Origin: Deltaproteobacteria bacterium | GTDB taxonomy: Bacteria; Desulfobacterota; Binatia; Bin18 | Assembly (NCBI GenBank): GCA_009692435.1 | Contig: SHZE01000004.1 | Location: forward strand, 1 to 63,431 | Reading direction: 5' to 3' | DNA length: 63,431 nucleotides | Shown: in pieces, positions 1 through 63,431 of the stretch | Layout of the letters: each line of letters opens with the position of its first letter | How positions within the stretch are numbered: position 1 is the first letter of the stretch | Notes under the pieces: generated by a model | What the model was told of the DNA's origin: nothing | Database searches by the model: none | The model's input: the letters and a program-made list of their open reading frames with translations, nothing else | Translations under genes and position numbers: made by a program

Positions 1-145
1 ACTTCTCCTTCCAGGAGTTCGCTCAGCCCCGTTGCCGTGGTGGCCCCAAAGGACGCCACCAAGTAATCCGAATATCAATCCGCTATCGCGTGGGCTTTCA
101 TGTCGCTGATTCTACACCTTTTTTGCACCGGGCGCGTAAGGTGAG
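1..145 (-). mobile_element. Left (5') end of a degenerate IS701-like element running off the window; transposase N-terminus at 101..1 with a premature stop and a frameshift
   Basis: Minus strand from ATG 101 reads MKAHAIAD*YSDYLVASF, then after a 1-nt shift GATTATGLSELLEGE, resembling the 'YSDYL-SSFG-TTATGLS-LL-G' start of IS701-type transposases (from recall). Terminal sequence CTCACCTTACGCG (rc of 133..145) also occurs at 63290..63302. Confidence 0.6.
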
Positions 146-404
146 ATACCGTGTCAGGCCTCGCCACTGGCCGCAGGGTCGTGCCCGCGTGGCCTTCTTG
201 TCCGCCCGATTTCCTCCCCGTCTTCTCGCGCTGATTAGTGACCCGAGAGGGCTTCGTTAACCCATCGCTCGCCGGCGGTTTGCCGCTATTCGTCCTGTTC
301 AGCCCCAGCCGTCGTTCCAGCTCGTCCACACGCTCCAGCCGCGCAGCAATTAACGCGTCCTGCTCTTCGCTGCTAAGCTGGCTCAAGTCCGGTCGTGGCG
401 TCAT
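146..404 (-). pseudogene. IS66-family transposase N-terminal fragment (DUF6444-like), truncated at the IS701-like end
   Basis: MTPRPDLSQLSSEEQDALI...LGLNRTNSGKPPASDG...RKSGGQEGHAGTTL matches the IS66 'LNSxNSSKPPSSD...KxGGQxGHxGxTL' motif; homology stops at PDTV (~146). Confidence 0.75.
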
Positions 405-480
405 GCACAGCTTCAATCTCACTTTCTCCCGGTAGGGAACTCTAGGGTGTCTAAAAACGCCGTTTTTGGGCAAAATTTCT

Positions 481-503
481 CAATCACCCGCTTCAAGGGT
501 GGG
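481..503 (+). repeat. Left copy of a perfect 23-bp subterminal inverted repeat (partner at 2228..2250)
   Basis: CAATCACCCGCTTCAAGGGTGGG vs CCCACCCTTGAAGCGGGTGATTG. Confidence 0.9.
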
Positions 504-577
504 ATTGGCGGTTGGTATGGAGCAGGTCACCAAGGTAAGGTAAGGCCTCCGAGAGCATTTGCACGGAGGTGAAAGTT

Positions 578-2238
578 ATGGCTCGTCGCTTGCCGAAGGA
601 GGTGACGTGGACGAAGGTGGTTTTGGCAGGTGCCGCCCCCTGGTGTGCCGCGGGTGGTCGGCGGATGCATGTGAAGAAACATCGCCAGCGGCGGGTGTAC
701 ACGTTGACGGGGCCGGTTTGCTACGTGTTACGCTTGGGGCACTGCCCGCATCGGGCATGTCCGAATCATCAGGGGACCATCAGTCCCGAACAAGAAGTGA
801 CATTGGCCATGCCGCGCTGGCTAATCGGCTGGGACGTGTTCTGTTGGCTCGGGCACCGGCGGTTTGCGCGGCATTGGTCCGTGCCGCAACTGCGAGCGGA
901 ATGGTGGGATCGGTACACGATCGGGTTATCGGAAGACGCGATTGAGGAGTATTGGCAACGGTATCAATGCATGGTGGCCGCGCGTCAGCAAGACTTTGTG
1001 GGACTCAAGAAGGCGTATGCGAGGACGCGTCAGGTAGTGCTGTCGATTGATGGATTGCAGCCGGAGAAAGGGCACGAGACCCTGTATGTGGTGAGGGAAC
1101 TGGGGCAACAACGGGTCTGGTTCGCAACGCCCCTGTTGTCGAGCGCGACTGAAGAGATTCGTCCGTTGATCGTGCGAGCCAAAGACTGGGCCGACCGATT
1201 AGGATGCCGCGTGCGGGTGTGGATATCGGACAAGCAAGAGGCGTTTGTGACGACGATTGCGAGTGTGAGCCCGGGCGTGCCGCATCGGTATTGCAGCAAC
1301 CATTTTTTGCGGGATTTGGCCAAGGCACCGCTGGAGTTGGACAGTCACGCAAAAGTCCAGATGCGGAGCAAAATTCGGGGGTTGCGCGCCATCGAACGCG
1401 CCGTGTTGCAAGGCGGAGCGGGCGCCCCCGCCGCTCCAGACCGACCGCCACTCCAGGCGGCCCCCTCAGCGGGAACGGGGGCGCACGGGAGGGACGTGGT
1501 CCTCGATTATTGTGCGGCGGTGCGGAGCATCCTCAATGATAATCAAGGCGGCCCCTTACGTCCGCCGGGGTTGCGGATGGCGGAGGCGCTGGGGGAAGTA
1601 CGCAAGTCGTTGGGACGGAACCTGCGGCTCAAAAAAGGGGGCCCGCGGAAGCGCTGCTGGCACGCTTGGCCAGGTGTATCGACAAGGGGAGGAACTTGGT
1701 GGTGGCCACGCAACACCAAGTCGCACGCTATGTCGTCTTGATCCGCAAAGTGGACGCAACCTTGGATCCGACGACCCACCGGTGCGCGCACCGCAAACGG
1801 CTCTACGCCGCGTTGGAGCGCGAGCTGTTGCAGGACCCGGATCCGATCTGTCAGCAGATGGGCCGCGTGATGGCCAGTTTCCAACCGGGCCTGTTCGTCG
1901 GTGGCGGGCGCGGCGAGTGGCCGCGGGACAACTGGGAGTTGGAACGCTGGTTTCGCTTACCGAAGGGCCACGAGCGTCGCATCCACGGCCGCTGTCATAC
2001 CGGAGTCCGCATCGTGCAGGAAGGTGCAACGATGCGGCTCGCCTTGGACGCCTATCGCCACCACCCGCACCCTTTCACGAAAGAGGACCTCCGGCCGTAT
2101 CGAGACGCCGAGGTTCCGCAGAGTCAAAGAGAAATCCTCCAACGACGGAAGGTGATGCGCGCCGCGCGATCCACAACGAAACGCACGGGGTTATTACGCA
2201 AACTCGAAGAACGGTACGCGGCCTCACCCCACCCTTGA
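578..2238 (+). CDS. Transposase split over two frames (578..1741 and -1 frame to 2238), probably joined by a -1 frameshift at A6G5 (1631..1641)
   Basis: SD GGAGGT 565..570; acidic motifs LSIDG and ISDKQ plus CxxH (YCSNHF). The -1 frame reads LKKRGPAEALLARLARCIDKG... open to TGA 2238. Confidence 0.75.
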
Positions 2239-2250
2239 AGCGGGTGATTG
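2228..2250 (-). repeat. Right copy of the 23-bp subterminal inverted repeat, overlapping the transposase stop
   Basis: Exact reverse complement of 481..503. Confidence 0.9.
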
Positions 2251-2551
2251 TTATTTATTGCCCGGTTTTTGGACCTGGCAATATCGTTCAGAATACCGAT
2301 TCTCGCTCGATTTGGACCAAATTAGAGAGGTCCAAAAAGCGGTCAAGAAAAATTGGCCGATTTAGATACCCTAAGGGAACTCCCCCCCCTCTTATGACGT
2401 GCTGGGGAGTAACCTCTCTTCTACAAAGCCATGCCGCACTTTCGTGAATCCGTTGAAAGCAGTATGCCGCTGGCAGCAAGGCTGGTAACATAAATCACTA
2501 TGGGCATGCGCAGCGGCACACTGTTCGACGCTCGGAATGAAGGGGTACCTA

Positions 2552-5500
2552 ATGCATTGTCCTCACTGTAAATTCGAAGTCGCGGCGGATTTTCAGTTTT
2601 GCCCCAAGTGTGGCAAGAAACTGAGTCGGGACTGTCCACAGTGTGGCTATGTGTATCCTCTTGAGTTTCGTTTCTGCCCCAAGTGCGGTACGGGTGTTGC
2701 CGAAGAGACCGCGACGGCACCTCAGCCCGCAGTGCCAGATCAGCACCCTCTCGTTCAACAAGCAGAGGCGACTCCTCCTGCAGGCACCGCCTCAATAGTC
2801 GCTGAGGCGGATCGGCGTTCGGTCACGGTGTTGTTTGCTGACGTAGTGGGTTTTACGAGTTTGGCCGAACGATTCGATCCGGAAGAACTGAGAAGCTTCA
2901 TGATGGGCTGTTTCCAGACTCTTGCCGAGGAAATCCGCCGTTATGATGGCTTCATCGAAAAATTTATCGGCGACGCCATCCTCGCCGTCTTTGGTGCGCC
3001 GGTCGCCCATGAAGATGATCCTGAACGAGCAGTGAGAGCGGCGTTAGGGATGCAGGCTCGGTTACATCAGCTACGAACCACCATGAGCGGCTCAACTGCC
3101 GGATCACTCACCATGCGAATCGGCATCAACACGGGGCTGGTGGTGGCGGGAACCGTGGGCGATGGAAAAGACTACGGGGTTGTCGGAGATACGGTCAATG
3201 TCGCAGCCCGGGTGCAGCAGAACGGAGCGCCGGGGCAGGTGACTATCAGTCAGGAGACGTATCGTCTGATCCGCAAGTCCTTTGACTGTCGTCCTCTTGG
3301 TGCTGTTCCTCTGAAAGGAAAGACCGAGCCAATCCAGACTTTTGAGGTAGTTGGGTCTCGGAGAAAGGTTCTCTCCCCTCTGGAAATGGGAACGTTGACA
3401 TCTCCTCTCCTTGGACGCGACGAGGAACTTCGACAACTCAAGGAGCTATTTGATCGGGCAGGCAAGGGAAGAACCCAGGTCGTTAGCCTCATTGGCGAGG
3501 CGGGGATCGGGAAATCGCGACTGCTCACCGAATTCCTCAATCGACTTGATACCGAAGGCCTCCTCAGTCAAGTCACCCTTTATTTGACTACGTGCTCGGC
3601 GTTGGGCAACGAATCCTATCACGTACTTATCGACTTCTTCCGCACCTGCTTCGCTCTCACGCCGGAGGACAGCGTGGCGCAGGCTAGAAGCAAAATCGTG
3701 ACGATATTACAGGCGATCGGTGCGCAGACCGAACCAATCGTCCCAGCGGTGGAGAGTCTTTTAGGGTTTACCGAAAAAGGCCTCAGCTCCATACGCCTGG
3801 ACCCCGAACAGCTCAAGCGTCAACTCTTCTTGGCGATAAAAGAAATCTGCCAGTGTCAATGCCAACAGCGCCCTGTCCTCTTGGTTGTGGAGGACTTCCA
3901 ATGGGCTGACGCTGCCTCCGTGGAACTGCTCCGCTCTCTTGTTGATCGGGTTGCCGATCAGCCGCTGTTGTTGCTTCTGGTCGCCAGGCCGACCGCACAA
4001 ACGGGGATGATCTATAGCGCCAACGTAGACGCAGCAGTGATCCGTTTGCAACCGCTTACTTCGGAGGACAGCGAAGCGTTGTTAGAAGCATTGATTGGCC
4101 CGCTCCTCTCGCCTTTTCAACCAGCCTTGCGAGATTTGTTGACGCGTCGCGCCGCTGGAAATCCCTTCTTTCTCGAAGAAGCCGTTCGCTCGCTGATCGA
4201 CACCGGTATTCTCAAGAAAACACCCACAGGGACCCGTTTCTCTGGAGACCTGACGAATCTAGAAGTACCCACCACAGTGCAAGGCGTCGTCCTGTCCCGT
4301 CTCGATAGTTTGGAACCGGGGGCGAAACAGCTTTTACTGGAGGCTGCTGTGATCGGGCCTGGCTTCGACCTTGCCCTGCTCCGCGAGATCACTACTCGGC
4401 CTCAAGAACTCCAGCTTCATTTGGAGATGCTCCTTCGTGTTGACCTCCTCAGCGAGGTTGCCGCTGCCGACGACCGACCGACCGAATATCGTTTTCGCAA
4501 TACTCCCATTCAAGAGGTGGCGTATAACAGCCTGCTAAAAAAGCGCCGCACGCTCATTCACCGGCAAATCGCGCATACCCTAGAGCGTCTCCATGGCCAT
4601 CACCAGGATGAATACCTGCCTCAACTGGCGCATCACTATAGTCGAAGTGATGACCGAGAGCGGGCGCTTCGGTATCTCCTGCGCTTTGGTGATAAAGCCG
4701 CCGCGATCTATGCGAATCAAGACGCCATTGGCTGCTATCGCCGCGCCCTGGAGCTGCTTAAACAAGAGGACAATCAACCCGCGCTCAAGGCGGAAGTTCT
4801 GGAGAAGCTGGCCGATGCGCATGGCGTAGCGGGCGAACTCGAAGCCGCCCTGGAGTCCTGGCAGGCTGCCTGTGGATGCTACGAAACCCTCGGACAAATG
4901 GAACGTTTGGCAGCGGTGCATCGGAAGATTGGCATACATTGGTGGGGACAGGGCAATCGCGAGAAAGCCATTGAGCATTTGCAACGCGGCCTTGACCTTT
5001 TGGCTTGCGAGCCCGATAGCGTTGAAGCGGCACTGTTGTATCACGAGCTGGGCCGCTTCCATTTCCGTAGCGGTGAAGATCAGGAAGCGATCGTGTGGGC
5101 GCAAAAGGCGTTGGCGTTGGGACAGCGACTTGATGCGCCGGAGGTCCTCTCCCAAGTCTACAATACCCTCGGGGTTTCTTTGGCACGCCGAGGTGATTTG
5201 GAAGAAGGCGTAGTGCAAGTCAAGCAGAGCCTGCAAATCGCCTTGCAGCACGACCAGCTTACGGCCGCCTGCCGAGCCTACACGAACCTGGGAATGCTCT
5301 TGTCCGCTGTTGATCGGGAACAGGCGTTGTCGTACTGCCACGAAGGTCTGGCGCTGGCCAAGAAGATCGGTGACCTTTCGCAACAGTCCTGGCTCTACGC
5401 CAGTGTCGCGAGCAGTTTTTGTTCACTGGTGGGCGACTGCTCCCAAGGCCTTGAGGCGGCCGAGGCATCCATCGCGCTCGATCAACAACTTGGCCAGCGT

Positions 5501-5776
5501 AATCATCTGCCGATTCCATTGATCTTGCTCGCGCAGATCCATCAATGCCAGGAGCAATTGGAAGAGAGCGAGCATTATTACCTTGAGGCGTGCGCCATCG
5601 CTGAGGAGACTGGAGAGCCACAGCACCTGTTCCCGTGTTACGATGGGTTGGCGACCCTCCATCTCGCGAGAGGGGACACGGTCAGAGCTGAGGAATATCT
5701 AGCAAAAAGCTTGGAGATCTGCCAAAAGACCGGCTATTCGCCAGATACGTTGATCATGTTACCGTTCCTCTGTTGA
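2552..5776 (+). CDS. Double zinc-ribbon + class III adenylate/guanylate cyclase + STAND (AAA) NTPase + TPR protein
   Basis: CPHC/CPKC/CPQC/CPKC; TVLFADVVGFT and EKFIGDAILAVFG; Walker A GEAGIGKS, Walker B LLVVEDFQWAD; C-terminal TPR-like repeats. ATG 2552 chosen for the upstream AAGGGG. Confidence 0.88.
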   Translation: MHCPHCKFEVAADFQFCPKCGKKLSRDCPQCGYVYPLEFRFCPKCGTGVAEETATAPQPAVPDQHPLVQQAEATPPAGTASIVAEADRRSVTVLFADVVGFTSLAERFDPEELRSFMMGCFQTLAEEIRRYDGFIEKFIGDAILAVFGAPVAHEDDPERAVRAALGMQARLHQLRTTMSGSTAGSLTMRIGINTGLVVAGTVGDGKDYGVVGDTVNVAARVQQNGAPGQVTISQETYRLIRKSFDCRPLGAVPLKGKTEPIQTFEVVGSRRKVLSPLEMGTLTSPLLGRDEELRQLKELFDRAGKGRTQVVSLIGEAGIGKSRLLTEFLNRLDTEGLLSQVTLYLTTCSALGNESYHVLIDFFRTCFALTPEDSVAQARSKIVTILQAIGAQTEPIVPAVESLLGFTEKGLSSIRLDPEQLKRQLFLAIKEICQCQCQQRPVLLVVEDFQWADAASVELLRSLVDRVADQPLLLLLVARPTAQTGMIYSANVDAAVIRLQPLTSEDSEALLEALIGPLLSPFQPALRDLLTRRAAGNPFFLEEAVRSLIDTGILKKTPTGTRFSGDLTNLEVPTTVQGVVLSRLDSLEPGAKQLLLEAAVIGPGFDLALLREITTRPQELQLHLEMLLRVDLLSEVAAADDRPTEYRFRNTPIQEVAYNSLLKKRRTLIHRQIAHTLERLHGHHQDEYLPQLAHHYSRSDDRERALRYLLRFGDKAAAIYANQDAIGCYRRALELLKQEDNQPALKAEVLEKLADAHGVAGELEAALESWQAACGCYETLGQMERLAAVHRKIGIHWWGQGNREKAIEHLQRGLDLLACEPDSVEAALLYHELGRFHFRSGEDQEAIVWAQKALALGQRLDAPEVLSQVYNTLGVSLARRGDLEEGVVQVKQSLQIALQHDQLTAACRAYTNLGMLLSAVDREQALSYCHEGLALAKKIGDLSQQSWLYASVASSFCSLVGDCSQGLEAAEASIALDQQLGQRNHLPIPLILLAQIHQCQEQLEESEHYYLEACAIAEETGEPQHLFPCYDGLATLHLARGDTVRAEEYLAKSLEICQKTGYSPDTLIMLPFLC

Positions 5777-5804
5777 GGATGTTTTGGTAAGAAGACAAGG
5801 AAAA

Positions 5805-6404
5805 ATGGAACAACAAGAACAGTCTCAGATGTTAGCTGTTGACACCGTTGCCCCCAATTTTCGGCTCGCTTCCGCCCAAGGACATGATATTGCGCTGGAA
5901 GATTATCGTGGGCAACGGAACGTACTGTTGTGGTTCTCTAAGGGCCTCTTTTGCCCATTCTGTCGGCGCTACATGGCGCAATTGCGTCTCGGTTATCAAG
6001 AACTCCAGGCGCGCAACACCGATATTTTGCAGATAACCTGGAGCACCCCGGAGGAGGCCCAGCTCTATTTTCGCCAATACCAACTCTCGTTTCCTTACCT
6101 CTGTGATCCGGAACGAGCGGTATCCCCTCAGTACGGCATCCGTCTCTCACGCGCGGCGATTGGGAAGTTCGTTGCTGGCATGGGGACCAGCATGGTCGCC
6201 ATGGTCAGTGGTCGTTTGTTGCACGGGGAAAAGTCTCCCTCTCCCGTGCCGCACCTCAAACGGTACGGCACGGTCGACATGGAACAGCAAGCGGTCTTTC
6301 TCATCGATAAAGCTGGGATCATTCGTTATGTGCACGCCACTGGTCCTCTTGGCGGCCTTCCGTCTAGTGCCGAATACGTGCGTCAGCTTGATAGGCTTCA
6401 GTGA
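5805..6404 (+). CDS. AhpC/TSA-family (peroxiredoxin-like) redoxin
   Basis: APNFRL...FSKGLFCPFC (CxxC), AVFLIDKAGIIRY. Confidence 0.8.
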   Translation: MEQQEQSQMLAVDTVAPNFRLASAQGHDIALEDYRGQRNVLLWFSKGLFCPFCRRYMAQLRLGYQELQARNTDILQITWSTPEEAQLYFRQYQLSFPYLCDPERAVSPQYGIRLSRAAIGKFVAGMGTSMVAMVSGRLLHGEKSPSPVPHLKRYGTVDMEQQAVFLIDKAGIIRYVHATGPLGGLPSSAEYVRQLDRLQ

Positions 6405-6480
6405 CGGCGATGTCTTCGGTTCTGCACTGGAGGAAAATAATTGCTACGAGCCCCAGCAGCCAATGAAGAAAAAATCCATG

Positions 6481-7014
6481 TTACCGCTTTTCAACGATCA
6501 CATGTTCTTCTGGCAACAGAGACAGTAGTCCAACTAGACTCAATCCACAGCCTTCAGCACAGATGCGAAGCAGGAGGTCGCTCACCAGCCGTTCTTCTCC
6601 TTGTCGATCACGTGCGCCTTTCTGCAACGTCAATGAATAGACCCGGGTCTGTTCGGCTGTGCAGAGTCCAATATGCGCACGGTGGTCGCCTTTCTTAGGG
6701 CGGTCGGTGACGAGGGTGGCCGTGCACGCGAGCCCGATCACTGGCACGGTGTTGTTCTCCCGTAGTGTCGTTGCACGTCGATACGCTGCTTGGGCTAAAG
6801 CCGCAGCGGTCTCCGCGGACACTACCTGCATTGGCGGTGAACCCAAGAATTCCGTGAGCGATTTCTCGCTATATGGCACTAACGCCTCAAGTAGCGTCCG
6901 CGATGCCCCTGGCACGGCGAGTATGTCAGCTACTGCCTGTGCCCCACCCCCGGTGACGACAATCACGGCCATTGTCGGGGTGTCGTGGATTTGGGCGATG
7001 GTTGCTTTGTTCAT
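6481..7014 (-). CDS. CinA/PncC-like C-terminal-domain protein (stand-alone)
   Basis: VTGGG...VPGASRTLLEALVPYS...VSAETAAALAQAA...GLACTA resembles the CinA C-terminal fold; function uncertain. Confidence 0.5.
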   Translation of the reverse strand: MNKATIAQIHDTPTMAVIVVTGGGAQAVADILAVPGASRTLLEALVPYSEKSLTEFLGSPPMQVVSAETAAALAQAAYRRATTLRENNTVPVIGLACTATLVTDRPKKGDHRAHIGLCTAEQTRVYSLTLQKGARDRQGEERLVSDLLLRICAEGCGLSLVGLLSLLPEEHVIVEKR

Positions 7015-7025
7015 GGGGAATGGAG

Positions 7026-7065
7026 CAAATCAAAAGGCAAAAGGCAAAAATCAAAAGGCAAAAAT
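7026..7065 (+). repeat. Heptamer tandem array (CAAAAGG/CAAAAAT) x5, downstream arm of the four-helix-bundle cassette
   Basis: CAAAAGG CAAAAGG CAAAAAT CAAAAGG CAAAAAT at 7031..7065. Confidence 0.9.
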
Positions 7066-7066
7066 G

Positions 7067-7450
7067 TTAGGACAGCGACTCGGGCTTTGTGCTTTTGTCT
7101 TTGCCTTTTGCCGTCGCTACTGCTTTCGAGAGCATGGCTCGGAGCTGGGTAGCTTCATCCAGCAGATCTGTCAGCCGTTCTGAAGGAAGAGGGCGTGCGT
7201 TTATCAGTAGGCGCAGCCAATAATGCGATTCGCGCATTTCTTTCAAGGCGATTTGCAGCTTGTGAACAAAATCTCCTTTGGACTCTGCTCCCTGTGCCTC
7301 TTCGTAATTGGCTCCTACTGACGTTGCACTGCGGAGCAGTTGGTCTCCTATTCGTCTTCCAACAAGAGTTCTTGGCAGAGCTTCGACCAACTTGATGACG
7401 CGTGCTCCGTAATCGAGCAGCCGCTCATCAAGCTCCTGGCGGTCCCCCAT
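7067..7450 (-). CDS. Four helix bundle protein (IVP / 23S rRNA-IVS-like, Avd-like fold)
   Basis: 127 aa; QLLRSATSVGANYEEA...SKGDFVHKLQIALKEMRESHYWL is the family signature. Confidence 0.9.
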   Translation of the reverse strand: MGDRQELDERLLDYGARVIKLVEALPRTLVGRRIGDQLLRSATSVGANYEEAQGAESKGDFVHKLQIALKEMRESHYWLRLLINARPLPSERLTDLLDEATQLRAMLSKAVATAKGKDKSTKPESLS

Positions 7451-7490
7451 TTTTGCCCTTTGCTTTTTGCCTTTTGATTTTTGATTTTGC
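7449..7490 (-). repeat. Heptamer tandem array (CAAAAAT/CAAAAGG variants), upstream arm of the cassette, inverted relative to 7026..7065
   Basis: Minus strand: CAAAAAT CAAAAGG CAAAAAG CAAAGGG CAAAAAT|G; the last unit supplies the ATG. Confidence 0.9.
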
Positions 7491-7491
7491 G

Positions 7492-8358
7492 TTACGTCTC
7501 AAGCATCGCCCGCGCCTCCTCTGGCGTCGCCACCTCGTGCCCCATGCCGGTAATCATGCTGACCGCGCGTTGGACGATCTGCGGATTGGTCAACTGTCCT
7601 TCTCGTGCATACTGATAATCCTCCAATCCGATACGAATGTGACCACCAAGACTGACAATCGTCGGCACGAGTGGCAGATTGTCGCCTCCCAGTGTCGCAC
7701 CAAACCAGTTGCAGCGGACGCCTTTTACCATTTCAAGATACGCTTCCAGACTCTTTAGTGATGGTGGCAAACCGAACGGCAGTTCTGGTCCACCTAGATA
7801 GAACTTGAGCAACAACGGTTCGGTCAGGAGCCCTTGATCCAAGCAGATCAACGCCGCACGGAGGAAGCTCGGATCGAAAATTTGTAGGGTCGGCCGTAAC
7901 CCGAGTTCGCGTGAATGTTCGAGAAAGTAACGGATGGTGTCATACGAATTCTTATAAATGAAGCCGCTGCCGTGCACGGTTTTCGTGCGTGGGTCGTAAG
8001 ACACGAGGTTGACCGATCCCATGTCGCCCGCTCCCAAGTCAGGTTTGGTTGCCGGGTCCTTCGATAGCTCGATAAAATGTTGGAACCGTGATGCCGGATC
8101 ATCCCCGAACGGAAATGTTGGCCACAGCAGTGGTTTACATTTCTCTCGTGTGCGCCGATAGACCTCGGCATAGTACGGTACGTCTTGGACCCATTCCCCG
8201 TTTTCTGGATTGCGCACATGAAAATGGATGAGTGCCGCGCCGGCTTTGCAGGTGGCGACCGCGTCATCGGCTATCTCTTTCGGCGTATACGGAATATGCG
8301 GGTTGAGATTGCGCATTGCATTCCCGTTAATTGCCGATTCGATCATGATTTTGGCCAT
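7492..8358 (-). CDS. Beta-keto acid cleavage enzyme family (BKACE/DUF849)
   Basis: AGAALIHFHVR, GGHIRIGLED, EVATPEEARAML. Confidence 0.88.
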   Translation of the reverse strand: MAKIMIESAINGNAMRNLNPHIPYTPKEIADDAVATCKAGAALIHFHVRNPENGEWVQDVPYYAEVYRRTREKCKPLLWPTFPFGDDPASRFQHFIELSKDPATKPDLGAGDMGSVNLVSYDPRTKTVHGSGFIYKNSYDTIRYFLEHSRELGLRPTLQIFDPSFLRAALICLDQGLLTEPLLLKFYLGGPELPFGLPPSLKSLEAYLEMVKGVRCNWFGATLGGDNLPLVPTIVSLGGHIRIGLEDYQYAREGQLTNPQIVQRAVSMITGMGHEVATPEEARAMLET

Positions 8359-8427
8359 ACGTCCCTCCTTAATTGGGCATTGAAATCTAAACCGCTTCTT
8401 ACTCTATTTCCGGCGGGTGTACTAGCA

Positions 8428-8507
8428 GAAAAATCAAAAGGCAAAAGGCAAAAATAGTGGAAGGGGGAGCTCCAAATCCGCAATCTTAAATCCGCAATCT
8501 TAAATTC
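8428..8507 (+). repeat. Two adjacent heptamer arrays (CAAAAGG type at 8428..8455; AAATCC/GCAATCT type at 8473..8507) overlapping the hisF stop
   Basis: GAAAAAT CAAAAGG CAAAAGG CAAAAAT; CAAATCC GCAATCT TAAATCC GCAATCT TAAATTC. Confidence 0.85.
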
Positions 8508-9321
8508 GGACAGGCACTCCGCGTTTGGCAAGGAACTCTTTACACTCACGAACAGTGTATTCACGATAGTGAAAGATCGACGCCGCGAGTGCCGCATCCG
8601 CGCCGCCAGCAGTCAGACCTTCGTAAATATGTTGGAGTGTGCCGACACCACCAGAGGCAATGACTGGAATAGTGACTGCATCCGCAATCGCTCGTGTCAG
8701 TTCAATGTCATAGCCAGCTTTCGTGCCGTCGCGGTCCATGCTGGTCAGCAGGATTTCTCCCGCGCCATACGATTCCATCCGCCGCGCCCATTCAATGGCA
8801 TCGAGACCTGTCGGTGTTCGCCCACCGTGAATGAAGACCTCCCAGGACAGTGGGCCTGGGGGCTGGGGGCTAGGGACTGGATTTTCTGAACTCGAAACTC
8901 GAAACTCGAAACTCGAAACTTTTCGTTTCGCATCAATCGCCACTACGATACATTGCGAGCCGAAACGCTCGGCGGCTTCTTTCACGAACTCCGGACGACT
9001 GACGGCGGCGGTGTTGATCGACACTTTATCCGCGCCAGCATTGAGCAAGTCACGAATATCTTGGACCTCGTGCACTCCGCCACCAACAGTGAGCGGCATA
9101 AACACCGTTTCCGCGGTTCTCCGCACAACATCAAGGATAATTTTGCGCTGTTCGTGTGAGGCCGTGATATCAAGAAAGGTCAATTCGTCGGCCCCTTCTT
9201 CATCATAGCGCTGCGCGACTTCGACGGGATCGCCGGCATCGCGCAGGTCCACAAAGTTCACCCCTTTGACGACCCGCCCATCTTTGACATCGAGACACGG
9301 AATAATGCGCTTACTCAGCAT
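8500..9321 (-). CDS. hisF: Imidazole glycerol phosphate synthase cyclase subunit, with a repeat-encoded loop insertion
   Basis: [40 protein letters not shown]; 273 aa from ATG 9321. Confidence 0.97.
8856..8920 (+). repeat. Heptamer arrays inside hisF: (CTGGGGG)-type x3.5 and (AACTCGA) x4.5
   Basis: 8856..8880 and 8889..8920; translated as [21 protein letters not shown]. Confidence 0.92.
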
Positions 9322-9363
9322 GCCAGGAGTGTTGAAGGTTTCAGGAAAAGAGTCAAGCACTGC

Positions 9364-10278
9364 TTAGGGTTCAAGATGATCCAGCGAGGCCATAGTCGGG
9401 TCCTTTGGCCCCTCGCCTTGCTCCTCTTCGTTTGTGGCCCACACGATTTTGCTGTAATCGAACCGCCCGGACTCGATCATATTAAATTTGACAATCTCAA
9501 AGTAGGGCGAGAGATCAAAGTCTCGTGGAGTAACGAGGCTGTGATGCGGACGGTGAAAGACGAACTGTGACCGCGAGCCATTGGCGAACGAGAGGAGGCG
9601 TTCACGCCACGAGCGGGGGGTGAGCGTGACCGGTTGCGTGGTGATCTGGGGGACTACTGGAAATCCAACGGTATCAAAGGCAGCGGCAATCATACTGGAA
9701 CAAATGACTTGTGTTGGGAGGCGACTACCAAAGTGGAGTGCTTTGCGTCGGAAGCGACGGGGAACAATACTCACCGGAAGAAAATATCGCGCCAGATCGA
9801 AGACATTTTGCAGATCATATTCATGGCCGAGTTGGTGTATGACCTCATCCAGAATATGTTGCACATGATCCTTACGCAGATTGTGCGGACGGCAGACGCG
9901 AATGTTGAGGTTGAGATACTTGGACAACGGCGACACGACGACTCCCCCTTCGACGAGGGCTTCAACTAAGAGATAGTTCGCCTCTTCTCCAAAGGCCGCT
10001 CGCGCTTGGCCAGCTTGAGGGTGGTTCCGTCGGAGTAATTCATCTCCAATGTAGAGCGCGGCATGGGACCAAGAGCTTTGCGTGAGATATTTGATCACCT
10101 CGCTCACGCGCTGTTCACCTTCAAGGAGGATCACGTCCCCCTTTTTAATATGATTTTTCAGTTCGTCTAGATCATTGGGACAGCGTGAGGTGTAGTTCCT
10201 CAGTCGCTTCGTCAAAATCTTGGTGAATTGCCGAATGAGAAAGCGGCGAATGGCTTGCCAGGGAGAAGCGATACGCAT
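9364..10278 (-). CDS. YiiX/YebB-like permuted papain-like (NlpC/P60) amidase
   Basis: KKGDVILL...SSWSHAALYIG...VICSSMIAAAF (His before Cys). Start at ATG 10278; the longer ORF start lies in repeat DNA. Confidence 0.8.
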   Translation of the reverse strand: MRIASPWQAIRRFLIRQFTKILTKRLRNYTSRCPNDLDELKNHIKKGDVILLEGEQRVSEVIKYLTQSSWSHAALYIGDELLRRNHPQAGQARAAFGEEANYLLVEALVEGGVVVSPLSKYLNLNIRVCRPHNLRKDHVQHILDEVIHQLGHEYDLQNVFDLARYFLPVSIVPRRFRRKALHFGSRLPTQVICSSMIAAAFDTVGFPVVPQITTQPVTLTPRSWRERLLSFANGSRSQFVFHRPHHSLVTPRDFDLSPYFEIVKFNMIESGRFDYSKIVWATNEEEQGEGPKDPTMASLDHLEP

Positions 10279-10323
10279 GGTTCCTATTGTAAGAGAGGGA
10301 AGGGTGAGGAGACAAGGCACGGG

Positions 10324-10438
10324 GGCATGGCGTATAGCTCGCTCCCTACGGTCGCTTGATGGCTTGTGGCAGGAGCGTTCTTGCCATAGAGTGAGCGCAG
10401 CAAACGAGCCATGCGCCATAGAGCGAGTGAAGCGAGCG
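10324..10438. repeat. Short intergenic repeat element with a duplicated GCCATAGAG(T/C)GAG motif
   Basis: GCCATAGAGTGAGCGCAG (10383) and GCCATAGAGCGAGTGAAG (10415); GCTCGCTCCCTACGGTCGC nearby. Confidence 0.4.
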
Positions 10439-10453
10439 GGCGGTGTCCGCCGT

Positions 10454-11188
10454 TTAGTGCGGCAGATGCTTCCCGACCAGAATCGCTTCCGCGAGGTTGA
10501 CCGCCCCGGTATACAATGCCCGCCCGACGATGACTCCGCTGATACCGCGTGACTCTAATGGGGCAAGACGTTGAATGTCACGCAACGTCGCCACGCCGCC
10601 AGAAGCGATGACCGGGAGGGCGACCGCTTGGGCAAGGGCGAGGGTGGCTTCCAGGTTGACTCCCTGTTCGGTGCCGTCACGAGCAATGTCGGTATACACA
10701 ATCTCACTGACCCCCATCGCGGCACAGCGTTGCGCCAAATCCACGGCTTCGAGAGTAGTTGTTTCTGTCCAGCCTTGAACGGCAACCTTTCCGCCGCGCG
10801 CATCGATACCAACGGTAATGTGACCAGGAAAGCGTTGACAAGCCGCCGCTACGACATCAGGGTCGCGGTACGCAACTGTGCCAAGGATCATACGGCTGAC
10901 CCCAAGAAATGACAGCCGCTCAATCGCTTCAAGGTTCCGAATGCCGCCACCCACTTGAACAGGAATGGTCAGTGCTCGACAGATGCGCCCGATGACGGCG
11001 GTATTGACGCCTGAGCCAGAGACTGCGCCGTCGAGGTCAACGACGTGCAAACGCTCGGCTCCCTCATTTTGCCAGCGCAGAGCAGTGGCAACTGGGTCAT
11101 CCGAATAAATCGTGGCTTGGTTCATATCGCCTTGGTAGAGGCGAACGCAGTGACCGTCTTTCAGGTCGATGGCAGGGATAACTAGCAT
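10454..11188 (-). CDS. hisA: ProFAR isomerase
   Basis: MLVIPAIDLKDGHCVRLYQG, LHVVDLDGA, YTDIARDG. Confidence 0.97.
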   Translation of the reverse strand: MLVIPAIDLKDGHCVRLYQGDMNQATIYSDDPVATALRWQNEGAERLHVVDLDGAVSGSGVNTAVIGRICRALTIPVQVGGGIRNLEAIERLSFLGVSRMILGTVAYRDPDVVAAACQRFPGHITVGIDARGGKVAVQGWTETTTLEAVDLAQRCAAMGVSEIVYTDIARDGTEQGVNLEATLALAQAVALPVIASGGVATLRDIQRLAPLESRGISGVIVGRALYTGAVNLAEAILVGKHLPH

Positions 11189-11189
11189 A

Positions 11190-11240
11190 GTGGGGATTCG
11201 GGGTTTAGGGGTTGGGAGCTAGGGATTGGTAGGCTAGAGC
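11190..11240. repeat. Degenerate G-rich heptamer array across the hisH 3' end and the hisH-hisA gap
   Basis: TGGGGAT TCGGGGT TTAGGGG TTGGGAG CTAGGGA TTGGTAG; encodes the HisH tail YQSLAPNP and its stop. Confidence 0.7.
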
Positions 11241-11864
11241 TTCTCCCTGTACCAATCGGCCAAAGTTAGAGAGGATACGGAGCCCGATGGACTGGCTTTT
11301 CTCCGGGTGGAACTGGGTTGCAAAAATGTTGCGCCACTGAACGCTCGACGCGAATTCCATCTGGCCGTAGTCCGTGGTGGTGGCAATGATGGCGGGATCG
11401 TCCGGCACTGGATAATAGGAATGGACGAAATAGACGGCAGAGCCTTCGGCGATTCCGTCGAAGTGCGGGAGGCGACGTTTGAGATGGAGCTGGTTCCAGC
11501 CCATGTGGGGAATTTTTCCCCCGTCGAGTTGGGTGGGATCAAACCGCACGACTTGGCCTTTGAGAATATCCAGCCCGCGCACTCGGCCAAACTCAACGCT
11601 TTCTGTAAACAGAATCTGCATGCCCACACAAATACCGAGTAATGGGGTGCCGTTGGCGACGACTCGATACACGGTATCGGTCAGGCCGCATTCGGCCAAA
11701 CCGTTCATGCAAGCGGCGAAAGCCCCAACGCCGGGAAGGACGACTCCTGGAGCGGCCTCAATCCGTTTGGCATCACGGGTCACTTCCGCTGCGTAGCCCA
11801 TTTTCTCAAAGCCCTTCTGGACACTGCGCAAGTTGCCCATGCCGTAATCAATAATGGCAATCAT
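11205..11864 (-). CDS. hisH: IGP synthase glutamine amidotransferase subunit
   Basis: MIAIIDYGMGNL, LGICVGMQ, QFHPEKS. Confidence 0.97.
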   Translation of the reverse strand: MIAIIDYGMGNLRSVQKGFEKMGYAAEVTRDAKRIEAAPGVVLPGVGAFAACMNGLAECGLTDTVYRVVANGTPLLGICVGMQILFTESVEFGRVRGLDILKGQVVRFDPTQLDGGKIPHMGWNQLHLKRRLPHFDGIAEGSAVYFVHSYYPVPDDPAIIATTTDYGQMEFASSVQWRNIFATQFHPEKSQSIGLRILSNFGRLVQGEALAYQSLAPNP

Positions 11865-12040
11865 GCGGGCATTATTCCGGGGGGCGGGGAAAGAAGCAAC
11901 GGGGAAGAGGTGGCGCAGGTGGGCGGCTACCGCAAAGGGAAGAGCGCGATTCATCTCGCGCGGACGTATGGGGGACGGCAGCAGAATTTTAGGGTTTGAC
12001 CGTGGCAGCCATCTTGGGTGGCTCCTGAACTTCTAACAAC

Positions 12041-12089
12041 AACCGCTTTGAGCGGTTCACGTCCCCAAGACCTCCGGCTTTGCCGGAGG
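12041..12089. repeat. Two hairpins resembling an IS200/IS605-type end remnant
   Basis: AACCGC-TTTGA-GCGGTT (12041..12057) and CCTCCGGC-TTT-GCCGGAGG (12071..12089); no tnpA/tnpB nearby. Confidence 0.4.
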
Positions 12090-12208
12090 ATGTTTTATTA
12101 CGCAGCGTATAAAAGAGGCAATGTCGAGCATCGGTGGAAATGATTCTGCCAGCTCTTTCGACTTGTCATCCACCAGTCTGCTCGCTACAGTGCCTCTCGG
12201 AGAGCGAG

Positions 12209-12475
12209 ATGTGAGAATTTGAGTGGGACGAGGAAAATGAAGAAAAGGTTCGTTTCCATGCCGTCGCACCTGAAGAAGTCGAGCAATGTTTTTTCAATCG
12301 TCACTTACGAAAACGCAAACCACGGTCAGTTGATCGCTGGTATCTCTTTGGAAGAACGGACGGAGGACGCGCGTTGTTTGTTGTCTACCAAAGCTTGGGG
12401 GGAAATGACGTCCGACCCATAACTGCCTATGATCTCTCGCCTGCTTTCAGAAGGAAATATGGTAAAAGAATCTAA
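12209..12475 (+). pseudogene. BrnT-family toxin, disrupted at codon 2
   Basis: Not in the ORF track. ATG TGA GAA TTT GAG TGG GAC gives M*EFEWDEENEEKVRFHAVAPEEVEQCFFN...RWYLFGRTDGGRALFVVYQ...VRPITAY...YGKRI*; SD GGAG at 12199. Confidence 0.82.
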
Positions 12476-12803
12476 ACGCACTCTTAAACGAATCCCGGCT
12501 TTTCGTTCAGAAGCTGAAGAGGCTCGATGGTACGGGGTGCACCGTGATGACCTTCATGAGTATATGGATATGGATGATGCCGAACTGGTCGAGCCGAAAG
12601 CCAACGGAGACCGAAGTGGTATGACACAGGCCCTCTCTTTGCGGCTGCCACAGCGGTTACTGACTGGCCTGCGCCGCGTGGCAGAACAGCAGGAGATCTC
12701 ATACCAGATGCTGATCAAGCAATGGCTGACGGAACGCCTGGCTCAAGAGAGTGCTCCTTCAATCACCCGTCGACCTCAGAGCCGACGCTCGCGTGCGGCA
12801 TAG
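12459..12803 (+). CDS. BrnA-like / CopG (RHH) antitoxin
   Basis: IPAFRSEAEEA...SLRLPQRLLTGLRRVA...SYQMLIKQWL; overlaps the brnT end. Confidence 0.82.
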   Translation: MVKESKRTLKRIPAFRSEAEEARWYGVHRDDLHEYMDMDDAELVEPKANGDRSGMTQALSLRLPQRLLTGLRRVAEQQEISYQMLIKQWLTERLAQESAPSITRRPQSRRSRAA

Positions 12804-12934
12804 TCAACTCTGTCTCTAACCTTCAGCTCCTAGCCTCAGTTCAGACTTTGAACCACAGAGTTCGAACGCGACACTAAAACGCTCCATCCTCCTGTTTCGT
12901 TCCCTGCCCCTCATTATTCTTCTCTCTCCATTTG

Positions 12935-12962
12935 CCATTCATCATTCCGCATTCATCATTCG
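12935..12962 (+). repeat. Heptamer array (NCATTCN) x4
   Basis: CCATTCA TCATTCC GCATTCA TCATTCG, right after the stop of the TPR relic. Confidence 0.8.
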
Positions 12963-12966
12963 TCGT

Positions 12967-13260
12967 TTACTTCAACCCCGCCTTGCGCAACGCGGCAATA
13001 TGCCGCTCCAACACCGCCGGATCTTTGATCGGCATTCTCTCTTTGTGAACCTCCAATGAGAACTTAGGATTGAGCCGCAGCACTTCTGCGATCTCCGCCC
13101 GCGCCTCGGCTGCTTGGCCTAACTCACTGTAGACTGCGGCCAGCATGAGATGGGCGCCCAGAATGTTGGGATAGTGGCTGACATAACGCTGCAAAGGAGC
13201 AATCGCCTCTTCGGGCCGTCCTGAGTATTGACCAGATAGCGAGCGCCAGCCGTCACGCAC
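12967..13260 (-). pseudogene. C-terminal TPR relic of an adenylate cyclase-TPR protein
   Basis: EEAIAPL...HLMLAAVYSELG...EARAE.AEVLRLNP.FSLE...ALRKAGLK is a typical end of such proteins; no N-terminal part. Confidence 0.7.
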
Positions 13261-13501
13261 TTTCTCCCAACTCAGCTAGGAACTCCTCCGGGCTTTTGAG
13301 TCGCCCGTCGCTATTGTGAGAATCGCGAAAGCGCATCCACTCCAGATAGTCACGCACGTCTTCTACATTCTTGAACGCCGCCCACTGGCCGTATTTGTCG
13401 TGCAGCAACTTGCTTAATGCGCCAATCAGCCGCGAGAGGTCTTCCGGCGCCAAGGTCTCTGCCTTGGCTAAAACGTCTTGATAGGTTTCCTGTGGCTCCA
13501 C
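13253..13501 (-). CDS. Small hypothetical protein, antitoxin-like
   Basis: 82-aa ORF, helical N-terminus (YQDVLAKAETLAPEDLSRLI) and acidic C-terminus; family not recognised. Confidence 0.55.
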   Translation of the reverse strand: MEPQETYQDVLAKAETLAPEDLSRLIGALSKLLHDKYGQWAAFKNVEDVRDYLEWMRFRDSHNSDGRLKSPEEFLAELGESA

Positions 13502-13589
13502 AATCTTTTCTTTTCTAGAAGGATAGAGGTAGATTATCCAGTCATTCTGCTTAACTCAACCTCGACAACTCGTCATCGAGCTCGATCAC

Positions 13590-13677
13590 TTAATGGCTCG
13601 ACTCTTCCAGGAACGCTTTCGCCTCTTGCAAGTCCTTGGTGTCAAACCCTTCGGTGAACCAGCCGTAGATCTCACTC
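13590..13677 (-). pseudogene. Orphan 3' tail of a STAND cyclase gene
   Basis: SEIYGWFTEGFDTKDLQEAKAFLEE; 13618..13670 matches 20171..20223 at 48/53 nt. Confidence 0.8.
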
Positions 13678-15009
13678 GGCCTCTTTGGGATACCGGTCTC
13701 ACATGCCATTTTCCGTTCGCCATTTGGGACGCTGGTCGCTGCCAGCTCCACGTTGCCTCCGAGCGGAGATATTTCTGGTGCCTGCCCGCCGTCGCCTCCT
13801 CTCGCTGATCCGTGTGCGACCAGTGTGATTGTCGGTTTGCCGATCTCCAGCCGCAGCCCGTTCCCCCTCTTGATGTTCTCGCACGGAGCCAACCTGGATC
13901 CCCACTTCTATGTCAGCCTGACCGAGTATCTTGCGAGTCACGGCTATATTGTTGTGGCTCTGGAACACACCGGCAACCGACTTGTGGACAATTATGCCCT
14001 CGGCCTAACGGGGTTCGGCTGTGAGACATTGCCGATCAGGCCCTGCAGGGACGCGAATACGAAGAGCGCGGTAGACCGCCCGCACGATATCCGCTTTGTC
14101 CTTGATCAGGTGCTGGCTGGCAATGCCGGCGTGGCTCCAGCAGTGATCGATGCAGACCGCATTGGCATGTATGGCTACTCCTCTGGCGGCTCTACTACGC
14201 TCGCTGTGGCGGGAGGGACGGTCTCCGGTGCGCTGCCAGACCGTCGCATCAAGGCGATTGCCCCCCTCTCCCCCTCGGCCAGTGTCTTTGCGGCGTTTCT
14301 CGATCCCGAGCTGGTCCCGCTGACCGGGAACATTGAGGTTCCCACACTCGTCTCATTCGGAAAAGCCGACATTACTGCCGGCATCAACTTTGTGGACGAG
14401 GGACGGGAGATTTTTACCGACCTGGACACGCAGGCAGTGGGAGAAAAGTATCGGGTCGAGATTCAGCGCGGAGTGCACATCGGATTCACGGATATCTGCG
14501 CCTTTCTCGCCGGGAACCTGGAGGCGATTCAGCACGGGAACGCCAGCCCACTTGATCCGATCAACCTTCTTGCGTTTCTCACCTTCGACGGCCAACTCCC
14601 GCCGTCGCCACCAACAGCTCTTGGCAAGAGCAGAGACGGAGCGCAGGCGATCTGCTCATCTGACCTGTTCTACCGCCCCGACAATTTTGCCGTGTGGAAT
14701 GCAGTGACCCTATTTCCACCGGCCCCGCCGATTCCGCTTTCGGCTTTCCTGTTTCCTCCAGATCAGATTCCGGGCTATATCGACGCGAACTCAGCGTATA
14801 CCCCGTCGTTAGCGAGCAGCAAGCATCTACAGATTGTGAACACGTATGTGGTCGCCTTCTTCAACCGACATCTCAAAAAGGACTTGCGCTACGTCTTCTA
14901 CCTCTTGCCGCTGTATGCAGAGTTCAAACAACCCAATGCCGAAGTCGAGTTCTGCAAAGCGAGCCGACATGGCAAAAAAGAGTGGTGCGTCGATAACATC
15001 ACAGAATGA
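13678..15009 (+). CDS. Alpha/beta hydrolase (PAF-acetylhydrolase/dienelactone hydrolase-like), probably 5'-truncated
   Basis: FSHG, GYIVVALEH, GYSSGG nucleophile elbow; the frame stays open upstream to the cyclase-tail junction without a good ATG/SD. Confidence 0.7.
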   Translation, partial: GLFGIPVSHAIFRSPFGTLVAASSTLPPSGDISGACPPSPPLADPCATSVIVGLPISSRSPFPLLMFSHGANLDPHFYVSLTEYLASHGYIVVALEHTGNRLVDNYALGLTGFGCETLPIRPCRDANTKSAVDRPHDIRFVLDQVLAGNAGVAPAVIDADRIGMYGYSSGGSTTLAVAGGTVSGALPDRRIKAIAPLSPSASVFAAFLDPELVPLTGNIEVPTLVSFGKADITAGINFVDEGREIFTDLDTQAVGEKYRVEIQRGVHIGFTDICAFLAGNLEAIQHGNASPLDPINLLAFLTFDGQLPPSPPTALGKSRDGAQAICSSDLFYRPDNFAVWNAVTLFPPAPPIPLSAFLFPPDQIPGYIDANSAYTPSLASSKHLQIVNTYVVAFFNRHLKKDLRYVFYLLPLYAEFKQPNAEVEFCKASRHGKKEWCVDNITE

Positions 15010-15049
15010 CTTGAAATGGGGAGTGACCATGAAAGGGGAGAGTCTACAC

Positions 15050-15655
15050 CTACGGCGCTCGCCACATGCCCCAGATATGCGGCCCCTTCTGGATGTCGCA
15101 TTCTTTCATCACCTTAAAGCCATGCCTGATATAGAAAGGAAGGTTGCGCTCATTGCTTGTCTCAAGGTACGCCGGCACTCTCCCTGCATCGCACCGCTCC
15201 AGCACCGGCCGTATGAGAGTGCTGCCTAAGCCCCTCCCTTGCTCCGAGGGGGCTACGCCGAGGAGGGCCAGATACCAGTGAGGCTTTTCCTTTGGGTGCA
15301 TCTTCTCTATGTGATTGAGATCATGCAACGCCCTCGGCGTCCTCCACAGCCCAAAGATGTGAGGGAACCCGAGCAGGAGGCTCACTTGTTGCCAAAGAGA
15401 AGGTGGGTACTTGCCGGGCGGCAACCAAAGCGCCCCTCCTAGGATAGCTCCGAGCGTGTAGCATTCCTGTTGAGGCAGATAAATCCGTTGCAGGACCATC
15501 CCGAATGCCTGCTCCAGCCTTGCCACCCTGCGCGCCGGATCGGGCAGGAGATGAACGCACATCGGGTCATGCTCGAATGCGCGCGCCAGAACACTCGACA
15601 GCCCTACAGCCTCGGCACTCTCGACTTTACGGGCTGTCGCAACTGCCATACGCAT
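15050..15655 (-). CDS. GNAT family N-acetyltransferase
   Basis: HWYLALLGVAPSEQGRGLGSTL, AYLETSNERNLPFY; SD GGAGGAG before ATG 15655. Confidence 0.88.
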   Translation of the reverse strand: MRMAVATARKVESAEAVGLSSVLARAFEHDPMCVHLLPDPARRVARLEQAFGMVLQRIYLPQQECYTLGAILGGALWLPPGKYPPSLWQQVSLLLGFPHIFGLWRTPRALHDLNHIEKMHPKEKPHWYLALLGVAPSEQGRGLGSTLIRPVLERCDAGRVPAYLETSNERNLPFYIRHGFKVMKECDIQKGPHIWGMWRAP

Positions 15656-15792
15656 GTCTCCTCCCAGTGAATAAGGAGTATTCATGAGCTTCCGTCAACT
15701 ACGCCAATAATAAATCATGTCTATGGCAGCCTAACACCCCAGTCACCGTTTGCCGCCCGAACTGAGACTTTTCACATTCAGTCAGAACCGCC

Positions 15793-15860
15793 GGGTGCCA
15801 CTGCTGGCTTGTCCAGCAGTGTTTGACGTGACACACGGGCAGGCAAGTTGCCTGCGGCAC
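15793..15860. repeat. REP-doublet-like palindromic element
   Basis: CACTGCTGG-CTTGT-CCAGCAGTG (15799..15821) and GCAGGCA-AGT-TGCCTGC (15839..15855), ends GGTGCC / GGCAC. Confidence 0.65.
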
Positions 15861-16023
15861 AACTCCTTTCCTGACTTCTTTCCTTTTGGATGCCACTGGC
15901 GACTTGTTCGTCAGTGCCGAATGCTACCCCTCATGCCATCGCGATGCGATTGAGGCTGCGAAGCGGCAAGTACGGGGAATCCTATGTTCCCTCCTCCCAA
16001 AAAGATGTGCTATCAAAACGGAT

Positions 16024-16272
16024 ATGAGACGATTGAACGTCATGCTTGAGCAAGAGACGTATGAAGCGCTCGAAAGGCAGGCCAAACAAACGCGAAAACC
16101 ATGCGCCAAGGTGGCAAAGGAGATATTGTCGGAGGGCTTGGCACGGCGAGATACCGCTGCTCGACGCGAAAAATTGGCGACAGACTACCGTGCTGGCCGT
16201 GCTGATATGCGAGCCTTGTTGAAGGAACTTGAGTCGTTTCAGTCGGAGCTGTTAAATGACGAAGGAGCCTGA
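16024..16272 (+). CDS. Ribbon-helix-helix antitoxin
   Basis: MRRLNVMLEQETYEALERQAK...AKVAKEILSEGL; directly upstream of mazF. Confidence 0.75.
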   Translation: MRRLNVMLEQETYEALERQAKQTRKPCAKVAKEILSEGLARRDTAARREKLATDYRAGRADMRALLKELESFQSELLNDEGA

Positions 16273-16631
16273 GACGATTGAAATCCGTAGGGGGTGATAT
16301 CCTCTGGATTCAATGCGATCCGTCATTCGGTGTCGAGCCACAAAAGATTCGGACCTGTGTGGTTGTGTCCAATGATATCGCGAATCAGCATGGACAAGCG
16401 ATTACGATTGTTCCCACCCAAGCCTATACAGCGGAACGTGCACGGCGCGCATACATGGTCGACTTACGCACGCCTCGATCTGATTTGAAAGAAGCGCGCG
16501 TCGCGAACGCGTCGATGATTATGACGTATGATCGACGACGCGTCATCAAACGAGCGGGGCGGATTGCCAGAGAAACACAAGACACCCTTGACCAAGCGGT
16601 AAGCCTTCATCTTGGGCTGTCAGTGATTTAA
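16256..16631 (+). pseudogene. MazF/PemK toxin, likely +1 frameshifted at G5 (16290..16294); an alternative TTG start at 16278 is possible
   Basis: ATG 16256 (SD GGAG 16245) gives MTKEPETIEIRRG*; removing one G gives ...IRRGDILWIQCDP..G.E..K.R.CVVVSND. Confidence 0.7.
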
Positions 16632-16816
16632 GGTCGTAGGGGAAATCTCCCAGCTACGTACGGTCGCGCGGATGCGAACCTCGACGGCGATGGAAGGAGT
16701 GGACTTCTCGGTTGCTTTCCTTGCCCCGCCTGACACGGGATGGTAGAAGGAACCCGGCGCTACGCTTGTCGGAATCGACAGCCAGTGACCTGAGTTACTG
16801 TGAGGAAGGAGTCAAT

Positions 16817-24982: not shown

Positions 24983-26282
24983 GGGCGCCTCCATTGAGAC
25001 GATACTGCACTGCACGCGCATGGGCCTCAAGCCCCTCCATCTCCGCCAAGCGGATAATCTGCGGACCCAGGGTGGCTAACGCACGTGGTGAGGCTTCGAT
25101 GACACTGGTGCGTTTGAGGAAGTCGTAGACACCAAGAGGTGAAGAGAACCGCGCGGTCCCGCCAGTCGGCAGTACATGATTGGGACCAGCCATGTAGTCA
25201 CCAAATGGTTCAGTGGACCAATGACCAAGGAAAATTGCGCCAGTGTGACGGATGTCTTTGAGCCACGACCGTGGATTCTTGACGGCCAACTCCAGATGTT
25301 CTGGTGCCAGGGCATTGGCGAGAGCAACAATTTCCGCACGGTCACGAGCAATGATGACGGCACCGTGACGTTTAAGTGAGGCTTGGGCGATGGTGCGACG
25401 AGACAGCGTCACTAGTTGTTCGGTGAGCGAGTGGACAACCGCAGTTGCGAGCTTCTCTGATGTGGTGAGACAGAGCGGCGCGGCGAGTTCATCATGCTCA
25501 GCTTGTGACAGCATGTCCGCCGCGACGTAGTCGGGAGAGGCACTGTCATCGGCAATGACCAAAATTTCACTGGGCCCCGCAACCATATCAATATCAACTT
25601 GTCCAAAGACCAGCCGTTTGGCGGTCGCCACGTAAATGTTCCCCGGACCAACGATCTTATCCACGCGGGGGACGGTTTTGGTGCCGTAGGCGAGGGCGGC
25701 CACCGCTTGCGCTCCGCCAATACGAAAGAAGGCGTCCGCACCAGCGAGCGCCGCGGCCGCGAGAATACCGGGATGGTACCCCTGGGGAGAGGGCGGAGAG
25801 ACGACAATAATCTCTTTCACGCCCGCGACTTTGGCGGGGATCACATTCATCAACACCGAGGAAGGATAGGCGGCTTTTCCACCGGGCACGTACACGCCCG
25901 CTCGTTCCAGCGGCGTAATCTGTTGTCCCAGTGTCACGCCGAGTGGGTCACGATAGGACCACGAATGCTGTCGCTGTTTATTGTGGAAGGTGGCAATACG
26001 TTTGGCCGCGGTTTGTAATGCTGCCCGGTCGGCGCGCGGGAGGGTATCAAGCGCGGCGGCCATCTCGGCTTTGGTGACGTGTAAAGAGGCGGGTGTCAGA
26101 TGGACACGATCAAATTGTTTGGTATAGGCACACAGCGCGCGGTCGCCGGTCTTTTTCACCTGCTGGAGAATTTCTCGCACGCGCGTTTCGACTTCAGCGC
26201 CCGCCGATTCTCCGCGCGTCAATAACTGCTGCAATCGGCGTTGATAGGTGGGGTCCGTCGTTCTCAGTAAGGGGACAATCAT
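24936..26282 (-). CDS. hisD: Histidinol dehydrogenase
   Basis: YVPGGKAAYPSSVLM, IDMVAGPSE, GDYMAGPNHVLPT; overlaps hisB by 47 nt. Confidence 0.97.
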   Translation of the reverse strand: MIVPLLRTTDPTYQRRLQQLLTRGESAGAEVETRVREILQQVKKTGDRALCAYTKQFDRVHLTPASLHVTKAEMAAALDTLPRADRAALQTAAKRIATFHNKQRQHSWSYRDPLGVTLGQQITPLERAGVYVPGGKAAYPSSVLMNVIPAKVAGVKEIIVVSPPSPQGYHPGILAAAALAGADAFFRIGGAQAVAALAYGTKTVPRVDKIVGPGNIYVATAKRLVFGQVDIDMVAGPSEILVIADDSASPDYVAADMLSQAEHDELAAPLCLTTSEKLATAVVHSLTEQLVTLSRRTIAQASLKRHGAVIIARDRAEIVALANALAPEHLELAVKNPRSWLKDIRHTGAIFLGHWSTEPFGDYMAGPNHVLPTGGTARFSSPLGVYDFLKRTSVIEASPRALATLGPQIIRLAEMEGLEAHARAVQYRLNGGAHGHTGTHRDTASKNR

Positions 26283-26336
26283 GCAGGAACTTTACGGTGT
26301 GAGGCGGAGAACGTAAAGCGCGACGCGGAGGCGGGC

Positions 26337-26392
26337 GTTGGGAGTTGGGCTTTGGGGGAGACACTCAGAATCCCAAATCCGCAATCCCAATT
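26337..26392. repeat. Inverted heptamer arrays between murA and hisD
   Basis: GGAGTTG GGCTTTG GG... then CAGAATC CCAAATC CGCAATC CCAATT; GGAGTTGGGCTTTGGG is identical at 44865..44880. Confidence 0.75.
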
Positions 26393-26398
26393 TTTTCT

Positions 26399-27667
26399 TC
26401 ACTCTTCACTCTTCTCCTTGACCCTGCGAATGTCCGCGCCGAGATGCGAGAGTTTTTCTTCAATCCGTTCATATCCGCGATCGAGATGATAGACCCGCGA
26501 GACTTCAGTCGTTCCCTGTGCCGCAAGCCCGGCCAGAATTAACGACACGCTGGCGCGTAAGTCTGTTGCCATGACGGGGGCGCCACTGAGAAAAGCCATG
26601 CCGTTCACAGCCGCAGTGTTCCCCCGTGTCAGGATATTGGCTCCGAGTCGTGCCAGTTCTTGCGCGTGCATGAAACGGTTCTCGAAGACGGTTTCGGTAA
26701 TGAGGCTACGGCCATCTCCGAGTGTCAGGAGGGCCATCATCTGCGCTTGGAGATCAGTCGGAAAGCCGGGATAGGGCCAGGTGATCACATCAACACTCAA
26801 GGGTCGACCTTGGCACGACGCTTCAATGCCATCCTCTCGTTCAACAATCTGGACACCCGCGTCTTGGAGTTTGTCGAGAAAGGCGCGCAAATGATTTGCT
26901 CGTGCGCCACGGACGAATACGCGGCCCCCAGTGATGGCACCAGCAATGAGAAAGGTGCCCGCTTCTACGCGGTCGGCAACGACCTCGTGAGTGACACCAT
27001 GGAGGGTTGTGACTCCATCAATCGTGATCGTTCCTGTGCCTGCTCCACTGATGCGTGCTCCCATCGCATTGAGCATCGTTGCTAAGTCTTCAATCTCCGG
27101 TTCGCAGGCGGCGTTTTCAATGACTGTTGTTCCTTCAGCGAGGGTGGCGGCCATGAGGATATTTTCGGTCGCGCCCACTGAGGGAAACTCAAAGACAATA
27201 TGTGCCCCGTGCAGGCGTTTCGCCTCGGCTTCGACGTAGCCTTGTTGGTGGCGGATCGTCGCTCCTAATTGTTGCAAGGCATCGAGATGGATATTGACCG
27301 GACGCGTGCCAATCGCGCAGCCTCCCGGCGTGGACACCCGAGCACGACCAAAGCGCGCCAGCAGTGGACCGAGTACCAAGAACGACGCGCGCATGGTTTT
27401 GACTAAATCATACGGCGCTTCGCACTGGTGGACGGTATGAGGAGAGATCACGATCTCATCTTCACTCAGCCATTCGCTTTGGGCTCCGAGTTCATGCAGT
27501 AAGCGTACGGCGGTCCGAATATCCATGAGCCGGGGAACACGACGCAGGCGACATTCTTCCTGGGTCAACAGGGAAGCAAAAAGTAATGGCAGCGCGGCAT
27601 TTTTTGCACCGCTGACGGTGACCTCACCTCGTAACGGCACCCCACCCCGCACAACGATCTTATCCAT
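26399..27667 (-). CDS. murA: UDP-N-acetylglucosamine 1-carboxyvinyltransferase
   Basis: [34 protein letters not shown]. Confidence 0.97.
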
Positions 27668-27897
27668 ATCAGCTTTTTCCTCTGAACGTCGCGGTGCACG
27701 ACGTTCCGCTCTTTTTGTCAGGCACGTGTGTGTCTCCGGCAACACATGACGAACACTCTAGCTTGGGCCAAGATGTGCGAAGACTCGGATCGGAAAACCC
27801 GGAGGGACTACTTGTGAGGTGGCACTGTACCTTATTTTTCGCATATTGCCAAATTTCTCCGAAAAATCTCTTGTCCTCATGATCAAACCGGAGTAGT

Positions 27898-28857
27898 TCA
27901 GTTCTTTTGCGCCGCGACCACCCGGCCAACGCCCGCGTAATCGGGCACGCAAAAGCCATTGGCGAATCCGGTATGCTCTTTAAGCATGGACATGAGGACA
28001 GCCTCTTGTCCGTCGCCGATCTCCAGTACTAGCCAACCGTTAGTCGCGAGGTACTCGGGTGCTTCGTTCAAAAATTGGCGGTAAAAATCGAGCCCATCTT
28101 CTCCACCATCAAGGGCATGCCGTGGCTCCCAGTCTCGGACCTCCGGTTGCAGGGTCAGTAGGTCGCTGCGGGTGATATACGGTGGGTTGGAGACAATCAA
28201 AGCAAACAAGTGGCCCTGGTGAGTAACCGGCGTAAACAAAGAGCCTTGCAGGAAATGGATACGTTGGTGAACGCTATGTTGCTGCGCATTGGCCGTTGCG
28301 ACAGCGAGCGCATTCGCGGAAATGTCGGTTGCCCAGATCTCGGCGGCAGGCAGCTCGGTGGCGAGGGCAATGGCAATGCAGCCGCTGCCAGTGCCAATAT
28401 CGAGAATACGGGTGGGGGGTTGGGACTGATGAGGATTTGGGATTTGGGAAAGGAAGCGTAAGGCAGTTTCGACGAGGAGTTCTGTCTCCGGGCGGGGAAT
28501 CAGCACACGCGAGTCTACCGCGAACTCCAATGACCAGAACTCTTGTATGCCGGTAATGTACTGTACTGGTTCATGTTGGAGGCGGCGGGAGAGTATCTGT
28601 TGAAACGTGGCAATCTGAGGGAGGGACAGCACGGTATGAAAACGAGCGTAGAGCCCGGCGCGATTGATGCCAAGGCTGTGGGCCAGTAACACTTCGGCAT
28701 CAAGCTGGGGAGTTGTCAGGCCCAAGGCCATAAGCTCGGCTTCGGCCCAGGTGAGTACCTGGGCGAGGGTGGCATTGGATGGGGAGAATATATTGTGGGG
28801 ACCTGTTGCTGCCCCATTGCTGCTACTGACAGCTCTCACTCGCGACTCGGAACTCAT
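27898..28857 (-). CDS. prmC: Release factor glutamine methyltransferase
   Basis: VLIPRPETE, LDIGTGSGCIA, VSNPPY. Confidence 0.95.
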   Translation of the reverse strand: MSSESRVRAVSSSNGAATGPHNIFSPSNATLAQVLTWAEAELMALGLTTPQLDAEVLLAHSLGINRAGLYARFHTVLSLPQIATFQQILSRRLQHEPVQYITGIQEFWSLEFAVDSRVLIPRPETELLVETALRFLSQIPNPHQSQPPTRILDIGTGSGCIAIALATELPAAEIWATDISANALAVATANAQQHSVHQRIHFLQGSLFTPVTHQGHLFALIVSNPPYITRSDLLTLQPEVRDWEPRHALDGGEDGLDFYRQFLNEAPEYLATNGWLVLEIGDGQEAVLMSMLKEHTGFANGFCVPDYAGVGRVVAAQKN

Positions 28858-28866
28858 AACGCGAAA

Positions 28867-29952
28867 CTAACTGTCCGTCGTTTTGAGCATTTCCGCCTGA
28901 TGCGAGGTATTCAGAGCATCAACGACAGGGTCAAGTTCGCCATCCAGCACGCGGTCGAGTGTGTACAGGGTCAAGTTAATGCGGTGATCCGTGAGGCGTG
29001 ATTGCGGAAAATTATAGGTGCGGATGCGCTCAGATCGATCTCCCGATCCGACCATGCTGCGACGCGAAGCGGAAATCGCCGCTTGCTGTTCTCCCCGCGC
29101 TTTTTCTAATAAACGAGCCCGGAGGATTTTCAGCCCCTTCGCCTTGTTCTTGTGTTGTGACTTTTCATCTTGGCACGACACCACTAGGCCTGAAGGAATA
29201 TGGGTAATGCGGACCGCTGAGTCGGTGGTATTGACGCTTTGACCACCTGGACCAGATGAACGGAACACATCAATGCGTAGGTCTTTATCGTCAAGGTGGA
29301 CATCGACGTCATCCGCTTCCGGGAGTACAGCCACGGTGACCGCCGAGGTGTGAATCCGTCCGGAAGCTTCCGTTTCTGGCACGCGCTGGACGCGATGGAC
29401 ACCGCCCTCGAACTTGAGGCGGCTGTAGGCGCGCTTGCCTTCGATCATGCTGATGATTTCTTTGATACCGCCAAGACCGGTGGTGCTGGAACTCATCACC
29501 TCGAGCTTCCAATGGTTGCGCTCCGCATAGCGCGTGTACATGCGAAAGAGATTGGCGGCGAATAAACTCGCTTCCTCGCCGCCCGTGCCAGCGCGGATTT
29601 CGAGCAGCACGTTTTTTTCGTCAAGCGGGTCTTTCGGGATGAGCAGGCGACGGAGATCGTCTTGCAATTGCGTGCTTCTGGCCTCTAAAGCTGTTTGCTC
29701 TTCTCGGGCCATCTCGCAGACCGCCGGGTCCGGGTCCTCCAGCAAGGTCTTGTTGTCAGCGAGTTCGTGCGTAACCTGCCGCCATTCACGAAAACACGTG
29801 ATGACTTCCTCTAGCGACGAATGCTCCTTGGCGAGTTTGGTGTACTCCTTGGAGTTGTTCCGCGCTTCCGGTTGCACGAGGGCTGCTTCGAGTTCTTGGT
29901 ACCGCTTCTCGACCTCGGTGAGCTTACCGAAGAGGGTATCTGTATCACTCAT
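28867..29952 (-). CDS. prfA: Peptide chain release factor 1
   Basis: GVHRVQRVPETE, SSGPGGQSVNTTDSAVR. Confidence 0.97.
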   Translation of the reverse strand: MSDTDTLFGKLTEVEKRYQELEAALVQPEARNNSKEYTKLAKEHSSLEEVITCFREWRQVTHELADNKTLLEDPDPAVCEMAREEQTALEARSTQLQDDLRRLLIPKDPLDEKNVLLEIRAGTGGEEASLFAANLFRMYTRYAERNHWKLEVMSSSTTGLGGIKEIISMIEGKRAYSRLKFEGGVHRVQRVPETEASGRIHTSAVTVAVLPEADDVDVHLDDKDLRIDVFRSSGPGGQSVNTTDSAVRITHIPSGLVVSCQDEKSQHKNKAKGLKILRARLLEKARGEQQAAISASRRSMVGSGDRSERIRTYNFPQSRLTDHRINLTLYTLDRVLDGELDPVVDALNTSHQAEMLKTTDS

Positions 29953-30001
29953 GCCAATTGTTCTCGTCTGAGCTGTGTAGCTCTTGGGGTGTGAAAAAGG
30001 G

Positions 30002-30029
30002 GTCAGGGCGGTTGATGAACCGCCCTGAC
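30002..30029 (-). terminator. Intrinsic terminator-like hairpin after rpmE
   Basis: GTCAGGGCGGTT-4 nt-AACCGCCCTGAC, followed on the minus strand by CCCTTTTT. Confidence 0.65.
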
Positions 30030-30094
30030 GGGAAGGAAACTGACGCTCTGTTGCTCAATCCTATCAGGAGTGAGGCGAAGCCGTTGTAGGGACG

Positions 30095-30337
30095 CTACGC
30101 TTGTGGTGCCGCTGCCGCAGTCGCCGCGGTCGCCGCGTCGGATTTGTTATACCGGCGGCGGAAACGTTCGACCCGTCCGCCAGCGTCCATGATCCGTTGG
30201 CGACCGGTGTAGTACGGGTGGCACTGGGAACAGACATCAAGGTGAATCGTTGGGGATGTCGATTTCGTTTCAAATGTATGACCACACGCGCACGCGACCA
30301 CACATTTATCGTATTTGGGATGGATGCCGTCTTTCAT
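30095..30337 (-). CDS. rpmE: 50S ribosomal protein L31 (Zn-binding type)
   Basis: MKDGIHPKY, CACG, CSQCHPYYTG, GRVERFRRRY. Confidence 0.96.
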   Translation of the reverse strand: MKDGIHPKYDKCVVACACGHTFETKSTSPTIHLDVCSQCHPYYTGRQRIMDAGGRVERFRRRYNKSDAATAATAAAAPQA

Positions 30338-30404
30338 TCTCAACCTCCGCTGGCTACTATTACCACCTCGCTGCAAGAGCCGCAAGGTGAATTAGGAGGG
30401 ACAC

Positions 30405-31577
30405 ATGGAACCGCAACATCTGCGAGATATGCAGGAGGCACTCCAACACGAACATGTCGATGGTTGGCTGTTCTACGATTTTCGCGGGAGTGATCCGCTC
30501 GCGTATCGTATTCTTGGTCTAGATACGACGACGATTTCCACTCGCCGTTGGTACTACTTCATTCCCGCTCACGGTGAACCGGTAGGGGTCGTCTCCAGTG
30601 TTGAGCCACGCCGGCTCGATCTCCTCCCCGGCCAGAAGCGGGTTTTTCTCTCGTGGCAGCAACTCCAGGCCCATCTTGCCGAGACCTTGCGCGGAGTGCA
30701 TCGGATAGCCATGCAGTATTCCCCGGGCAATGCGATTCCCTATATCTCCCGTGTCGATGCTGGAACCATTGAGCAAATTCGCCAGCTTGGGGTCGAGGTC
30801 GTCTCCGCCGCTGATTTGGTGCAACGGTTCGAGGCGGTGTGGACAACTGTCCAATGGGAGAGTCACCTGCGTGCCGCCAAAGGGGTCCGCGAGACCGTGG
30901 ACGAGGCATTTGCCTATATCCGGCAACATGCGTCGGTGTCCGAATACGCTACGCAACAGTTCATTCTTCAACGGTTCGCGGATCGGGGATTAACGACCCA
31001 CCACCCACCGATTGTAGCGATCAATGCTCATAGCGCCGATCCACATTTTGAGCCCCAGCCAGAAGGCTCCGCGCTCATTCGACCAGGCGACTTCGTGTTG
31101 ATTGACCTATGGGCAAAAGAACCGAACGGCGTCTACGCCGATATTACCTGGACGGGATTCATGGGCGCGGAGGTGCCTGCTCGGTATCAGGAAATTTTCA
31201 CGTATGTGCGCGATGCCCGCGATGCCGCGATTGCTTTTGTGCAAGAACGAATGAGACGGGAACAGTCCTTTGCTGGGTATGAGGTCGATGCGGCATCGCG
31301 CCAGGTGATTGTCGATGCCGGGTATGGCGACTACTTCGTGCACCGCACTGGCCATTCGATTGGTGAAGAAGTGCATGGGAACGGCGCGAACATGGACGGT
31401 CTGGAAACCCGCGACGAGCGACGCGTATTGCCGGGGACCTGCTTTTCCATCGAACCAGGCATCTATCTGCAAGGGGAGTTTGGTGTGCGTAGTGAGATCA
31501 ACATCTACATGACTCCGAGCGAGGCGATTGTCACCGGTGCGCCGATGCAAACTGAGGTCGTTCCCATCTTGGCGTAA
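30405..31577 (+). CDS. M24 family Xaa-Pro aminopeptidase
   Basis: VLIDLWA, YADITW, HRTGHSIG, FSIEPGIY, GVRSEI. Confidence 0.9.
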   Translation: MEPQHLRDMQEALQHEHVDGWLFYDFRGSDPLAYRILGLDTTTISTRRWYYFIPAHGEPVGVVSSVEPRRLDLLPGQKRVFLSWQQLQAHLAETLRGVHRIAMQYSPGNAIPYISRVDAGTIEQIRQLGVEVVSAADLVQRFEAVWTTVQWESHLRAAKGVRETVDEAFAYIRQHASVSEYATQQFILQRFADRGLTTHHPPIVAINAHSADPHFEPQPEGSALIRPGDFVLIDLWAKEPNGVYADITWTGFMGAEVPARYQEIFTYVRDARDAAIAFVQERMRREQSFAGYEVDAASRQVIVDAGYGDYFVHRTGHSIGEEVHGNGANMDGLETRDERRVLPGTCFSIEPGIYLQGEFGVRSEINIYMTPSEAIVTGAPMQTEVVPILA

Positions 31578-31587
31578 GGAAAACTCC

Positions 31588-31836
31588 ATGTTGACACATT
31601 ACATTCGGGCTGCCATGCGGCAAGCAAAATATGAAATCTTGTCCGACGATGGCCCCTTTTACGGGAAAATTCCCGGCTTTGATGGCGTCTATGCCAACGC
31701 CGAGACCCTCGAATCCTGTCGTGAGGAACTCGAAGAGGTCCTGGAAGAATGGATTTTATTCCGCGTCTCGAAAACCCTTGCCGTCCCTCTTGCCGGAGGA
31801 ATTGAGTTAGCCGTCGCCGAGTGGGAAAGTCTCTGA
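31588..31836 (+). CDS. HicB-family antitoxin (no hicA partner)
   Basis: MLTHYIRAAM...FYGKIPGFDGVYANAETLESCREELEEVLEEW. Confidence 0.82.
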   Translation: MLTHYIRAAMRQAKYEILSDDGPFYGKIPGFDGVYANAETLESCREELEEVLEEWILFRVSKTLAVPLAGGIELAVAEWESL

Positions 31837-32565
31837 ATGGTGAAGAACTTGGCGATCTTCGACATCGACGGCACGTTGACCCAAACGACGCACGTCGATG
31901 ATACCTGTTTCGTGCAATCCTTTATTGATGAGCTGGGGATTCACGATCTGGATACTGACTGGTCACGGTATCCCACGGTTTGCGACTCCGGCATTACCCA
32001 GCACATTTTTCGCACGCATTTTGACCGGATGCCTTCAGCGACAGAGAGAGTCCGGCTTCAGCATCGCTTCGTTTCGCTTCTGGAACAAGCCTACGAACGT
32101 GAGCCGCACCTGTTTGTCGAGGTGCCAGGCGCGGGAGCCGCAATCCACGAGCTCCGACAGCACCCTGACTGGGCCGTGGCGATCGCGACTGGGGGGTGGC
32201 AAGCATCCGCTCTGTTTAAGCTCGGTAAAGCTCGTATTGCCGTGGAGGGGATTCCCGCCGCGTTTGCTGACCACGGCGTCACACGCGAAGTGATTGTGGC
32301 CGCGGCGCTCGTCATGGCGCGACATACGTACCAGCAGCACCAGTTTGCTCGCATTGTGTGTATCGGCGATGGGGTGTGGGACGTTCGTACCGCTCGGCAA
32401 CTCAATCTAGAGTTTATTGGTGTCGCGAGTGGAGAGCGCGAGACGGTCTTGCGCGCTGAAGGTGCACGCGCCATTATTCGGGACTTCTCGGATTTTGATC
32501 AATTTCGACACATGCTAGAGGAACTTGACTATGGCAAAAGTGTGGTTTGTTCGTCCGCAAAATAA
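31837..32565 (+). CDS. HAD family hydrolase
   Basis: FDIDGTL, IATGG, CIGDGVWD. Confidence 0.88.
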   Translation: MVKNLAIFDIDGTLTQTTHVDDTCFVQSFIDELGIHDLDTDWSRYPTVCDSGITQHIFRTHFDRMPSATERVRLQHRFVSLLEQAYEREPHLFVEVPGAGAAIHELRQHPDWAVAIATGGWQASALFKLGKARIAVEGIPAAFADHGVTREVIVAAALVMARHTYQQHQFARIVCIGDGVWDVRTARQLNLEFIGVASGERETVLRAEGARAIIRDFSDFDQFRHMLEELDYGKSVVCSSAK

Positions 32566-32836
32566 GATGATCGCTCTGGGCGGAAAGCCCGCCTACCAAG
32601 GCGAGATGCAACAATTGATTTGGCCGCTTGATCTCGGCCTGCACCGGTTTCATGGGCCGATTCCCCTGGTTCCCAATGATGAAACGCCGCAAGAATTCGC
32701 CCCTGAGGATAAGGTGTTCGTCGAAGTGACGGCGGACGATATGAAGATGGGCACGAGCTACCAAGTGGGGTTCTACTCCTCCCCCTATTCGCCGAAAGCC
32801 GCGATCGCGCGCTTGGGACAGCCATATCAAGGGTAG
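32531..32836 (+). CDS. Hypothetical protein
   Basis: 101-aa ORF overlapping the HAD end; no recognised motif. Confidence 0.55.
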   Translation: MAKVWFVRPQNKMIALGGKPAYQGEMQQLIWPLDLGLHRFHGPIPLVPNDETPQEFAPEDKVFVEVTADDMKMGTSYQVGFYSSPYSPKAAIARLGQPYQG

Positions 32837-33138
32837 TGGCTGGCCTTCTAAAAAATCCCTCTCCCGACTGAGTCAATGACCTCAAGTTAAGAGTTTTTGG
32901 CGTGGTGGAAGTTGCCCCTCGCGCCACCATTCGCCTGTGGTTTCACCACCGGTGAAATGGTGGCGCACGGCGACCATGAGGTTGAGCTTCATGCCGATGC
33001 CCGAGCCGGGAGCAGGAATCGCGGCCCCCACTCATATCATGTCCTTGGCCATTACGGGGCAGGGCCGCTGCCCGGAACTCTGGCGAAGGTGAGCGGACTT
33101 GAGAAAGGGCGAACACATCCAGCGCAGGAGACGAGGGT

Positions 33139-34606
33139 ATGAAGACGAATCTGAGGAGACGATTGCTGGTGAGCGGGCTGCTGGTGAGCGGGCTGCTCAG
33201 TGGGACGCCGAGCGTGGGAGCGCCGAGCGCGGCGGGGCGCACGCAGTGGCTGAGCACGGCGGGGCAGGTGCCCGAAGGGCTAAGCTGGTCCGAGTGGCAG
33301 AGTATCCGCGCGGCGTATGAAGCGGGGCGGCATGCGTTCCAGCCCACGGCGCACGGCTGGCAGGGGCGTAATCCGGGCCAGCTGTGGGTGACGACGTTCG
33401 ATCAGCGCGGGTTCGAGGCGCGGCCCGCGCACGGCGTCTGGCGGTGGGGGTTGGAACTGCACAGCTATGGCTTCGGGGATGCGCAACATCCCGTCGGCGG
33501 GCAGCCGACCGTGCACGCCGCCGGCCTGCGCCTGAGCTATCAGTGGGATGAGACGGTGTGGGAATGGTTCGTCAACGACCCGTGACCGTCACGGGCGTGA
33601 ACGATGAGACTGTGGATGGCGCATCGGTTACACCATCATCACGGCGGCGACGAGCCCGGACACCGTTTACGACGGGATCGCGGTGGCCGATGTCAGTGTG
33701 AGCAATTGTGATGACGGGGAGGCCGACCTCACGCTGAGTAAGACGGATGGGGTGACGACGGTGCTCCCGGGACAGACGGTGACCTATACGATCACGGGGA
33801 ACAACGCGGGCCCGGCGGCGACGACCGCGACGGTGACGGACACGTTTCCCGCCGCGTGTGGGAGTGTAAGTTGGACGTGCACGACGGGAGGCGGGGCCAG
33901 TTGCACGGGGAGTGGCAGTGGGAATGTGAATGACCCGGTGATTCTGCCTAATGGCGGGGGTGTGACCTACACGGCGACGTGTATGGTAGCGGGGAGTGCG
34001 AGTGGGAGCCTGATCAACACAGCGAGCATAAGCTCCTCGAATGACCCGAACACGGGCAACAACAGTGCCACGGACACGGATACGATCTGTACGTATGCGC
34101 TGACGCCACCAAATCAAGTGGTGACGGCGAGCGCGAGGGCGATGCAAGTGGTGGTGACGACCCCAGCGGGATGTGGGTGGACGGCGGTGAGTCACGTGCC
34201 GTCGTGGGTGATGGTGACCAGCGGAAGTTCGGGCAGTGGCACGGTGCAGTACAGCGTGGCGGCCAATGCCGGTCCTAATCCTCGCCGCGGGCACCTGACG
34301 ATCGCGGGCCAGCCGTTCCTGGTATCGCAGCGCACCCCTGTGCCGCCGCCGTGCACGGTGACGATTCCTTCTGGGACGACAGTGGGCAATGGCGTGGGTG
34401 GGGCGAACTTCCTGATCACTGCTTCAACGGGGAATTGTGCGTGGTCCGTAAAGAGTCACGTGGTGTGGATGACCATCACCTCGGCGGCCAGTGGAAGCGG
34501 AGGGAGTTTGGTGACGTTCACGGTTGTGGCGAATTCGACCGGCCAGCCGCGGGCGGGGCGGATCACGGTCAACGGCAAACGGTACACGGTCACGCAGAAT
34601 CCGTAA
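33139..34606 (+). pseudogene. Relic of a large secreted/surface protein: signal peptide + FG-GAP-protein-like N-terminus, deletion junction, Calx-beta-like repeat, DUF11 domain, two BACON-like domains
   Basis: Frame 1 ends at EWFVNDP*. The remainder reads VTVTGVNDETVDG[D]IGYTIITAATS (1-nt deletion), ADLTLSKTDG...VTYTIT...NAGP (DUF11), and CGWTAVS / CAWSVKS...GSG.V.Y.V.AN (BACON). Confidence 0.7.
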
Positions 34607-34621
34607 GCTGTTCCTCTCGCT

Positions 34622-34681
34622 GCCACGCGGGCGGAGAGTGCTCTGGGCCTTCGGCACCACCGCACTCTCCGCCCGCGTGGC
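34622..34681. terminator. Perfect 20-bp-stem hairpin between convergent loci
   Basis: GCCACGCGGGCGGAGAGTGC-20 nt-GCACTCTCCGCCCGCGTGGC. Confidence 0.7.
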
Positions 34682-34889
34682 GTCGCTCTGTCATCGCCGC
34701 TCCTCCAACCGGTCGCGTTCCGCCGGAGAAGCGGGCACAACGGGAGCCAGATGGAGCATGAATTTCCTAAGGTTCCTTCCTTCAAGATGCGGATGTGTGA
34801 TGCGGGTGAATACTTATCCCGCTGTGGCGCGCCGTGCGAGGGGAAAAACCTACCCCTGAAAGGAGAAGGGGGATGGAGTGAATCGTCCC

Positions 34890-37140
34890 CTACCCCACTA
34901 ACGGTCTCGCGTCGAGAAACCGGTCGAGCACATTCTTCGTGATCCGTGACACGTTATTCTTGTATTTATTGTGCGAGAGACTGCCTGCCCAGGCGATAGA
35001 ACTCGATGACCACACGGCCCCCCCATTCGGGGTCTCGTAAAAAACCATATCCGCTCGGACGAGTTCATTTTCCGTGCCCCCAAGTCCGGGATAGGTCGCG
35101 AGCAACTCCTCACAGACGACCAGATAGATGTCCGTGTGCCGACCTTGTGAGGTTGCCAGTACGAGCGCATGTGGAGGAGTGCCCAAGTGTCGATCCGCCC
35201 GGTCAATCTCCAGTCCCGCCGCGCCGCCGCCAATCAAGCCGAAATCGCCAATCAGTTCATCCTTGCTGACGCCTTCAAAGATGAACGCTGCCCGTGGATG
35301 AAAACTGTCCGGTAGGCGATGGTACGGAGCCGAGATATCGAAACCCTGAGCGGTAAATCCCGTGCCCAGGATCATTTGTGTGTGGAGGGCGACTCTGCCG
35401 CCGCCACAGGCCACCGTATTCGCCGGTAAAGCTGTGATAATACTCGCCCGGTTCCGCTGCCCAGGTGCGAATCCCGCCTTCGTTGCGTCGCACTTCGATC
35501 ACGCCGGGCAATTCTGGATGATAGGCGATACGCCAGTACCAACCGTTGGCACCCATATACATGAGGCGGCCACCTTGCTGCTGGTAAGCCATCATCGCAT
35601 CCCACATTGACTTGGAATGGTATTCGGGATGGGTGCCGGAGAGGATCACGGAGTAAGGTTTGAGCAGTGCGAACCCATGCGCGTGCAAGTCTTCATCGGT
35701 GATGACATCGAACTCATATCCCAGCGCGTCGAGCCAATTGGTGATGTGGGTATCCGCGTTAAACTGCCACAGGGAAGAGCCGTGTCCACCAAGAGCAGAG
35801 ATATGTTTTGGCCGCATATTGAGGATGGGCCGCAGGCGGGAAGAATAACACACCCCCGAGTGGTCGGAATGAACGTCATAACACGAGGCGCCATACTCGC
35901 GGTGCTCGTTGAGAAAGAGCGCGTACTTATCGAGGGGAATCAACCGACCGGCGAACACTTCCATGATCCCGGCGTTGGTGCCCATGTGCTCGTTCGCATA
36001 CGCCATGTAACTGGCGGTGGGGAGCAGGAACGCGATTTTCTTTTCCTTGCCAGGCTGCGGTCTGACAGCGAACGGGATGTAGTCTTCCTCATCGCCAGAC
36101 CGCAAGCGCGCCGCATAGAGACCGCTTTTCATCGTGGCGGGAATCGTGAGCGTGAAATCCACTTCCCAGCCCGCGTCATAAATGTCGTCGTCATGGAAAT
36201 GGATCGCGCCGTAGTGATCCGGTTTGTCGTTCCAGTTCATCGACTCGCCAGTCCAGTTGTATCCTTTCATGCCACGGACGGGCAGGTTCATGGTGTGACC
36301 GTGGAGGCGGTTCGGCGACACATCCGTGACTTTCTGTGAACTGATGTCCCGTGAGAAATCCCACATCCCAACAACGGCGGTGGTCAATGTGGCGGGGACC
36401 GGGCCACTCTTGAGCATCTCCATTTCCGCGCGGTTCAATGCGCGGTTGGCGAGTCGTGGACTGTCGATTTTGCCGTTGTACGTACAGGCCAGTTGGCCTT
36501 TGCCAGTGCCTGTGCGGCACGCCGCGAACATCAAGGGCGCGTCCGTCTCGCCAAGCTGAGTGATTTTTGTTCGTGCGCGGGCTTCTCCCGCATCCGTCGC
36601 CAGTGGATAATTGACCAGTGGCTCTTGGTAGAGTGTCACCGCGCGGGTTTTGGCATCATAGCTCGCGGCGACGAAATACCACTCACGAGCCAGCAGAGGT
36701 TTCCCGGTCGAGAGGATTTCTTGATTGCCACGTCCATCGCCAAGAATCAGCGCGAGCGAGCCATCGCGTTCCGAGATGACCAAGGCGAATCCGGCTTTGG
36801 TGCGATCGTGATACTTCGCCATGATGACCTGCTGACCCTTGTCCGGCGAGGTCGGCCAGATCATGGCTTGGCAGGAAAAGCTGTCGAGTCGTGCCAGCAC
36901 TGAAGAGTGAGGGATCGTGACATAGGAGCCTGACTCAATGACTTGTTTGCGTCCTGTGTAAGTTTTGTTGGCGGAGGTCTTAATAACTTTCTCGCGTACG
37001 CCAGGGCCAGCCGGGTTGGAATCCCCACAAATAATGCGGACGATCTCGACTTGATAGGTTGGCAACTCGCAATTGACCATGAACGAGAGCGTCTCGCCGG
37101 GGGCGGCGCTGATCTTGTCGCTATAGCCGGTGATTTTCAT
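34890..37140 (-). pseudogene. N,N-dimethylformamidase large (beta) subunit family, frameshifted near 35380
   Basis: MKITGYSDKISAAPGETLSFMV, TASYMAYAN, SCYDVHSD, GTHPEY, YMGANGWYW; the C-terminal ~170 aa (MILGTGFTAQGFD...NVSRITKNVL) is in another frame. Confidence 0.82.
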
Positions 37141-37149
37141 ACTCGGTCC

Positions 37150-37177
37150 TCACTCGTTACTCGCTACTCGTTTACTC
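37150..37177 (+). repeat. Heptamer array (NNACTCG) x4 between the DMFase subunit genes
   Basis: TCACTCG TTACTCG CTACTCG TTTACTC. Confidence 0.75.
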
Positions 37178-37477
37178 TAAGGCTCCGCCTGTATGTTTCT
37201 TCCATCGCCGTCGGAAGACCTCGCGTTCCGCGTCTTCGAGATTGGTGAAGATCTCGCCTTTCAGGAGTTTGACTGGTTTGCCCGGCTCACCGGGGAGCAA
37301 ACCGAGCGTCCACTCTTGATGGGGTTTCGTGCAGACCAGAACATATTTGTCCCGCGTCGACTCACCACGAAAAACGTTGAGCACCCGTTGTAACGCGGGA
37401 CTGTGATGGCCAATCGGTGTCTGGTTGAACTCGGCGACCACTGAGTGGTCTTGGTCGCTGACTTTATAGGTGGACAT
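37172..37477 (-). CDS. N,N-dimethylformamidase small (alpha) subunit-like protein
   Basis: EFNQTPIGHHSPALQRVL...AEREVFRRRW; directly upstream of the large subunit; SD GGAGG. Confidence 0.75.
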   Translation of the reverse strand: MSTYKVSDQDHSVVAEFNQTPIGHHSPALQRVLNVFRGESTRDKYVLVCTKPHQEWTLGLLPGEPGKPVKLLKGEIFTNLEDAEREVFRRRWKKHTGGALE

Positions 37478-37494
37478 GTGCTCCTCCAAAAATT

Positions 37495-37527
37495 CCCTCT
37501 CCTGGCTGGGAGAGGGTTGGGGTGGGG
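37495..37527. repeat. CCCTCTCC...GGGAGAGGG palindromic repeat, copy A
   Basis: CCCTCTCCTGGCTGGGAGAGGGTTGGGGTGGGG; similar to 49095..49130. Confidence 0.7.
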
Positions 37528-37566
37528 CTTTCAAGGAGAGGTTTTTTACCACAAGAAGAGCAGAGT

Positions 37567-37650
37567 CGTCATTCCCGCGCAGGCGGGAATCCAGGACTCC
37601 CGTAAGCCACGGGACACTGCGCCTGGATGCCCGCCTGCGCGGGCACGACG
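37567..37650. repeat. CGTC-type REP doublet, copy 2
   Basis: Both palindromic arms are identical to those of 22956..23039; the spacer has diverged. Confidence 0.9.
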
Positions 37651-37759
37651 GACCAGAAAACCCCGGCATGCGGAAAACCCGTAAAATTGCGGGCAACGAG
37701 AAAAACCTACCCTTCAAAGCTGGGGTGAGGGGGATCAAAGAGAGATTCCTTGTGACGCG

Positions 37760-39295
37760 TTAGCCTTTTGATGCAGCAGACGAAGCAAACGCCGCCGCTA
37801 CGTTGCGCCGCTGAATTTTCCCTGTGGCGGTGCGCGGAATCTCTTTGGCCATATAAATCATCTTAGGCACCTTGAACGCCGACAGCCGCTCGCGGCAATG
37901 CGCGACTAACGTGGCTTCCGTGGCATCGCCGCGCAGCACCACGACCGCCGCGACCTCTTCCCCGTATTTCGTATCAGGGACACCGAAGCACACCGCTTCG
38001 GCTACGGCAGGGTGAGTGAGGAGGACTTCATCAATCTCACGAGGAGATATTTTCTCGCCACCCCGATTGATGAGTTCCTTCAAGCGACCAACAAGAGTGA
38101 GATACCCCTCGGCGTCGATAATGCCTTGGTCTCCAGTGCGGAACCATCCATGAGTGAAAGACGTCGCATTAGCTTCGGGATTGTTGTGGTAGCCACGGGT
38201 GACATTGGCCCCTTGAATGACCACCTCGCCTTGAGAGCCGGTAGGCAGTAGTGCCCCGGCGTCATCCATGATGGCGACCTGCACGCCAGTGCCTTGACCA
38301 ACCGAGCCAGGTTTACGTTGCGCTGGCGGCAACGGATTCGAGGCCATTTGATGCGCTGCTTCGGTCATGCCGTAGGCTTCGAGCACAGGGCAGCCGAAGC
38401 GATTTTCCAGGCCAGCCATTGTTGCTGGTGCTAAGGCGGAACTACACGACCGGATAAAGCGGAGCCCACTCGTTCCTGGAGCCGGAGCCTGATCTTCATC
38501 GGCCCGTGCCAGCAACACTTGATGAATCGTAGGGACAGCAGTGTACCATGTCGCCCGGTGTGTCTTGACGACGGGCCAGAATGAACTAGCGCTGAACCGT
38601 GCCGGAACCACCAGAGTCCCACCAGAGCGAAACGTCGCGAGCGTTGACGCGACGAGGCCGTGCACGTGAAACAACGGCATCACACACAGTGAAACGTCTT
38701 CCGGTGTCAGCGTGTATGTGGCCATCACGTTGGCCGCTGAGGTCAGCAAGTTGGCATGCGAGAGCGGGACCCCTTTGGGGCGGCTGGTAGTCCCGCTGGT
38801 GTGCAGGAACAGTGCAACATCATCAGGCGTGGGAGTAGTGTGCTTACGGGGAAGGGAAGATGCCTTCGTGACCTCGAAACGGACTTGGCCGTCTGGCGCG
38901 AGCGAGGCTTCAATCAACAGCGTGTCAGCAGGAGCTGCCGCGCGTGCCTGCTCACCGCCACCTGGTGGGACGATCAACACTTTGGCGTCAATATCTTCCA
39001 AGTAAAAGCGAAATTCATCGGTGGTGTAGGCCGGATTCAATGGGGCCGCAGTCGCCGCGGCAGTGGCAATGCCCAGGAATGCGATGATGACTTCCACACC
39101 ATTGGGTAATGCCATTGCCACCCGGTCGCCACGTCCGATGCCGAGCGTGTGGAGAGTAGCCGCGAACTGTTCCACCTGGGCATGCAAAGCACTGTAAGTG
39201 ACCATCGGTCCGCCTTCGGGGACGATGAGGGCGGGGTGGGTGGGATGGCTCACTGCGAGGAGATCGCTGAGTATCGAAGGTGATTGGGTATTCAT
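37760..39295 (-). CDS. Acyl-CoA synthetase, oxalate--CoA ligase (AAE3/Pcs60)-like
   Basis: LFLHTSGTTSRPKGVPL, LRFIRSCSSAL, EAYGMTEAAHQMASNPLP, PRTATGKIQR. Confidence 0.8.
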   Translation of the reverse strand: MNTQSPSILSDLLAVSHPTHPALIVPEGGPMVTYSALHAQVEQFAATLHTLGIGRGDRVAMALPNGVEVIIAFLGIATAAATAAPLNPAYTTDEFRFYLEDIDAKVLIVPPGGGEQARAAAPADTLLIEASLAPDGQVRFEVTKASSLPRKHTTPTPDDVALFLHTSGTTSRPKGVPLSHANLLTSAANVMATYTLTPEDVSLCVMPLFHVHGLVASTLATFRSGGTLVVPARFSASSFWPVVKTHRATWYTAVPTIHQVLLARADEDQAPAPGTSGLRFIRSCSSALAPATMAGLENRFGCPVLEAYGMTEAAHQMASNPLPPAQRKPGSVGQGTGVQVAIMDDAGALLPTGSQGEVVIQGANVTRGYHNNPEANATSFTHGWFRTGDQGIIDAEGYLTLVGRLKELINRGGEKISPREIDEVLLTHPAVAEAVCFGVPDTKYGEEVAAVVVLRGDATEATLVAHCRERLSAFKVPKMIYMAKEIPRTATGKIQRRNVAAAFASSAASKG

Positions 39296-39386
39296 GGTTT
39301 TTGCTTCTACCCTAACATGGGCCAATGTCCCAGTAGGGGGCTCATGCAATGAGAAAAGTGCTCAACCAGGCGAGCACGAAGACAGC

Positions 39387-39731
39387 TTAGGATTTTTCCG
39401 CCACCAAGTCTTGAAGAAGTTTGCGAATGCGGTCGAGGGTGGCTTGGTTGACCCGACCAAATGTTTTGACAGCAAGGGATTGAGACAAGGTGTATATCCT
39501 GTCCACTCGTACCTTACCTGGCCGGTTGAGGGTGCCCTGGATCAAATCAGCCGAGGTGATCGTGAAGCTGTAATCCACCACCTGCGGGTTGGAAGTCATC
39601 GCCACCACAACCATGTCTTGAGTCTTATGGTGGTAGGGGTTGTTGGAGATGATAATCACCGGGCGGCGCCGGCTGGATGAAAGATCGGTGAAAGGAATGG
39701 GAATGAGGACAATGTCGCCTTGCTCAGGCAT
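39387..39731 (-). CDS. MazF/PemK toxin (intact)
   Basis: MPEQGDIVLIPIPFTDLSSSRRRPVIIISN. Confidence 0.88.
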   Translation of the reverse strand: MPEQGDIVLIPIPFTDLSSSRRRPVIIISNNPYHHKTQDMVVVAMTSNPQVVDYSFTITSADLIQGTLNRPGKVRVDRIYTLSQSLAVKTFGRVNQATLDRIRKLLQDLVAEKS

Positions 39732-39930
39732 TATTCCAGTCCTCGTCATCAAGAGGGTTATCCCAGAAATCTAGGGTGCTCTGGGCAGCGGAGGTAAGAT
39801 CCTCAAACCTCTCGTCCGCCTCTCTGATGACGAAGACTGTCACATGGACGCCTGGCGGGAGCGGAACCCGCAATTCCACTTTCCCTTCTTCTTTCACTTC
39901 GAGGTCATATTTGAAGGCCATCTTTTGCAT
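39724..39930 (-). CDS. Antitoxin partner (DUF2281-like)
   Basis: 68 aa ending LDFWDNPLDDEDWNNA, overlapping the toxin start. Confidence 0.75.
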   Translation of the reverse strand: MQKMAFKYDLEVKEEGKVELRVPLPPGVHVTVFVIREADERFEDLTSAAQSTLDFWDNPLDDEDWNNA

Positions 39931-39951
39931 GGGGGGACTCCTTGTCAGGTC

Positions 39952-40740
39952 TCAACGAAGGGGTAGTGAGCACCACGTCAGTACCCACGACAGCACGCCG
40001 AGCAATTGCAGGGACATGGCAAGTGTTGTAACGACGAGCACTGCGCGAATCCAGTAGGCTCCCCTTTTGACGCCCCAATACGCCCCTAGCCAGGCGCCGG
40101 TAGCGTTCGCTGCCGCGAGGACGAGACCAGCGTCCCACGCCACTTTGCTATCGACAATGAAGACCAGCAGCGCGAGCGTAGTTAAGCAGAGCACAATCGT
40201 GACCTTGACACTATTGGCTAACACCAGGTCCATGCCGCCAAACGCACTGAGGGCAACGAGAATAAAAATCCCCACGCCAATCTGTAGGAAGCCGCCGTAT
40301 ACGCCGAGAACGAAGAAGACTAGAGACAGCATCCATCCCTCTTTGAGGGTCTGGTGCAGCGCGAGGGCTCGCGCGTTCAGTCGCGGTTCGAGCAACACCG
40401 GGCCGATGAGCAGCAGCATGACAAAGCCCAGAATCGTGCGGAATTGTGCGTCATCGAGTTGGATCGAGATGAATGCGCCGATTAGGGAGCCCAATGTTGC
40501 GGGAAGAGCGAGCGACAATGCCAACCGATGATTGGCGACTCCTTGTCGTTGATACGCCGCGAGGGCTGCGACATTCTGAACCGCGACGGCCACGCGATTG
40601 GTCCCATTGGCGATCCCAGGTGGAAGACCAATGAAAATGAGCGCGGGTACGGTGAGCATCGCGCCACCGCCGGAGACGGCGTTGATGAAGCCAGCGGCGA
40701 GTCCGCTCGCGATGAGCAGAACGAAGTCAAAGAGTGACAT
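39952..40740 (-). CDS. TauE/SafE family transporter
   Basis: AGFINAVSGGGAML, GVYGGFLQIGVG; multiple TM segments. Confidence 0.9.
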   Translation of the reverse strand: MSLFDFVLLIASGLAAGFINAVSGGGAMLTVPALIFIGLPPGIANGTNRVAVAVQNVAALAAYQRQGVANHRLALSLALPATLGSLIGAFISIQLDDAQFRTILGFVMLLLIGPVLLEPRLNARALALHQTLKEGWMLSLVFFVLGVYGGFLQIGVGIFILVALSAFGGMDLVLANSVKVTIVLCLTTLALLVFIVDSKVAWDAGLVLAAANATGAWLGAYWGVKRGAYWIRAVLVVTTLAMSLQLLGVLSWVLTWCSLPLR

Positions 40741-40911
40741 GAAAAATGAAAACCATCCCTCCGATTACAAAATCGCGACATCCTCGCTTGTCCACTGCGG
40801 GGCGTCAAGCGAGCGGAGTAGCTTTCCTTGACCATACCTGACTACCCTCTTATGATTCGTCGCAAATTTCTTCTCCTAGACGGGAGAGGGATAAGGCGAA
40901 AGGAATTCCGT

Positions 40912-41514
40912 ATGGCTCCGACACCAATCAAACTCTACTTCGACTACAAAAGCCCCTTTGCCTATTTGGCGAAAGATGAAGCGTACGCACTTGAAGAAGA
41001 TTATCATGTGCACATTGAGTGGCTTCCCTACGTTCTCGATATTCCCGAAGCCTTGGGCGATCTCCCGACCCGTACCCAGCAGCAATGGCGGAAAATTCGG
41101 TACCTGTACATGGATGCTCGTCGCTGGGCGAATAAAAAAGGGCTCGTTGTCCGCGGGCCGCAAAAAATCTTTGATTCGTCGGTGGCAGCGATCGGCATGT
41201 TGTACGCGCAAAGGCAGGGAAAGTTCCGCCCCTACCATGACCGCGTGTACGAACGGTTCTGGCGACGTGAGTTAGACATCGAAGATCAGAACGCCATTGC
41301 TGCGATATTGGTTGAGATTGGTGCGAATGGCGAAGGCTTCCTCACGTATATCGCTGGGGCGGGTCGAGCCGATCTTGCGGCTATTCAGCAGCGAGCTGAA
41401 GCAGATGAAATTTTTGGCGTACCGATTTTCATCGTTGAAGACGAGATGTTCTGGGGCCACGATCGCGTTCCGTTGCTGAGAGAGAAACTAGATGTGATGG
41501 GAGTGAAAAAGTGA
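40912..41514 (+). CDS. DsbA-family / 2-hydroxychromene-2-carboxylate isomerase-like protein
   Basis: YFDYKSPFAYL, IFGVPIF, MFWGHDR. Confidence 0.88.
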   Translation: MAPTPIKLYFDYKSPFAYLAKDEAYALEEDYHVHIEWLPYVLDIPEALGDLPTRTQQQWRKIRYLYMDARRWANKKGLVVRGPQKIFDSSVAAIGMLYAQRQGKFRPYHDRVYERFWRRELDIEDQNAIAAILVEIGANGEGFLTYIAGAGRADLAAIQQRAEADEIFGVPIFIVEDEMFWGHDRVPLLREKLDVMGVKK

Positions 41515-42437
41515 AGGCGAATTCCATGAGGATGTGGACATCTGTTGCGATTCAAGTCGTTGTTCCTGTTTTTTTTCTGGCCCCTTTTCTCAGGGCGGAA
41601 GAAGCAAAACTCACCAATCGCTATTTTCTCAGCGGTGACGGGACTGTGTCGTTGACCAATCCGAAAACCAACCGTTCGGTGCGTGTTCACTACCGCACTG
41701 AAGAGGGGACCTATCCGCAAGAAGCGCGACAGGAGATTGATCGCCTTTTTGGGGTGTCCGCCAATTCTGGCGATCACATCTCGTTGCGTCTCGTCTCGGC
41801 TTTGGACTATGTCGAAGATCAGTTTGACTTGCCAATTGTCTTGATTTCTGGGTATCGGAGTGAAGAGTACAATAGCAATCTCCGAGCAAAGGGCGGTGGC
41901 GCGGCGAAAGCCAGCATGCATATCGAAGGCATGGCCGCGGATATTAAAGTACGAAAAAACCTGGGCAAGAAAATTTGGGAAAGCGTGAAAGCCATAGGTT
42001 GTTGCGGAATTGGCTTTTATGGCGGAGATTCGGTGCATATCGACACCGGCCCGGCACGCTATTGGACGCAGGCGACTTCCAAAGTGCGCACGAACATTTC
42101 CGAGAATAATAAGCAGGTAATGGTGCGCACCGATCAAGACATTTACCGCCCTGGAGAAAAAATTGAAGTCAAACTCGCGCGAATCACGGCCTATCCGGTC
42201 AGTATGATGAGTGGGTTTACCCTCGTTCGTGATGGTCAGGAGCCGCAAGACTTTTCTTTTGATGGGAAAGGGACGGAGTGTCACCCGGTGCGAGAGGCGG
42301 CGGAACGGGCGGTGATGTGGACGGTTCCGGAGAATTTCTCGCCAGCCGAACGGCTGCGTTTCCGTCTCCGGTTTTGCGACAAGCAGTTTCCGGAAATGCC
42401 GGATCAGATTGAATCGAATGAGATTGCCGTGAGGTAG
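41511..42437 (+). CDS. DUF882/YcbK (peptidase M15-like) exported protein with a C-terminal extension
   Basis: Signal-like N-terminus; ISGYRS, SMHIEGMAADI, VHID. Confidence 0.82.
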   Translation: MKANSMRMWTSVAIQVVVPVFFLAPFLRAEEAKLTNRYFLSGDGTVSLTNPKTNRSVRVHYRTEEGTYPQEARQEIDRLFGVSANSGDHISLRLVSALDYVEDQFDLPIVLISGYRSEEYNSNLRAKGGGAAKASMHIEGMAADIKVRKNLGKKIWESVKAIGCCGIGFYGGDSVHIDTGPARYWTQATSKVRTNISENNKQVMVRTDQDIYRPGEKIEVKLARITAYPVSMMSGFTLVRDGQEPQDFSFDGKGTECHPVREAAERAVMWTVPENFSPAERLRFRLRFCDKQFPEMPDQIESNEIAVR

Positions 42438-42468
42438 GAGAAATGCTTTCTCCGAAAAAGAGGCAAGG

Positions 42469-42503
42469 CAAAAGTCAAAAGGTAAAAATCAAAAGGCAAA
42501 AAT
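42469..42503 (+). repeat. Heptamer array (CAAAAGG/CAAAAAT) x5, with no enclosed gene
   Basis: CAAAAGT CAAAAGG TAAAAAT CAAAAGG CAAAAAT. Confidence 0.88.
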
Positions 42504-42599
42504 AAGAGGGGAACCTCCCAATCCCCTCTCCCCTCGTCGAAAAGGGAACCTCAAACTGCTGTTTTTTTGTTCGTGCCCGTTCCGCACCAGGAGAACAGG

Positions 42600-42788
42600 T
42601 CAAGAAGGTTCTGGAAGGCCAAGCTGCTTGCAAATCCGTGCCGCTGTAAAGTTGGGTATCTCACGATGGCGTGGTACAGAGGTGCGTCGATTTGTTGCAG
42701 GGTTTTCCCAAATCGAGTGTTCTCCGCCTTCACGGATAAACCGGCAACCATGAAAACTCAGATATTGGAGTAGGTCTCGCCGCTTCAT
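42600..42788 (-). CDS. HicA toxin
   Basis: MKRRDLLQYL...REGGEHSIW.N...VPRHREI. Confidence 0.9.
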   Translation of the reverse strand: MKRRDLLQYLSFHGCRFIREGGEHSIWENPATNRRTSVPRHREIPNFTAARICKQLGLPEPS

Positions 42789-43069
42789 GAGGCGACTGCT
42801 TGAGGAACGACTTTGATCTGAGATGCTGCTGTGAGGAGCAAGTAAATAGGCTCTTCTAGGTCAGCTTCTGGATCAGTACACGCGGGATCGGGTTGTGGTA
42901 ATGACTCACCGCGCAGCAGATTTGTTTCGGCCATATCTACCAAGGCGCTGGCAAGCGAACGGCGTGCTTCTTGTAGATCGACGCCAAAGGATATCGTTCC
43001 GGGGAAATCGAGGACCTCAGCGTGAACTCCTTGGTCGAGGAACTTGTACATAGCTTTGTAGGTGAGCAT
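42785..43069 (-). CDS. HicB antitoxin (hicBA order)
   Basis: HAEVLDFPGTISFGVDLQEARRSL; ATGA overlap with hicA. Confidence 0.85.
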   Translation of the reverse strand: MLTYKAMYKFLDQGVHAEVLDFPGTISFGVDLQEARRSLASALVDMAETNLLRGESLPQPDPACTDPEADLEEPIYLLLTAASQIKVVPQAVAS

Positions 43070-43191
43070 GGTTTGACCTCTCATCGGGTTTCATCCTAGC
43101 GCCCGAAAGAACTACGAGGTTCATAACGAAGCGAGCGGTCCAGAACAAGAGAGCACCTCATTGTCTTATCCTCTGCAAGCCAGCGTTTCAG

Positions 43192-43221
43192 TTGACACGC
43201 TGCGTCTTTCTATCCTACTGT
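43192..43221 (+). promoter_or_regulatory. Putative sigma70 promoter of the thiolase operon
   Basis: TTGACA-18 nt-TACTGT, 20 nt before ATG 43242. Confidence 0.5.
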
Positions 43222-43241
43222 GCCGCGCGGGAGGACTGACT

Positions 43242-44420
43242 ATGCCTGCATGGGATCTGAAAGATCAGGCGGCGGTGAGCGGTGTTGGGCATTCGCCGTA
43301 TGGCAAGCGGCTCAATCGCAGCACAATTGACTTGGCGGGTGAGGCCATTCGCAACGCGCTGGATGACGCGGGCCTGACACGTGATGACCTTGATGGACTC
43401 ATTGTGAGTTTCGGCACCCCTATTGGGGCAGATGCGGATACGTTGGCGTATGCGCTGGGGCTCAAGCTCAGAATGTACAACCAAACCTGGGCGCACGGAC
43501 GATTTACCGCCACCTGTATTCAGAATGCGGCAATGGCGGTGAGTGCAGGGCTAGCGAACCATGTGGCGTGTTTAGCGTCGGTCAGCTTCTCGGGCTTTCG
43601 TAAACCGATGATGGGTGGGGCAGGGGATAATGAAGGCGCACGCGAAGGTGGAGGCGGACATGGCGAAGACCCCGTGTATGGCATGACCTCACCGGGAGCT
43701 GGAGCAGCACTGGTCGCGCAAAAATACTTTCATCGCTATGGAGCCACCAGTCGCCAACTGGCTTCGGTCGCTGTAGCGTTTCGCAAACATGCCGCGCTCA
43801 ACCCCGCCGCGCTCATGCGCGAGCCGATCACCGTGGAAGATCACCAGAATTCACGCTATGTCTGCGAGCCGCTCCATCTCTTGGACTATTGCCAGATCAA
43901 CGACGGGGCCGCCTGTGTGATTGTCTCACGCAGTGATCGTGCGCGGGACCTCAAGAAGAAACCAGTCTATATCAGCGGCATGCAAGGGCTCCCCGCCGGA
44001 CGTGAGGAGTTTATCTGGACGCATCCAGGGTTCGGCACCTCGCAACAAAAGGTATTCGACTACAAGCCCGACCTGCAACCGGTCTATCAAATGGCGGGCG
44101 TGACGCAGAAAGAGATGAGCGCGTTCTTTACCTATGATGCTTTCGCGATTTTGGTATGGACCGCGCTGGAACGCTGGGGATACTGCAAGCCCGGAGAAGC
44201 GGCGGCGTTTACTCAAGACGGGCGCATCGAATTGGGCGGGGCGTTGCCGATCAACACCAATGGCGGCCTGATTTCCGAGGCGCATGTGATGGGATGGAAT
44301 CATCAGGTCGAAATAGTGCGCCAGTTACGTGGCGAGTGTGGACCACGGCAAATCGCCAACGCCCAACTGATTCAGTGGGGCAATGCCTATGGCGACTCGC
44401 TGATCTATCGAAAGGGGTAA
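43242..44420 (+). CDS. Thiolase-like (SCP-x/Ltp2-type) protein
   Basis: DGAACVIV, TYDAF, PINTNGGLISEAH; SD GGAGG. Confidence 0.88.
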   Translation: MPAWDLKDQAAVSGVGHSPYGKRLNRSTIDLAGEAIRNALDDAGLTRDDLDGLIVSFGTPIGADADTLAYALGLKLRMYNQTWAHGRFTATCIQNAAMAVSAGLANHVACLASVSFSGFRKPMMGGAGDNEGAREGGGGHGEDPVYGMTSPGAGAALVAQKYFHRYGATSRQLASVAVAFRKHAALNPAALMREPITVEDHQNSRYVCEPLHLLDYCQINDGAACVIVSRSDRARDLKKKPVYISGMQGLPAGREEFIWTHPGFGTSQQKVFDYKPDLQPVYQMAGVTQKEMSAFFTYDAFAILVWTALERWGYCKPGEAAAFTQDGRIELGGALPINTNGGLISEAHVMGWNHQVEIVRQLRGECGPRQIANAQLIQWGNAYGDSLIYRKG

Positions 44421-44424
44421 GCGC

Positions 44425-44847
44425 ATGGCGGAATACAAAAAACCTTTACCAGCGATTTCTTCACTCAGTGAACCCTATTGGACGGGACTCAAACATCGTG
44501 ACCTCAAACTCCAACGCTGCAACGACTGCCAGACGCTGTGGTATCCACCGGGACCATTCTGTCCGGGCTGTTGGTCGCGCACCTTCACGTGGCAGAATCT
44601 CAGTGGGCGCGGGAAAGTCAACTCGTGGGTGATTTTTCACCAAGCGTATTTCTCCTCGGTCAAGGACGAAATTCCTTACAACGTCGCCGAGGTGGAGCTG
44701 GAAGAAGGGCCGCGGCTGCTGACGAATCTCGTCGGTATCGACAACGCGGATATTAAGATTGGCATGCCGGTGGAAATTGTCTTTGATGACGTGACGGAAG
44801 AAGTAACGTTGGCGAAGTTTCGGCCCCTCGGCGGGGGTAGCAAGTAA
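44425..44847 (+). CDS. DUF35 Zn-ribbon/OB-fold protein
   Basis: LQRCNDC...CPGC, ELEEGPRLLTNLV. Confidence 0.9.
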   Translation: MAEYKKPLPAISSLSEPYWTGLKHRDLKLQRCNDCQTLWYPPGPFCPGCWSRTFTWQNLSGRGKVNSWVIFHQAYFSSVKDEIPYNVAEVELEEGPRLLTNLVGIDNADIKIGMPVEIVFDDVTEEVTLAKFRPLGGGSK

Positions 44848-44857
44848 CGAGTGGCGA

Positions 44858-44924
44858 GGATTTTGGAGTTGGGCTTTGGGAGTTGGCCTAATGACTCGAA
44901 ACTCGAAACTCATTACTCAGAACT
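44858..44924. repeat. Paired heptamer arrays (GGAGTTG/GGCTTTG and AACTCGA)
   Basis: 44858..44885 and GACTCGA AACTCGA AACTCAT TACTCAG at 44893..44920. Confidence 0.85.
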
Positions 44925-44939
44925 GAAGTGGGAGGCCCT

Positions 44940-46091
44940 ATGCCTGGCATTCTCGAAGGAATTCGTGTTTTTGATTTGACGATCGCGGCGGTGGGTCCGT
45001 GGGCGAGTAAGTTGCTTGGGGAACTCGGGGCGGATGTTATCAAAGTGGAAGCTCCAGAAGGGGAGTTGTCGCATGCGATCCCGCCGCCGATCAAAGGGAC
45101 TGCCGTCCTCTACATCTCGGCCAATTTCAATAAACGTCATATCGTGCTTGATCTCAAGAACGAGGGCGACCGCGCCATTGCCCTCAGGCTGGTCGAGAAG
45201 AGTGATATTTTTGTCCAGAATATGCGCCCCGGCGCGGTCGAGCGGTTGGGGCTGGGCTTCGATGTCGTGTCGAAAATCAATCCCCGGATGATTTATGTGG
45301 CAGCTTCGGCATACGGGCGTGTGGGGCCGATGGCGAAGGAAGCCGGGATTGATCCCCTCCTGCAAGCGTTTTCCGGTTGGTGCAGTATTACCGGTCAGCA
45401 AGGCGGGGAAGGAGAGATGTTTCGCCACCTCGCGCACCTCGACATCTCCACAAGCACAATGATTGTGGAAGCTGTCCTGCAAGCGCTGTTGGCCCGTGAG
45501 CGGACCGGCAAAGGCCAGAAGATCGAGATTGAAATGCTTGCTGGTGCCTTGTCGTTGCAGACCAGTCGCCTCGCGGAATACTTCGCGACTAATGAACAAC
45601 CGAGGCCAATGGGCAGCGCGGTGACGACGACCGTGCCGCATCAAGCGTTCCGGTGTGAAGATCAACAATACCTTGCCGTTGGCGTGGTGAGTGAGGATCA
45701 ATGGCCACGCTTTTGTCGAGCGCTGAAACTTGACGATTTGTGTCTCGATTCCCGCTTCGCGACCAACCCACAACGAGTGAGGAATCGCGCCGAGTTAATT
45801 CCGCTTGTTGAAGCACGGTTTCGCACCAAACCGGCGGCCTGGTGGGCTATCCGTCTCACGAAAGAGCAAGTGCCGAACAGTCGCATCATGGATTTTGAGG
45901 GACTGCGGCATCACCCGCAAGTGCTGCAAAACCAGCAGATTGTGGAATTACAGACTCCGCATTGGGGGGCGCTGCAGGTCGATGGCTTGCCGTGGAAGTT
46001 CGAGAAAACACCAGCGGGCCCGATTCGCCCAGGCGGACTGAAGGGGGAGCATACTGACGAGGTGTTGCGGGAGTTTGGGCTTATCGAGTGA
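44940..46091 (+). CDS. Family III CoA-transferase, subunit retaining the catalytic Asp
   Basis: VFDLTIAAVGP, NFNKR, AHLDISTS. Confidence 0.88.
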   Translation: MPGILEGIRVFDLTIAAVGPWASKLLGELGADVIKVEAPEGELSHAIPPPIKGTAVLYISANFNKRHIVLDLKNEGDRAIALRLVEKSDIFVQNMRPGAVERLGLGFDVVSKINPRMIYVAASAYGRVGPMAKEAGIDPLLQAFSGWCSITGQQGGEGEMFRHLAHLDISTSTMIVEAVLQALLARERTGKGQKIEIEMLAGALSLQTSRLAEYFATNEQPRPMGSAVTTTVPHQAFRCEDQQYLAVGVVSEDQWPRFCRALKLDDLCLDSRFATNPQRVRNRAELIPLVEARFRTKPAAWWAIRLTKEQVPNSRIMDFEGLRHHPQVLQNQQIVELQTPHWGALQVDGLPWKFEKTPAGPIRPGGLKGEHTDEVLREFGLIE

Positions 46092-46109
46092 GGCCGGGGC
46101 ACTGAGGGG

Positions 46110-46157
46110 AAAAAGTCAAAAGGCAAAGCGCAAAAGTCAAAAGGCAAAAGTGAAAAT
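46110..46157 (+). repeat. Heptamer array (CAAAAGT/CAAAAGG) x6 abutting the ATG at 46158
   Basis: AAAAAGT CAAAAGG CAAAGCG CAAAAGT CAAAAGG CAAAAGT GAAAAT|ATG. Confidence 0.88.
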
Positions 46158-47414
46158 ATGAGCGGAGCGCTATCAGGATTTACTATCGTCGATCTCACGC
46201 AAGGACTCTGCGGTCCGTTTGGTTCGATGCGTCTTGGCGACGCTGGGGCGGAGATCATCAAGATTGAACCATTGGCTGGCGATTTTTCTCGTGCGATGGG
46301 GCCGCCGTTTGTTGGTGATGAGAGCGCGGTGTTTCTGAGTCTCAATCGCAATAAGAAAAGTGTGGCGCTCGATATTCATTCGCCCGAAGGTCAGGACCTC
46401 GTTCGTCAATTGGTGGCTAAGGCCGATGTGCTGCTCGAAGACCTCGGTCCGGGTGAAGCCGAGAAACTAGGCCTTGGCTACGACACGCTCCGAATTCTGA
46501 ACCCTAAGCTCGTCTACTGCGCCATTAGCGCGTTTGGGGAAGAAGGTCCGCTGCGCAACATGCCTGGGGCTGAGTTGGTGATTCAAGCGATGGCGGACTA
46601 CACCAACTCACTCGGAAGAATCGGCGAACCCCCAGTGCGGACGGGGACCGATGTTGCCAGTATCAATACCGGCATCTTTGCGTCACAAGCGATCACCGCC
46701 GGGCTCTTTCATCGGGTCCGCAAGGGAGAAGGGCAGCGCGTCGCCGTTAATATGTTGAGCACGTTGCTCCACATGCGCGGGATTATGTGGACGGCGATGA
46801 CGGATCCTGACGAGTGGTATGGCTTTCACCTTGACCATTACACCAGGCCACCCGATCAGGGCTACAAAACCAAGGATGGGCATGTGTACTTTGGTTTGCG
46901 GCGTGGCAATAGCGAAGATTGGGATCGGCTCCTGATTTCTCTTGGCATGATTGAGAGCTTGAGCGACCCTCGGTTCGCGGGCTTTGGCCGCGATGCCACG
47001 AGTATTGGTCGCTATGCCGCCGAAGTGAAACCGCTGTGGGAGCAGGGGTTCAAGGACATGACGAGTGAAGAAGTCGTCCGCTTGATTCATGAATTCAATG
47101 GGGATGCCGTACCATTCATGGAGTACCCACAACTCGTTGCCCACCCACAGATACAGGCGTTGGGTGTGGTGCAAGAGATTGACCATCCGACGGCTGGAAA
47201 GTTTAAGACTGTTGGTCCGGTGTGGCGCTTCTCGGACACGCCAGCGAAGATTCAGAGTCCGCCTCCGACATTGGGGCAGCATACCGAAGAGGTGCTGGAG
47301 AAACTCGGAGTGAGCCGCGCAGAGCTGCGCCGATTGGAAAACTCAGGGATTGTCGGAAAGTCTTCACCTAATCCCAGGATTCCTTTGATTGATGAGGAGA
47401 CCGTGAGAATCTGA
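46158..47414 (+). CDS. Family III CoA-transferase-like subunit, catalytic Asp apparently replaced by Ser
   Basis: IVDLTQGLCGP, LNRNKKS, but GTDVASINTG at the A-D-x-x-x-G position. Confidence 0.85.
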   Translation: MSGALSGFTIVDLTQGLCGPFGSMRLGDAGAEIIKIEPLAGDFSRAMGPPFVGDESAVFLSLNRNKKSVALDIHSPEGQDLVRQLVAKADVLLEDLGPGEAEKLGLGYDTLRILNPKLVYCAISAFGEEGPLRNMPGAELVIQAMADYTNSLGRIGEPPVRTGTDVASINTGIFASQAITAGLFHRVRKGEGQRVAVNMLSTLLHMRGIMWTAMTDPDEWYGFHLDHYTRPPDQGYKTKDGHVYFGLRRGNSEDWDRLLISLGMIESLSDPRFAGFGRDATSIGRYAAEVKPLWEQGFKDMTSEEVVRLIHEFNGDAVPFMEYPQLVAHPQIQALGVVQEIDHPTAGKFKTVGPVWRFSDTPAKIQSPPPTLGQHTEEVLEKLGVSRAELRRLENSGIVGKSSPNPRIPLIDEETVRI

Positions 47415-48260
47415 ATCTCCGGTGGGACACGAAAACGCACTGGAATAATGCTTGTCCCCACACCGGTACTGACGAACAGGTGTCGTCCCTGCTCAATAAT
47501 ATGGCCAGCCGCATAACGTTGGCCATATTTGGAAGGAACGATTGGTCTGCCGACCAATGGGAGATTGACCTGACCGCCGTGTGTATGCCCGGCTAACGTG
47601 AGACTGACGCGCGCTGGAATATCAGGAAACACATCTGGGCTATGGGTGAGTAGCAGAATGGGGTCGTCATCAGGAATGTCTTTCAAGGTGCCGGGTATAT
47701 CAGGAGTCCTGGTCCATAAGTCGGCCAAACCAGCAACCCAGAAGAATCGGTCCCCTGTAGACCCGAATAGCTTCGTTCTCCAAGACGCGAATCCGCGCCT
47801 TTTGTAGAGCATTCCTGACCCGTTCACCATCGTACCACCAGTCGTGATTGCCCAGGACCGCAATGACGCCGAGCGGAGCACGGAGGTTTTTCAATTCTTG
47901 CGCAATCCGTTCTGGCTCAACGGATGATCCTCCGAGAACCCCGCTAATGACGAAGTCGCCCAGGAGCACGATAATATCTGGAGTTTCGCTATTGGTGCGT
48001 GCAACAACGGCGTGAAGTTTCTCAACATCCAGGTGTGGAGCGCCGATGTGCAGATCGCTCAATACGGCAATCCGCAGATCATGATGTTCCCCGTGCCATT
48101 GTGAGACCTCGATAGGGATGTGTTGGACGGTGACTTGGTCAGGTTCGATGACGAATGCCCACACGCCGAGAAGCACGGTAAGCAGTGAAAGGGTCTTCCA
48201 CAGCACAAGAACTTTGGGATTGAACCGTGATGGACTCGGCATGAACATTCGTGCCGTCAT
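47252..48260 (-). pseudogene. Calcineurin-like metallophosphoesterase (YkuE/YaeI-like), frameshifted near 47755
   Basis: LSDLHIG, LGDF, VLGNHDW in one frame; LTHSPD, LAGHTHGGQV in another; the break is at TAC AGGGGAC CGA. Confidence 0.8.
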
Positions 48261-49027
48261 TCTTGCGAGGTGAGGAATTCATTCACGATACGGGCAAACT
48301 CCCGCGGCGCTTCAGCATGCACCCAATGCCCAGTGCCAGGGATTGTCACCAGTTGCGTGCGAGGAAATAGCGCTCTTATCGCGACGAAGTCGTTCTCCTT
48401 GAGATAGCCAGAGTTCGCGCCTTTGATGAAGAGCGCTGGCTTTGCAAAGGTACTGGTCTTCTCAAATCCTTTGAGTATCTCGTGATAATTATCGCGAATG
48501 CCATCAAGATTGATCCGCCAGCGAAACGCTCCCGACTCCGTGCGTTCGAGATTCTTCAAGAGGAACTGTCGCAACGCGAGATCAGGGAGATAGTGGGCAA
48601 GAGCTGCGTCCGCGTCTTGGCGGCTGCGCAACGTCGGCAAATCGAGTGCATAGAGCGCGGCAAAGACATCATCATGGCTAGGGGGGTAGACCTTGGGCGC
48701 AATGTCCACCACTATGAGTTTGTCTACTATGTCAGGGTACGTGACAGCGAAGCGCATGGCGACTTTTCCACCCATTGAGTGACCAAGTACATAGGCTGAC
48801 GGTAACGCATGTTGCTGCATGAACTCATGGAGATCGTCGGTCATCGTCTGATAGGTAAAATCTTGGCTATGCGGTGAGCGCCCATGATTGCGCTGGTCAA
48901 GCGCGAAGACCTGCCAATGTTGACCAAAGGATTTGCTCAGCGTCCGCCAGTTCTCCTGTGTTCCAAACAATCCGTGCAGAATAATGAGCGGATGACCTTG
49001 GCCGTAAGTTTCGCAATGAAGGTGCAT
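48257..49027 (-). CDS. Alpha/beta hydrolase (YbfF-like esterase)
   Basis: LHGLFG, DQRNHGRS, GHSMGGK, GHWVHAE. Confidence 0.9.
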   Translation of the reverse strand: MHLHCETYGQGHPLIILHGLFGTQENWRTLSKSFGQHWQVFALDQRNHGRSPHSQDFTYQTMTDDLHEFMQQHALPSAYVLGHSMGGKVAMRFAVTYPDIVDKLIVVDIAPKVYPPSHDDVFAALYALDLPTLRSRQDADAALAHYLPDLALRQFLLKNLERTESGAFRWRINLDGIRDNYHEILKGFEKTSTFAKPALFIKGANSGYLKENDFVAIRALFPRTQLVTIPGTGHWVHAEAPREFARIVNEFLTSQE

Positions 49028-49094
49028 GGGTCGTACTTGCCTAATAAATTTTGACGATCAAATTCGATAATAGCAGAGATAGGGATTTCAGGTT

Positions 49095-49130
49095 CCCTCT
49101 CCCGGCTGGGAGAGGGGCAGGGTGAGGGGG
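49095..49130. repeat. CCCTCTCC...GGGAGAGGG palindromic repeat, copy B
   Basis: CCCTCTCCCGGCTGGGAGAGGGGCAGGGTGAGGGG. Confidence 0.7.
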
Positions 49131-49239
49131 ATCATCGTGAGATTCCCGATTTTGTTTGTCAGAGTTCATTAGAAGAGAGCGTGTGCGTGCTACCCTATCA
49201 CAATTTGACCACGAGAACAGGAGGAGGGGTGAGGGCGTG

Positions 49240-49287
49240 TCCATTCTCCTCGCGCATCCGGCGGGGGTGGATGGCGAGGAGAATGGA
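49240..49287 (-). terminator. Long hairpin downstream of amtB
   Basis: TCCATTCTCCTCGC...GCGAGGAGAATGGA (14 bp) with an inner CATCC/GGATG pair. Confidence 0.6.
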
Positions 49288-49328
49288 TTGGGCGGGAGCC
49301 GTCTACCGGCTGGGCAAGAGAAGAGGAC

Positions 49329-50738
49329 TTAGGCGGTATGCCCCGGTTTTGCAAGGAGCGGGAAAGAAGCGGAGCTTACGATGCTGGCCCGCATGGGCTC
49401 TGAAGCAATCGAGCCACCACTCCCTAAAGAATAGGCATTTTCGCTATGTTGCGAGATGTCGAGTCCATCGTATTCTTCTTCTTCCGACACGCGGAGTGAG
49501 CCGAAAGCGATTTTGAGCACCATAAGTAAAATGAGGGTGGTCACGGCGGCGAACACGGTGACAAAGGCCACGCTCTTCAGTTGGATCATAAACTGCTGGG
49601 TGTTGCTTTCGACTCCTGACCCCAGCGTTACGGCGAAGAGGCCCGACGCGAGTGCTCCCCACATCCCACCGAGTCCGTGTACGCCAAACACATCCAGTGA
49701 ATCGTCATACCCCAAAGCCGGTTTGAGGAAGGTGCAAGCAGCGTAGGAAACGATGGACACGCCAGCCCCAACGGCGATGGCACCCAAGGGACCGACATTG
49801 CCACACGCGGGAGTAATAGCAACGAGACCAGCAACGGCAGCAGTGGCACCGCCGAGCGCAGTCGGTTTGCCGCGATGCACCCATTCGATTAATGCCCAGA
49901 CGACGACGGCGGTTGAGGCTGCGGTGCTCGTATTGAGAAAAGCGAGTGCGGCAAGCGGGCTGGCACTGAGGGCACTTCCGGAATTGAAGCCAAACCATCC
50001 AGCCCAAAGGAGTCCGGCACCAACGAGACAGAGTGGCAGATTGTGAGGAGGCATGGGGTCTTTGCCGAACCCTTGGCGTTTGCCGAGGAAAAGGGCAGCG
50101 ACAATTGCCGAGATTCCGCTCGACATGTGGACGACGAGTCCCCCAGCGAAGTCAATCGCACTGGCCTTGAATATCCATCCCTCACTCGCCCAGACCATGT
50201 GCGCGATCGGGCAGTAGACCACGAGTAACCAGAGTGAGATGAACGCTATCCAGACGGAAAACTTCATACGTTCCGCGATCGCTCCCAGGATTAAGGCCGG
50301 GGTAATAATGGCGAACATCGCTTGGAACATAATAAAGACGTATTCGGGAATGTTCCGGGGCGGAGTCGCGAAATTCGCGGAGACGGAGTCTAGCGTGACC
50401 CCCGCAAGTCCAACTTTTGACAGGTCACCAATGAAAGCTCCACCCGTACCAAAAGCCAAGCTATAGCCAACGAGAATCCATAATACGCCGACTATGCCCG
50501 CGGACAGAAAACATTGCATGAGGACATTGAGGACGTTTTTAGCGCGTACGAGCCCGCCGTAGAACAAGGCCAACCCTGGCAGTGTCATCATAAGAACGAG
50601 CGCCGAGGCGGTCAGGACCCAGGCGGTATCTCCCGTGTTGATCGCGGCCGCCTCCTCCGCAAGAGCAGGCTGGGCCCAAAGTAGAGCCGCGCTGGTGAGA
50701 CTGAGAACCTTAGTCTGTAGACGATGTGGATGTTTCAT
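49329..50738 (-). CDS. amtB: Ammonium transporter
   Basis: GDTAWVL, FQAMFAIIT, DFAGGLVVH, WAGWFGFNSGS, DDSLDVFGVHG. Confidence 0.96.
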   Translation of the reverse strand: MKHPHRLQTKVLSLTSAALLWAQPALAEEAAAINTGDTAWVLTASALVLMMTLPGLALFYGGLVRAKNVLNVLMQCFLSAGIVGVLWILVGYSLAFGTGGAFIGDLSKVGLAGVTLDSVSANFATPPRNIPEYVFIMFQAMFAIITPALILGAIAERMKFSVWIAFISLWLLVVYCPIAHMVWASEGWIFKASAIDFAGGLVVHMSSGISAIVAALFLGKRQGFGKDPMPPHNLPLCLVGAGLLWAGWFGFNSGSALSASPLAALAFLNTSTAASTAVVVWALIEWVHRGKPTALGGATAAVAGLVAITPACGNVGPLGAIAVGAGVSIVSYAACTFLKPALGYDDSLDVFGVHGLGGMWGALASGLFAVTLGSGVESNTQQFMIQLKSVAFVTVFAAVTTLILLMVLKIAFGSLRVSEEEEYDGLDISQHSENAYSLGSGGSIASEPMRASIVSSASFPLLAKPGHTA

Positions 50739-50794
50739 TGCTCCTCCCTCCTAAAGATGTGAACGCTGTGGCAGTTCTGCTGGTGCGGGAAGAG

Positions 50795-50810
50795 AGCAAG
50801 GAGGGTGCCA
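50795..50810 (-). promoter_or_regulatory. Sigma54 (-24/-12) promoter of amtB
   Basis: Minus strand TGGCACCCTCCTTGCT fits TGGCAC-N5-TTGCW exactly. Confidence 0.85.
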
Positions 50811-50868
50811 CTGGCAAGCCTCTAAATTATCAGCAGAAAGGAAGGAGCAGGGAACACGAAGCCGCGTG

Positions 50869-50895
50869 GGCAGTGCCTAGAAGATGAGCACTGCC
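50869..50895. promoter_or_regulatory. Putative NtrC-type upstream activator site
   Basis: GGCAGTGC-11 nt-GCACTGCC palindrome containing TGC-N11-GCA (50874..50890), ~100 bp upstream of the expected start site. Confidence 0.55.
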
Positions 50896-50933
50896 GATTT
50901 TTTCACCAGCAAGAATTGGGGAGAGCAAGAAGA

Positions 50934-52229
50934 TCAGCGTGGGGACCAGAAGGCGATATTGCCGTCGGCGACTGACTTTGGGGTAGCGTGAGGAGTAGCA
51001 TCAACAACATAGACCGAGGGGTTGCGGATAGCTGTTGCTGGATGGGCATCGGGGCCAGCACTTCCAGTGAACACAAAGTGCTTACTATCCAGCGACCATA
51101 AACGATGCGACAGTGCGTATTGATCGAAATACTGAAATACAATCAACATGGGACGAGCGGGGAGGAAATCAACGACCTCGGAAATTTTGCCGTCAGCCAC
51201 ATCAACGATGCACCAAGTCCACAGAAAACTCTCAGGTTTGCGCCGGGCATAGAGAATACGGGTACCGTCTGGTGACCAGAAATAGCCAGCAAGGGGCTCT
51301 TTCACAAGCATGCGAACCTTGCCTGAGGGCACATCGACCAGTTGAAGGTTCTCAACTATCGGGTCGTCGGCAACCGCGCTGGTCGCGACGGCAATCTGTG
51401 GTTGGGTGGGGGACCACTCCATCGTGATCTTTTCCGGGAAAGTGCCGAGCGATTTCGCGGCACTGCCGTCCGCTGCGGCAACCATCAATGCGGTCTTGGC
51501 CGTCTTGTCCTTCTTCTCCTCGACCTGGTCTCCATACGCAAGCCATTTTCCATCCTGGGACCAAGAAGGAGGGCCGAAGACAGCGGGCGAGCGGGAAACG
51601 ATCGTGCGTTTGCCACTGCCGACATCAAGCATGCTGACGGAGTGTCCGTCTTTGCTATCGCGTTCTCCACCAGTATGCACCAGCAAGGCTTGGGCATCGG
51701 CTCGCCAATTGAAATAGAAGGGAATGCCCTGAGCCAGAGTTTTGGGTTGCTGGCCTTCTGGTGGTGGCCACAAGCCGAGAGATAATGGGCTTGTTCCTCC
51801 TCCCCCGAGCAAAACAGCGAGGTGTTGGCTATCTGGTGCCCAATACGCATAGATGGGTTGCAGCCCTGGGGCTTTATAGGAATGCAGGACCTGTGAACTG
51901 GCGACGTCAAACATGTAGAGGCCGTCGATCTGCGAGTTTTCTCCCGCGACCAGACGGAAACTCGCAATACGCGACCCGTCTGGAGACCACACGGGCCAAC
52001 TGTAGAAGCCTTTGGCATCTTCTTCCTGCATGGGTCGTGGGGTAAAGGCGATGGTTTGGAGCATCTCGCCAGAAGCGAGTTTCCGCCGCCCCGTGCCATC
52101 GGGTTGGATGGTTTGGATGTCTCCTGTCGAGTCGACGTAGGCGATGCGATTGGTCTCGGCATACACCGGAAGGGCGAGGGCGAGCGACGCGAGCAAAAAA
52201 AACCAACAGTGGGAAATACGCTGAGTCAT
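50934..52229 (-). CDS. Exported TolB-like (PD40) beta-propeller protein
   Basis: Signal peptide; repeated WSPDG / WAPDS / WSQDG motifs. Confidence 0.82.
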   Translation of the reverse strand: MTQRISHCWFFLLASLALALPVYAETNRIAYVDSTGDIQTIQPDGTGRRKLASGEMLQTIAFTPRPMQEEDAKGFYSWPVWSPDGSRIASFRLVAGENSQIDGLYMFDVASSQVLHSYKAPGLQPIYAYWAPDSQHLAVLLGGGGTSPLSLGLWPPPEGQQPKTLAQGIPFYFNWRADAQALLVHTGGERDSKDGHSVSMLDVGSGKRTIVSRSPAVFGPPSWSQDGKWLAYGDQVEEKKDKTAKTALMVAAADGSAAKSLGTFPEKITMEWSPTQPQIAVATSAVADDPIVENLQLVDVPSGKVRMLVKEPLAGYFWSPDGTRILYARRKPESFLWTWCIVDVADGKISEVVDFLPARPMLIVFQYFDQYALSHRLWSLDSKHFVFTGSAGPDAHPATAIRNPSVYVVDATPHATPKSVADGNIAFWSPR

Positions 52230-52322
52230 GTCTTGTGCCTCCGGCAGCGAACAGCGGGGACGATACCAGAGTTTCTAGAGCAACGAAACCTATCCAGAGA
52301 GAAGCGAAAGAGCGTGAGCGCG

Positions 52323-52351
52323 TTGACACTAGCAGGGTGAAGCTTTATAAA
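52323..52351 (+). promoter_or_regulatory. Near-consensus sigma70 promoter for the shc operon
   Basis: TTGACA-17 nt-TATAAA. Confidence 0.75.
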
Positions 52352-52462
52352 ATTCCCACTGTAAAAACCGGAGAGAAGAGTTGTTCCGGTCTGCCTCTCG
52401 TCTGCCTGATCTTCTGGGGCCAGGGGCCGCGAGGCAGGGAAGTTGTGGTAGTGGAAGAGAAC

Positions 52463-54400
52463 ATGCCGTCTCCCTCCTGGTCCCCATCAACCAACAAGAG
52501 TGAATTTCTCCAAGGTGTTGAGAACGCGATTGCCCACGCTCAGCGATACTTCCAGCGCGAGCAGCACGCCGATGGCTATTGGTATTATCCGCTCGAAGCC
52601 AATGCCACGATGGATGCCGAGTACATCTTCTTCAACCATTTCATGGGGCGTGTGGATGAAAAGAAGCACCGTCGCATCTGTGAGCATGTGCTGTCGGTCC
52701 AAGGCGACGATGGAGCTTGGCCATTGTTTTACAAAGGCCCTGGGCACTTAGGGAACACGATTGAAGCGTATTTCGCGCTGAAACTCACTGGGTATGCGGC
52801 CAATCATCCCGCGCTCGTCAAAGCCCGCGCCTTCATTCTCGCGAAAGGCGGGCTCGCGCGGGCGCAAGTATTTACGCGCATTTTTCTCGCCTACTTCGGG
52901 CAGTTTCCGTGGCGTGGCGTTCCCGCCGTACCCGTTGAATTAAATTTGCTACCCCCGTGGTTTCCGGTCAACATTTACGAGATGTCGAGTTGGGCACGGG
53001 GCACCGTGGTGCCGTTGAGTATCATTCTCGCGCACCAGCCCTCCATTCCGATCGCGCCAGAGTGTGACGTCGCCGAACTCTGGAAAGACCCCCCGGAACA
53101 ATCGGAGCTGAGTTTCCCGCGTTCGTCTCCGGGGCTGTCATGGGAAAGTTTTTTCATTGCAGCGGACAAAGCGCTCAAGTTCCTTGGCCACAGTCCGATG
53201 AAACCATTACGCCCACGCGCGCTCAAAAAAGCGGAACGTTGGGTGTTGGATCATCAGGATGTCAATGGTGGGTGGGGAGGGATTCAACCGGCCATGTTGA
53301 ACTCAGTGATGGCCCTCCACAGTCTTGGCTATCGAGATGACCATCCCGCCGTGGCGAAAGGGATTCAGGCGATCGAAGACTTCCTTATGGAAACTGGTGG
53401 ACATCTGCTCTTTCAGCCTTGTATATCGCCGGTCTGGGATACTGTATGGGCGGTGAAGGCATTGATGGATTCTGGCTTACCTACTGACCACCCGGTAGTG
53501 ACCAAAGCCGCCAACTGGATTATCGACCAACAGATATTCAAGCCTGGTGACTGGCAAGTGAAGAATCCTGAATTAGAGCCCGGAGGGTGGGCGTTTGAGT
53601 TCGCCAACGATTGGTATCCTGATGTCGATGACACCGCCGTTATACTCTTCACTCTCAAGCGGGTGACCGGACTCGACGAGCGCAAGAAAGATCATGCGCT
53701 TGCACGCGGAGTGCACTGGACCCTGGGGATGCAGAGTCGCAACGGTGGCTGGGGCGCGTTCGACACGGACAATACGCTTGATCTTTGGAACCAGATGCCG
53801 TTTGGGGACATGAAGGCGATGATTGATCCGCCAACAGCCGACCTCGCTGGTCGGCTGTTGGAGATGATGGGCACGTTCGGTTACGACAAGGAATTTGGTC
53901 GCGCGCAACGAGCGCTCATCTTCCTGCGCAACGTGCAAGAGCGAGATGGTTCATGGTGGGGGCGATGGGGTGTCAATTATATTTATGGCACTTGGTCGGT
54001 GTTGGTTGGGCTGCGAGCCATCGGGGAAGACATGAATCTTCCATACGTGCGGCGTGCGGTCGCGTGGCTTAAGTCACGTCAAAATACCGATGGTGGATGG
54101 GGGGAAGATTGTTTATCGTATTGGGAACCGGAGCGAGCAGGGAAGGGCGACAGCACTCCTTCACAAACGGCGTGGGCAGTCCTGGGGCTCTTGGCCGCAG
54201 AAGAAGAGGTCGGCGTCGAGGTCCTCCGTGGCGTTGGTTATCTCCTCACGCACCAGGAATCGGCGGGGTCATGGTCGGAAGACTTGTTTACGGGCACCGG
54301 ATTTCCACAACATTTTTACCTACGGTATTACGGCTATTGTAACTATTTTCCTCTCATGGCGCTGGGGCGGTTTCGCACCCAGGTGCAGGCCCGGACCTAG
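52463..54400 (+). CDS. shc: Squalene--hopene cyclase
   Basis: YPDVDDTA (DxDD), QW repeats (QGDDGAW, QERDGSW), GTGFP.HFYL.Y. Confidence 0.96.
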   Translation: MPSPSWSPSTNKSEFLQGVENAIAHAQRYFQREQHADGYWYYPLEANATMDAEYIFFNHFMGRVDEKKHRRICEHVLSVQGDDGAWPLFYKGPGHLGNTIEAYFALKLTGYAANHPALVKARAFILAKGGLARAQVFTRIFLAYFGQFPWRGVPAVPVELNLLPPWFPVNIYEMSSWARGTVVPLSIILAHQPSIPIAPECDVAELWKDPPEQSELSFPRSSPGLSWESFFIAADKALKFLGHSPMKPLRPRALKKAERWVLDHQDVNGGWGGIQPAMLNSVMALHSLGYRDDHPAVAKGIQAIEDFLMETGGHLLFQPCISPVWDTVWAVKALMDSGLPTDHPVVTKAANWIIDQQIFKPGDWQVKNPELEPGGWAFEFANDWYPDVDDTAVILFTLKRVTGLDERKKDHALARGVHWTLGMQSRNGGWGAFDTDNTLDLWNQMPFGDMKAMIDPPTADLAGRLLEMMGTFGYDKEFGRAQRALIFLRNVQERDGSWWGRWGVNYIYGTWSVLVGLRAIGEDMNLPYVRRAVAWLKSRQNTDGGWGEDCLSYWEPERAGKGDSTPSQTAWAVLGLLAAEEEVGVEVLRGVGYLLTHQESAGSWSEDLFTGTGFPQHFYLRYYGYCNYFPLMALGRFRTQVQART

Positions 54401-54456
54401 AGCGAGGGAGGGAGAAAAACGACGAGTAAGCCGGAAAGAAGAAGAGAAAAGTCATA

Positions 54457-54966
54457 ATGCGCATCAAAGCAAAAACACTGACGATTGAAACCACTGCAAA
54501 GGTACAACTGTTTGATCTCACCCAAGAAGTGAAAACGTTTGTCGCCGAAACCGGGGTGTGGAACGGACAAGGCGTGATCTCCACGTTACATACCACGACG
54601 GGTATTTTTTTTACTGAAACCCAGGATGCGCTCTGGGATGATGTCGAAGCCTTTCTTCGCCAGCTTGTGGATGAACGAGTAGGGTACAAACACAATGATT
54701 CCCGCTTTTCTGACTGTGACCGCCAGAACGCGGCCGCGCATTTGCGCGCCATGCTCCTGGGCGGATCATTGGCCCTCCAAATAGAAGACGGAGGGGTAGT
54801 GCTTGGGCAGTTTCAGCGAATTGTTTTTGCTGAGCTTGACGGCCCCCGCCCTCGTTCGCTACGTATGCAGTTCATGGGCGAAGGGGTGGAGCTGCTGGCG
54901 CATGGAATCCAAGGCTGGGAACACACGCCAACTCTAGAGCTTCCGCGAAACGGGGGATTGGAATGA
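54457..54966 (+). CDS. yjbQ: YjbQ family protein
   Basis: HTTTG, NAAAHL, LGQFQRIVFAELDGPRPR. Confidence 0.88.
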   Translation: MRIKAKTLTIETTAKVQLFDLTQEVKTFVAETGVWNGQGVISTLHTTTGIFFTETQDALWDDVEAFLRQLVDERVGYKHNDSRFSDCDRQNAAAHLRAMLLGGSLALQIEDGGVVLGQFQRIVFAELDGPRPRSLRMQFMGEGVELLAHGIQGWEHTPTLELPRNGGLE

Positions 54967-56144
54967 AAAAGCTGTCAGTGCTCGGCTCGACGGGCTCAAT
55001 AGGTGTTTCGACCCTGACGATTGCCGAACAGTTTCCTGACCGCTTCCAAGTGGTGGCGCTGGCCGCCGGGAAAAATCTGATCAAACTCAAGGAACAGATA
55101 CGCCTGTTCAAGCCTGAATTAGTGTCGCTTACGAATGAGGCTGACGCGCGAGACCTGCGCTCTCAGGTTGGTGACTTTCGCGGAGAAATTGTCTGGGGCA
55201 GTGAAGGACTTCTCGCTGTGGCGACTCATCCAGGGGTGGAGATGGTGATGTCGGCCCTCGTCGGAGCTGTTGGACTAGCGCCGACCTTGGCCGCCATTCG
55301 TGCCGGGAAAACCATCGCCTTAGCGAATAAGGAAGCGTTAGTCATCTCCGGTGAACTGATGACGCGCGAAGCTCAAAAATACGGAGTGCAAATTTTACCG
55401 GTTGATAGTGAACATAACGCGATTTTCCAAGCGCTCCATGGGCACCGGCGCGACCAAGTCAAACGGATTATCTTAACCGCCTCCGGTGGACCGTTTCTTC
55501 GTCGTCCAGCCGAGGAACTGCCGAGCGTGACGGTGGCCGAGGCCCTCCAACACCCCACGTGGAAGATGGGGAGTAAGATCACCATTGACTCCGCCACCTT
55601 GATGAACAAAGGGCTTGAAGTCATTGAAGCGCGGTGGCTGTTTCATCTCCCACCGGAACAAGTGTCGGTCATTGTTCATCCTCAGAGCATTGTGCATTCA
55701 ATGGTGGAGTATATTGATGGGTCGGTGTTGGCACAGCTTGGCATTCCGGACATGACGATTCCTATTTCCTACATTTTGGCATATCCGGACCGCTTGCCTT
55801 TGACCCACTTGCCCTCGCTCGATTTGGCCGCTGCTCAGCAACTCACGTTCGCGCAGCCGGATTTTGACAAATTCCCTTGTCTTCAGCTTGCGTATGACGC
55901 ACTCGCGCGTGGCGGGACCTGTCCAGCGGTGTTGAACGCGGCGAACGAAGTGACGGTGGAGAGTTTTCTCGCGGAAGAGATTCGGTTCACGGATATTGCC
56001 GCGCTGAATCGTCAAGTGCTTGATGCGCATACTCCACAATCAGTGAACAATCTCGAAGAATTACTCGAGGCGGATCGCTGGGCACGGGAGTATGCACGTG
56101 CGGCGCTTGCACGTGTTCCCGCACGGGTCGCGGCATCGGCCTAA
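54963..56144 (+). CDS. dxr: 1-deoxy-D-xylulose-5-phosphate reductoisomerase
   Basis: LGSTGSIG, ALANKE, LPVDSEH, WKMGSKITIDSATLMNKGLE. Confidence 0.97.
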   Translation: MKKLSVLGSTGSIGVSTLTIAEQFPDRFQVVALAAGKNLIKLKEQIRLFKPELVSLTNEADARDLRSQVGDFRGEIVWGSEGLLAVATHPGVEMVMSALVGAVGLAPTLAAIRAGKTIALANKEALVISGELMTREAQKYGVQILPVDSEHNAIFQALHGHRRDQVKRIILTASGGPFLRRPAEELPSVTVAEALQHPTWKMGSKITIDSATLMNKGLEVIEARWLFHLPPEQVSVIVHPQSIVHSMVEYIDGSVLAQLGIPDMTIPISYILAYPDRLPLTHLPSLDLAAAQQLTFAQPDFDKFPCLQLAYDALARGGTCPAVLNAANEVTVESFLAEEIRFTDIAALNRQVLDAHTPQSVNNLEELLEADRWAREYARAALARVPARVAASA

Positions 56145-56186
56145 GAGACAAAACAGCGGTAAATAATCCAGGGGAACGGGGAGCGT

Positions 56187-57131
56187 ATGCAAGAGAATGC
56201 CATATTGTCGTCCCCCGCCCTGCAATCGCCCCTCCCTTCTCTGTCCCACGCCTACGCCTATTGCCGCCAAGTGACACGGAAAAGTTCGTCAAATTTCTAC
56301 TACGCATTTCGGCTACTTTCGTCCGAACGTCAGAATGCGCTCTGCGCGCTCTACGCGTTCTGCCGGTTCATGGATGATATCGCCGACCAACAGGATGGCG
56401 CGGCGGTTTCCCTTTCTAGTGGAAGCCGCAAGGAAAAACTTGCCGCCTTACTCGGCGCTTGGCGAGAAGAACTCCGACAGTGCTATGCTGGAACTCCGCG
56501 CCATCCCATCTCACAAGCGCTGACCGATGCCGTGCAGCGGTTTCCTCTGCCGCAGGAATATCTAGCGGGGATCATCGACGGGGTCGAAATGGATCTGAGT
56601 CGGACACGGTATGCGACCTTTGATGAACTATACGAGTATTGCTACCGGGTGGCTTCGTTGGTGGGGCTCTCCTGCATAGAAATTTTTGGCTATCGCAATC
56701 CCAGCGCGCGTGCATACGCGGTCAATTTGGGCATCGCGTTCCAATTAACCAATATCCTGAGGGATGTTGGAGAAGATGGGCAACGCGGGCGCATTTATCT
56801 TCCGGCGGAAGATTTAACCCGTTTTGGCTATGGTGAAGAAGAATTGTTTGCCAATGTCTACTCTGACGCTTTCGTCCGCCTTATGACTTTTGAAGGGGAG
56901 AGGGCTAGGGCCTATTATCAGGCAGCGGCGCGGCATCTTGCGCCTGAGGATCAGCGCTCTTTAGTGGCGGCTGAAGCGATGCATTTGATCTACGCGCGCC
57001 TTCTTGATGCTTTGACGACGAGGCGCTTCCATGTTTTTGGTACCCGTGTCACCCTTGCCCCAACCGCGAAAGCCCGCTTGGCTCTGACGGCTTGGGCACG
57101 GGGACGGTTCGGATTTTTTAACCGGAGTTAA
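56187..57131 (+). CDS. hpnD: Presqualene diphosphate synthase (squalene/phytoene synthase family)
   Basis: SSNFYYAF, FMDDIAD, YCYRVAS.VG, FQLTNILRDVGED. Confidence 0.8.
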   Translation: MQENAILSSPALQSPLPSLSHAYAYCRQVTRKSSSNFYYAFRLLSSERQNALCALYAFCRFMDDIADQQDGAAVSLSSGSRKEKLAALLGAWREELRQCYAGTPRHPISQALTDAVQRFPLPQEYLAGIIDGVEMDLSRTRYATFDELYEYCYRVASLVGLSCIEIFGYRNPSARAYAVNLGIAFQLTNILRDVGEDGQRGRIYLPAEDLTRFGYGEEELFANVYSDAFVRLMTFEGERARAYYQAAARHLAPEDQRSLVAAEAMHLIYARLLDALTTRRFHVFGTRVTLAPTAKARLALTAWARGRFGFFNRS

Positions 57132-57164
57132 ATTTTTGCTGGCGATGCCGATAATGTATGCATT

Positions 57165-57356
57165 ATGGGAAAGACAATAAACAAGAAGCGACGTAATTTT
57201 CTCTGGGGAGTCTTTTTCGGCGCGGGCGTTATCTATTGGCACGCCTTCTATGGCCACGAGTCCGTTGATTTTGTCCTGAGTTGGCTCCAATCGGAGTCCG
57301 AACGGTACCAAATCGAGCATCCACCACCGAAGGTCGATACTGGCTGGCGTAGGTAG
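57165..57356 (+). CDS. Small hypothetical membrane protein
   Basis: 63 aa; KKRRNFL followed by a hydrophobic segment. Confidence 0.55.
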   Translation: MGKTINKKRRNFLWGVFFGAGVIYWHAFYGHESVDFVLSWLQSESERYQIEHPPPKVDTGWRR

Positions 57357-57537
57357 GCCGCGATAATTTTCCGGTTGAGGAAAGGGCGACTCTTTCCTGA
57401 ATTGGGGGACATGGGCGGGTGCAACCTCGTGTGAGACGTGGAAGAGGCCACTACCCACCTGGAAGCCTTATCCACGTGGGTGAGCGTCGCGAGTGTTGCT
57501 ACGACAGCGAGCTGATGAAGGAACGAAGTGTAGGAAA

Positions 57538-57951
57538 TTACGCAACCGCGCGTAACTTCTTGCTCCCCCCGCGGGAGATATTGGCCACGCCGGTATTATC
57601 CGGGAGGAAGTCCGCGATGTTCGTCTTCCCGTAACGAGAGCCGGGAAAAAGCGAGCGTACCGCGAAGGCGACCTGTCCCATTAAACGTTTCACGCCTGGG
57701 GTCTTTTCCGCTTCGCAAATTGGTTCGAGTCGAATAATCGCCCCATCCGGCTTCTTACAAACCTGAAAGAAAAACTGTTGTTTCTTGCCTGGTTCGATCA
57801 CCAGAGCTTCGAGGAGCAGCTTGCTACAATCCGTATTGATGTAGTACTCGCTGACGCGTTTGATGCCGTCGGGGTCCCGAAGAAACATCTCTGGACGACG
57901 GATAACGATCTGCCGCAAATCAACCGGGCCCTCAATGGTAACGTTTGGCAT
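57538..57951 (-). CDS. Hypothetical protein
   Basis: 137 aa from ATG 57951 with SD GGAGAGAGG; family not recognised. Confidence 0.65.
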   Translation of the reverse strand: MPNVTIEGPVDLRQIVIRRPEMFLRDPDGIKRVSEYYINTDCSKLLLEALVIEPGKKQQFFFQVCKKPDGAIIRLEPICEAEKTPGVKRLMGQVAFAVRSLFPGSRYGKTNIADFLPDNTGVANISRGGSKKLRAVA

Positions 57952-58206
57952 TCCCTCTCTCCTTAACAAACCGTAGGGTATGAAGATTTTTCCCCCTTCG
58001 TTCTCCTGCTCGCGACTTTCCCCCGAAGAAGGTCCCTCCTCTGCAGGAGGGTGTTTCCTGTCCCTTTTTTAGAAAGCAGGCATGAGCATCAATACCTGTC
58101 CTGTAGTGGATGGTCAAGCCGTAATACGCGCCCTCTACTTTACAGACGACTGGGCAGCGGGCTATAAGCGAAGCAGTTCTGAGGAAGAGAGCCAAAGAGG
58201 GGCCCG

Positions 58207-59433
58207 ATGTTTTCAACACCTCCCCCAACGCCAGTACATAAGAGTCCTTATGTCGTTTCCGCTGAAGAAGCCATTGAAGAGATTCGCGCGGGTCGCATGA
58301 TCATCCTGATGGATGATGAAGACCGCGAGAATGAAGGTGATCTCTGCATGGCCGCCGAGAAAGTGACCCCAGAGGCTATTAATTTCATGGCAGCACATGG
58401 ACGGGGGTTGATATGTTTACCAATGGCCGAGGAGCAGATTGATGCGCTCGGCTTGCCGATGATGGTCGCGAAAAATACGGCCCCCCTCGGGACAGCCTTC
58501 ACCGTATCGATTGACGCTCGTGGGGTGACCCATGGCGTGACCGCGGAAGACCGGGCCACGACTATTCTTGCCGCAGTCAAAGATGATGTCCGGCCGGAAG
58601 ACTTTATCGTGCCTGGTCATATCTTCCCGCTCCGTGCGCGGCGGGGGGGGGTGTTGGTGCGCACCGGGCAGACGGAAGGCTCGGTCGATCTTTCTCGGTT
58701 GGCCAATCTCAAACCAGCCGGAGTGATCTGTGAGATCATGCGCGACGACGGCACCATGGCACGACTTGCGGATCTTGAAGAATTCTCGATTAAACACGGC
58801 CTCAAGATCGCAACCATTGCCGACCTGATTCAATATCGCCTCAAACATGATTCCCTTGTTCACCATGTGGCTGCGGCACGGCTTCCCACTCGCGCGGGTG
58901 GCGATTTCATCGCCCATGTGTACACCAGTGATGTGGACGAAGAGGAACATATTGTGCTGGTCAAAGGCGAGATATCTCCGGAGGAACCGGTCCTGGTGCG
59001 TGCCCATGCCGAGTACCTTCCGGGTGACGTTTTTAGCTACGCGCAGAGTAATACGAGTGCGTTATTGCGACAGTCGATGGAGTTGATCGCCGCTGAGGGG
59101 AAAGGCGTTATCCTATACCTCCGCCAGGAAGGGCAAGGGTCGTATGCCTTTCGGAACAACGGGCGCGCCGGGAAGCGGCACCAACACGAATCGCGGCGAC
59201 CGAGCACGAGTCCAGGTTCACAGATCCGGGATTTTCGCGATTACGGAATTGGCGCGCAAATTCTGCGTGACATCGGGGTGCGCAAAATGCGATTGTTGAC
59301 GAATTATCCCCGCCGGTTGGTAAGTTTACCCGGATATGATCTGGAAATCGTGGAATGTGTTCCACTAAATACGGTTGAGGCGGAGAAGCCCTCCACACCA
59401 ACCAAAAAATCCCTCCGTGCGCGCACTGCGTAA
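58207..59433 (+). CDS. ribB: DHBP synthase fused to a degenerate GTP cyclohydrolase II domain (RibBX type)
   Basis: DDEDRENEGD, RTGQTEGSVDL; the GCHII motif RxHSECxxGD...CDC is replaced by RAHAEYLPGDVFSYAQSNT. Confidence 0.9.
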   Translation: MFSTPPPTPVHKSPYVVSAEEAIEEIRAGRMIILMDDEDRENEGDLCMAAEKVTPEAINFMAAHGRGLICLPMAEEQIDALGLPMMVAKNTAPLGTAFTVSIDARGVTHGVTAEDRATTILAAVKDDVRPEDFIVPGHIFPLRARRGGVLVRTGQTEGSVDLSRLANLKPAGVICEIMRDDGTMARLADLEEFSIKHGLKIATIADLIQYRLKHDSLVHHVAAARLPTRAGGDFIAHVYTSDVDEEEHIVLVKGEISPEEPVLVRAHAEYLPGDVFSYAQSNTSALLRQSMELIAAEGKGVILYLRQEGQGSYAFRNNGRAGKRHQHESRRPSTSPGSQIRDFRDYGIGAQILRDIGVRKMRLLTNYPRRLVSLPGYDLEIVECVPLNTVEAEKPSTPTKKSLRARTA

Positions 59434-59436
59434 CGT

Positions 59437-60315
59437 ATGTTATCTCCCGATTTGCTTGTGAAAGCGACAGCGGCGGACAACACGATCCGCGCGTTAGCCG
59501 CTGTCACCACCGCGCTCGCCGAAGAGGCGCGCGTCCGCCATCAGACCGCACCGACCGCCAGCGCGGCCTTGGGACGAACACTGACCGCGAGTTTGCTCTT
59601 GGGCAGCATGCTCAAGGAAGACGAAAAATTATCGCTCCAGTTCATGGGGCGTGGTCCATTGCGGGGGATTTTCGCCGAAGCGAATGGGCAAGGGGAAGTC
59701 CGTGGATTCGTCTATCACCCCCGTACGCATCTTCCTCTCAATCGTGGCAAACTCAATGTTGGAGGCGCGGTGGGAGCAGGAACACTCACAGTGATACGCG
59801 CGCAATCCTGGAACAAGGAGCCCTACCGGAGTGTGTTGCCGATCGTGTCCGGAGAAATTGGGGCGGACATTGCGCACTATTTATTGAGCTCGGAGCAAAT
59901 CCCTTCCGCGGTCAGCTTGGGCGTTTTTGTCGCGCCCACGGAAGCGGTGGTAGCCGCGGGCGGGTTTATCCTGCAAGTCATGCCCGGTGCGAGTCCGGAA
60001 ACGATCGCCCAACTGGAAACCTGCGTGGCCCGGGCAAAACCGGTCAGTCAGCTTGTGCGGGAAGGCGCCTCACCGATAGAGATTATCACACACGCGCTTG
60101 AAGGATTTACCCCGATGACAGTTGGAGAAGTGCCCGTGCGTTTTGTGTGCCGCTGCTCACGAGAACGCGTCATGGGAGCGCTGGTGGCGTTAGGGGTAGC
60201 CGAGATTCGCGACTTAGTGAAGAAGGAAGGACAGGCGCGGGTCACGTGCGAGTTTTGCAACGAACAGTACGTACTCGACCGTGGCGAACTTGAAGCGCTG
60301 ATCGCTTCTTGCTAG
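59437..60315 (+). CDS. hslO: Hsp33 redox-regulated chaperone
   Basis: TAPTASAALGR, SEQIPS, CRCS...CEFC. Confidence 0.93.
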   Translation: MLSPDLLVKATAADNTIRALAAVTTALAEEARVRHQTAPTASAALGRTLTASLLLGSMLKEDEKLSLQFMGRGPLRGIFAEANGQGEVRGFVYHPRTHLPLNRGKLNVGGAVGAGTLTVIRAQSWNKEPYRSVLPIVSGEIGADIAHYLLSSEQIPSAVSLGVFVAPTEAVVAAGGFILQVMPGASPETIAQLETCVARAKPVSQLVREGASPIEIITHALEGFTPMTVGEVPVRFVCRCSRERVMGALVALGVAEIRDLVKKEGQARVTCEFCNEQYVLDRGELEALIASC

Positions 60316-60394
60316 TGCGCTGTCCTCGGAATCTCATCAAGGCGAAGGCGATTCGAGAATCGCGAGCCTCATTTCCCCGCGCTGGAGTATCATC

Positions 60395-61795
60395 ATGCCA
60401 ATCCTTCATCAAGCAATCCGCCGCCGACTATTGCTGACCCTGCTGTGGTGCTGCGTTCCCATTCTCAGTTGGGCGGGAGAACCCGAATGGCCCGCCATTG
60501 AGAAAGAGGCGAGTGATCTTCTCAGCCGATACGTGCGAATCGATACGACGAATCCGCCGGGGAACGAGATCGCGGCAGCCAACTTTTGGCGGGGCGTGCT
60601 CACTCGTGAAGGGATTGAAGCGCAAGTCTTCGAGTCACAACCTGGGCGTGGCGTCGTGTACGCACGGCTCAAAGGCAACGGCGAGAAGAAAGCCCTGATT
60701 CTTCTGCACCATCTTGACGTAGTTCCCGCCGTGAAAGCGGATTGGTCGGTCGATCCTTTCGCGGGAGAGATCAAAGGCGGGTACGTGTATGGGCGCGGAG
60801 CGATTGATTGCAAAGGGGTTGCCGTGGTGCAGTTCGTGACTTTGGCATTGTTGAAGCGTGCCGGAGTGCCACTCACGCGGGACATCATTTTTTTGGGAAC
60901 AGCAGATGAAGAAGTTGGCGGGCGTTTTGGCGCGGGGTGGTTTGTCGAGCAACATGCTGATCTGATTGCTGATGCTGAGTTCTTACTGACCGAAGGTGGC
61001 GGTATCCGCATTCAGGATGGACAGCGCTCGTATAATGTGGATATCGCCGAGAAAGCGCCTTGTTGGATTCAACTGGAAGCTAACGGCCCGGCGGGGCATG
61101 GATCGGTCCCGTTGCGCGAGACCGCCGTAACTCGCCTCATCCGTGCGCTGGAGAAAATTCGCAATCACGAAACGGATATCAAAGTGGTCCCGGCCGTACA
61201 GTCCTATTTTGCTGCCCTTGCTGCTCGTGAAGAATCGACAAAAGCCGCGCATTTTCGGGACCTGGAGAAAGCCTTGGCCGATCCGGCCTTTCTGCAAGAG
61301 TTCACCGCGAATCCCCTCTACAACGCCCTGGTGCGCAATACGATCTCACCCACTGTTCTTGAAGGGAGCAACAAAACCAACGTCATTCCGACTCATGCCC
61401 GCGCGCAACTGGATTGCCGGTTGCTACCGGGAGAAGACCCACAGCAATTTGTGACCTCGCTGGAGAAAGTGGTCAGCGATCCCGAAGTTCGTTTTTCTAT
61501 TCTCCTCAACTTCCCACCATTGGCATCTGAGGCCGAAACCGAACTCTTCCGTGCGATTCGCAATGTAGCTGAACGACGCGATCCCCAGGCACTTGTTGTA
61601 CCAGCGGTCCTGAGTGGATTCACCGATTCCCATTACTTCCGCAGGAAAGGAATCGTCAGTTACGGCTTCACTGGACTTGCTATCGAGGAGGTGGAAAGCC
61701 GTCGGGTACACGGAACCGACGAGCGCCTCTCGTTGACCAGCCTGCGTGAAGGGGTGCAGGTTTTACGGGACGTGGTCAAAGAATTGGGAAAGTAG
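60395..61795 (+). CDS. Exported M20/M25/M40 metallopeptidase
   Basis: HHLDVVP, AIDCKG, ADEEVGG, HGTDER. Confidence 0.9.
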   Translation: MPILHQAIRRRLLLTLLWCCVPILSWAGEPEWPAIEKEASDLLSRYVRIDTTNPPGNEIAAANFWRGVLTREGIEAQVFESQPGRGVVYARLKGNGEKKALILLHHLDVVPAVKADWSVDPFAGEIKGGYVYGRGAIDCKGVAVVQFVTLALLKRAGVPLTRDIIFLGTADEEVGGRFGAGWFVEQHADLIADAEFLLTEGGGIRIQDGQRSYNVDIAEKAPCWIQLEANGPAGHGSVPLRETAVTRLIRALEKIRNHETDIKVVPAVQSYFAALAAREESTKAAHFRDLEKALADPAFLQEFTANPLYNALVRNTISPTVLEGSNKTNVIPTHARAQLDCRLLPGEDPQQFVTSLEKVVSDPEVRFSILLNFPPLASEAETELFRAIRNVAERRDPQALVVPAVLSGFTDSHYFRRKGIVSYGFTGLAIEEVESRRVHGTDERLSLTSLREGVQVLRDVVKELGK

Positions 61796-61867
61796 CGCTT
61801 CCGCGAGATGCCTATTCCTTGCTCCTTCTTGGAGCGGAGGAGAAGCGTCATCACGCTTCTCATTTCC

Positions 61868-62683
61868 TCATTTCCCTTCAGCTTCTTTGGGTATCGCGGC
61901 ACTACGGGAAAAGAAAGGCTCACCCGAGGTAAACGCGGATAGCTTTGGGAAAAGGAAACCACTCCGTTCCATATTGCTTTTGTACACAGGGTCACTCGCG
62001 GCAAGGACATGCTCTTCACGTCGAGCGCGATAGGCTAAAAGCCCGGTGTGGGCGGCAGCAAGGAAGATGTAGGCAGGACACAAATTCGAGAGAAGGATTC
62101 CGATGTCGAGAAGGATATGCCCCATATATATTGGGTGGCGGACTTGGTTATAAGGTCCAGTCACAATCGCATCACGAACCTCAATAAATATGGCAAACGA
62201 GCGGCGTAAGTGGAAAAGCGCGAACACTGCAATTGCTTGCCCAGTCAAGCCGAAAAGGATGGAACTGACGATGAAGAAGGGAAGCCAGGACTGAGGGGTG
62301 TAATTTTCTATCATCCATCCTGGCATATATCCGGTGAAATTGTATGCGAGCATGAAGTATGAAGCGAGGAGTGGAATAAAAATCGCTGACCAGTTCTCTG
62401 GTGCATGTTGTGGGCGCCTGCTGAACAGCAAAATGCCCCCACTGAAGGCATTGAACATAGCGAGAAGACTGAACCTGACGAGGAGGTAGTACGAGAGCAC
62501 TGCGGGTGCGTCATTTAAAGTTCCTCCTTGCAGCCTGGTTCCTCCATGGAAGATCGTTGCCAGCTCTCCTGTCATTAAAAGGAAATTCTTGAGAGCATAA
62601 TACAACATGAAAGAAGAAAGGAGGTATTTTTCTGTGTAGAAAGAAATGTCTCCAAAGAAAAGATTCTTGAAACGCTTATTCAT
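61868..62683 (-). CDS. Membrane methyltransferase (ICMT/PEMT-like)
   Basis: Multiple TMs; IVTGPYNQVRHPIYMG, REEHVL, FLFPK; visibly AT-richer than its neighbours. Confidence 0.72.
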   Translation of the reverse strand: MNKRFKNLFFGDISFYTEKYLLSSFMLYYALKNFLLMTGELATIFHGGTRLQGGTLNDAPAVLSYYLLVRFSLLAMFNAFSGGILLFSRRPQHAPENWSAIFIPLLASYFMLAYNFTGYMPGWMIENYTPQSWLPFFIVSSILFGLTGQAIAVFALFHLRRSFAIFIEVRDAIVTGPYNQVRHPIYMGHILLDIGILLSNLCPAYIFLAAAHTGLLAYRARREEHVLAASDPVYKSNMERSGFLFPKLSAFTSGEPFFSRSAAIPKEAEGK

Positions 62684-62848
62684 ATTGTCGATCTCCAATG
62701 ATTCTGTTCCTGAACGACCCATCGGCCTATTGCGTTCATTCTTTAGACATTATCGGAAATAACAATTTGACACTGAAAATACAGGGGAAATTCCTACTAA
62801 AACTCTTATTCCCGATAATGTCTTTTAAACGCATGTTCCGACGACTTC

Positions 62849-62890
62849 AAAAAAGCGGGGGGCACCGTGTGAGTACCCCCCGCTTTTTTT
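62849..62890. terminator. Bidirectional intrinsic terminator downstream of the pilin gene
   Basis: AAAAAAGCGGGGGG...CCCCCCGCTTTTTTT. Confidence 0.85.
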
Positions 62891-62911
62891 GACTACTAAA
62901 GGTCCTAACTC

Positions 62912-63262
62912 TTACCAGCTGTACGTGCCAGCCGTTTGATCATAAGTGAAGAGAACCTTTGGACATCCGGCTGTGCTAGCTCCGGTAACGCCGCCAGAGC
63001 CATCAGGCTGCATGTTGGAGGTAATCGTGTTTGGATTGCCGTGGTGGATAGTTTCAAATATCGTGGTGTTGTCATATGCTTGGGTAACAGTGAAAATCCC
63101 TTCTTGAGCGAGTACCGTGTTCTTCACATCTGCCTCAACGCTGGCGCAGAACGTGTTCGTACGATATGCGGCAAACTGCGGGATGGCGATCGCGGCCAAG
63201 ATGCCGATGATGGCCACCACGACTAGCAGCTCAATGAGAGTGAATCCTTTTTGTTTTGTCAT
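62912..63262 (-). CDS. pilA: Type IVa major pilin (110-aa mature protein)
   Basis: MTKQKG|FTLIELLVVVAIIGILAAIAIPQF: class III signal peptide with Glu5; SD AAGGA. Confidence 0.92.
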   Translation of the reverse strand: MTKQKGFTLIELLVVVAIIGILAAIAIPQFAAYRTNTFCASVEADVKNTVLAQEGIFTVTQAYDNTTIFETIHHGNPNTITSNMQPDGSGGVTGASTAGCPKVLFTYDQTAGTYSW

Positions 63263-63289
63263 TGTGCGGTTCCTTTTTTGTCTTACTCG

Positions 63290-63431
63290 CTCACCTTACG
63301 CGGCGCCTCCGAGTGCAGGCGAGAGGGTCTGTAAGGTAGCGAAAGCGGAGCGGAGCGCATTGACGTAGAGTTTAGACTTGCGGGCGAAATGGTTGAGCTT
63401 GGTCTTCATCTTCAAGCGTTCCAATTTGACG
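63290..63431 (-). mobile_element. Right (3') end of an IS701-like element; transposase C-terminus 63431..63296
   Basis: VKLERLKMKTKLNHFARKSKLYVNALRSAF...AA* resembles the IS701-type transposase C-terminus (from recall); it ends in CTCACCTTACGCG, the inverted partner of 133..145. Confidence 0.65.

Follow-up and report, generated by a model that had tools for sequence, protein, structure and literature searches.

A four-helix-bundle protein gene between inverted heptamer arrays in a deltaproteobacterial genome: a candidate intervening-sequence-type cassette

Results

Layout of the cassette

The window, by which we mean the whole stretch of 63,431 nucleotides that was analysed, contains at 7026-7490 a stretch of 465 bases in which a gene of the TIGR02436/PF05635 family lies between two inverted heptamer arrays and, together with them, fills the gap between a gene for a beta-keto acid cleavage enzyme (BKACE) and a CinA-like gene (Table 1). 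On the minus strand, the BKACE stop codon TAA (7494..7492) is followed by the two nucleotides CG and then by the 5' arm, whose units in the sense of the gene are CAAAATC AAAAATC AAAAGGC AAAAAGC AAAGGGC AAAAATG. The ATG of the gene (7450..7448) overlaps the last CAAAAAT unit and its stop codon TAA is 7069..7067, while the 3' arm, which reads CATTTTT GCCTTTT GATTTTT GCCTTTT GCCTTTT GATTTG in the gene sense, is separated by 16 nt from the ATG of the CinA-like gene (7014). Period-7 arrays were called by TRF at 7031-7063 and 7449-7488. Codons 113-123 of the gene are degenerate units that might form local pairs with the 3' arm; the C-terminal tail that they specify, AKGKDKSTKP, lies outside the conserved core of the family and reaches past every other member in the family alignment. 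The order of parts is therefore arm, gene, inner arm, inverted arm. When one mismatch at most was allowed, CAAAAGGCAAAA was found 14 times in the window compared with 0.39 occurrences expected, and none of 100 shuffles reached 14. The original prediction had placed the start codon in the last CAAAAAT unit and the stop codon 1 nt from the inverted array, which was accurate in every detail; its further statements, that the last codons are themselves degenerate units and that the cassette fills the whole gap between the two host genes, were also borne out by the sequence and, for the former, by a pattern search. Orthologues of the BKACE gene were present in 20 of 20 relatives searched.

Table 1. 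Position, strand and character of the cassette, its host genes and the solo arrays in the window
Feature	Position	Strand	Remarks
Downstream host gene, CinA-domain (PncC-like) protein	6481..7014	-	weak match, 25.4 bits (cut-off 23.5); co-oriented with the cassette
3' arm, inverted array	7026..7066	-	starts 1 nt past the TAA stop; TRF 7031-7063
Four-helix-bundle protein gene, 127 aa, intact	7067..7450	-	TIGR02436 / PF05635 (23S_rRNA_IVP)
Internal degenerate heptamer units	7083..7110	-	CAAAAGG CAAAGAC AAAAGCA CAAAGCC; oriented as the 5' arm
5' arm	7449..7490	-	six heptamer units in gene sense; start codon in the last unit
Upstream host gene, BKACE	7492..8358	-	PF05853, 216 bits; co-oriented with the cassette
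Solo array, same unit family	8428..8453		between hisF and BKACE; related units at 8435-8453; outside the cassette
Solo array, CAAAAGT/CAAAAGG/CAAAAAT	42465..42503	+	just past a gene end; outside the cassette
Solo array, CAAAAGG/CAAAAGT	46111..46156	+	runs to the ATG of the next gene; outside the cassette

The protein and the state of its relatives

The product of the window gene matched TIGR02436 at 91.6 bits (cut-off 24) over model positions 4-108 of 109 and PF05635 at 71.1 bits (cut-off 33.8), and by sequence comparison only its residues 8-115 matched PDB 2RLD, a 121-residue chain titled 'Uncharacterized protein', with an E value of 1.1e-18. When the gene was compared with its orthologues in G001 and G002, two genomes of the same genus, the dN/dS ratio was 0.09-0.10 at a dS of about 2, and the differences between the G001 and G002 orthologues themselves were synonymous only. 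By this measure the window gene is under purifying selection, and the protein is therefore functional. A dS of about 2 would randomise neutral sequence, and thus the arms, in which the CAAAAGN motif and the complementarity survive, have kept both beyond the neutral expectation. Decay is common elsewhere: two or three of the four family copies in this genome are pseudogenes, two being interrupted by TAG stops in frame and a third apparently truncated, and stops are present in many family copies of relatives. The closest named relatives of the family genes of this genome are found in Chloroflexia and Thermoflexales MAGs.

Heptamer arrays in the genome and their association with the family

The surveyed genome (a 2.14 Mb assembly, 83% complete, in which the window is contig C19) contains about 420-430 period-7 arrays (420 by TRF), compared with 61 arrays of period 6 and 128 of period 8. 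This corresponds to a density of about 20 per 100 kb, and CAAAAGG, the commonest unit, accounts for 42 arrays. Like other heptanucleotide repeats, the arrays of the window consist of tandem 7-nt units that are over-represented and mostly intergenic; even a surface loop of HisF is occupied by heptamer arrays. Within a distance of 3 kb there are 42 inverted array pairs versus 8 direct pairs, and 32 of the 42 are gene-less hairpins with loops of 8-140 nt. Because the genome is this rich in arrays and gene-less hairpins, the background matters, but the background alone leaves the layout around the window gene unexplained.

All four TIGR02436 matches in the genome are flanked by inverted heptamer arrays, each with a different unit: CAAAAGG for the copy in the window (C19), GAATGAA for the copy on C6, GGTGCTA for the copy on C89, which lies at an E1alpha/E1beta dehydrogenase junction, and GGCAGAA for the copy on C24, where the order is arm-arm-gene-arm. 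When the two 100-nt flanks of each of 1,852 greedily called ORFs were compared for inverted matches, the scores had a median of 6 and a 99th percentile of 10. The window gene ranked first with an inverted match of 28. Only eight ORFs scored at least 12, three of which are TIGR02436 loci, and the fourth family copy, a pseudogene missed by the ORF caller, has a flank score of 17. Thus, all four family genes are armed, compared with 5 of about 1,850 other ORFs. These other high scorers are unrelated to the family: the ORF on C86 lies by chance next to an ACGTAAA hairpin, and the one on C1 is flanked by a 30-nt inverted repeat that is not a heptamer array. A search for other cargo in long-loop array pairs (C43, C105, C85, C11, and C84) yielded ordinary genes or arms of two separate elements, which were rejected as cargo. 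The three commonest array families of the genome include two of the four unit types found at its family genes, an overlap that by estimate is not significant for genes placed in randomly chosen hairpins.

Spread of the layout in relatives and other phyla

The family is present in 24 of 41 related genomes, with up to 12 copies each. About 25 of the 29 loci fetched from these relatives are armed, again with locus-specific units, the two most distant being without arms, and 19 of 20 further copies from three relatives are armed as well. In G016, for instance, the background amounts to one array per sampled 100 kb, and long arrays are present at its family genes. Since relatives with almost no background arrays are still armed at these genes, the arrays belong to the surroundings of the gene and not to the genome as such.

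For comparison across phyla, 79 loci of one subfamily (7-sequence alignment A2), which is not the subfamily of the window gene, were taken from Chloroflexota, Acidobacteriota, Bacteroidota, Verrucomicrobiota, Planctomycetota, Poribacteria, deltaproteobacteria, and other groups, about ten phyla altogether. An inverted flank match of at least 12 was found in 46 of the 79 loci, compared with 5 of 79 when flanks were mismatched between loci. The autocorrelation of the flanks peaked at lag 7 only, with 19.1 and 18.4 matches of 28, whereas about 11.7 of 28 was obtained at all other lags and in 316 control segments drawn from these loci. The original prediction had expected inverted period-7 arrays at other genes of the family, in this genome and its relatives, and a higher frequency of arrays near these genes than elsewhere; the loci of this genome and of its relatives agree with the first expectation, and the ORF comparison and the lag-7-specific periodicity agree with the second. 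The orientation of the gene relative to the polarity of its arms is constant. Of 102 loci, 74 have both neighbours in the orientation of the gene and 90 have the upstream neighbour so oriented. The gene is hosted by unrelated operons, among them those of BKACE, dehydrogenase E1 and chemotaxis genes, and closely related family proteins are scattered across phyla.

Gene and arms as one inherited unit

The 5' unit and the reverse-complemented 3' unit differ on average at 1.42 positions within a locus and at 3.11 between loci. In addition, protein identity and unit distance are correlated (Mantel r = -0.41), a value reached in none of 2,000 permutations. The unit is CAAAAGN in the subfamily of the window gene, GGGNNTN at the E1 site, and T[C/A/T]AG[C/T]NN in the cross-phylum subfamily, in which AG is present in 48-49 of 50 loci. 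Two pseudogenes at different sites in G007, which at 79% nucleotide identity are the closest paralogues found, have the common unit GATTGCG. Because the arms match within a locus and the unit type tracks protein similarity, gene and arms are one inherited unit. Judged by these comparisons and by the alleles described below, gene and arms behave as one in inheritance, gain and loss, and each protein subfamily has its own unit type; by the same measure, the unit drifts from locus to locus, but the two arms of each locus remain complementary. The match between subfamily and unit type also suggests that the protein itself is a partner of the heptamer duplex.

Filled and empty alleles

The original prediction also implied that orthologous BKACE/CinA loci should include both filled and empty alleles, and this was found to be the case. 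The junction is filled in the window genome and in G001 and G002 (75% protein identity, unit CAAAAGT), and also in G022, which belongs to another genus and has a truncated gene (59% identity, units CAAAGGG/CAAAAGT). In G003, which is of the same genus as the window genome, only ATCAAAAGGCAAAA-TTTG-ATTTTTGCCTTTTGAT is left between the two genes, i.e., the gene is gone and the distal parts of both arms abut in a perfect small hairpin. The other relatives in which both host genes were found have no gene between BKACE and CinA. In 10 relatives the CinA gene begins no more than 78 nt after BKACE; six of these, which are more distant, have a gap of 15-27 nt without an array. Other genera have different gene-less hairpins at this junction, and G011 and G017 keep remnants of a CAAAAGG array.

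A second site is provided by the E1alpha/E1beta junction that holds the C89 copy. It is filled in 7 genomes of 5 genera and empty, with a gap of 10-28 nt, in 11 genomes, some of which belong to the same genera as filled ones. When the window genome is compared with G011 at this junction, the insert fills precisely the space between the stop codon and the preserved 12-nt RBS spacer ACGGAGCGATCA. Three unit types occur at the E1 site (GGTGCTA, GGGGACC, and GGGGATT), and its arms have pairing scores of 11-18 with their own partners compared with 5-8 with arms of another type.

At a third intergenic site, the hisF/BKACE spacer with the solo array at 8428, relatives have solo arms, a full CAAAAGG hairpin or ACGTAAA hairpins, but never a family gene. 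There is therefore no support for reading the solo arrays at 8428, 42469, and 46110 as scars of this cassette. Since different gene-less hairpins occupy the same intergenic sites in different genera, the arrays also have an existence apart from the gene and clearly turn over without it.

Evidence bearing on mobility

The cassette encodes no transposase, its only ORF being that of the 127-aa helical protein, and no match to a reverse transcriptase (PF00078) was found in the whole assembly, which is 83% complete. At the two junctions at which filled and empty alleles were compared, there was no target-site duplication beyond a possible 3-nt AGG at one of them. Paralogues within a genome are old (median identity about 0.33, maximum 0.85). 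Because the paralogues are old and neither transposase, reverse transcriptase nor target duplication was detected, no movement was seen. Furthermore, at the E1 site the identity of orthologues falls with host distance, and thus one ancient insertion followed by many losses fits as well as repeated insertion. The original prediction was of a mobile or recombinogenic unit. Its claim that gene and arrays form a unit is upheld by the arming of the family genes, the match of unit and protein and the filled and empty alleles; its claim of mobility, behind which no transposase, reverse transcriptase or target-site duplication was found, is a plausible conjecture.

Predicted RNA fold and conservation of the arms

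The RNA of the cassette was predicted to fold with -178 kcal/mol (z = -5.8) into a structure closed by a stem of about 40 bp, which includes the AUG and in which the 5' arm pairs with 7026..7066. A scan of 6400-8600 revealed no promoter-like site on the strand of the gene near the cassette and no excess of terminators over shuffled sequences, both of which are weak evidence. A gene for RNase III is present in the genome. In 78 stems with 2,024 paired columns, 64 arm mismatches would be G·U in the sense RNA compared with 70 that would be A·C, i.e., there is no excess of G·U. Such an excess would be expected of a stem under selection in the sense transcript. Selection on an RNA stem therefore does not account for the paired arms; their complementarity is probably maintained in the DNA, through copying or gene conversion as with terminal inverted repeats, or else it may reflect recognition of a duplex motif by a protein.

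Discussion

A gene enclosed in a hairpin of heptamers links three puzzles, namely a very large and widespread family (PF05635/TIGR02436) with solved structures and no assigned function, the excess of heptanucleotide repeats, and the origin of the intervening sequences (IVSs) of 23S rRNA. The features that make the link are the subfamily-specific unit, the filled and empty alleles, and the purifying selection on the protein. The STRR of cyanobacteria are heptanucleotide simple repeats, and we know of no explanation for the over-representation of heptanucleotides; likewise, the origin of 23S rRNA IVSs has to our knowledge been open since the early 1990s. ORF-bearing IVSs in the 23S rRNA genes of Leptospira were reportedly described by Ralph and McClelland in 1993. 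The IVS of Coxiella burnetii contains an ORF of the S23p family within a 28-bp stem that is cut in its middle by RNase III, and it is regarded as selfish (PMC4990558, Warrier et al. 2016). It has also been reported that S23p is not made in vivo (PMC4990558).

The cassette resembles these IVSs in several respects. Each consists of a PF05635 ORF between complementary termini pairing into a long stem, which has 28 bp in Coxiella and a predicted length of about 40 bp in the cassette. Each is about 430-480 nt long, occurs sporadically and is inserted in sense orientation in a host transcription unit, and for each a selfish or mobile nature has been proposed with no enzyme known. Whereas the rRNA elements are inserted in a helix (9, 25 or 45) of 23S rRNA, the cassette has a protein-coding gene on either side; a scan of 6000-9500 against Rfam with E values up to 1 gave no rRNA match and no relevant family. 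Each arm of the cassette is a tandem array of heptamers whose unit is specific to the locus, and its genome abounds in gene-less derivatives and solo arrays. Its protein is under purifying selection as judged from substitution rates, whereas S23p is reportedly not made in vivo. Because of the IVS-like anatomy, i.e., a family ORF in a long stem, co-oriented with its hosts in a genome that encodes RNase III, we read the cassette as an IVS-type element in an operon. Our preferred interpretation, to which we assign a probability of roughly 0.6, is that of an IVS-type hairpin cassette in which a family gene lies in sense orientation within locus-specific inverted heptamer arrays, between the host stop codon and the ribosome-binding spacer. 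It would be an IVS-type element outside rRNA with arms made of heptamer arrays. The likeness to MITEs and TIR transposons is more partial: these also have inverted termini, presence and absence at orthologous sites and short gene-less derivatives, but here no transposase or target-site duplication was found, the termini differ between copies of one genome, and they are internally periodic.

If the cassette is an IVS-type element, it would have no promoter of its own and would be read through from the host operon. In the transcript, the arms would close the predicted stem and bury the start codon, and host RNase III might cut this stem, by analogy with 23S rRNA IVSs; such processing of the cassette is suggested by that analogy, and the proposed cut would explain why an insert is tolerated inside operons. 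In the DNA, the complementarity would be kept up by copying or gene conversion, as for terminal inverted repeats, the oligomeric protein may recognise its own heptamer duplex, and deletion of the interior would yield the gene-less hairpins.

The first alternative is that the arms are autonomous intergenic hairpins of the host, of the simple-repeat or REP type, and that the four-helix-bundle gene is a separate insert in or beside them. Heptanucleotide repeats of this kind have been described in other bacteria: GGGNATC repeats are over-represented in Xanthomonas and Nostoc (Rehm et al. 2015, PMC4692102), and in Geobacter heptanucleotide elements form gene-less inverted pairs (PMC2700814). Like the arrays of the window, those of Xanthomonas, Nostoc and Geobacter consist of 4-6 tandem 7-nt units between co-oriented genes, near stop and start codons, and often form convergent inverted pairs that are able to fold into hairpins. 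A text search of these two papers gave no mention of the four-helix-bundle family. Gene-less pairs as known in Xanthomonas and Geobacter (PMC4692102, PMC2700814) would be expected if the arms were host hairpins, as would the 32 gene-less hairpins and about 430 arrays of this genome compared with only four genes, the different gene-less hairpins in the BKACE/CinA and hisF/BKACE spacers of different genera, and the near absence of common arms among copies in one genome. Furthermore, the order arm-gene-arm-arm in the window and arm-arm-gene-arm on C24 has the look of a gene inserted into one arm of a hairpin that was already in place. However, in contrast to the previously described repeats, a specific gene family occupies the loop here and the unit type follows the protein subfamily. 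This tracking holds across phyla, with a conserved unit core in one subfamily; the closest paralogues have a common unit; genomes with almost no background arrays are still armed at family genes; and the orientation of the gene relative to arm polarity is constant. A separate insertion into host hairpins, which we consider unlikely, would agree with these points only on the assumption that every protein subfamily is directed to hairpins with its own kind of unit.

It is rather improbable that the cassette is a domesticated host module, in which the hairpin would be an intercistronic element for RNA processing or stability and the protein an RNA- or DNA-binding regulator of the operon, neither of them selfish or mobile. 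The dN/dS of 0.1 agrees with such a module, as do the retention of the E1alpha/E1beta cassette in 5 genera, with an identity that falls in step with the host, the sense orientation within operons, and the RBS left intact downstream. Against it stand many independent clean losses, even within genera, frequent pseudogenes, the scatter of close protein relatives across phyla, and the lack of relation among the host operons, which include cas operons (PMC3936711) in addition to those for BKACE, dehydrogenase E1 and chemotaxis. A chance position of a small gene between two arrays would be conceivable in a genome with about 20 arrays per 100 kb, of which 42 carry the commonest unit, CAAAAGG, but it is refuted by the flank scores of the ORFs (4 of 4 family genes versus 5 of about 1,850 others) and the lag-7 autocorrelation, and the recurrence of the layout in relatives with few arrays and in other phyla makes it highly implausible. 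The likeness of PF05635 proteins to Avd, the accessory protein of diversity-generating retroelements, is one of homology (PMC10053308) within a four-helix-bundle family, and Avd-type proteins bind nucleic acid; this reading has a negligible chance and is rejected because no PF00078 reverse transcriptase is present in the assembly (83% complete), and no template/variable repeat pair was seen here, where the neighbours are metabolic genes.

Beyond the IVS-type cassette itself, a wider reading may be offered tentatively, as a possibility that we hold to be open to considerable doubt. PF05635 proteins might be sequence-specific partners of their own heptamer duplexes, gene and arms might be the autonomous form of a class of hairpins that spans phyla, gene-less hairpins and solo arrays might be its non-autonomous derivatives or footprints, and 23S rRNA IVSs might be copies that landed in rRNA. 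If true, this would tie together the function of the family, the excess of 7-nt repeats in bacteria and the origin of IVSs. In the literature searched, most of it outside subscription journals, no paper was found that links free-standing family genes to heptamer arrays or hairpins. The cassettes also matter for annotation, since they split operons and, when present within cas loci, have been taken to be CRISPR-associated (PMC3936711, PMC10910872): family genes have been found inside cas operons (PMC3936711), and another paper lists the family in a figure legend on CRISPR-linked proteins (PMC10910872).

Sequence features in and around the cassette locus

Several genera of the family have kept approximately 60 nt of leader before the BKACE start, which reads …CTGGCAC…CCGGAAATAGCGTAAGAAGCGGTTTAGATTT…AAGGAGG and lies downstream of heptamer hairpins that are themselves variable. 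The leader, for which Rfam gave no match, may function as a promoter or as an element of the 5' UTR. On the other side of BKACE, at its junction with the CinA-like gene, the orthologous loci of two same-genus relatives (L034 in G001 and L037 in G002) carry a tandem duplication of a unit of approximately 100 nt, in which the 3' arm of the cassette is joined by the opening ~20 nt of the CinA-like gene, so that each locus has a second 3' arm and a decoy start region.

Heptamer arrays were also found within a coding sequence, that of hisF, in which two distinct arrays (AACTCGA, 4.6 copies, and GGGGCTG, 4.1 copies) are translated in frame as an insertion in a surface loop of HisF. Both the length and the sequence of this loop were highly variable when 19 relatives were compared, and judging from their sequences, the loops of several of these relatives likewise look repeat-derived. 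Immediately past the hisF stop codon, and adjoining the solo CAAAAGG array, is a perfect period-14 array (AAATCCGCAATCTT, 2.3 copies).

Among the TIGR02436/PF05635 four-helix-bundle gene copies interrupted in frame, in this genome and in relatives, nine of the 13 stops were TAG, with TAA and TGA accounting for two each; in the copy on contig C6, the W codon conserved in the Y-W-L motif has become TAG. The stops are probably a product of decay through transitions. In the relative G007, a pseudogene of the same family (L211) is broken by an insertion of ~180 nt with GC-rich palindromes (GCCCGCGCAGGCGGGC…CCCGCATTCGCGGG); this insertion has the appearance of another, unrelated small element.

Features discussed in this section (C1, C6, C11 and C24, other contigs of this genome; others, the window unless stated)
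Feature	Position	Strand
BKACE leader	8362-8430	minus
hisF	8500..9360	minus
Heptamer arrays in hisF	8852-8920	
Period-14 array	8474-8505	
Family copies with in-frame stop	C24:2333-2650; C6:66889-67131	
L211 pseudogene	G007:C27:4893-5780	
443-aa gene	C1:8657-9988	
GAAGAAT/ATTCTTC hairpin	C11:68307-68440	
RNase III gene	C11:68472-69098	

Inverted repeats elsewhere in the genome

A heptamer hairpin lies 30 nt upstream of the assembly's single RNase III gene. Since autoregulation of the E. coli rnc gene works through the cleavage of a stem within its own leader, this hairpin might, by analogy, be a substrate. A 443-aa gene is bordered on either side by a 30-nt inverted repeat (GGAAAACCTGGAAATTGTAGAAAACGAGAAAAATC and its complement) that is not heptamer-periodic; its flank score, 21, was tied for second in this genome.

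Follow-up and report, generated by a model that had tools for sequence, protein, structure and literature searches.

The tandem 7-nt arrays at gene junctions of this Candidatus Binatia genome (a metagenome-assembled genome, ~83% complete) are for the most part organized in a common design. As was shown, the basic element starts with a purine-rich 5' arm of 2-5 heptamers in tandem, continues with a loop and ends with a pyrimidine-rich arm on the 3' side. On balance, we favor the reading that the arrays represent arms of small, selfish elements at gene junctions, which have undergone a lineage-specific bloom. The window is the whole stretch of 63,431 nt that was analyzed (contig SHZE01000004.1); genome-wide counts refer to the whole 2.14-Mb assembly.

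Period-7 excess and placement at gene ends

Using TRF on the whole genome, 408 period-7 arrays were obtained after collapsing, compared to 59, 125 and 145 at periods 6, 8 and 9, respectively. About 41 period-7 arrays were expected from simulation with a second-order Markov model of coding and non-coding sequence. A strict lag-match detector gave 146 runs at lag 7 and 6, 6 and 13 runs at lags 6, 8 and 9. The first-pass annotation had listed at least 15 period-7 arrays in the window, and TRF (period 7 or 14) recovered nearly all of these sites. Two are weak: position 11190 is called as degenerate period 8, and position 20385 gave no call and appears by eye as a decayed G-rich period-7 stretch. 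The proposal of a multi-family system sharing a period and not a sequence was borne out by 154 canonical units in the genome and the ~10-fold period-7 excess. The commonest units are AAAAGGC, AAAACGT (second in abundance) and AAGAATG; most others are rare. Copy number is flat over 2 to 5 units and drops beyond, and contig C39 carries one array of 32 copies.

Genes were called with our own crude ORF caller. Of the 408 arrays, 243 are intergenic, 32 lie across a gene end and 133 within ORFs. The intergenic share is thus ~60% for the arrays, compared to 15.6% for the genome. Arrays in spacers are closer to an end than random (relative distance 0.33 vs 0.5), and 38% have a stop codon within 10 nt, in agreement with the suggested enrichment at gene boundaries. 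Arrays were found at 20.6% of co-directional, 15.5% of convergent and 15.3% of divergent junctions, a weak preference; solo arrays showed no strand bias relative to gene direction. The absence of stop codons noted for CAAAAGG, AACTCGA and CCCCCAG is literally correct. As a general trait of the units it was rejected, since the share free of stops on both strands is only 45% for intergenic units, compared to 62.5% for random intergenic heptamers. The gene-less arrays of the window are as follows (TRF calls in brackets):

8435..8505, unstranded: (CAAAAGG)x2.7, 18-nt spacer, (AAATCCGCAATCTT)x2.3 running into the hisF stop (8435-8453, 8474-8505)
8852..8920, minus strand: (GGGGCTG)x4.1 and (AACTCGA)x4.6, read on the plus strand, in frame in hisF (8852-8880, 8889-8920)
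11192..11213, unstranded: degenerate G-rich array, GGGGTTT-type (period 8, score 30)
12936..12961, unstranded: (CATTCAT)x3.7, 6 nt from the stop of gene 12967-13260 (TRF)
22598..22683, minus strand: in-frame (AGTTCGG)x3.6 and octamer (CCGGTTCT)x3.9 (22598-22622)
24326..24378, unstranded: hairpin of (GGGTTCA)x5.4 followed directly by inverted TGAACTCGAAACCC (24326-24362)
26333..26414, unstranded: three adjacent arrays in one spacer (26333-26356, 26396-26414)
28411..28449, minus strand: G-rich heptamer stretch including (GGATTTG)x2.4, within gene 27898-28857 (28433-28449)
37152..37170, unstranded: (ACTCGCT)x2.7, 12 nt upstream of the start at 37140 (TRF)
42465..42503, unstranded: solo purine-rich CAAAAGG-family array, 5.3 copies, 28 nt after the stop at 42437 (TRF)
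44865..44911, unstranded: two arrays, (GGAGTTG)x3.1 then (ACTCGAA)x2.6, filling an 80-nt spacer (44865-44886, 44894-44911)
46111..46156, unstranded: solo purine-rich (AAAAGKC)x6.6, filling the spacer and ending 2 nt before the ATG at 46158 (TRF)

The element at 8435..8505 combines unlike families in the spacer between hisF and the gene at 7492-8358 (3-keto-5-aminohexanoate-cleavage-enzyme-like, "kce"). The array at 11192..11213 fills a 16-nt gap region between two his-operon genes, and the hairpin at 24326..24378 starts 6 nt past the stop at 24320. In the spacer at 26333..26414 the order is G-rich (GGGCGTT)x3.4, near-inverse AATCCCA/AATCCGC, and (TCTTCAC)x2.7 over the stop at 26399. The arrays at 22598..22683 sit within a gene for a 1009-aa cyclase/ATPase-like protein. 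The hisF element adds ~20 residues in a surface loop, where other Binatia have different inserts or none in the HisF alignment; further strongly coding genes also contain in-frame elements.

Two-arm elements and four-helix-bundle cassettes

About half of the arrays belong to two-arm elements. The claim that arrays occur as two families side by side or as inverted pairs was upheld, as 85 neighbor pairs comprised 43 inverted, 41 two-family and 1 direct pair. Among 79 inverted pairs in total, 70 have loops of 7-130 nt. Of 74 skewed pairs, 65 place the purine arm 5' and 9 show the opposite order (p=1e-11). Both DNA strands read alike because the arms are inverted. The purine-to-pyrimidine order was also found in neighboring arrays of unlike families (30 vs 1) and at loci of other genomes (21 vs 4). 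In many elements the arms no longer pair. RNA folding predicted for both strands of 174 spacers with arrays revealed no sense/antisense asymmetry and was not stronger than that of 752 other spacers, which lends no support to selection on the sense-strand RNA; a role at the RNA level is therefore unsupported for most copies.

One two-arm element of the window carries a gene:

7027..7065, unstranded: purine-rich arm of CAAAAGG/CAAAAAT units (plus strand); TRF 7031-7063, 4.7 copies
7067..7450, minus strand: cargo gene for a 127-aa four-helix-bundle protein (TIGR02436/PF05635; TIGR02436 E=3.4e-26)
7449..7488, unstranded: pyrimidine-rich arm of CCTTTTG-type units (plus strand), inverted partner of 7027-7065

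The two arms give an inverted match with a score of 27. The first separates the cargo stop (7067) from the next gene, which starts at 7014; the second provides the cargo ATG at its inner end, and the last cargo codons (about 7083-7110) are degenerate heptamer units. TIGR02436/PF05635 is the "23S rRNA intervening sequence protein" family. The product matches PDB 2RLD (E=1e-18), and PF05635 is annotated on an identical product. Exact-protein look-up returned only two short contigs, both identical to the window.

Four TIGR02436 genes are present in the genome, one in the window and the others on three further contigs, all between inverted arms and each with a different unit. Three contain a stop or frameshift, the window copy being the only intact one. 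All four cassettes lie between protein-coding genes, with housekeeping genes as neighbors, and none in a 23S rRNA helix. In 18 other genomes, 19 of 30 TIGR02436 genes are between inverted arms. As a control, 5 of 524 other small genes of this genome were so placed; one of the five is a GxxExxY gene. Loop cargo comprises the PF05635/TIGR02436 gene four times and GxxExxY once. At the junction between the kce gene and the gene at 6481-7014, the cassette is present in the genome studied here (G000) and in G001 and G002, and G003 has a short hairpin with the cassette's units (G001-G003 are same-genus genomes). Neither cassette nor hairpin was found at this junction in distant Binatia. The tree (G000,((G001,G002)98,G003)83) favors loss of the cargo. 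This filled/empty direction rests on one junction and 83% bootstrap.

The association could indicate a dedicated protein-repeat system, in which the pentameric four-helix-bundle protein recognizes arrays roughly five heptamers long and helps them to form or spread, e.g. by guiding a polymerase that adds repeats at 3' ends; inverted arms and fixed polarity would follow from such addition. We consider this unlikely. In its favor, the family genes are between heptamer arms in 4 of 4 cases here and 19 of 30 elsewhere, compared to ~1% of controls, and their number per Mb tracks period-7 array density over 26 Binatia-class genomes (Spearman 0.66, p=3e-4), a correlation that ignores phylogeny and may reflect two or three clades. 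In each of the eight genomes devoid of the gene, array density does not exceed 0.5 per 10 kb. The fall in copy number after five units would suit a pentamer; the family is described as homopentameric (Lin 2006, as cited in PMC4990558) and the 2RLD structure has 5 chains. The top two cargo-arm families (AAAAGGC, AAGAATG) are also among the commonest gene-less ones. However, three of four copies are pseudogenes, AAAACGT has no arm-matching gene in the assembly, G024 has arrays near hisF and no such gene, and G011 has eight of the genes and no arrays in 40 kb. Moreover, the protein lacks an enzymatic domain, and co-travel of gene and arms yields the same pattern without binding.

No partner polymerase or reverse transcriptase was found. 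Searches of this ~83% complete genome for RAYT/IS200 (PF01797) and reverse transcriptase (PF00078) gave no match; PF01797 matched in 6 of 14 control genomes. Of the genes suggested by the first-pass annotation as co-occurring, the four-helix-bundle genes were thus recovered, all four between inverted arrays, and no HUH/RAYT or reverse transcriptase gene was found. Its dedicated generating mechanism is plausible; no enzyme was identified for it, and for the growth step an intrinsic slippage bias to heptamers, as suggested in the literature (cited in PMC4692102), is possible.

Dispersal, turnover and change in place

Members of the AAAACGT family are dispersed, measure ~70 nt and share a conserved loop. 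Identical loops and the same order of arm variants were found at at least nine loci and in other genera. The arm-loop joining motif AAACGTAACCNCYYC has 7 exact matches in this genome, and eight relatives from four genera have 2-10; the reversed-pattern control gave 0-1. MITEs combine terminal inverted repeats with a target-site duplication and derive from an IS element. Here, inverted arms are present; inspection by eye of nine aligned copies of this family revealed no consistent target-site or flanking duplication. Dispersal was shown for the AAAACGT family only; most of the 154 units are rare and could have arisen in place. A composite (GTTTCNA)n(CAGCCCC)n in three genes was withdrawn as proof of insertion because two of the genes, both on contig C92, are paralogs (69% identity) that carry the element in the same place and so represent one event.

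At orthologous junctions, the three same-genus genomes have other unit variants, other families or no array. The junction of 8435..8505 carries other units in all three, including an ACGTAAA-family hairpin in G003. Orthologs of 11192..11213 are (GGGGTTA)x3 in G002 and (GAGTTCG)x4 in G001. At 24326..24378, the element is longer in G002, where it includes (AACTCGA)x3, and the sequence of G001 is unrelated. This rapid turnover, the dispersed copy-type family and the two-arm elements with fixed polarity had been overlooked by the first-pass annotation.

Arrays could instead be ordinary microsatellites, made and resized independently at each permissive site by slippage favoring 7-nt units, with families, pairs and cargo as by-products. 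Heptamer repeats are reported as over-represented in many bacterial genomes, with a polymerase-footprint cause proposed (Mrazek 2007, as cited in PMC4692102). In-place change is also evident here: junction J5 has one unit vs four, resembling local expansion from a single unit, unit variants are homogenised inside arrays, arm lengths are unequal, and the C39 array reached 32 copies. As the origin of the arrays, slippage is nevertheless given little credence, because it leaves unexplained the purine-to-pyrimidine order of neighboring arrays (30:1, 65:9), the 43-fold excess of inverted over direct pairs, the shared loops and arm-variant order at dispersed loci and in other genera, and the near absence of arrays in sister genera of the same family.

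Host cis-regulation, in which a regulator of the Csp, CsrA or S1 type, as suggested for TAACTGA repeats, binds the arrays as RNA or DNA, or in which structural signals such as terminators, attenuators or G-quadruplexes tune expression at operon junctions, would fit arrays that abut stops and starts, that form the whole 5' leader of a gene in some cases (46111-46156), that in several AAAACGT elements lie just upstream of a strong AAGGAGG ribosome-binding site with a CCUCC-like stretch in the loop, or whose G-rich units can form quadruplexes (PMC4692102), but is very improbable given the similar rates at all three junction types, the arrays inside genes, the lack of strand preference for transcription direction, the differing units and even families at one junction within the genus, the absence of Rfam matches in the window, and a consensus terminator/promoter scan of 6401-26400 with no sites at arrays and counts at shuffle level.

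Proposed selfish elements, known repeats and significance

Under the favored reading, selfish junction elements spread by copying, as was shown for the AAAACGT family. After insertion, arms acquire, lose and homogenise units; the two arms of an element diverge, producing "two families side by side"; and cargo genes decay or are deleted, with single arms staying behind. Elements persist only at sites of low harm, either in the gap between a stop and the ribosome-binding site that follows it, or in tolerant protein loops, where they keep the reading frame. We infer that they are transcribed together with the host operon. Paired arms would probably be cut by RNase III, by analogy with intervening sequences, and the purine-first polarity may supply the cargo with a Shine-Dalgarno-like leader. 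A precedent exists in Coxiella, where the intervening sequence stem has tandem GACAGAT heptamers upstream of S23p, their number differs among strains, and RNase III cleavage occurs (PMC4990558). A doubtful extension would unite heptamer arrays, PF05635 genes and rRNA intervening sequences in one system: arms might be made by telomere-like templated 7-nt addition at two 3' ends (of a break or linear cassette), with the pentameric protein as unit-specific cofactor and gene-less arrays, which form the so far unexplained heptamer excess in many bacteria, as decayed footprints. Such addition alone would account for the inversion of the arms, for the single unit used per element and for the polarity seen here.

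The analogy drawn earlier to cyanobacterial STRR was supported, and extends to the heptanucleotide repeats of Xanthomonas (GGGAATC) and Nostoc (GGGGAYT) (PMC4692102), Geobacter metallireducens (GGGACCG; PMC2700814) and Beggiatoaceae (TAACTGA; PMC4679880). All have tandem 7-nt units, typically about four per array and in strong genome-wide excess over other periods, are mainly intergenic near gene ends with some intragenic arrays and inverted pairs, vary in length and sequence among close relatives, and have no known mechanism. The present case differs in phylum and in its many more unit families per genome (154); the polarity rule, arm-loop-arm copying and cargo versions are not described in these three sources. 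The units here are not those of STRR proper in heterocystous cyanobacteria (CCCCAGT, TTGGTCA, CAACAGT), and a likeness to STRR1 is limited to the AGCCCCC/CCCCCAG type. The 23S intervening sequences that carry an ORF (S23p; known from Coxiella burnetii, Leptospira and Xanthomonas; PMC4990558) share inverted terminal repeats forming a stem around a PF05635 ORF, purine-rich heptamers in the 5' arm just before the ATG, a decaying ORF, and repeat numbers that vary between strains. Unlike these, the cassette lies between protein genes and not in an rRNA helix, and the genome has hundreds of gene-less arms.

As in REP/BIME, hundreds of short hairpin-forming intergenic repeats lie flush with gene ends; unlike REP/BIME-RAYT, no Y1/RAYT gene was found in this ~83% complete genome, and the arms are tandem heptamers of many families instead of one conserved palindrome. 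In diversity-generating retroelements, the four-helix-bundle gene (Avd accessory protein) adjoins a reverse transcriptase with template and variable repeats; here, PF00078 had no match in the genome and the four-helix-bundle gene is beside housekeeping genes. Rickettsia palindromic elements, reportedly described by Ogata and colleagues in 2000, are said to be small, palindromic and selfish, to insert in frame in protein genes and to add surface-loop peptides. The Binatia elements resemble them as small, palindromic and probably selfish elements, with in-frame insertion that adds surface-loop peptides; the Rickettsia elements are a conserved sequence of 100-150 nt, not heptamer arrays, and no sequence relation exists.

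To our knowledge, heptamer over-representation in bacteria has been recorded since the 1990s and 2000s with no mechanism, the large PF05635 family has solved structures but lacks a known function, and the origin of rRNA intervening sequences is unsettled. Heptamer excess is already established in Nostoc, Xanthomonas, Geobacter and Beggiatoa; new are its occurrence in Binatia, the rule of arm polarity and the link to the cassettes. Testable regularities are the fixed polarity, arm-loop-arm dispersal, filled and empty junctions within a genus, and in-frame colonization of housekeeping proteins. In practice, short-read assemblies fragment at gene junctions because of the elements, and annotated enzymes acquire peptides of repeat origin. 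Heptamer excess, PF05635 and the intervening-sequence design occur together in this one genome, and the cargo elements tie the bacterial heptamer excess to the design of rRNA intervening sequences.

Heptamer arrays and their position

Tandem repeats were called with TRF on the whole genome that holds the window (G000; 2.14 Mb, 109 contigs, 56% G+C, ~83% complete), and the 1,196 rows obtained were collapsed to 1,046 arrays. The window corresponds to contig C19; contigs identical to it are present in SRR8561390 and SRR8561391. Period 7 accounted for 408 arrays, whereas periods 6, 8 and 9 had 59, 125 and 145. Simulation with a second-order Markov model, in which coding and non-coding DNA were treated apart, yielded 7 + 34 period-7 arrays for the two sequence classes. 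A lag detector, which is stricter than TRF and scores only self-identity at a given lag, picked up 146 runs for lag 7 and 48 for lag 14; the counts for lags 6, 8 and 9 were 6, 6 and 13. The first-pass annotation had described 7-bp arrays throughout the window and expected an excess over neighbouring periods. The observation was confirmed overall, and the excess held genome-wide with both detectors. TRF recovered period-7 or period-14 arrays at almost all sites named there; two were weak, 11190 (degenerate, called as period 8) and 20385 (uncalled by TRF, decayed by eye).

Arrays of 2 to 5 units were equally common, with a steep fall beyond 5 units. Base composition was skewed: 49% of arrays were >70% purine or pyrimidine, versus 3.7% of random 30-mers. 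The longest array (~32 units, contig C39:8649-8874) consists of blocks of AAGACAA and AAAGGCA variants, with a short inverted CCTTTTG arm 128 nt further on, and shows block-wise expansion in place.

Genes were called with a crude scheme of our own, which took the longest ORFs and scored them on codon usage. By these calls, 243 of the 408 arrays were intergenic although intergenic DNA makes up only 15.6% of G000; 32 lay across a gene end and 133 within ORFs. Arrays in spacers were located near the ends, at a relative distance of 0.33 where 0.5 was expected, and a stop codon lay within 10 nt of 38% of them, so that the proposed enrichment at gene boundaries was borne out. The main consensus units had also been described as stop-free. 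This is correct for the three that were given but does not hold as a rule: 45% of intergenic units were stop-free on both strands versus 62.5% of random heptamers, and AAAACGT and AAGAATG contain TAA or TGA.

Deep within ORFs, 79 arrays were found; two-array elements were frequent among them, and many of the arrays lie in genes that are strongly coding. In HisF, such an element lengthens the loop that connects AIDAKR to WEVFIHGG by ~20 residues; at this position, the proteins of relatives have different repeat-derived peptides or no insert. The closest named relatives of this locus were MAGs labelled Candidatus Binatia or Deltaproteobacteria; no cyanobacterium is involved. Two hisF matches from other phyla, in a Geobacteraceae MAG (L027, 1192 nt) and a Nitrospinota MAG (L042, 1132 nt), exceed the usual 760 nt by ~400 nt, so these genes may be split or contain a large insert. 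A composite element similar to the HisF-type insertions occurs in two genes that are 69% identical (C92:6425-8845 and C92:9535-12027). Their in-frame heptamer-derived segment (..SSPEFQVSS.QPLA.SPQPL.PSP..) is nearly unchanged and at the same position in both. Because the genes are paralogs, the composite represents a single old event, a repeat-derived linker retained since gene duplication.

Two-arm elements and their cargo

The arrays were not independent of one another. When the reverse complement of each array was sought within 700 nt around it, 79 inverted pairs were obtained; the loop measured 7-130 nt in 70 of them and 350-400 nt in a few. Among 85 pairs of neighbouring TRF arrays (≤90 nt apart), 43 were inverted, 41 belonged to unlike families and 1 was direct. 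Read 5' to 3', the purine-rich arm preceded the pyrimidine-rich one in 65 inverted pairs and followed it in 9 (p=1e-11), a polarity which is valid on both strands because the arms are inverted. Loci from other genomes kept this order as well (21 versus 4). The juxtaposition of two different families pointed out in the first-pass annotation is therefore real, and is refined here to an ordered structure: unlike-family neighbours were purine-to-pyrimidine ordered (RY, Rn or nY) in 30 cases versus 1 (p=3e-8). Most simply, they are two arms of one element that drifted apart, since units are homogenised inside each arm but not across the two. At C94:23320-23741, GAAGAAT-family arms surround a 348-nt non-coding insert with the palindrome GTCATTCCCGCGCAGGCGGGAATCC...GGATGCCCGCCTGCGCGGGCAC; an element of another repeat family appears to lie nested in this loop.

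In the window, one loop holds a gene:

7067-7450, four-helix-bundle (4HB) cargo gene, TIGR02436/PF05635, 127 aa, related to PDB 2RLD

The gene is an exact fit to the loop enclosed by CAAAAGG-type arms: its ATG lies where one arm ends, and its TAA is 1-4 nt from the other. Each of the three other TIGR02436 loci of G000 is flanked by inverted heptamer arms of its own unit (GAATGAA; GGCAGAA/CTGCCTA; GGTGCTAGGG). By the same score, arms were present around 19 of 30 4HB genes in 18 other genomes, versus only 5 of 524 other small genes of G000. The best of these five controls is the sole GxxExxY gene of G000 (TIGR04256, PD-(D/E)XK-like; C22:5844-6230), with inverted arms of ~30 nt and 7-8-nt periodicity (GCTCACGCGGAGACGCAGAGGCGCG / CGCGCCTCTGCGTCTCTGCGTGAGC). 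It is a second cargo type of the same design. Three of the four 4HB copies in G000 are damaged (in-frame TAG, frameshift or diverged C-terminus). Among the stops listed within TIGR02436 matches (G000 C24:2300-2683 and 4HB loci of relatives), TAG was the most frequent (9 loci, versus ~3 for TAA and ~2 for TGA), which probably reflects decay.

Dispersal and turnover

At least nine loci of the AAAACGT family share the consensus (GCAT)AAAACGTAAAGCGTAAAACGT-AACCACCCCTCC...-TTACGTTTTACATATTKACGTTTTA, which extends over a loop of non-repeat sequence and, in the 3' arm, over one shared irregular unit. The arm-loop junction motif had 7 exact matches in G000 and 2-10 in eight relatives from four genera, with 0-1 matches elsewhere and 0-1 for a reversed-pattern control. 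Slippage biased by the polymerase footprint has been proposed as the cause of heptamer excess, as cited in PMC4692102. Local slippage cannot produce the shared loop and junction motif; this family is a genuine dispersed element.

Arrays also evolve in place, as seen at orthologous junctions in three same-genus genomes (G001, G002 and G003; ~85% nucleotide identity to G000 in flanking genes). There, CAAAAGT replaced the CAAAAGG of the window, four units stood where the window has one, and other sites were without an array. Families differed too: GAGTTCG took the place of GGGGTTA, and where the window has the CAAAAGG/AAATCCGCAATCTT pair, a hairpin of the ACGTAAA type was present. In more distant Binatia, the same junctions were minimal spacers of 14-40 nt. 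Between g6481 (6481-7014) and kce (7492-8358, 3-keto-5-aminohexanoate-cleavage-enzyme-like), three genomes (G000, G001 and G002) have the full cassette, whereas G003 has a 40-nt hairpin built from the same units. In a tree of four genes, G000 fell outside ((G001,G002)98,G003)83, which makes cargo loss in G003 the more parsimonious reading. Upstream of the g6481 ortholog, L145 (G001:C17) and L146 (G002:C126) carry a ~95-nt tandem duplication spanning the gene start region and the CAAAAGT array, so that array plus start codon occur twice.

The window further encodes two members of a large ~1000-aa adenylate-cyclase/ATPase/TPR paralog family (2537-5776 and 20146-23175; best model TOMM kinase/cyclase fusion, below cut-off), which has 13 matches in G000 and ~40 in several relatives.

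Candidate machinery, function and known systems

The first-pass annotation had proposed an STRR-like, multi-family system with a dedicated generating mechanism. This was partly supported: the description as a system stands, a dedicated generator is plausible, and neither a Y1/RAYT transposase nor a reverse transcriptase was found in G000 (~83% complete). Across 26 genomes of the class, 4HB genes per Mb correlated with period-7 array density (rho=0.66, p=3e-4, kinship ignored; density sampled in 16-40 kb per genome, 20-40 kb for all but G003). All eight genomes without a 4HB gene had ≤0.5 arrays per 10 kb; G011 and G024 were exceptions to the correlation.

Arrays were present at all junction types and on either strand relative to transcription. 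No terminator or promoter signals were detected at arrays in 6401-26400, no Rfam signals in the window, and no sense-strand bias in the folding of array-bearing spacers. Together with the fast turnover, this speaks against a conserved role in host regulation and argues for elements that are selfish or neutral and are tolerated where they do no harm.

Heptamer excess as such is already known. Heptamer repeats are over-represented in many bacteria, including Xanthomonas and Nostoc, as arrays of ~4 units near gene ends (PMC4692102). They occur in Geobacter metallireducens, some within genes (PMC2700814), and in Beggiatoaceae, cyanobacteria and Bacteroidetes (PMC4679880). [quoted passage not shown]

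On balance, we lean towards reading the arrays as IVS-like two-arm junction elements. Such elements would reach new junctions by copying and would then be altered by slippage and decay. What is new is the lineage (Binatia), how many families there are, the polarity of the arms and the dispersal of one family, as well as a filled/empty junction that ties gene-less arrays to IVS-like cassettes.

Follow-up and report, generated by a model that had tools for sequence, protein, structure and literature searches.

To our knowledge, the usual view is that simple repeats with a non-triplet unit are kept out of the interior of bacterial coding regions. In heterocyst-forming cyanobacteria, Vioque is reported to have described in 1997 arrays of STRR, the cyanobacterial heptamer repeats, within an RNA gene, that of RNase P RNA. 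In most bacterial genomes, no class of long simple repeats is more abundant than the heptanucleotides, and the units expected within coding regions are those with a length divisible by three (Mrazek 2007, as summarised in PMC4679880). In Xanthomonas and Nostoc, the GGGAATC and GGGGAYT repeats lie mainly between genes, with the G-rich sequence under-represented on the coding strand (Rehm 2015, PMC4692102), and the intragenic share of heptamers is 7–11% in Xanthomonas and 32% in Nostoc (PMC4692102). In marine Beggiatoaceae, reverse TAACTGA units are read as LSVINYQLS in an RpoC-like surface loop (MacGregor 2015, PMC4679880), and 7-residue periodic peptides occur in hypothetical proteins (PMC4679880). 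The tetranucleotide and heptanucleotide repeats of Haemophilus serve as switches of surface or modification genes, from a position at the 5' end of the gene or in its promoter (PMC2651432, PMC12721329), and a position near the 5' end or in promoters is also given for known switches in PMC4692102, citing Lin and Kussell. The Rickettsia palindromic element (RPE) is ~150 bp long and palindromic, with a conserved sequence and a conserved encoded peptide (Ogata et al. 2000, as summarised in PMC10969869). When Binatia or Binatota was combined with tandem, simple, or heptamer repeats in a literature search, neither name occurred in the top-ranked papers.

The window analyzed here is a 63,431-nt stretch that makes up an entire contig (C19) of a metagenome-assembled genome (MAG; G000, 2.14 Mb in 109 contigs, 56% G+C). 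The nearest relatives of this genome carry the labels Candidatus Binatia or "Deltaproteobacteria bacterium." On the minus strand, hisF (8500–9321, stop codon at 8500–8502) encodes the 273-residue cyclase subunit of imidazole glycerol phosphate synthase. Its frame is that of a minus-strand open reading frame (ORF) at 8500–9360, and it starts with the ATG at 9321. The protein matches TIGR00735, the HisF equivalog, with 398.2 bits against a cut-off of 294.55, and the match is one stretch from profile position 2 to 254 of 254 (HisF residues 1–271). The motifs CLDVKDG and AIDAK are identical to those of Thermotoga maritima HisF in the alignment and hold its two catalytic aspartates, which we take to be D11 and D130. 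The model and the alignment together give a (beta/alpha)8 barrel with both of these residues, as expected of a HisF. The gene is part of a his cluster, with hisA upstream (10454–11188, minus strand; TIGR00007, 273.8 bits against a cut-off of 228.95), followed by hisH (11259–11861, minus strand; TIGR01855, 221 bits, above the cut-off), which codes for the glutaminase partner of HisF. A six-frame search of the 83%-complete assembly matched no second hisF. A tandem array with a 14-nt (2 x 7) unit, AAATCCGCAATCTT x2.3, lies at 8474–8505 and overlaps the hisF stop codon (100% matches in Tandem Repeats Finder, TRF).

A variable loop in the middle of hisF (codons 134–160 of 273) is built from heptamers. 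It covers 81 nt (8845–8925, minus strand), or 27 codons, between the conserved Lys codon of AIDAK and the Trp codon of WEVFIHGG. Two arrays of head-to-tail tandem 7-nt units, the hallmark of heptanucleotide repeats, were identified in it using TRF. The first is perfect (8889–8920, minus strand; AACTCGA x4.6 on the plus strand, read as GTTTCGA or AGTTTCG on the coding strand; 100% matches, score 64), and none of its three-unit probe matches are expected by chance (0.00 in 100 shuffles). The second is degenerate (8852–8880, minus strand; GGGGCTG x4.1 on the plus strand, of CCCCAGC type on the coding strand; 81% matches), and its G-rich strand is the template strand. Each array encodes 10 residues. 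The first-pass annotation had described an in-frame loop, encoded by two different heptamer arrays, in a HisF of 273 residues. The TRF arrays and the TIGR00735 match confirm this account, the translation between VVAIDAKRK and WEVFIHGG is the one it had given, and the ORF from the ATG at 9321 has the stated length. Both arrays are real, but they are not unrelated, since they keep a single 7-nt register on the coding strand and form one composite tract of 10 units and ~70 nt. On that strand, the tract can be parsed as CGAAAA, (GTTTCGA)x4, GTTCAGA, AAATCCA, GTCCCTA, GCCCCCA, GCCCCCA, GGCCCAC, and TGTCC. Three 7-nt units make 21 nt or seven codons, which explains the 7-residue period (SFEFRVS) that the annotation had also pointed out.

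Arrays of this kind could be made or mis-sized during assembly or binning. The source MAG is fragmented (109 contigs), and contigs from public runs end in the perfect array. Logan contigs of run X1 cover 8500–8918 and 8895–9360 with no mismatches, and contigs of run X2, from another study, match 8500–8866 and 8895–9360. Both junctions and the G-rich array are therefore reproduced without mismatch by contigs from two independent studies. The Logan contigs end within the AACTCGA array because its 31-mers also occur elsewhere, which leaves the original assembly and the intact frame as the basis for the exact copy number. Runs X3 and X4 gave no contig across 8821–8875. Contigs compared at 80% likeness yielded only hisF of other organisms. 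The assembled contigs of public runs, which drop rare variants, contain no length variants of the array, and none of the RNA runs holds the hisF locus. The intact hisF frame and the presence of arrays at the same hisF site in more than 100 independent assemblies of relatives also argue against an artefact, which we regard as extremely unlikely. Reads that fail to support the array had been named in the annotation as a reason to drop its proposal, and here independent contigs support the sequence.

The position of the tract in the protein was identified by alignment and structure prediction. Alignment with T. maritima HisF using phmmer paired residues 1–132 with 2–133, ending at AIDAKR, and residues 160–272 with 139–250, which leaves a loop of 27 residues here versus five (VDGEF) in T. 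maritima. An AlphaFold2 model built on 36 homologues (mean pLDDT 82, pTM 0.83) superposes on HisF structures in the PDB at TM 0.89–0.94. In the model, a strand at residues 124–132 is followed by a segment with no secondary structure (133–158) and by strands at 159–163 and 168–173. The barrel is confident, and pLDDT falls below 50 at residues 136–154 of the insert. The model thus places the insert as a putatively unstructured surface loop at the tip of the hairpin after beta5, where the annotation had anticipated a variable surface loop and had proposed structure prediction as a check. The loop begins three residues past the Asp of AIDAK. If this residue is the catalytic D130 of T. maritima HisF, as we assume, the loop is on the catalytic face of the barrel and away from the face to which HisH docks.

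We compared the loop with those of the 120 closest HisF homologues, which are 82–90% identical to it. The segment from VVAIDAKRK to WEVFIHGG ranges from 6 to 41 residues, with 14 the commonest length. A majority of these loops have a 7-residue period, and the peptides differ, including NPESRSQNPEG, HPTPNTQHPG, TPDSGLQTPDSG, KSQKSKVKSQKS, FQVSSFKFQVS, and TSSQYSVVSSQ. The DNA of 14 related genomes has period-7 arrays of differing units at the hisF site, including AAGTCCA x5.9, CAGTAGT, GTCGGCA x4, GAGACTR plus CTCAAGY, and CCGCAAT. The loops of relatives usually consist of several mini-arrays joined in one register, and in all relatives the array starts straight after the conserved Lys-Arg-Lys codons. 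In three genera of the same family (g3, g6, and g8), as in other families of the class, the loop is 8–16 codons long and lacks a period-7 signal. Equally long loops free of repeats were the observation in close relatives that the annotation would have counted against itself; the long loops of these relatives are heptamer-encoded as well.

Loop lengths change in steps that reflect the unit. The closest homologue, P0001 (RQVQSSENPAPSPQPPTPFS), has exactly seven residues fewer, at the perfect array, as judged from its protein sequence. In pairs of homologues with an identity of 95% or more outside the loop, loop lengths most often differ by seven residues (43 pairs), and other peaks occur at 14 (10 pairs), 21 (nine pairs), and 28 (five pairs). 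Loops differ in 98 of 126 pairs with a core identity of at least 98%, and 19 loop types occur in 121 sequences. When mapped on the core tree, loop type changes 31 times, compared to 57–63 times in the ten shuffles listed, and this clustering fits vertical inheritance with turnover. The sequence comparisons suggest that HisF loops pass vertically but turn over fast, and that the hisF site is an old hotspot common to several genera at which the array diversifies in place. The annotation had written that intergenic-type repeats "invaded" a core enzyme. A repeat of that type does lie inside HisF; the recent insertion that the word implies does not fit a site that is old and shared across genera.

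These comparisons also bear on a possible benefit of a long flexible loop, which might act as a lid on the active site, as an interaction segment, or as an "entropic bristle" that enhances solubility. The loop starts on the catalytic face, three residues beyond the catalytic Asp, is longer than in other HisF proteins, is kept in most members of several genera, and is read as consistently hydrophilic peptides. Its sequence and length are almost unconstrained, however, as the 19 loop types and the 98 differing pairs indicate. DNA repeats that are perfect point to very recent expansion, unrelated proteins contain identical peptides, and sister genera do with 8–16 residues. We consider an adaptive role highly improbable.

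The reading frame is kept through very different array lengths, which bears out the tolerance that the annotation had proposed. In a six-frame search independent of gene calling, hisF of the window and of 14 array-bearing relatives is in frame and free of stops. With 15 of 16 loci in frame, P is ~8e-7 if length were unconstrained, for loci that are not fully independent. The exception is genome G015, in which hisF is frameshifted exactly in the loop. Its loop has 37 nt, compared to 30 nt in homologues of the same loop type, or one extra heptamer, and can be parsed as CACCGT, ACCCCCG, ACCCCTG, ACCCCCG, and ATCCCTTGGA. With the extra unit, a TGA comes into frame and the second half of the gene is shifted. 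Either the allele is truly dead, or the site, which is prone to slippage, contains a sequencing error.

The G015 frameshift could also be taken as a sign of phase variation, in which slippage by one unit would toggle hisF on and off within a population. The unit does not divide into whole codons, a perfect array of 4.6 copies is slippage-prone, and no second hisF was matched in the G015 genome. Phase-variable loci share with hisF a non-triplet tandem repeat in or near the coding sequence and a frame that shifts when a single unit slips. Unlike in those loci, the array here is in the middle of a housekeeping biosynthetic gene and not at a 5' end or in a promoter, and similar arrays occur in biosynthetic and translation enzymes in which an off state would be harmful, or lethal in the case of the valine- and proline-tRNA ligases (ValRS and ProRS). 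The frame is intact in the window and in the 14 relatives, and length variants are absent from the contigs, although contigs drop rare variants. We therefore see very little chance that the array is a switch.

Period-7 arrays are in excess across the genome. G000 has 127 perfect arrays of period 7 and at most 12 of any other period from 4 to 15, and its density of 8.45 per 100 kb compares to 0.47–2.05 for periods 5, 6, 8, and 9 (4–18 times commoner). The dominant family, (AAAAGGC)x3, is restricted to genus g1 and is no gauge of the load elsewhere. Sampled regions were therefore counted for period-7 arrays regardless of unit. There were 29 in 303 kb of genomes with a hisF array and four in 480 kb of genomes without one (P = 7e-9). 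By these counts, the hisF loop is one local instance of a clade-specific, genome-wide heptamer excess. Loss of mismatch repair was considered as its cause and rejected, as MutS (TIGR01070) and MutL (TIGR00585) occur in heptamer-rich and heptamer-poor genera alike; both are missing only from G000, which is incomplete, and MutL also from G003.

Most of these arrays are outside genes. Coding potential was scored with a hexamer model (per flank, a sensitivity of ~95% and a false-positive rate of 8%), which replaced a codon-usage classifier that was too insensitive (58% per flank). Among 175 testable perfect arrays of at least 17 nt in G000, 17 are within a continuous frame with both flanks coding-like, and five of the six AAACTCG arrays of the genome are outside any long open frame. 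Both counts agree with the earlier description of the hisF repeats as intergenic in type. The period-7 excess, the mostly intergenic location, and a copy number that varies among close relatives are properties of heptanucleotide repeats.

The arrays that do lie in genes have features in common. Each of the 17 is read as a hydrophilic peptide with abundant Ser, Pro, Gln, Lys, Glu, and Arg, and AAAAGGC, the commonest family, is read in genes only as QKAKGKR and never as FCLLPFA. One full-length family match spans the array in valine-tRNA ligase, proline-tRNA ligase, PrmC (in-frame array at 28433–28449, within the window), and an ABC-F protein, and another in-frame array occurs in the linker of a radical-SAM fusion protein of G000. 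In ValRS, the segment from NKVWNAARF to DRWILSR has 20–27 aperiodic residues in heptamer-poor genera versus 22–54 residues encoded by GGGGACN, AAGGTCC, and CTCAAGY arrays in heptamer-rich genera. ValRS thus follows the HisF pattern across relatives.

Unit families are shared between loci to an extent that local drift does not predict. Six of the 14 distinct units in the hisF loops of relatives are identical to families dispersed elsewhere in G000 (P = 8e-5, with a chance identity of 5.9% per unit), and seven of the remaining eight are one substitution away from such a family. An array of AGTTTC type followed by one of AGCCCCC type, as in hisF, recurs in the linkers of two CoA-transferase paralogues, and the arrays at the LKGxLTLQ site of three paralogous regulators differ in their units. 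Drift in place alone does not predict this sharing, and exchange between arrays or a common generating process is possible.

Sharing between loci would be expected if the insert were a copy, or half of one, of a small mobile palindromic element of RPE or MITE type that transposed into hisF in frame. Heptamer families are common to unlinked loci and genomes well above chance, the two-array combination of hisF recurs in the two CoA-transferase linkers, and a gene for a four-helix bundle 1 kb away is flanked by inverted heptamer arrays (TRF). The two-array combination is short and degenerate at the three loci, however, and only 7-nt units are shared between loci, with no conserved core sequence, no palindrome, and no conserved dispersed element of ~100–150 bp. 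We looked for a hairpin and rejected it. The z-score is −1.62 for 8830–8945 and ranges from −1.7 to +2.2 over 13 loops (hisF of the window and 12 relatives), which fold no better than shuffles and have minimum-energy structures with unpaired ends. In one locus, L004, the GAGACTR units on the left and the CTCAAGY units on the right are near reverse complements, and the hairpin is not significant. The single 7-nt register of the entire tract, the length steps of seven residues, and a loop type that tracks the HisF tree are further points against transposition, which we judge to be improbable.

The parallel with RPEs that had been drawn in the annotation therefore stands for the outcome, repeat DNA read in a protein loop, and not for the structure. 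Apart from this point and the word "invaded," the analysis supports the annotation's inference. Following the summary of RPEs in PMC10969869, both are repeat DNA of an intergenic kind that lies in frame in unrelated metabolic genes at surface positions compatible with the fold. The hisF insert differs in being a direct 7-nt tandem array, with no hairpin, no conserved core, and length changes that resemble slippage.

Another explanation for the shared families is a concerted system, in which a process specific to this lineage writes or homogenizes a limited repertoire of 7-nt units at existing array sites, so that the loops are repeatedly overwritten. Such a process could consist of gene conversion or template switching from one array to another, or could depend on a dedicated trans-acting factor. 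We think a concerted system possible, although unlikely. If it does operate, the loops of HisF, ValRS, and other housekeeping proteins would be persistent "protein microsatellites." The families shared between loci offer a tangible starting point for tracing how bacterial heptanucleotide repeats arose.

The reading that we favor, with a probability of roughly 0.8, is that the hisF insert consists of slippage-driven heptanucleotide simple repeats in a permissive loop, filtered by the reading frame and translated into a disordered, hydrophilic segment that has no catalytic role and is probably functionless. We infer slippage as the mechanism, actual translation, and neutrality. A sub-clade of a Binatia family would carry 7-nt tandem arrays in excess throughout the genome, for the most part in intergenic DNA, and one array would have taken hold in the permissive HisF loop in an ancestor of several genera. 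Later change would have come from slippage and from mutation of units followed by re-amplification. As 7 and 3 have no common factor, only length changes that keep a multiple of three would survive, with three units (21 nt, seven residues) as the typical surviving step. Only units free of stops and read as hydrophilic peptides would persist, and slips of a single unit would give frameshifted, dead alleles.

The Binatia arrays share many properties with the Xanthomonas and Nostoc repeats and with the cyanobacterial STRR. All are head-to-tail 7-nt units in period-7 excess, are mostly intergenic near gene ends, vary in copy number among relatives, and occur as several unit families per genome with an intragenic minority. 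As for the Xanthomonas and Nostoc repeats, the G-rich strand of the second hisF array is the template strand. Unlike in these systems, the arrays here occur in Binatia, comprise dozens of units, lie in loops of orthologous housekeeping enzymes across genera, form composite tracts, and change in steps of 21 nt. The STRR reported in the RNase P RNA gene are also heptamer arrays tolerated at a structurally permissive position of an essential gene, but that is an RNA gene with no reading-frame filter, in another lineage. The TAACTGA repeats of Beggiatoaceae are the same kind of case, a mainly intergenic heptamer family read through in the variable surface loop of a conserved protein. They are a single family whose forward orientation has stops in every frame, and their isolated coding cases lie mostly at the ends of proteins, whereas the Binatia arrays belong to many families and lie in mid-protein loops of core enzymes at a site conserved across genera. 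Translated orthologous hotspots in core enzymes are not described in the heptanucleotide-repeat papers compared (PMC4679880, PMC4692102). From the gene and genome comparisons, what appears to be new is the persistence of heptanucleotide simple repeats, read as protein, at orthologous loops of core enzymes.

A whole sub-clade keeps non-triplet repeats in the same loops of essential enzymes over genus-level divergence. HisF is a model enzyme for the evolution and design of TIM barrels, and these loops are a natural library of insertions of 6–41 residues placed three residues from its catalytic Asp. They trace a route from non-coding repeat DNA to protein sequence, the cost of which, frameshifted alleles, is directly visible. 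For uncultured Binatia, heptamer arrays could serve as strain-level markers.

The hisF gene of the window (8500–9321, minus strand) is accompanied by arrays beyond those of its loop. A perfect 14-nt (2 × 7) array, AAATCCGCAATCTT repeated 2.3 times, lies at 8474–8505 and overlaps the hisF stop codon (8500–8502), and the next array is CAAAAGG × 2.7 at 8435–8453. Heptamer arrays are therefore found both inside hisF and flush against its end. The second loop array contains four G-tracts (GGG, GGGGG, GGGGG, and GGG) separated by 2–3-nt loops on the plus strand (8852–8875), a predicted G-quadruplex motif of canonical pattern on the hisF template strand.

A related genome from the same family (G015, 93% complete) carries a hisF gene with a frameshift that falls exactly within the heptamer loop (locus L073, G015:C67:11000–12500). 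The loop measures 37 nt, compared with 30 nt in relatives with the same loop type, and there is an in-frame TGA. At this level of completeness, the genome gave no further hisF match.

A four-helix-bundle protein gene of the window (7067–7450, TIGR02436) is flanked by inverted CAAAAGG and TTTTTGC arrays (7031–7063 and 7450–7488). Between hisA and hisF, on the minus strand, is a 351-aa open reading frame (9364–10419) that has no NCBIfam match and is an unusual interloper within the his cluster; the same position in a syntenic relative is occupied by a 305-aa gene listed as PF05708 (Peptidase_C92). Further along, the gene for the release-factor glutamine methyltransferase PrmC contains the second in-frame heptamer array of the window, GGATTTG × 2.4 (28433–28449, minus strand). 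This array codes for SQIPNP directly ahead of the SAM-binding motif DIGTGSG, and the TIGR03534 match runs across it in one stretch.

Mismatch repair genes were searched for across the whole source assembly, which yielded no match for MutS or MutL. Both are present in genomes of the same genus. The assembly is 2.1 Mb in length, compared with 3.7–6.3 Mb for its congeners, and the missing matches are likely due to this incompleteness.

Arrays within coding sequences also occur elsewhere in the source genome. In the valine-tRNA ligase gene (contig C104:2445–2915), GGGGACN and CTCAAGT arrays make up a 43-residue loop between the catalytic and anticodon-binding parts. The same site spans 20–54 residues in relatives (loci L074–L094), where the loop is periodic only in heptamer-rich genera, those with a genome-wide excess of 7-nt tandem arrays. 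Two paralogous double-domain proteins, CoA-transferase-like by eye (C92:7660–7677 and C92:10782–10801), have a common linker, SSPEFQVSS.QPLA.SPQPL, encoded by one array of AGTTTC type and, after it, one of AGCCCCC type; hisF shows this order too. Three large paralogous proteins, judged regulator-like by eye, also carry heptamer arrays (C43:41930, C43:47726, and C50:9765); the units differ (AAAAGGC or AGTTTCG), and the position is identical, directly after a conserved LKGxLTLQ motif. Lastly, ACTGGAG and ACCCAGC arrays at C89:26633–26728 lie in one continuous open frame connecting sequences that by eye resemble dihydrolipoamide acyltransferase on one side and OsmC on the other. This may be a gene fusion made by the arrays of a former intergenic spacer.

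What the first reader, a model, noticed from the sequence alone, without database searches (positions are those of the whole stretch)
43242..47414. Thiolase-like + DUF35 + tandem CoA-transferases, one lacking the catalytic aspartate
Seen: one promoter-led run of four genes. Subunit 1 keeps Asp (AHLDISTS), as does the separate enzyme at 18001 (AMGDVSTG), while subunit 2 has DVASINTG. The thiolase-like protein has TYDAF and SEAH motifs. Known: family III CoA-transferases need this Asp for the anhydride intermediate; two-subunit members exist (BbsEF); thiolase-like/DUF35 pairs act as aldolases or acyltransferases in steroid and aromatic catabolism. Inference: a heterodimeric transferase with one pseudo-enzyme subunit feeding an uncharacterised CoA-dependent C-C cleavage pathway.
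Basis: partly seen in the sequence, partly recalled or inferred. Interest (0 to 1): 0.55.

Follow-up and report, generated by a model that had tools for sequence, protein, structure and literature searches.

The report
Split one-active-site CoA-transferase with Ltp2-like lyase
This is a real, conserved four-gene unit of some uncultured Binatia bacteria. It pairs a two-subunit CoA-transferase, in which only one subunit keeps the catalytic aspartate, with a thiolase-fold carbon-carbon-cleaving enzyme and its zinc-finger partner; the layout is already known from other bacteria, so it is an uncharacterised member of a known kind.

Summary
Four co-directional genes (43242-47414) encode a thiolase-fold protein, a DUF35 zinc-ribbon/OB protein and two family III CoA-transferase paralogs that are 30% identical to each other.

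**Missing aspartate.** Subunit 1 keeps the catalytic Asp (D168). In subunit 2, every alignment puts Ser168 at that column. The loss is conserved: the column is S/N/G in all 114 of the 120 nearest clusters where the motif could be read.

**Heterodimer.**
- The four-gene order is kept in every Binatia locus that has enough flanking DNA.
- The two transferases are fused into one chain in a Dehalococcoidia relative and in about 100 other cluster representatives. Nearly all of those fused proteins carry exactly one Asp.
- A complex model scores 0.97 against 0.00 for the controls.

**Known precedents.** In benzylsuccinate CoA-transferase (PDB 9fn0), one chain has Ala at the Asp column. [quoted passage not shown] Earlier notes of this scan reached similar conclusions on other DNA.

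**Open point.** "Pseudo-enzyme" is likely but not proven. Subunit 2 has an invariant Asp165 at the N-cap of the helix whose N3 position normally carries the nucleophile.

**The "thiolase".** It is closest to the steroid aldolase Ltp2. It keeps Ltp2's base Tyr and probably lacks a nucleophilic Cys, so lyase chemistry is more likely than thiolysis.

The substrate is unknown. Interest is modest.

The parts
43242..44420 (+). Thiolase-fold protein (392 aa), Ltp2-like. Tyr298 (44133-44135) lies at the column of Ltp2's base Tyr294. His348 (44283-44285) lies at the column of Ltp2 Tyr344 and of the thiolase GHP His. Cys92 (43515-43517) is conserved but is probably inside helix 88-101, not at the nucleophile position (Gly86).
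   Evidence: (6ok1_A 2.9e-63; BbsB 7pxp_C 2.2e-30); motif table in PMC12329534
44425..44847 (+). DUF35 protein (140 aa): rubredoxin-like zinc ribbon with CNDC (32-35) and CPGC (46-49), plus an OB fold. Its start is 4 bases after the stop of the thiolase-like gene.
44848..44939 (.). Spacer holding a word-repeat hairpin (GGAGTTGGG... facing ACTCGAAACTCGAAACTC) and the GGGAGG ribosome-binding site of transferase 1.
44940..46091 (+). Family III CoA-transferase subunit 1 (383 aa), the catalytic subunit. It keeps Asp168 (45441-45443), Asn94 and Arg96 of the QNMRPG motif. It has lost the canonical GDxxR (now GELSH).
46158..47414 (+). Family III CoA-transferase subunit 2 (418 aa; orthologs are 400 aa). 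Ser168 (46659-46661) sits at the catalytic column. Asp165 (46650-46652) is invariant at the helix N-cap. The EN-motif Asn is replaced by Asp95 (46440-46442). GDxxR and NRxK are retained.

Best explanation
The four genes form a self-contained acid-cleavage module found in a few families of Candidatus Binatia. [quoted passage not shown] It has a single canonical active site, built around Asp168 of subunit 1. Subunit 2 supplies the second half of the interlocked fold and the small domain that closes that site, while its own site is degenerate. The enzyme moves CoA from an acyl-CoA donor onto an unknown carboxylic acid, probably a beta-hydroxy or beta-keto (di)carboxylate. The Ltp2-like thiolase-fold protein, held by its DUF35 zinc-ribbon partner, then cleaves the C-alpha-C-beta bond of that CoA ester. 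Retro-aldol chemistry with Tyr298 as base is more likely than thiolysis. The short acyl-CoA released can serve as the next CoA donor, so no ligase, dehydrogenase or hydratase is needed. Shown here: the gene set, the missing Asp and its conservation, conserved synteny, fusion in relatives, and residue patterns. Inferred: the heterodimer in vivo, the dead second site, the lyase chemistry, CoA recycling, and the substrate class.
For: (1) Missing Asp. Ser168 is at the catalytic column in three alignments; all 61 canonical homologues have Asp there. The motif G[TSA]DVA[SNG]xxTG was found in all 114 of the 120 nearest clusters where it could be read, so this is not decay in one genome. (2) Heterodimer. 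The order thiolase-DUF35-ct1-ct2 is kept in L021, L022, L025, L028-L030 and L032, and in L031 as far as that contig reaches. The two are fused in one 811-aa ORF in a Dehalococcoidia genome, with Asp in the N half and Ser in the C half. Of the 150 nearest 50%-cluster representatives, about 110 are two-domain chains, and 97 of these have exactly one Asp. Complex model: ipSAE 0.97, best control 0.00; this mark was reached by 58 of 80 solved complexes and 2 of 110 mismatched pairs; the runs share at least 94% of contacts and the partner's pLDDT is at least 88. Because family III dimers are solved, this pass mainly shows likeness. (3) Degenerate second site. In Asp-less domains the EN-motif Asn is kept in only 6 of 97 (replaced mostly by D, S or G), against N in 93 of 97 Asp-bearing domains, and the following Arg is kept in 18 of 97 against 66 of 97. 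These residues bind pantetheine and phosphate in cis with the Asp, according to the MCT structure paper (PMC9196870). (4) Precedent. In PDB 9fn0, chain A has Ala and chain B has Asp at the column. (5) Lyase partner. The best solved relative is TcLtp2 (2.9e-63). Tyr298 aligns with Ltp2's base Tyr294. The ungapped Ltp2 alignment and the helix register put Gly86, not Cys92, at the thiolase nucleophile column. Column 92 is Ser in L029/L030 and Thr in Ltp2. (6) Self-contained. The flanking genes differ between genomes, apart from a DUF882 gene.
Against: Asp165 in subunit 2 is invariant (27 of 27 in A2). It sits at the N-cap of helix 166-189 while the catalytic column is N3. It also lies in the predicted interface. 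So the second site may be remodelled rather than dead. Subunit 2 is about as conserved as subunit 1 (72% against 77% identity to L030). Subunit 1 itself has lost the canonical GDxxR. For the lyase, Cys92 is invariant in the 120 nearest clusters and His348 matches the thiolase GHP His. HMMER aligns Cys92 with the nucleophile of 7yvy and BbsB, though at low posterior probability. The structure model of this protein is poor (mean pLDDT 47). There is no expression, biochemical or substrate evidence.
Confidence: 0.55

Rival explanations
1. Subunit 2 is not a pseudo-enzyme. The nucleophile has moved one helical turn, from N3 (residue 168) to the N-cap (Asp165). Alternatively, Asp165 together with Asp95 forms a second, non-canonical site, or acts in trans in the site of subunit 1. 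The heterodimer would then carry out two chemistries, as proposed for the transferase/lyase DddD.
For: Asp at -3 is invariant in the ct2 clade. It is present in 84 of 142 Asp-less domains but in only 1 of 111 Asp-bearing ones. It is also seen in 9fn0 chain A ('pdnqA'). N-cap and N3 side chains are neighbours in a helix capping box (established knowledge; helix limits). Column 0 is variable and mostly small (S/G/A/N), as if making room. Subunit 2 keeps GDxxR and NRxK.
Against: The EN-motif Asn, the Arg after it and the stacking Phe, which hold CoA next to the nucleophile, are lost in the same domain. About 40% of Asp-less domains in the wider family have no Asp at -3. An N-cap Asp is also a common purely structural residue. 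No residue-level 3D comparison could be made with these tools.
Confidence: 0.2
2. The thiolase-like protein is a true thiolase of the BbsB/archaeal type, with Cys92 as nucleophile and His348 as activator. The module is then a beta-keto-acid pathway (CoA transfer followed by thiolysis), analogous to BbsEF+BbsAB or PcaIJ+PcaF.
For: Cys92 and His348 are invariant in the 120 nearest clusters. HMMER aligns Cys92 with the nucleophile Cys of 7yvy and of BbsB 7pxp_C. Those active thiolases also have Ala at the third motif position (HDAF here YDAF). NCBIfam gives weak BbsA and BbsB hits.
Against: These C-to-C alignments have low posterior probability and need gaps. The confident ungapped alignment to Ltp2, the distance to Gly103 and the next strand, and the modelled helix 88-101 place the nucleophile column at Gly86. 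Column 92 is Ser in two Binatia species and is deleted in the Dehalococcoidia homologue. The motif His is replaced by Tyr, the aldolase base (PMC12329534). The homologues beside fused transferases (L033, L104) have Tyr at the Ltp2 Tyr344 column.
Confidence: 0.25
3. The two transferase genes are merely neighbours. Each forms its own homodimer, and subunit 2 has a non-transferase role, for example a racemase-like or purely binding function.
For: Family III members are normally homodimers. The family includes non-transferases such as the racemase MCR and the isomerase Mct (hits).
Against: The pair is adjacent in all orthologous loci and fused in many relatives, with a strict one-Asp pattern. The two partners have lost different canonical residues.
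Confidence: 0.05

Closest known systems
[quoted passage not shown] 2018, PMC6006322; characterised members DddD and PtmU4)
   Same: Two unlike family III domains work as one unit and only one carries the catalytic Asp. The nearest relatives of subunit 2 in a 1.84-billion-protein library are mostly such fused chains, including a 46%-identical Dehalococcoidia fusion of both subunits.
   Different: Here the two domains are separate genes with a 66-base spacer. The Asp is in the first unit, whereas the paper reports it in the C-terminal domain of PtmU4 and its homologues. There is no evidence for DMSP or thioacid chemistry. The module is coupled to a thiolase-fold/DUF35 pair.
Succinyl-CoA:(R)-benzylsuccinate CoA-transferase BbsEF with benzoylsuccinyl-CoA thiolase BbsAB (PDB 9fn0, 7pxp)
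   Same: A two-subunit family III transferase in which one chain lacks the Asp (9fn0_A has Ala, 9fn0_B has Asp), encoded together with a thiolase-fold protein and a DUF35 zinc-finger subunit. The Asp-less chain also has Asp at -3.
   Different: These are not orthologs. Both subunits hit SUGCT better than they hit 9fn0. In the tree the ct2 clade lies among Asp-bearing canonical enzymes, apart from the genome's BbsE-like paralogs. No BbsCD, BbsG or BbsH genes are present. The thiolase-fold protein is nearer to Ltp2 (2.9e-63) than to BbsB (2.2e-30) and has YDAF instead of HDAF.
Steroid side-chain aldolase Ltp2-ChsH2(DUF35) of Thermomonospora curvata (PDB 6ok1), and CtSal-CtShy(DUF35)
   Same: Ltp2 is the best solved relative of the thiolase-fold protein. 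The base Tyr (Ltp2 Tyr294 of YDHF) is conserved as Tyr298 of YDAF. Gly falls at the thiolase nucleophile column in the ungapped alignment. A DUF35 partner is present.
   Different: Ltp2's acid Tyr344 is His348 here. The motif's third residue is Ala, not His (Ltp2) or Cys (Sal). The DUF35 is a free-standing protein, not the tail of a MaoC hydratase. No steroid-degradation genes are nearby. The partner enzyme is a CoA-transferase instead of a hydratase.
Human SUGCT (succinate-hydroxymethylglutarate CoA-transferase, PDB 9br6)
   Same: It is the best solved sequence match of both subunits (1.7e-67 and 9e-64), which hints at dicarboxylate substrates.
   Different: In SUGCT every subunit has the Asp. 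NCBIfam scores for the succinate-glutarate model are 210-218 bits against a cut-off of 750, so these are not equivalogs.

Membership tests
Family III CoA-transferase (PF02515), subunit 1 | Full-length CoA_transf_3 domain | tested here: met
   6.7e-106, profile positions 1-366
Family III CoA-transferase (PF02515), subunit 1 | Catalytic Asp at the Frc Asp169 / SUGCT column | tested here: met
   Asp168 in HLDISTS
Family III CoA-transferase (PF02515), subunit 2 | Full-length CoA_transf_3 domain | tested here: met
   2.7e-92, profile positions 1-366; AF2 model pLDDT 85.9
Family III CoA-transferase (PF02515), subunit 2 | Catalytic Asp at the Frc Asp169 / SUGCT column | tested here: not met
   Ser168. 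Orthologs have S/N/G; 61 of 61 canonical homologues have Asp
Family III CoA-transferase (PF02515), subunit 2 | Asn and Arg of the EN(F/Y)RPG motif that hold CoA | tested here: not met
   EDLGPG; residue roles taken from PMC9196870
[quoted passage not shown] | Two family III domains in one polypeptide | tested here: not met
   Two genes here. Fused in L033 and in about 110 of the 150 nearest representatives
[quoted passage not shown] | Catalytic Asp in only one of the two domains | tested here: met
   D+S here; 97 two-domain relatives have exactly one Asp, 6 have two
BbsEF-type heteromeric CoA-transferase | Adjacent genes for one Asp-bearing and one Asp-less subunit | tested here: met
BbsEF-type heteromeric CoA-transferase | Orthology to BbsE/BbsF | tested here: not met
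   9fn0 hits of 1e-43 to 3e-30 are weaker than the SUGCT hits; separate clades in the tree
BbsEF-type heteromeric CoA-transferase | Physical heteromer | not testable with these tools
   Only a model: ipSAE 0.97, best control 0.00. Gene fusion in relatives is indirect support.
Thiolase (SCP2 / BbsB type) | Nucleophilic Cys at the N-terminus of helix N-alpha-3 | tested here: inconclusive
   HMMER aligns Cys92 with it at low posterior probability. The Ltp2 alignment, helix register and model put Gly86 there. Column 92 is C, S or T among relatives.
Thiolase (SCP2 / BbsB type) | His of the HDCF/HDAF motif | tested here: not met
   YDAF; Tyr298 is invariant in 120 clusters
Thiolase (SCP2 / BbsB type) | His of the GHP motif | tested here: met
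   His348 aligns with the His of 7yvy, 4u4e and 7pxp_C
Ltp2-type steroid aldolase | Catalytic base Tyr294 (YDHF) | tested here: met
   Tyr298 aligns with it (PMC12329534)
Ltp2-type steroid aldolase | Catalytic acid Tyr344 | tested here: not met
   His348 sits at that column. The L033 and L104 homologues do have Tyr.
Ltp2-type steroid aldolase | DUF35 partner | tested here: met
   The adjacent gene has PF12172+PF01796 and a Cys4 ribbon. Binding itself was not tested.
DUF35 (ChsH2 C-terminal type) | Four-Cys zinc ribbon plus OB fold | tested here: met
   CNDC...CPGC; PF12172 2.8e-10, PF01796 5.5e-21

The most novel reading that the evidence does not exclude
The Asp-less unit of split and fused two-domain family III CoA-transferases is not a dead scaffold. 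Its clade-invariant N-cap Asp (Asp165 here), together with the Asp that replaces the EN-motif Asn, forms a second catalytic or trans-acting site. That site would give these enzymes an added chemistry (lyase, hydrolase or acyl relay), which would explain why the Asp-less unit is as conserved as the catalytic one across more than 100 sequence clusters.
Probability: 0.15. Interest if true: 0.6.

Novelty: new member of a known kind. Interest (0 to 1): 0.33.

Why it matters
Family III CoA-transferases are very abundant in soil and groundwater bacteria; this 2.1-Mb genome alone has 20 such domains. Most are annotated uniformly as 'CaiB/BaiF family'.

Recognising which paralogs are obligate partners with a single live site would improve annotation and pathway reconstruction. 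The conserved residue signature of the Asp-less unit would help identify them.

The module gives a compact, testable case of acid activation followed by C-C cleavage with CoA recycling, in a lineage with no cultured members.

The unexplained invariant Asp at -3 is a concrete question for anyone working on BbsEF, DddD or PtmU4.

Tried and rejected
- **Expression.** No RNA holder was listed for the stretch.
- **Complex model.** It passed, but solved family III dimers make a pass expected, so I treat it as likeness only.
- **Structure of the thiolase-like protein.** Mean pLDDT was 47. Only the helix limits in the better N-terminal part were used, no fold search was run, and the nucleophile loop itself (residues 84-89) is below pLDDT 50.
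- **Literature on BbsEF.** Searches for a paper on the BbsEF structure found none in the library. One broad search was uninformative.
- **Substrate from neighbours.**
  - Binatia flanks are unrelated genes: TauE, DsbA, DUF882, FKBP, peptidase M24, an esterase scoring below its cut-off.
  - Fused relatives sit with Amidohydro_2, MmgE/PrpD, SBP_bac_5, SDRs and LLM oxidoreductases. This suggests polycarboxylate or aromatic-derived acids but names no compound.
- **Beta-ketoadipate link.** I considered a link through the downstream alpha/beta hydrolase and dropped it: the PcaD model scores 70 bits against a cut-off of 256, and the gene is not conserved next to the cluster.
- **Geometry of Asp165.** A residue-level 3D superposition was not possible, because the tools return no coordinates.

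Full report
**1. What is there**

The window is contig C19 of a 2.14-Mb Candidatus Binatia MAG, 83% complete. Between 43242 and 47414 lie four genes on the + strand:

| Gene | Coordinates | Size | Pfam |
|---|---|---|---|
| Thiolase-fold protein | 43242-44420 | 392 aa | PF22691 + PF00108 |
| DUF35 protein | 44425-44847 | 140 aa | PF12172 zinc ribbon + PF01796 OB fold |
| Family III CoA-transferase 1 | 44940-46091 | 383 aa | PF02515, 6.7e-106 |
| Family III CoA-transferase 2 | 46158-47414 | 418 aa | PF02515, 2.7e-92 |

The DUF35 ribbon has the four cysteines CNDC...CPGC. The two transferases are 29.8% identical to each other. The spacers are 4, 92 and 66 bases. The two longer ones hold the short word repeats typical of this genome.

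The consensus scan found no promoter, and no RNA run holds the stretch. An operon is therefore inferred only from spacing and conserved order.

**2. The missing aspartate is real and conserved**

- phmmer against human SUGCT (9br6) aligns the segment without gaps and places Ser168 of subunit 2 opposite the catalytic Asp. Asp168 of subunit 1 aligns with it.
- In a MAFFT alignment with 61 canonical homologues from many phyla, all 61 have Asp at this column. The subunit 2 clade has S, N or G.
- The motif G[TSA]DVA[SNG]xxTG was found in all 114 of the 120 nearest 90% clusters where it could be read. These clusters are 72-94% identical to subunit 2.

**3. Evidence that the two transferases work as one enzyme**

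*Conserved order.* Orthologs at 60-94% identity occur in only 25 of 201 sampled Binatia genomes: family f1 18/24, f2 1/1, f9 5/25. Outside Binatia the best genome match drops to 46%. Wherever flanks are available the order thiolase-DUF35-ct1-ct2 is kept. This holds in L021, L022, L025, L028-L030 and L032, and in L031 as far as that contig reaches.

*Fusion in a relative.* In the 46%-identical Dehalococcoidia locus L033, the two transferases are one 811-aa ORF. The N half keeps Asp and the C half has Ser. A thiolase-like/DUF35 pair is transcribed divergently next to it.

*Fusion is common.* An exhaustive HMMER search of 1.84 billion cluster representatives shows that the nearest relatives of subunit 2 are mostly fused two-domain chains of 750-830 aa. 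The table counts the 150 nearest representatives by whether each domain keeps the catalytic Asp (D = Asp present, x = Asp absent, in chain order).

| Asp status of the domains | Representatives |
|---|---|
| Dx | 50 |
| xD | 47 |
| DD | 6 |
| Single domain, no Asp | 39 |

*Complex model.* The model of the two subunits scores ipSAE 0.97, with the best control at 0.00. That mark was reached by 58 of 80 solved complexes and 2 of 110 mismatched pairs. The runs share at least 94% of contacts and the partner's pLDDT is at least 88. Interlocked family III dimers are well represented among solved structures, so this shows likeness rather than independent proof.

**4. Is subunit 2 a pseudo-enzyme?**

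*Evidence for a dead site.* The same domain that lost the Asp also lost neighbouring CoA-holding residues. In subunit 2 the canonical ENFRPG motif reads EDLGPG. Across 97 one-Asp fusions:

| Residue | Asp-bearing domains | Asp-less domains |
|---|---|---|
| EN-motif Asn kept | 93 | 6 |
| Following Arg kept | 66 | 18 |
| GDxxR Arg kept | 66 | 87 |

According to the MCT structure paper, the Asn, the Phe and an Arg bind CoA in the same subunit as the Asp, and the small domain of the other subunit closes the site (PMC9196870).

The GDxxR row goes the other way: the Arg is kept more often in the Asp-less domain. In this locus subunit 1 has GELSH there. The two partners have thus lost different canonical residues, as expected if only one of the two symmetric sites is still used.

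*Evidence against a simple dead site.*
- Asp165, three residues before the catalytic column, is invariant in the clade (27 of 27 in alignment A2).
- Asp at that position occurs in 84 of 142 Asp-less domains but in only 1 of 111 Asp-bearing ones.
- The AF2 model (pLDDT 85.9) starts the helix at residue 166. Asp165 is therefore the N-cap and residue 168 is N3. These two positions are spatial neighbours in a helix capping box (established knowledge).
- Residues 157-166 also lie in the predicted subunit interface.

A relocated or trans-acting carboxylate therefore cannot be excluded. I put it at about 0.2.

**5. This layout is already known**

- In benzylsuccinate CoA-transferase (PDB 9fn0), chain A has Ala at the catalytic column, with Asp at -3. 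Chain B has Asp at the column.
- Dong et al. [quoted passage not shown] Its characterised members are DddD and PtmU4, and the paper reports a conserved Asp in the C-terminal domain of PtmU4 and its homologues (PMC6006322).
- This genome has 20 PF02515 domains, including five adjacent or fused pairs. In three of the pairs one partner lacks the Asp: S here, G on C34 and Y on C6.
- In a FastTree phylogeny the subunit 2 clade sits among Asp-bearing canonical enzymes, apart from the BbsE-like Asp-less paralogs. The Asp was therefore lost more than once.
- Earlier notes of this scan reached similar conclusions on other DNA.

**6. The thiolase-fold protein**

Its best solved relative is the steroid side-chain aldolase TcLtp2 (6ok1_A, 2.9e-63). 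BbsB scores 2.2e-30. The residue roles below come from PMC12329534.

| Position here | Equivalent in relatives |
|---|---|
| Tyr298 of YDAF | Ltp2's base Tyr294 (true thiolases have His or Asn) |
| His348 | Ltp2's acid Tyr344, and the thiolase GHP His |
| Ala300 | Cys304 of CtSal's YDCY motif (the catalytic acid), and the Cys of the thiolase HDCF motif |

*Cys92.* It is invariant in the 120 nearest clusters, and HMMER aligns it with the nucleophile of 7yvy and BbsB. That alignment has low posterior probability and needs gaps. Four observations point elsewhere:
- The confident, ungapped alignment to Ltp2 puts Gly86 at the nucleophile column.
- The distance to the conserved Gly103 and the following strand fits Gly86.
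- The modelled helix 88-101 places Cys92 inside the helix. The model is weak: mean pLDDT 47 overall, 51-87 per block across residues 71-110, and below 50 in the loop 84-89 itself.
- Column 92 is Ser in two Binatia species, Thr in Ltp2, and deleted in the Dehalococcoidia homologue.

The homologues beside fused transferases (L033, L104) have Tyr at the Tyr344 column. I therefore favour lyase (retro-aldol type) chemistry at about 0.55, over true thiolysis at about 0.25.

**7. How the module probably works (inference)**

The heterodimer transfers CoA from a short acyl-CoA to an unknown acid. The Ltp2-like/DUF35 complex cleaves the resulting ester. The released acyl-CoA is reused as donor.

This would explain why the four genes travel alone, without a ligase, dehydrogenase or hydratase. 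The flanks vary between genomes, except for an upstream DUF882 gene.

Two weak hints bear on the substrate. Both subunits are most similar to SUGCT, though far below the NCBIfam cut-offs. The fused relatives keep company with Amidohydro_2, MmgE/PrpD, SBP_bac_5 and SDR genes. These point loosely to polycarboxylic or aromatic-derived acids, but no compound can be named.

**8. Verdict**

This is an uncharacterised, split member of a known enzyme design, coupled to an Ltp2-like lyase. The one truly open point is the role of the invariant Asp at -3 in the Asp-less unit.

Noticed in passing
window 44848-44939 and 46092-46157: Both spacers inside the gene run carry short word repeats. The first has a purine-rich arm (GGAGTTGGG...GGGAGTTGG) facing ACTCGAAACTCGAAACTC. 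The second has two direct copies of AAAAGTCAAAAGGCAAA just before the start of transferase 2. They belong to the heptamer-repeat class already noted in this genome.
   Followed up: partly
window 47252-48260, minus strand: A calcineurin-like metallophosphoesterase (PF00149) is split over two overlapping ORFs in different frames (47252-47881 and 47700-48260). This is either a frameshifted gene or an assembly error.
   Followed up: no
own genome: C92:6425-8845 (-) and C92:9535-12027 (+): Two neighbouring, divergently oriented fused two-domain family III CoA-transferases (806 and 830 aa). In these, both domains keep the Asp ('DD'), the rare type among two-domain proteins. The C-terminal half of one resembles 9fn0 chain B (8.2e-71).
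   Followed up: partly
own genome: C34:30805-33285 (-) and C6:22233-24710 (+): Two more adjacent transferase pairs whose upstream member lacks the Asp (Gly and Tyr). The C34 Asp-less member is BbsE-like (9fn0_A, 4.5e-52). Its Asp-bearing partner has an in-frame TAG.
   Followed up: partly
window 46158-47414: Transferase 2 is 418 aa here but 400-402 aa in nearly all orthologs. The last 18 or so residues are an unconserved, low-confidence tail (pLDDT below 50 from residue 404).
   Followed up: partly
window 41511-42437 and 42785-43084: A DUF882/peptidase M15 gene precedes the cluster here and directly precedes it in several other Binatia genomes (L021, L022, L032). In this genome an 800-base gap lies between them, with a HicB-like (UPF0150, below cut-off) ORF on the opposite strand.
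   Followed up: partly
window 16712-19221: The separate, Asp-bearing family III transferase (17935-19221; best NCBIfam match formyl-CoA transferase at 283 bits, below cut-off) follows a luciferase-like (LLM class) oxidoreductase gene. An LLM gene also follows the closest fused relative (L104).
   Followed up: no
window 52235-57131: A hopanoid/isoprenoid gene group: squalene-hopene cyclase, a UPF0047 protein, DXP reductoisomerase and a squalene/phytoene synthase-like gene.
   Followed up: no
window 35275-39349, minus strand: An N,N-dimethylformamidase beta-subunit-like protein (PF20254 with a lectin-like domain) lies next to a small unknown ORF and a FadD7-like acyl-CoA ligase.
   Followed up: no
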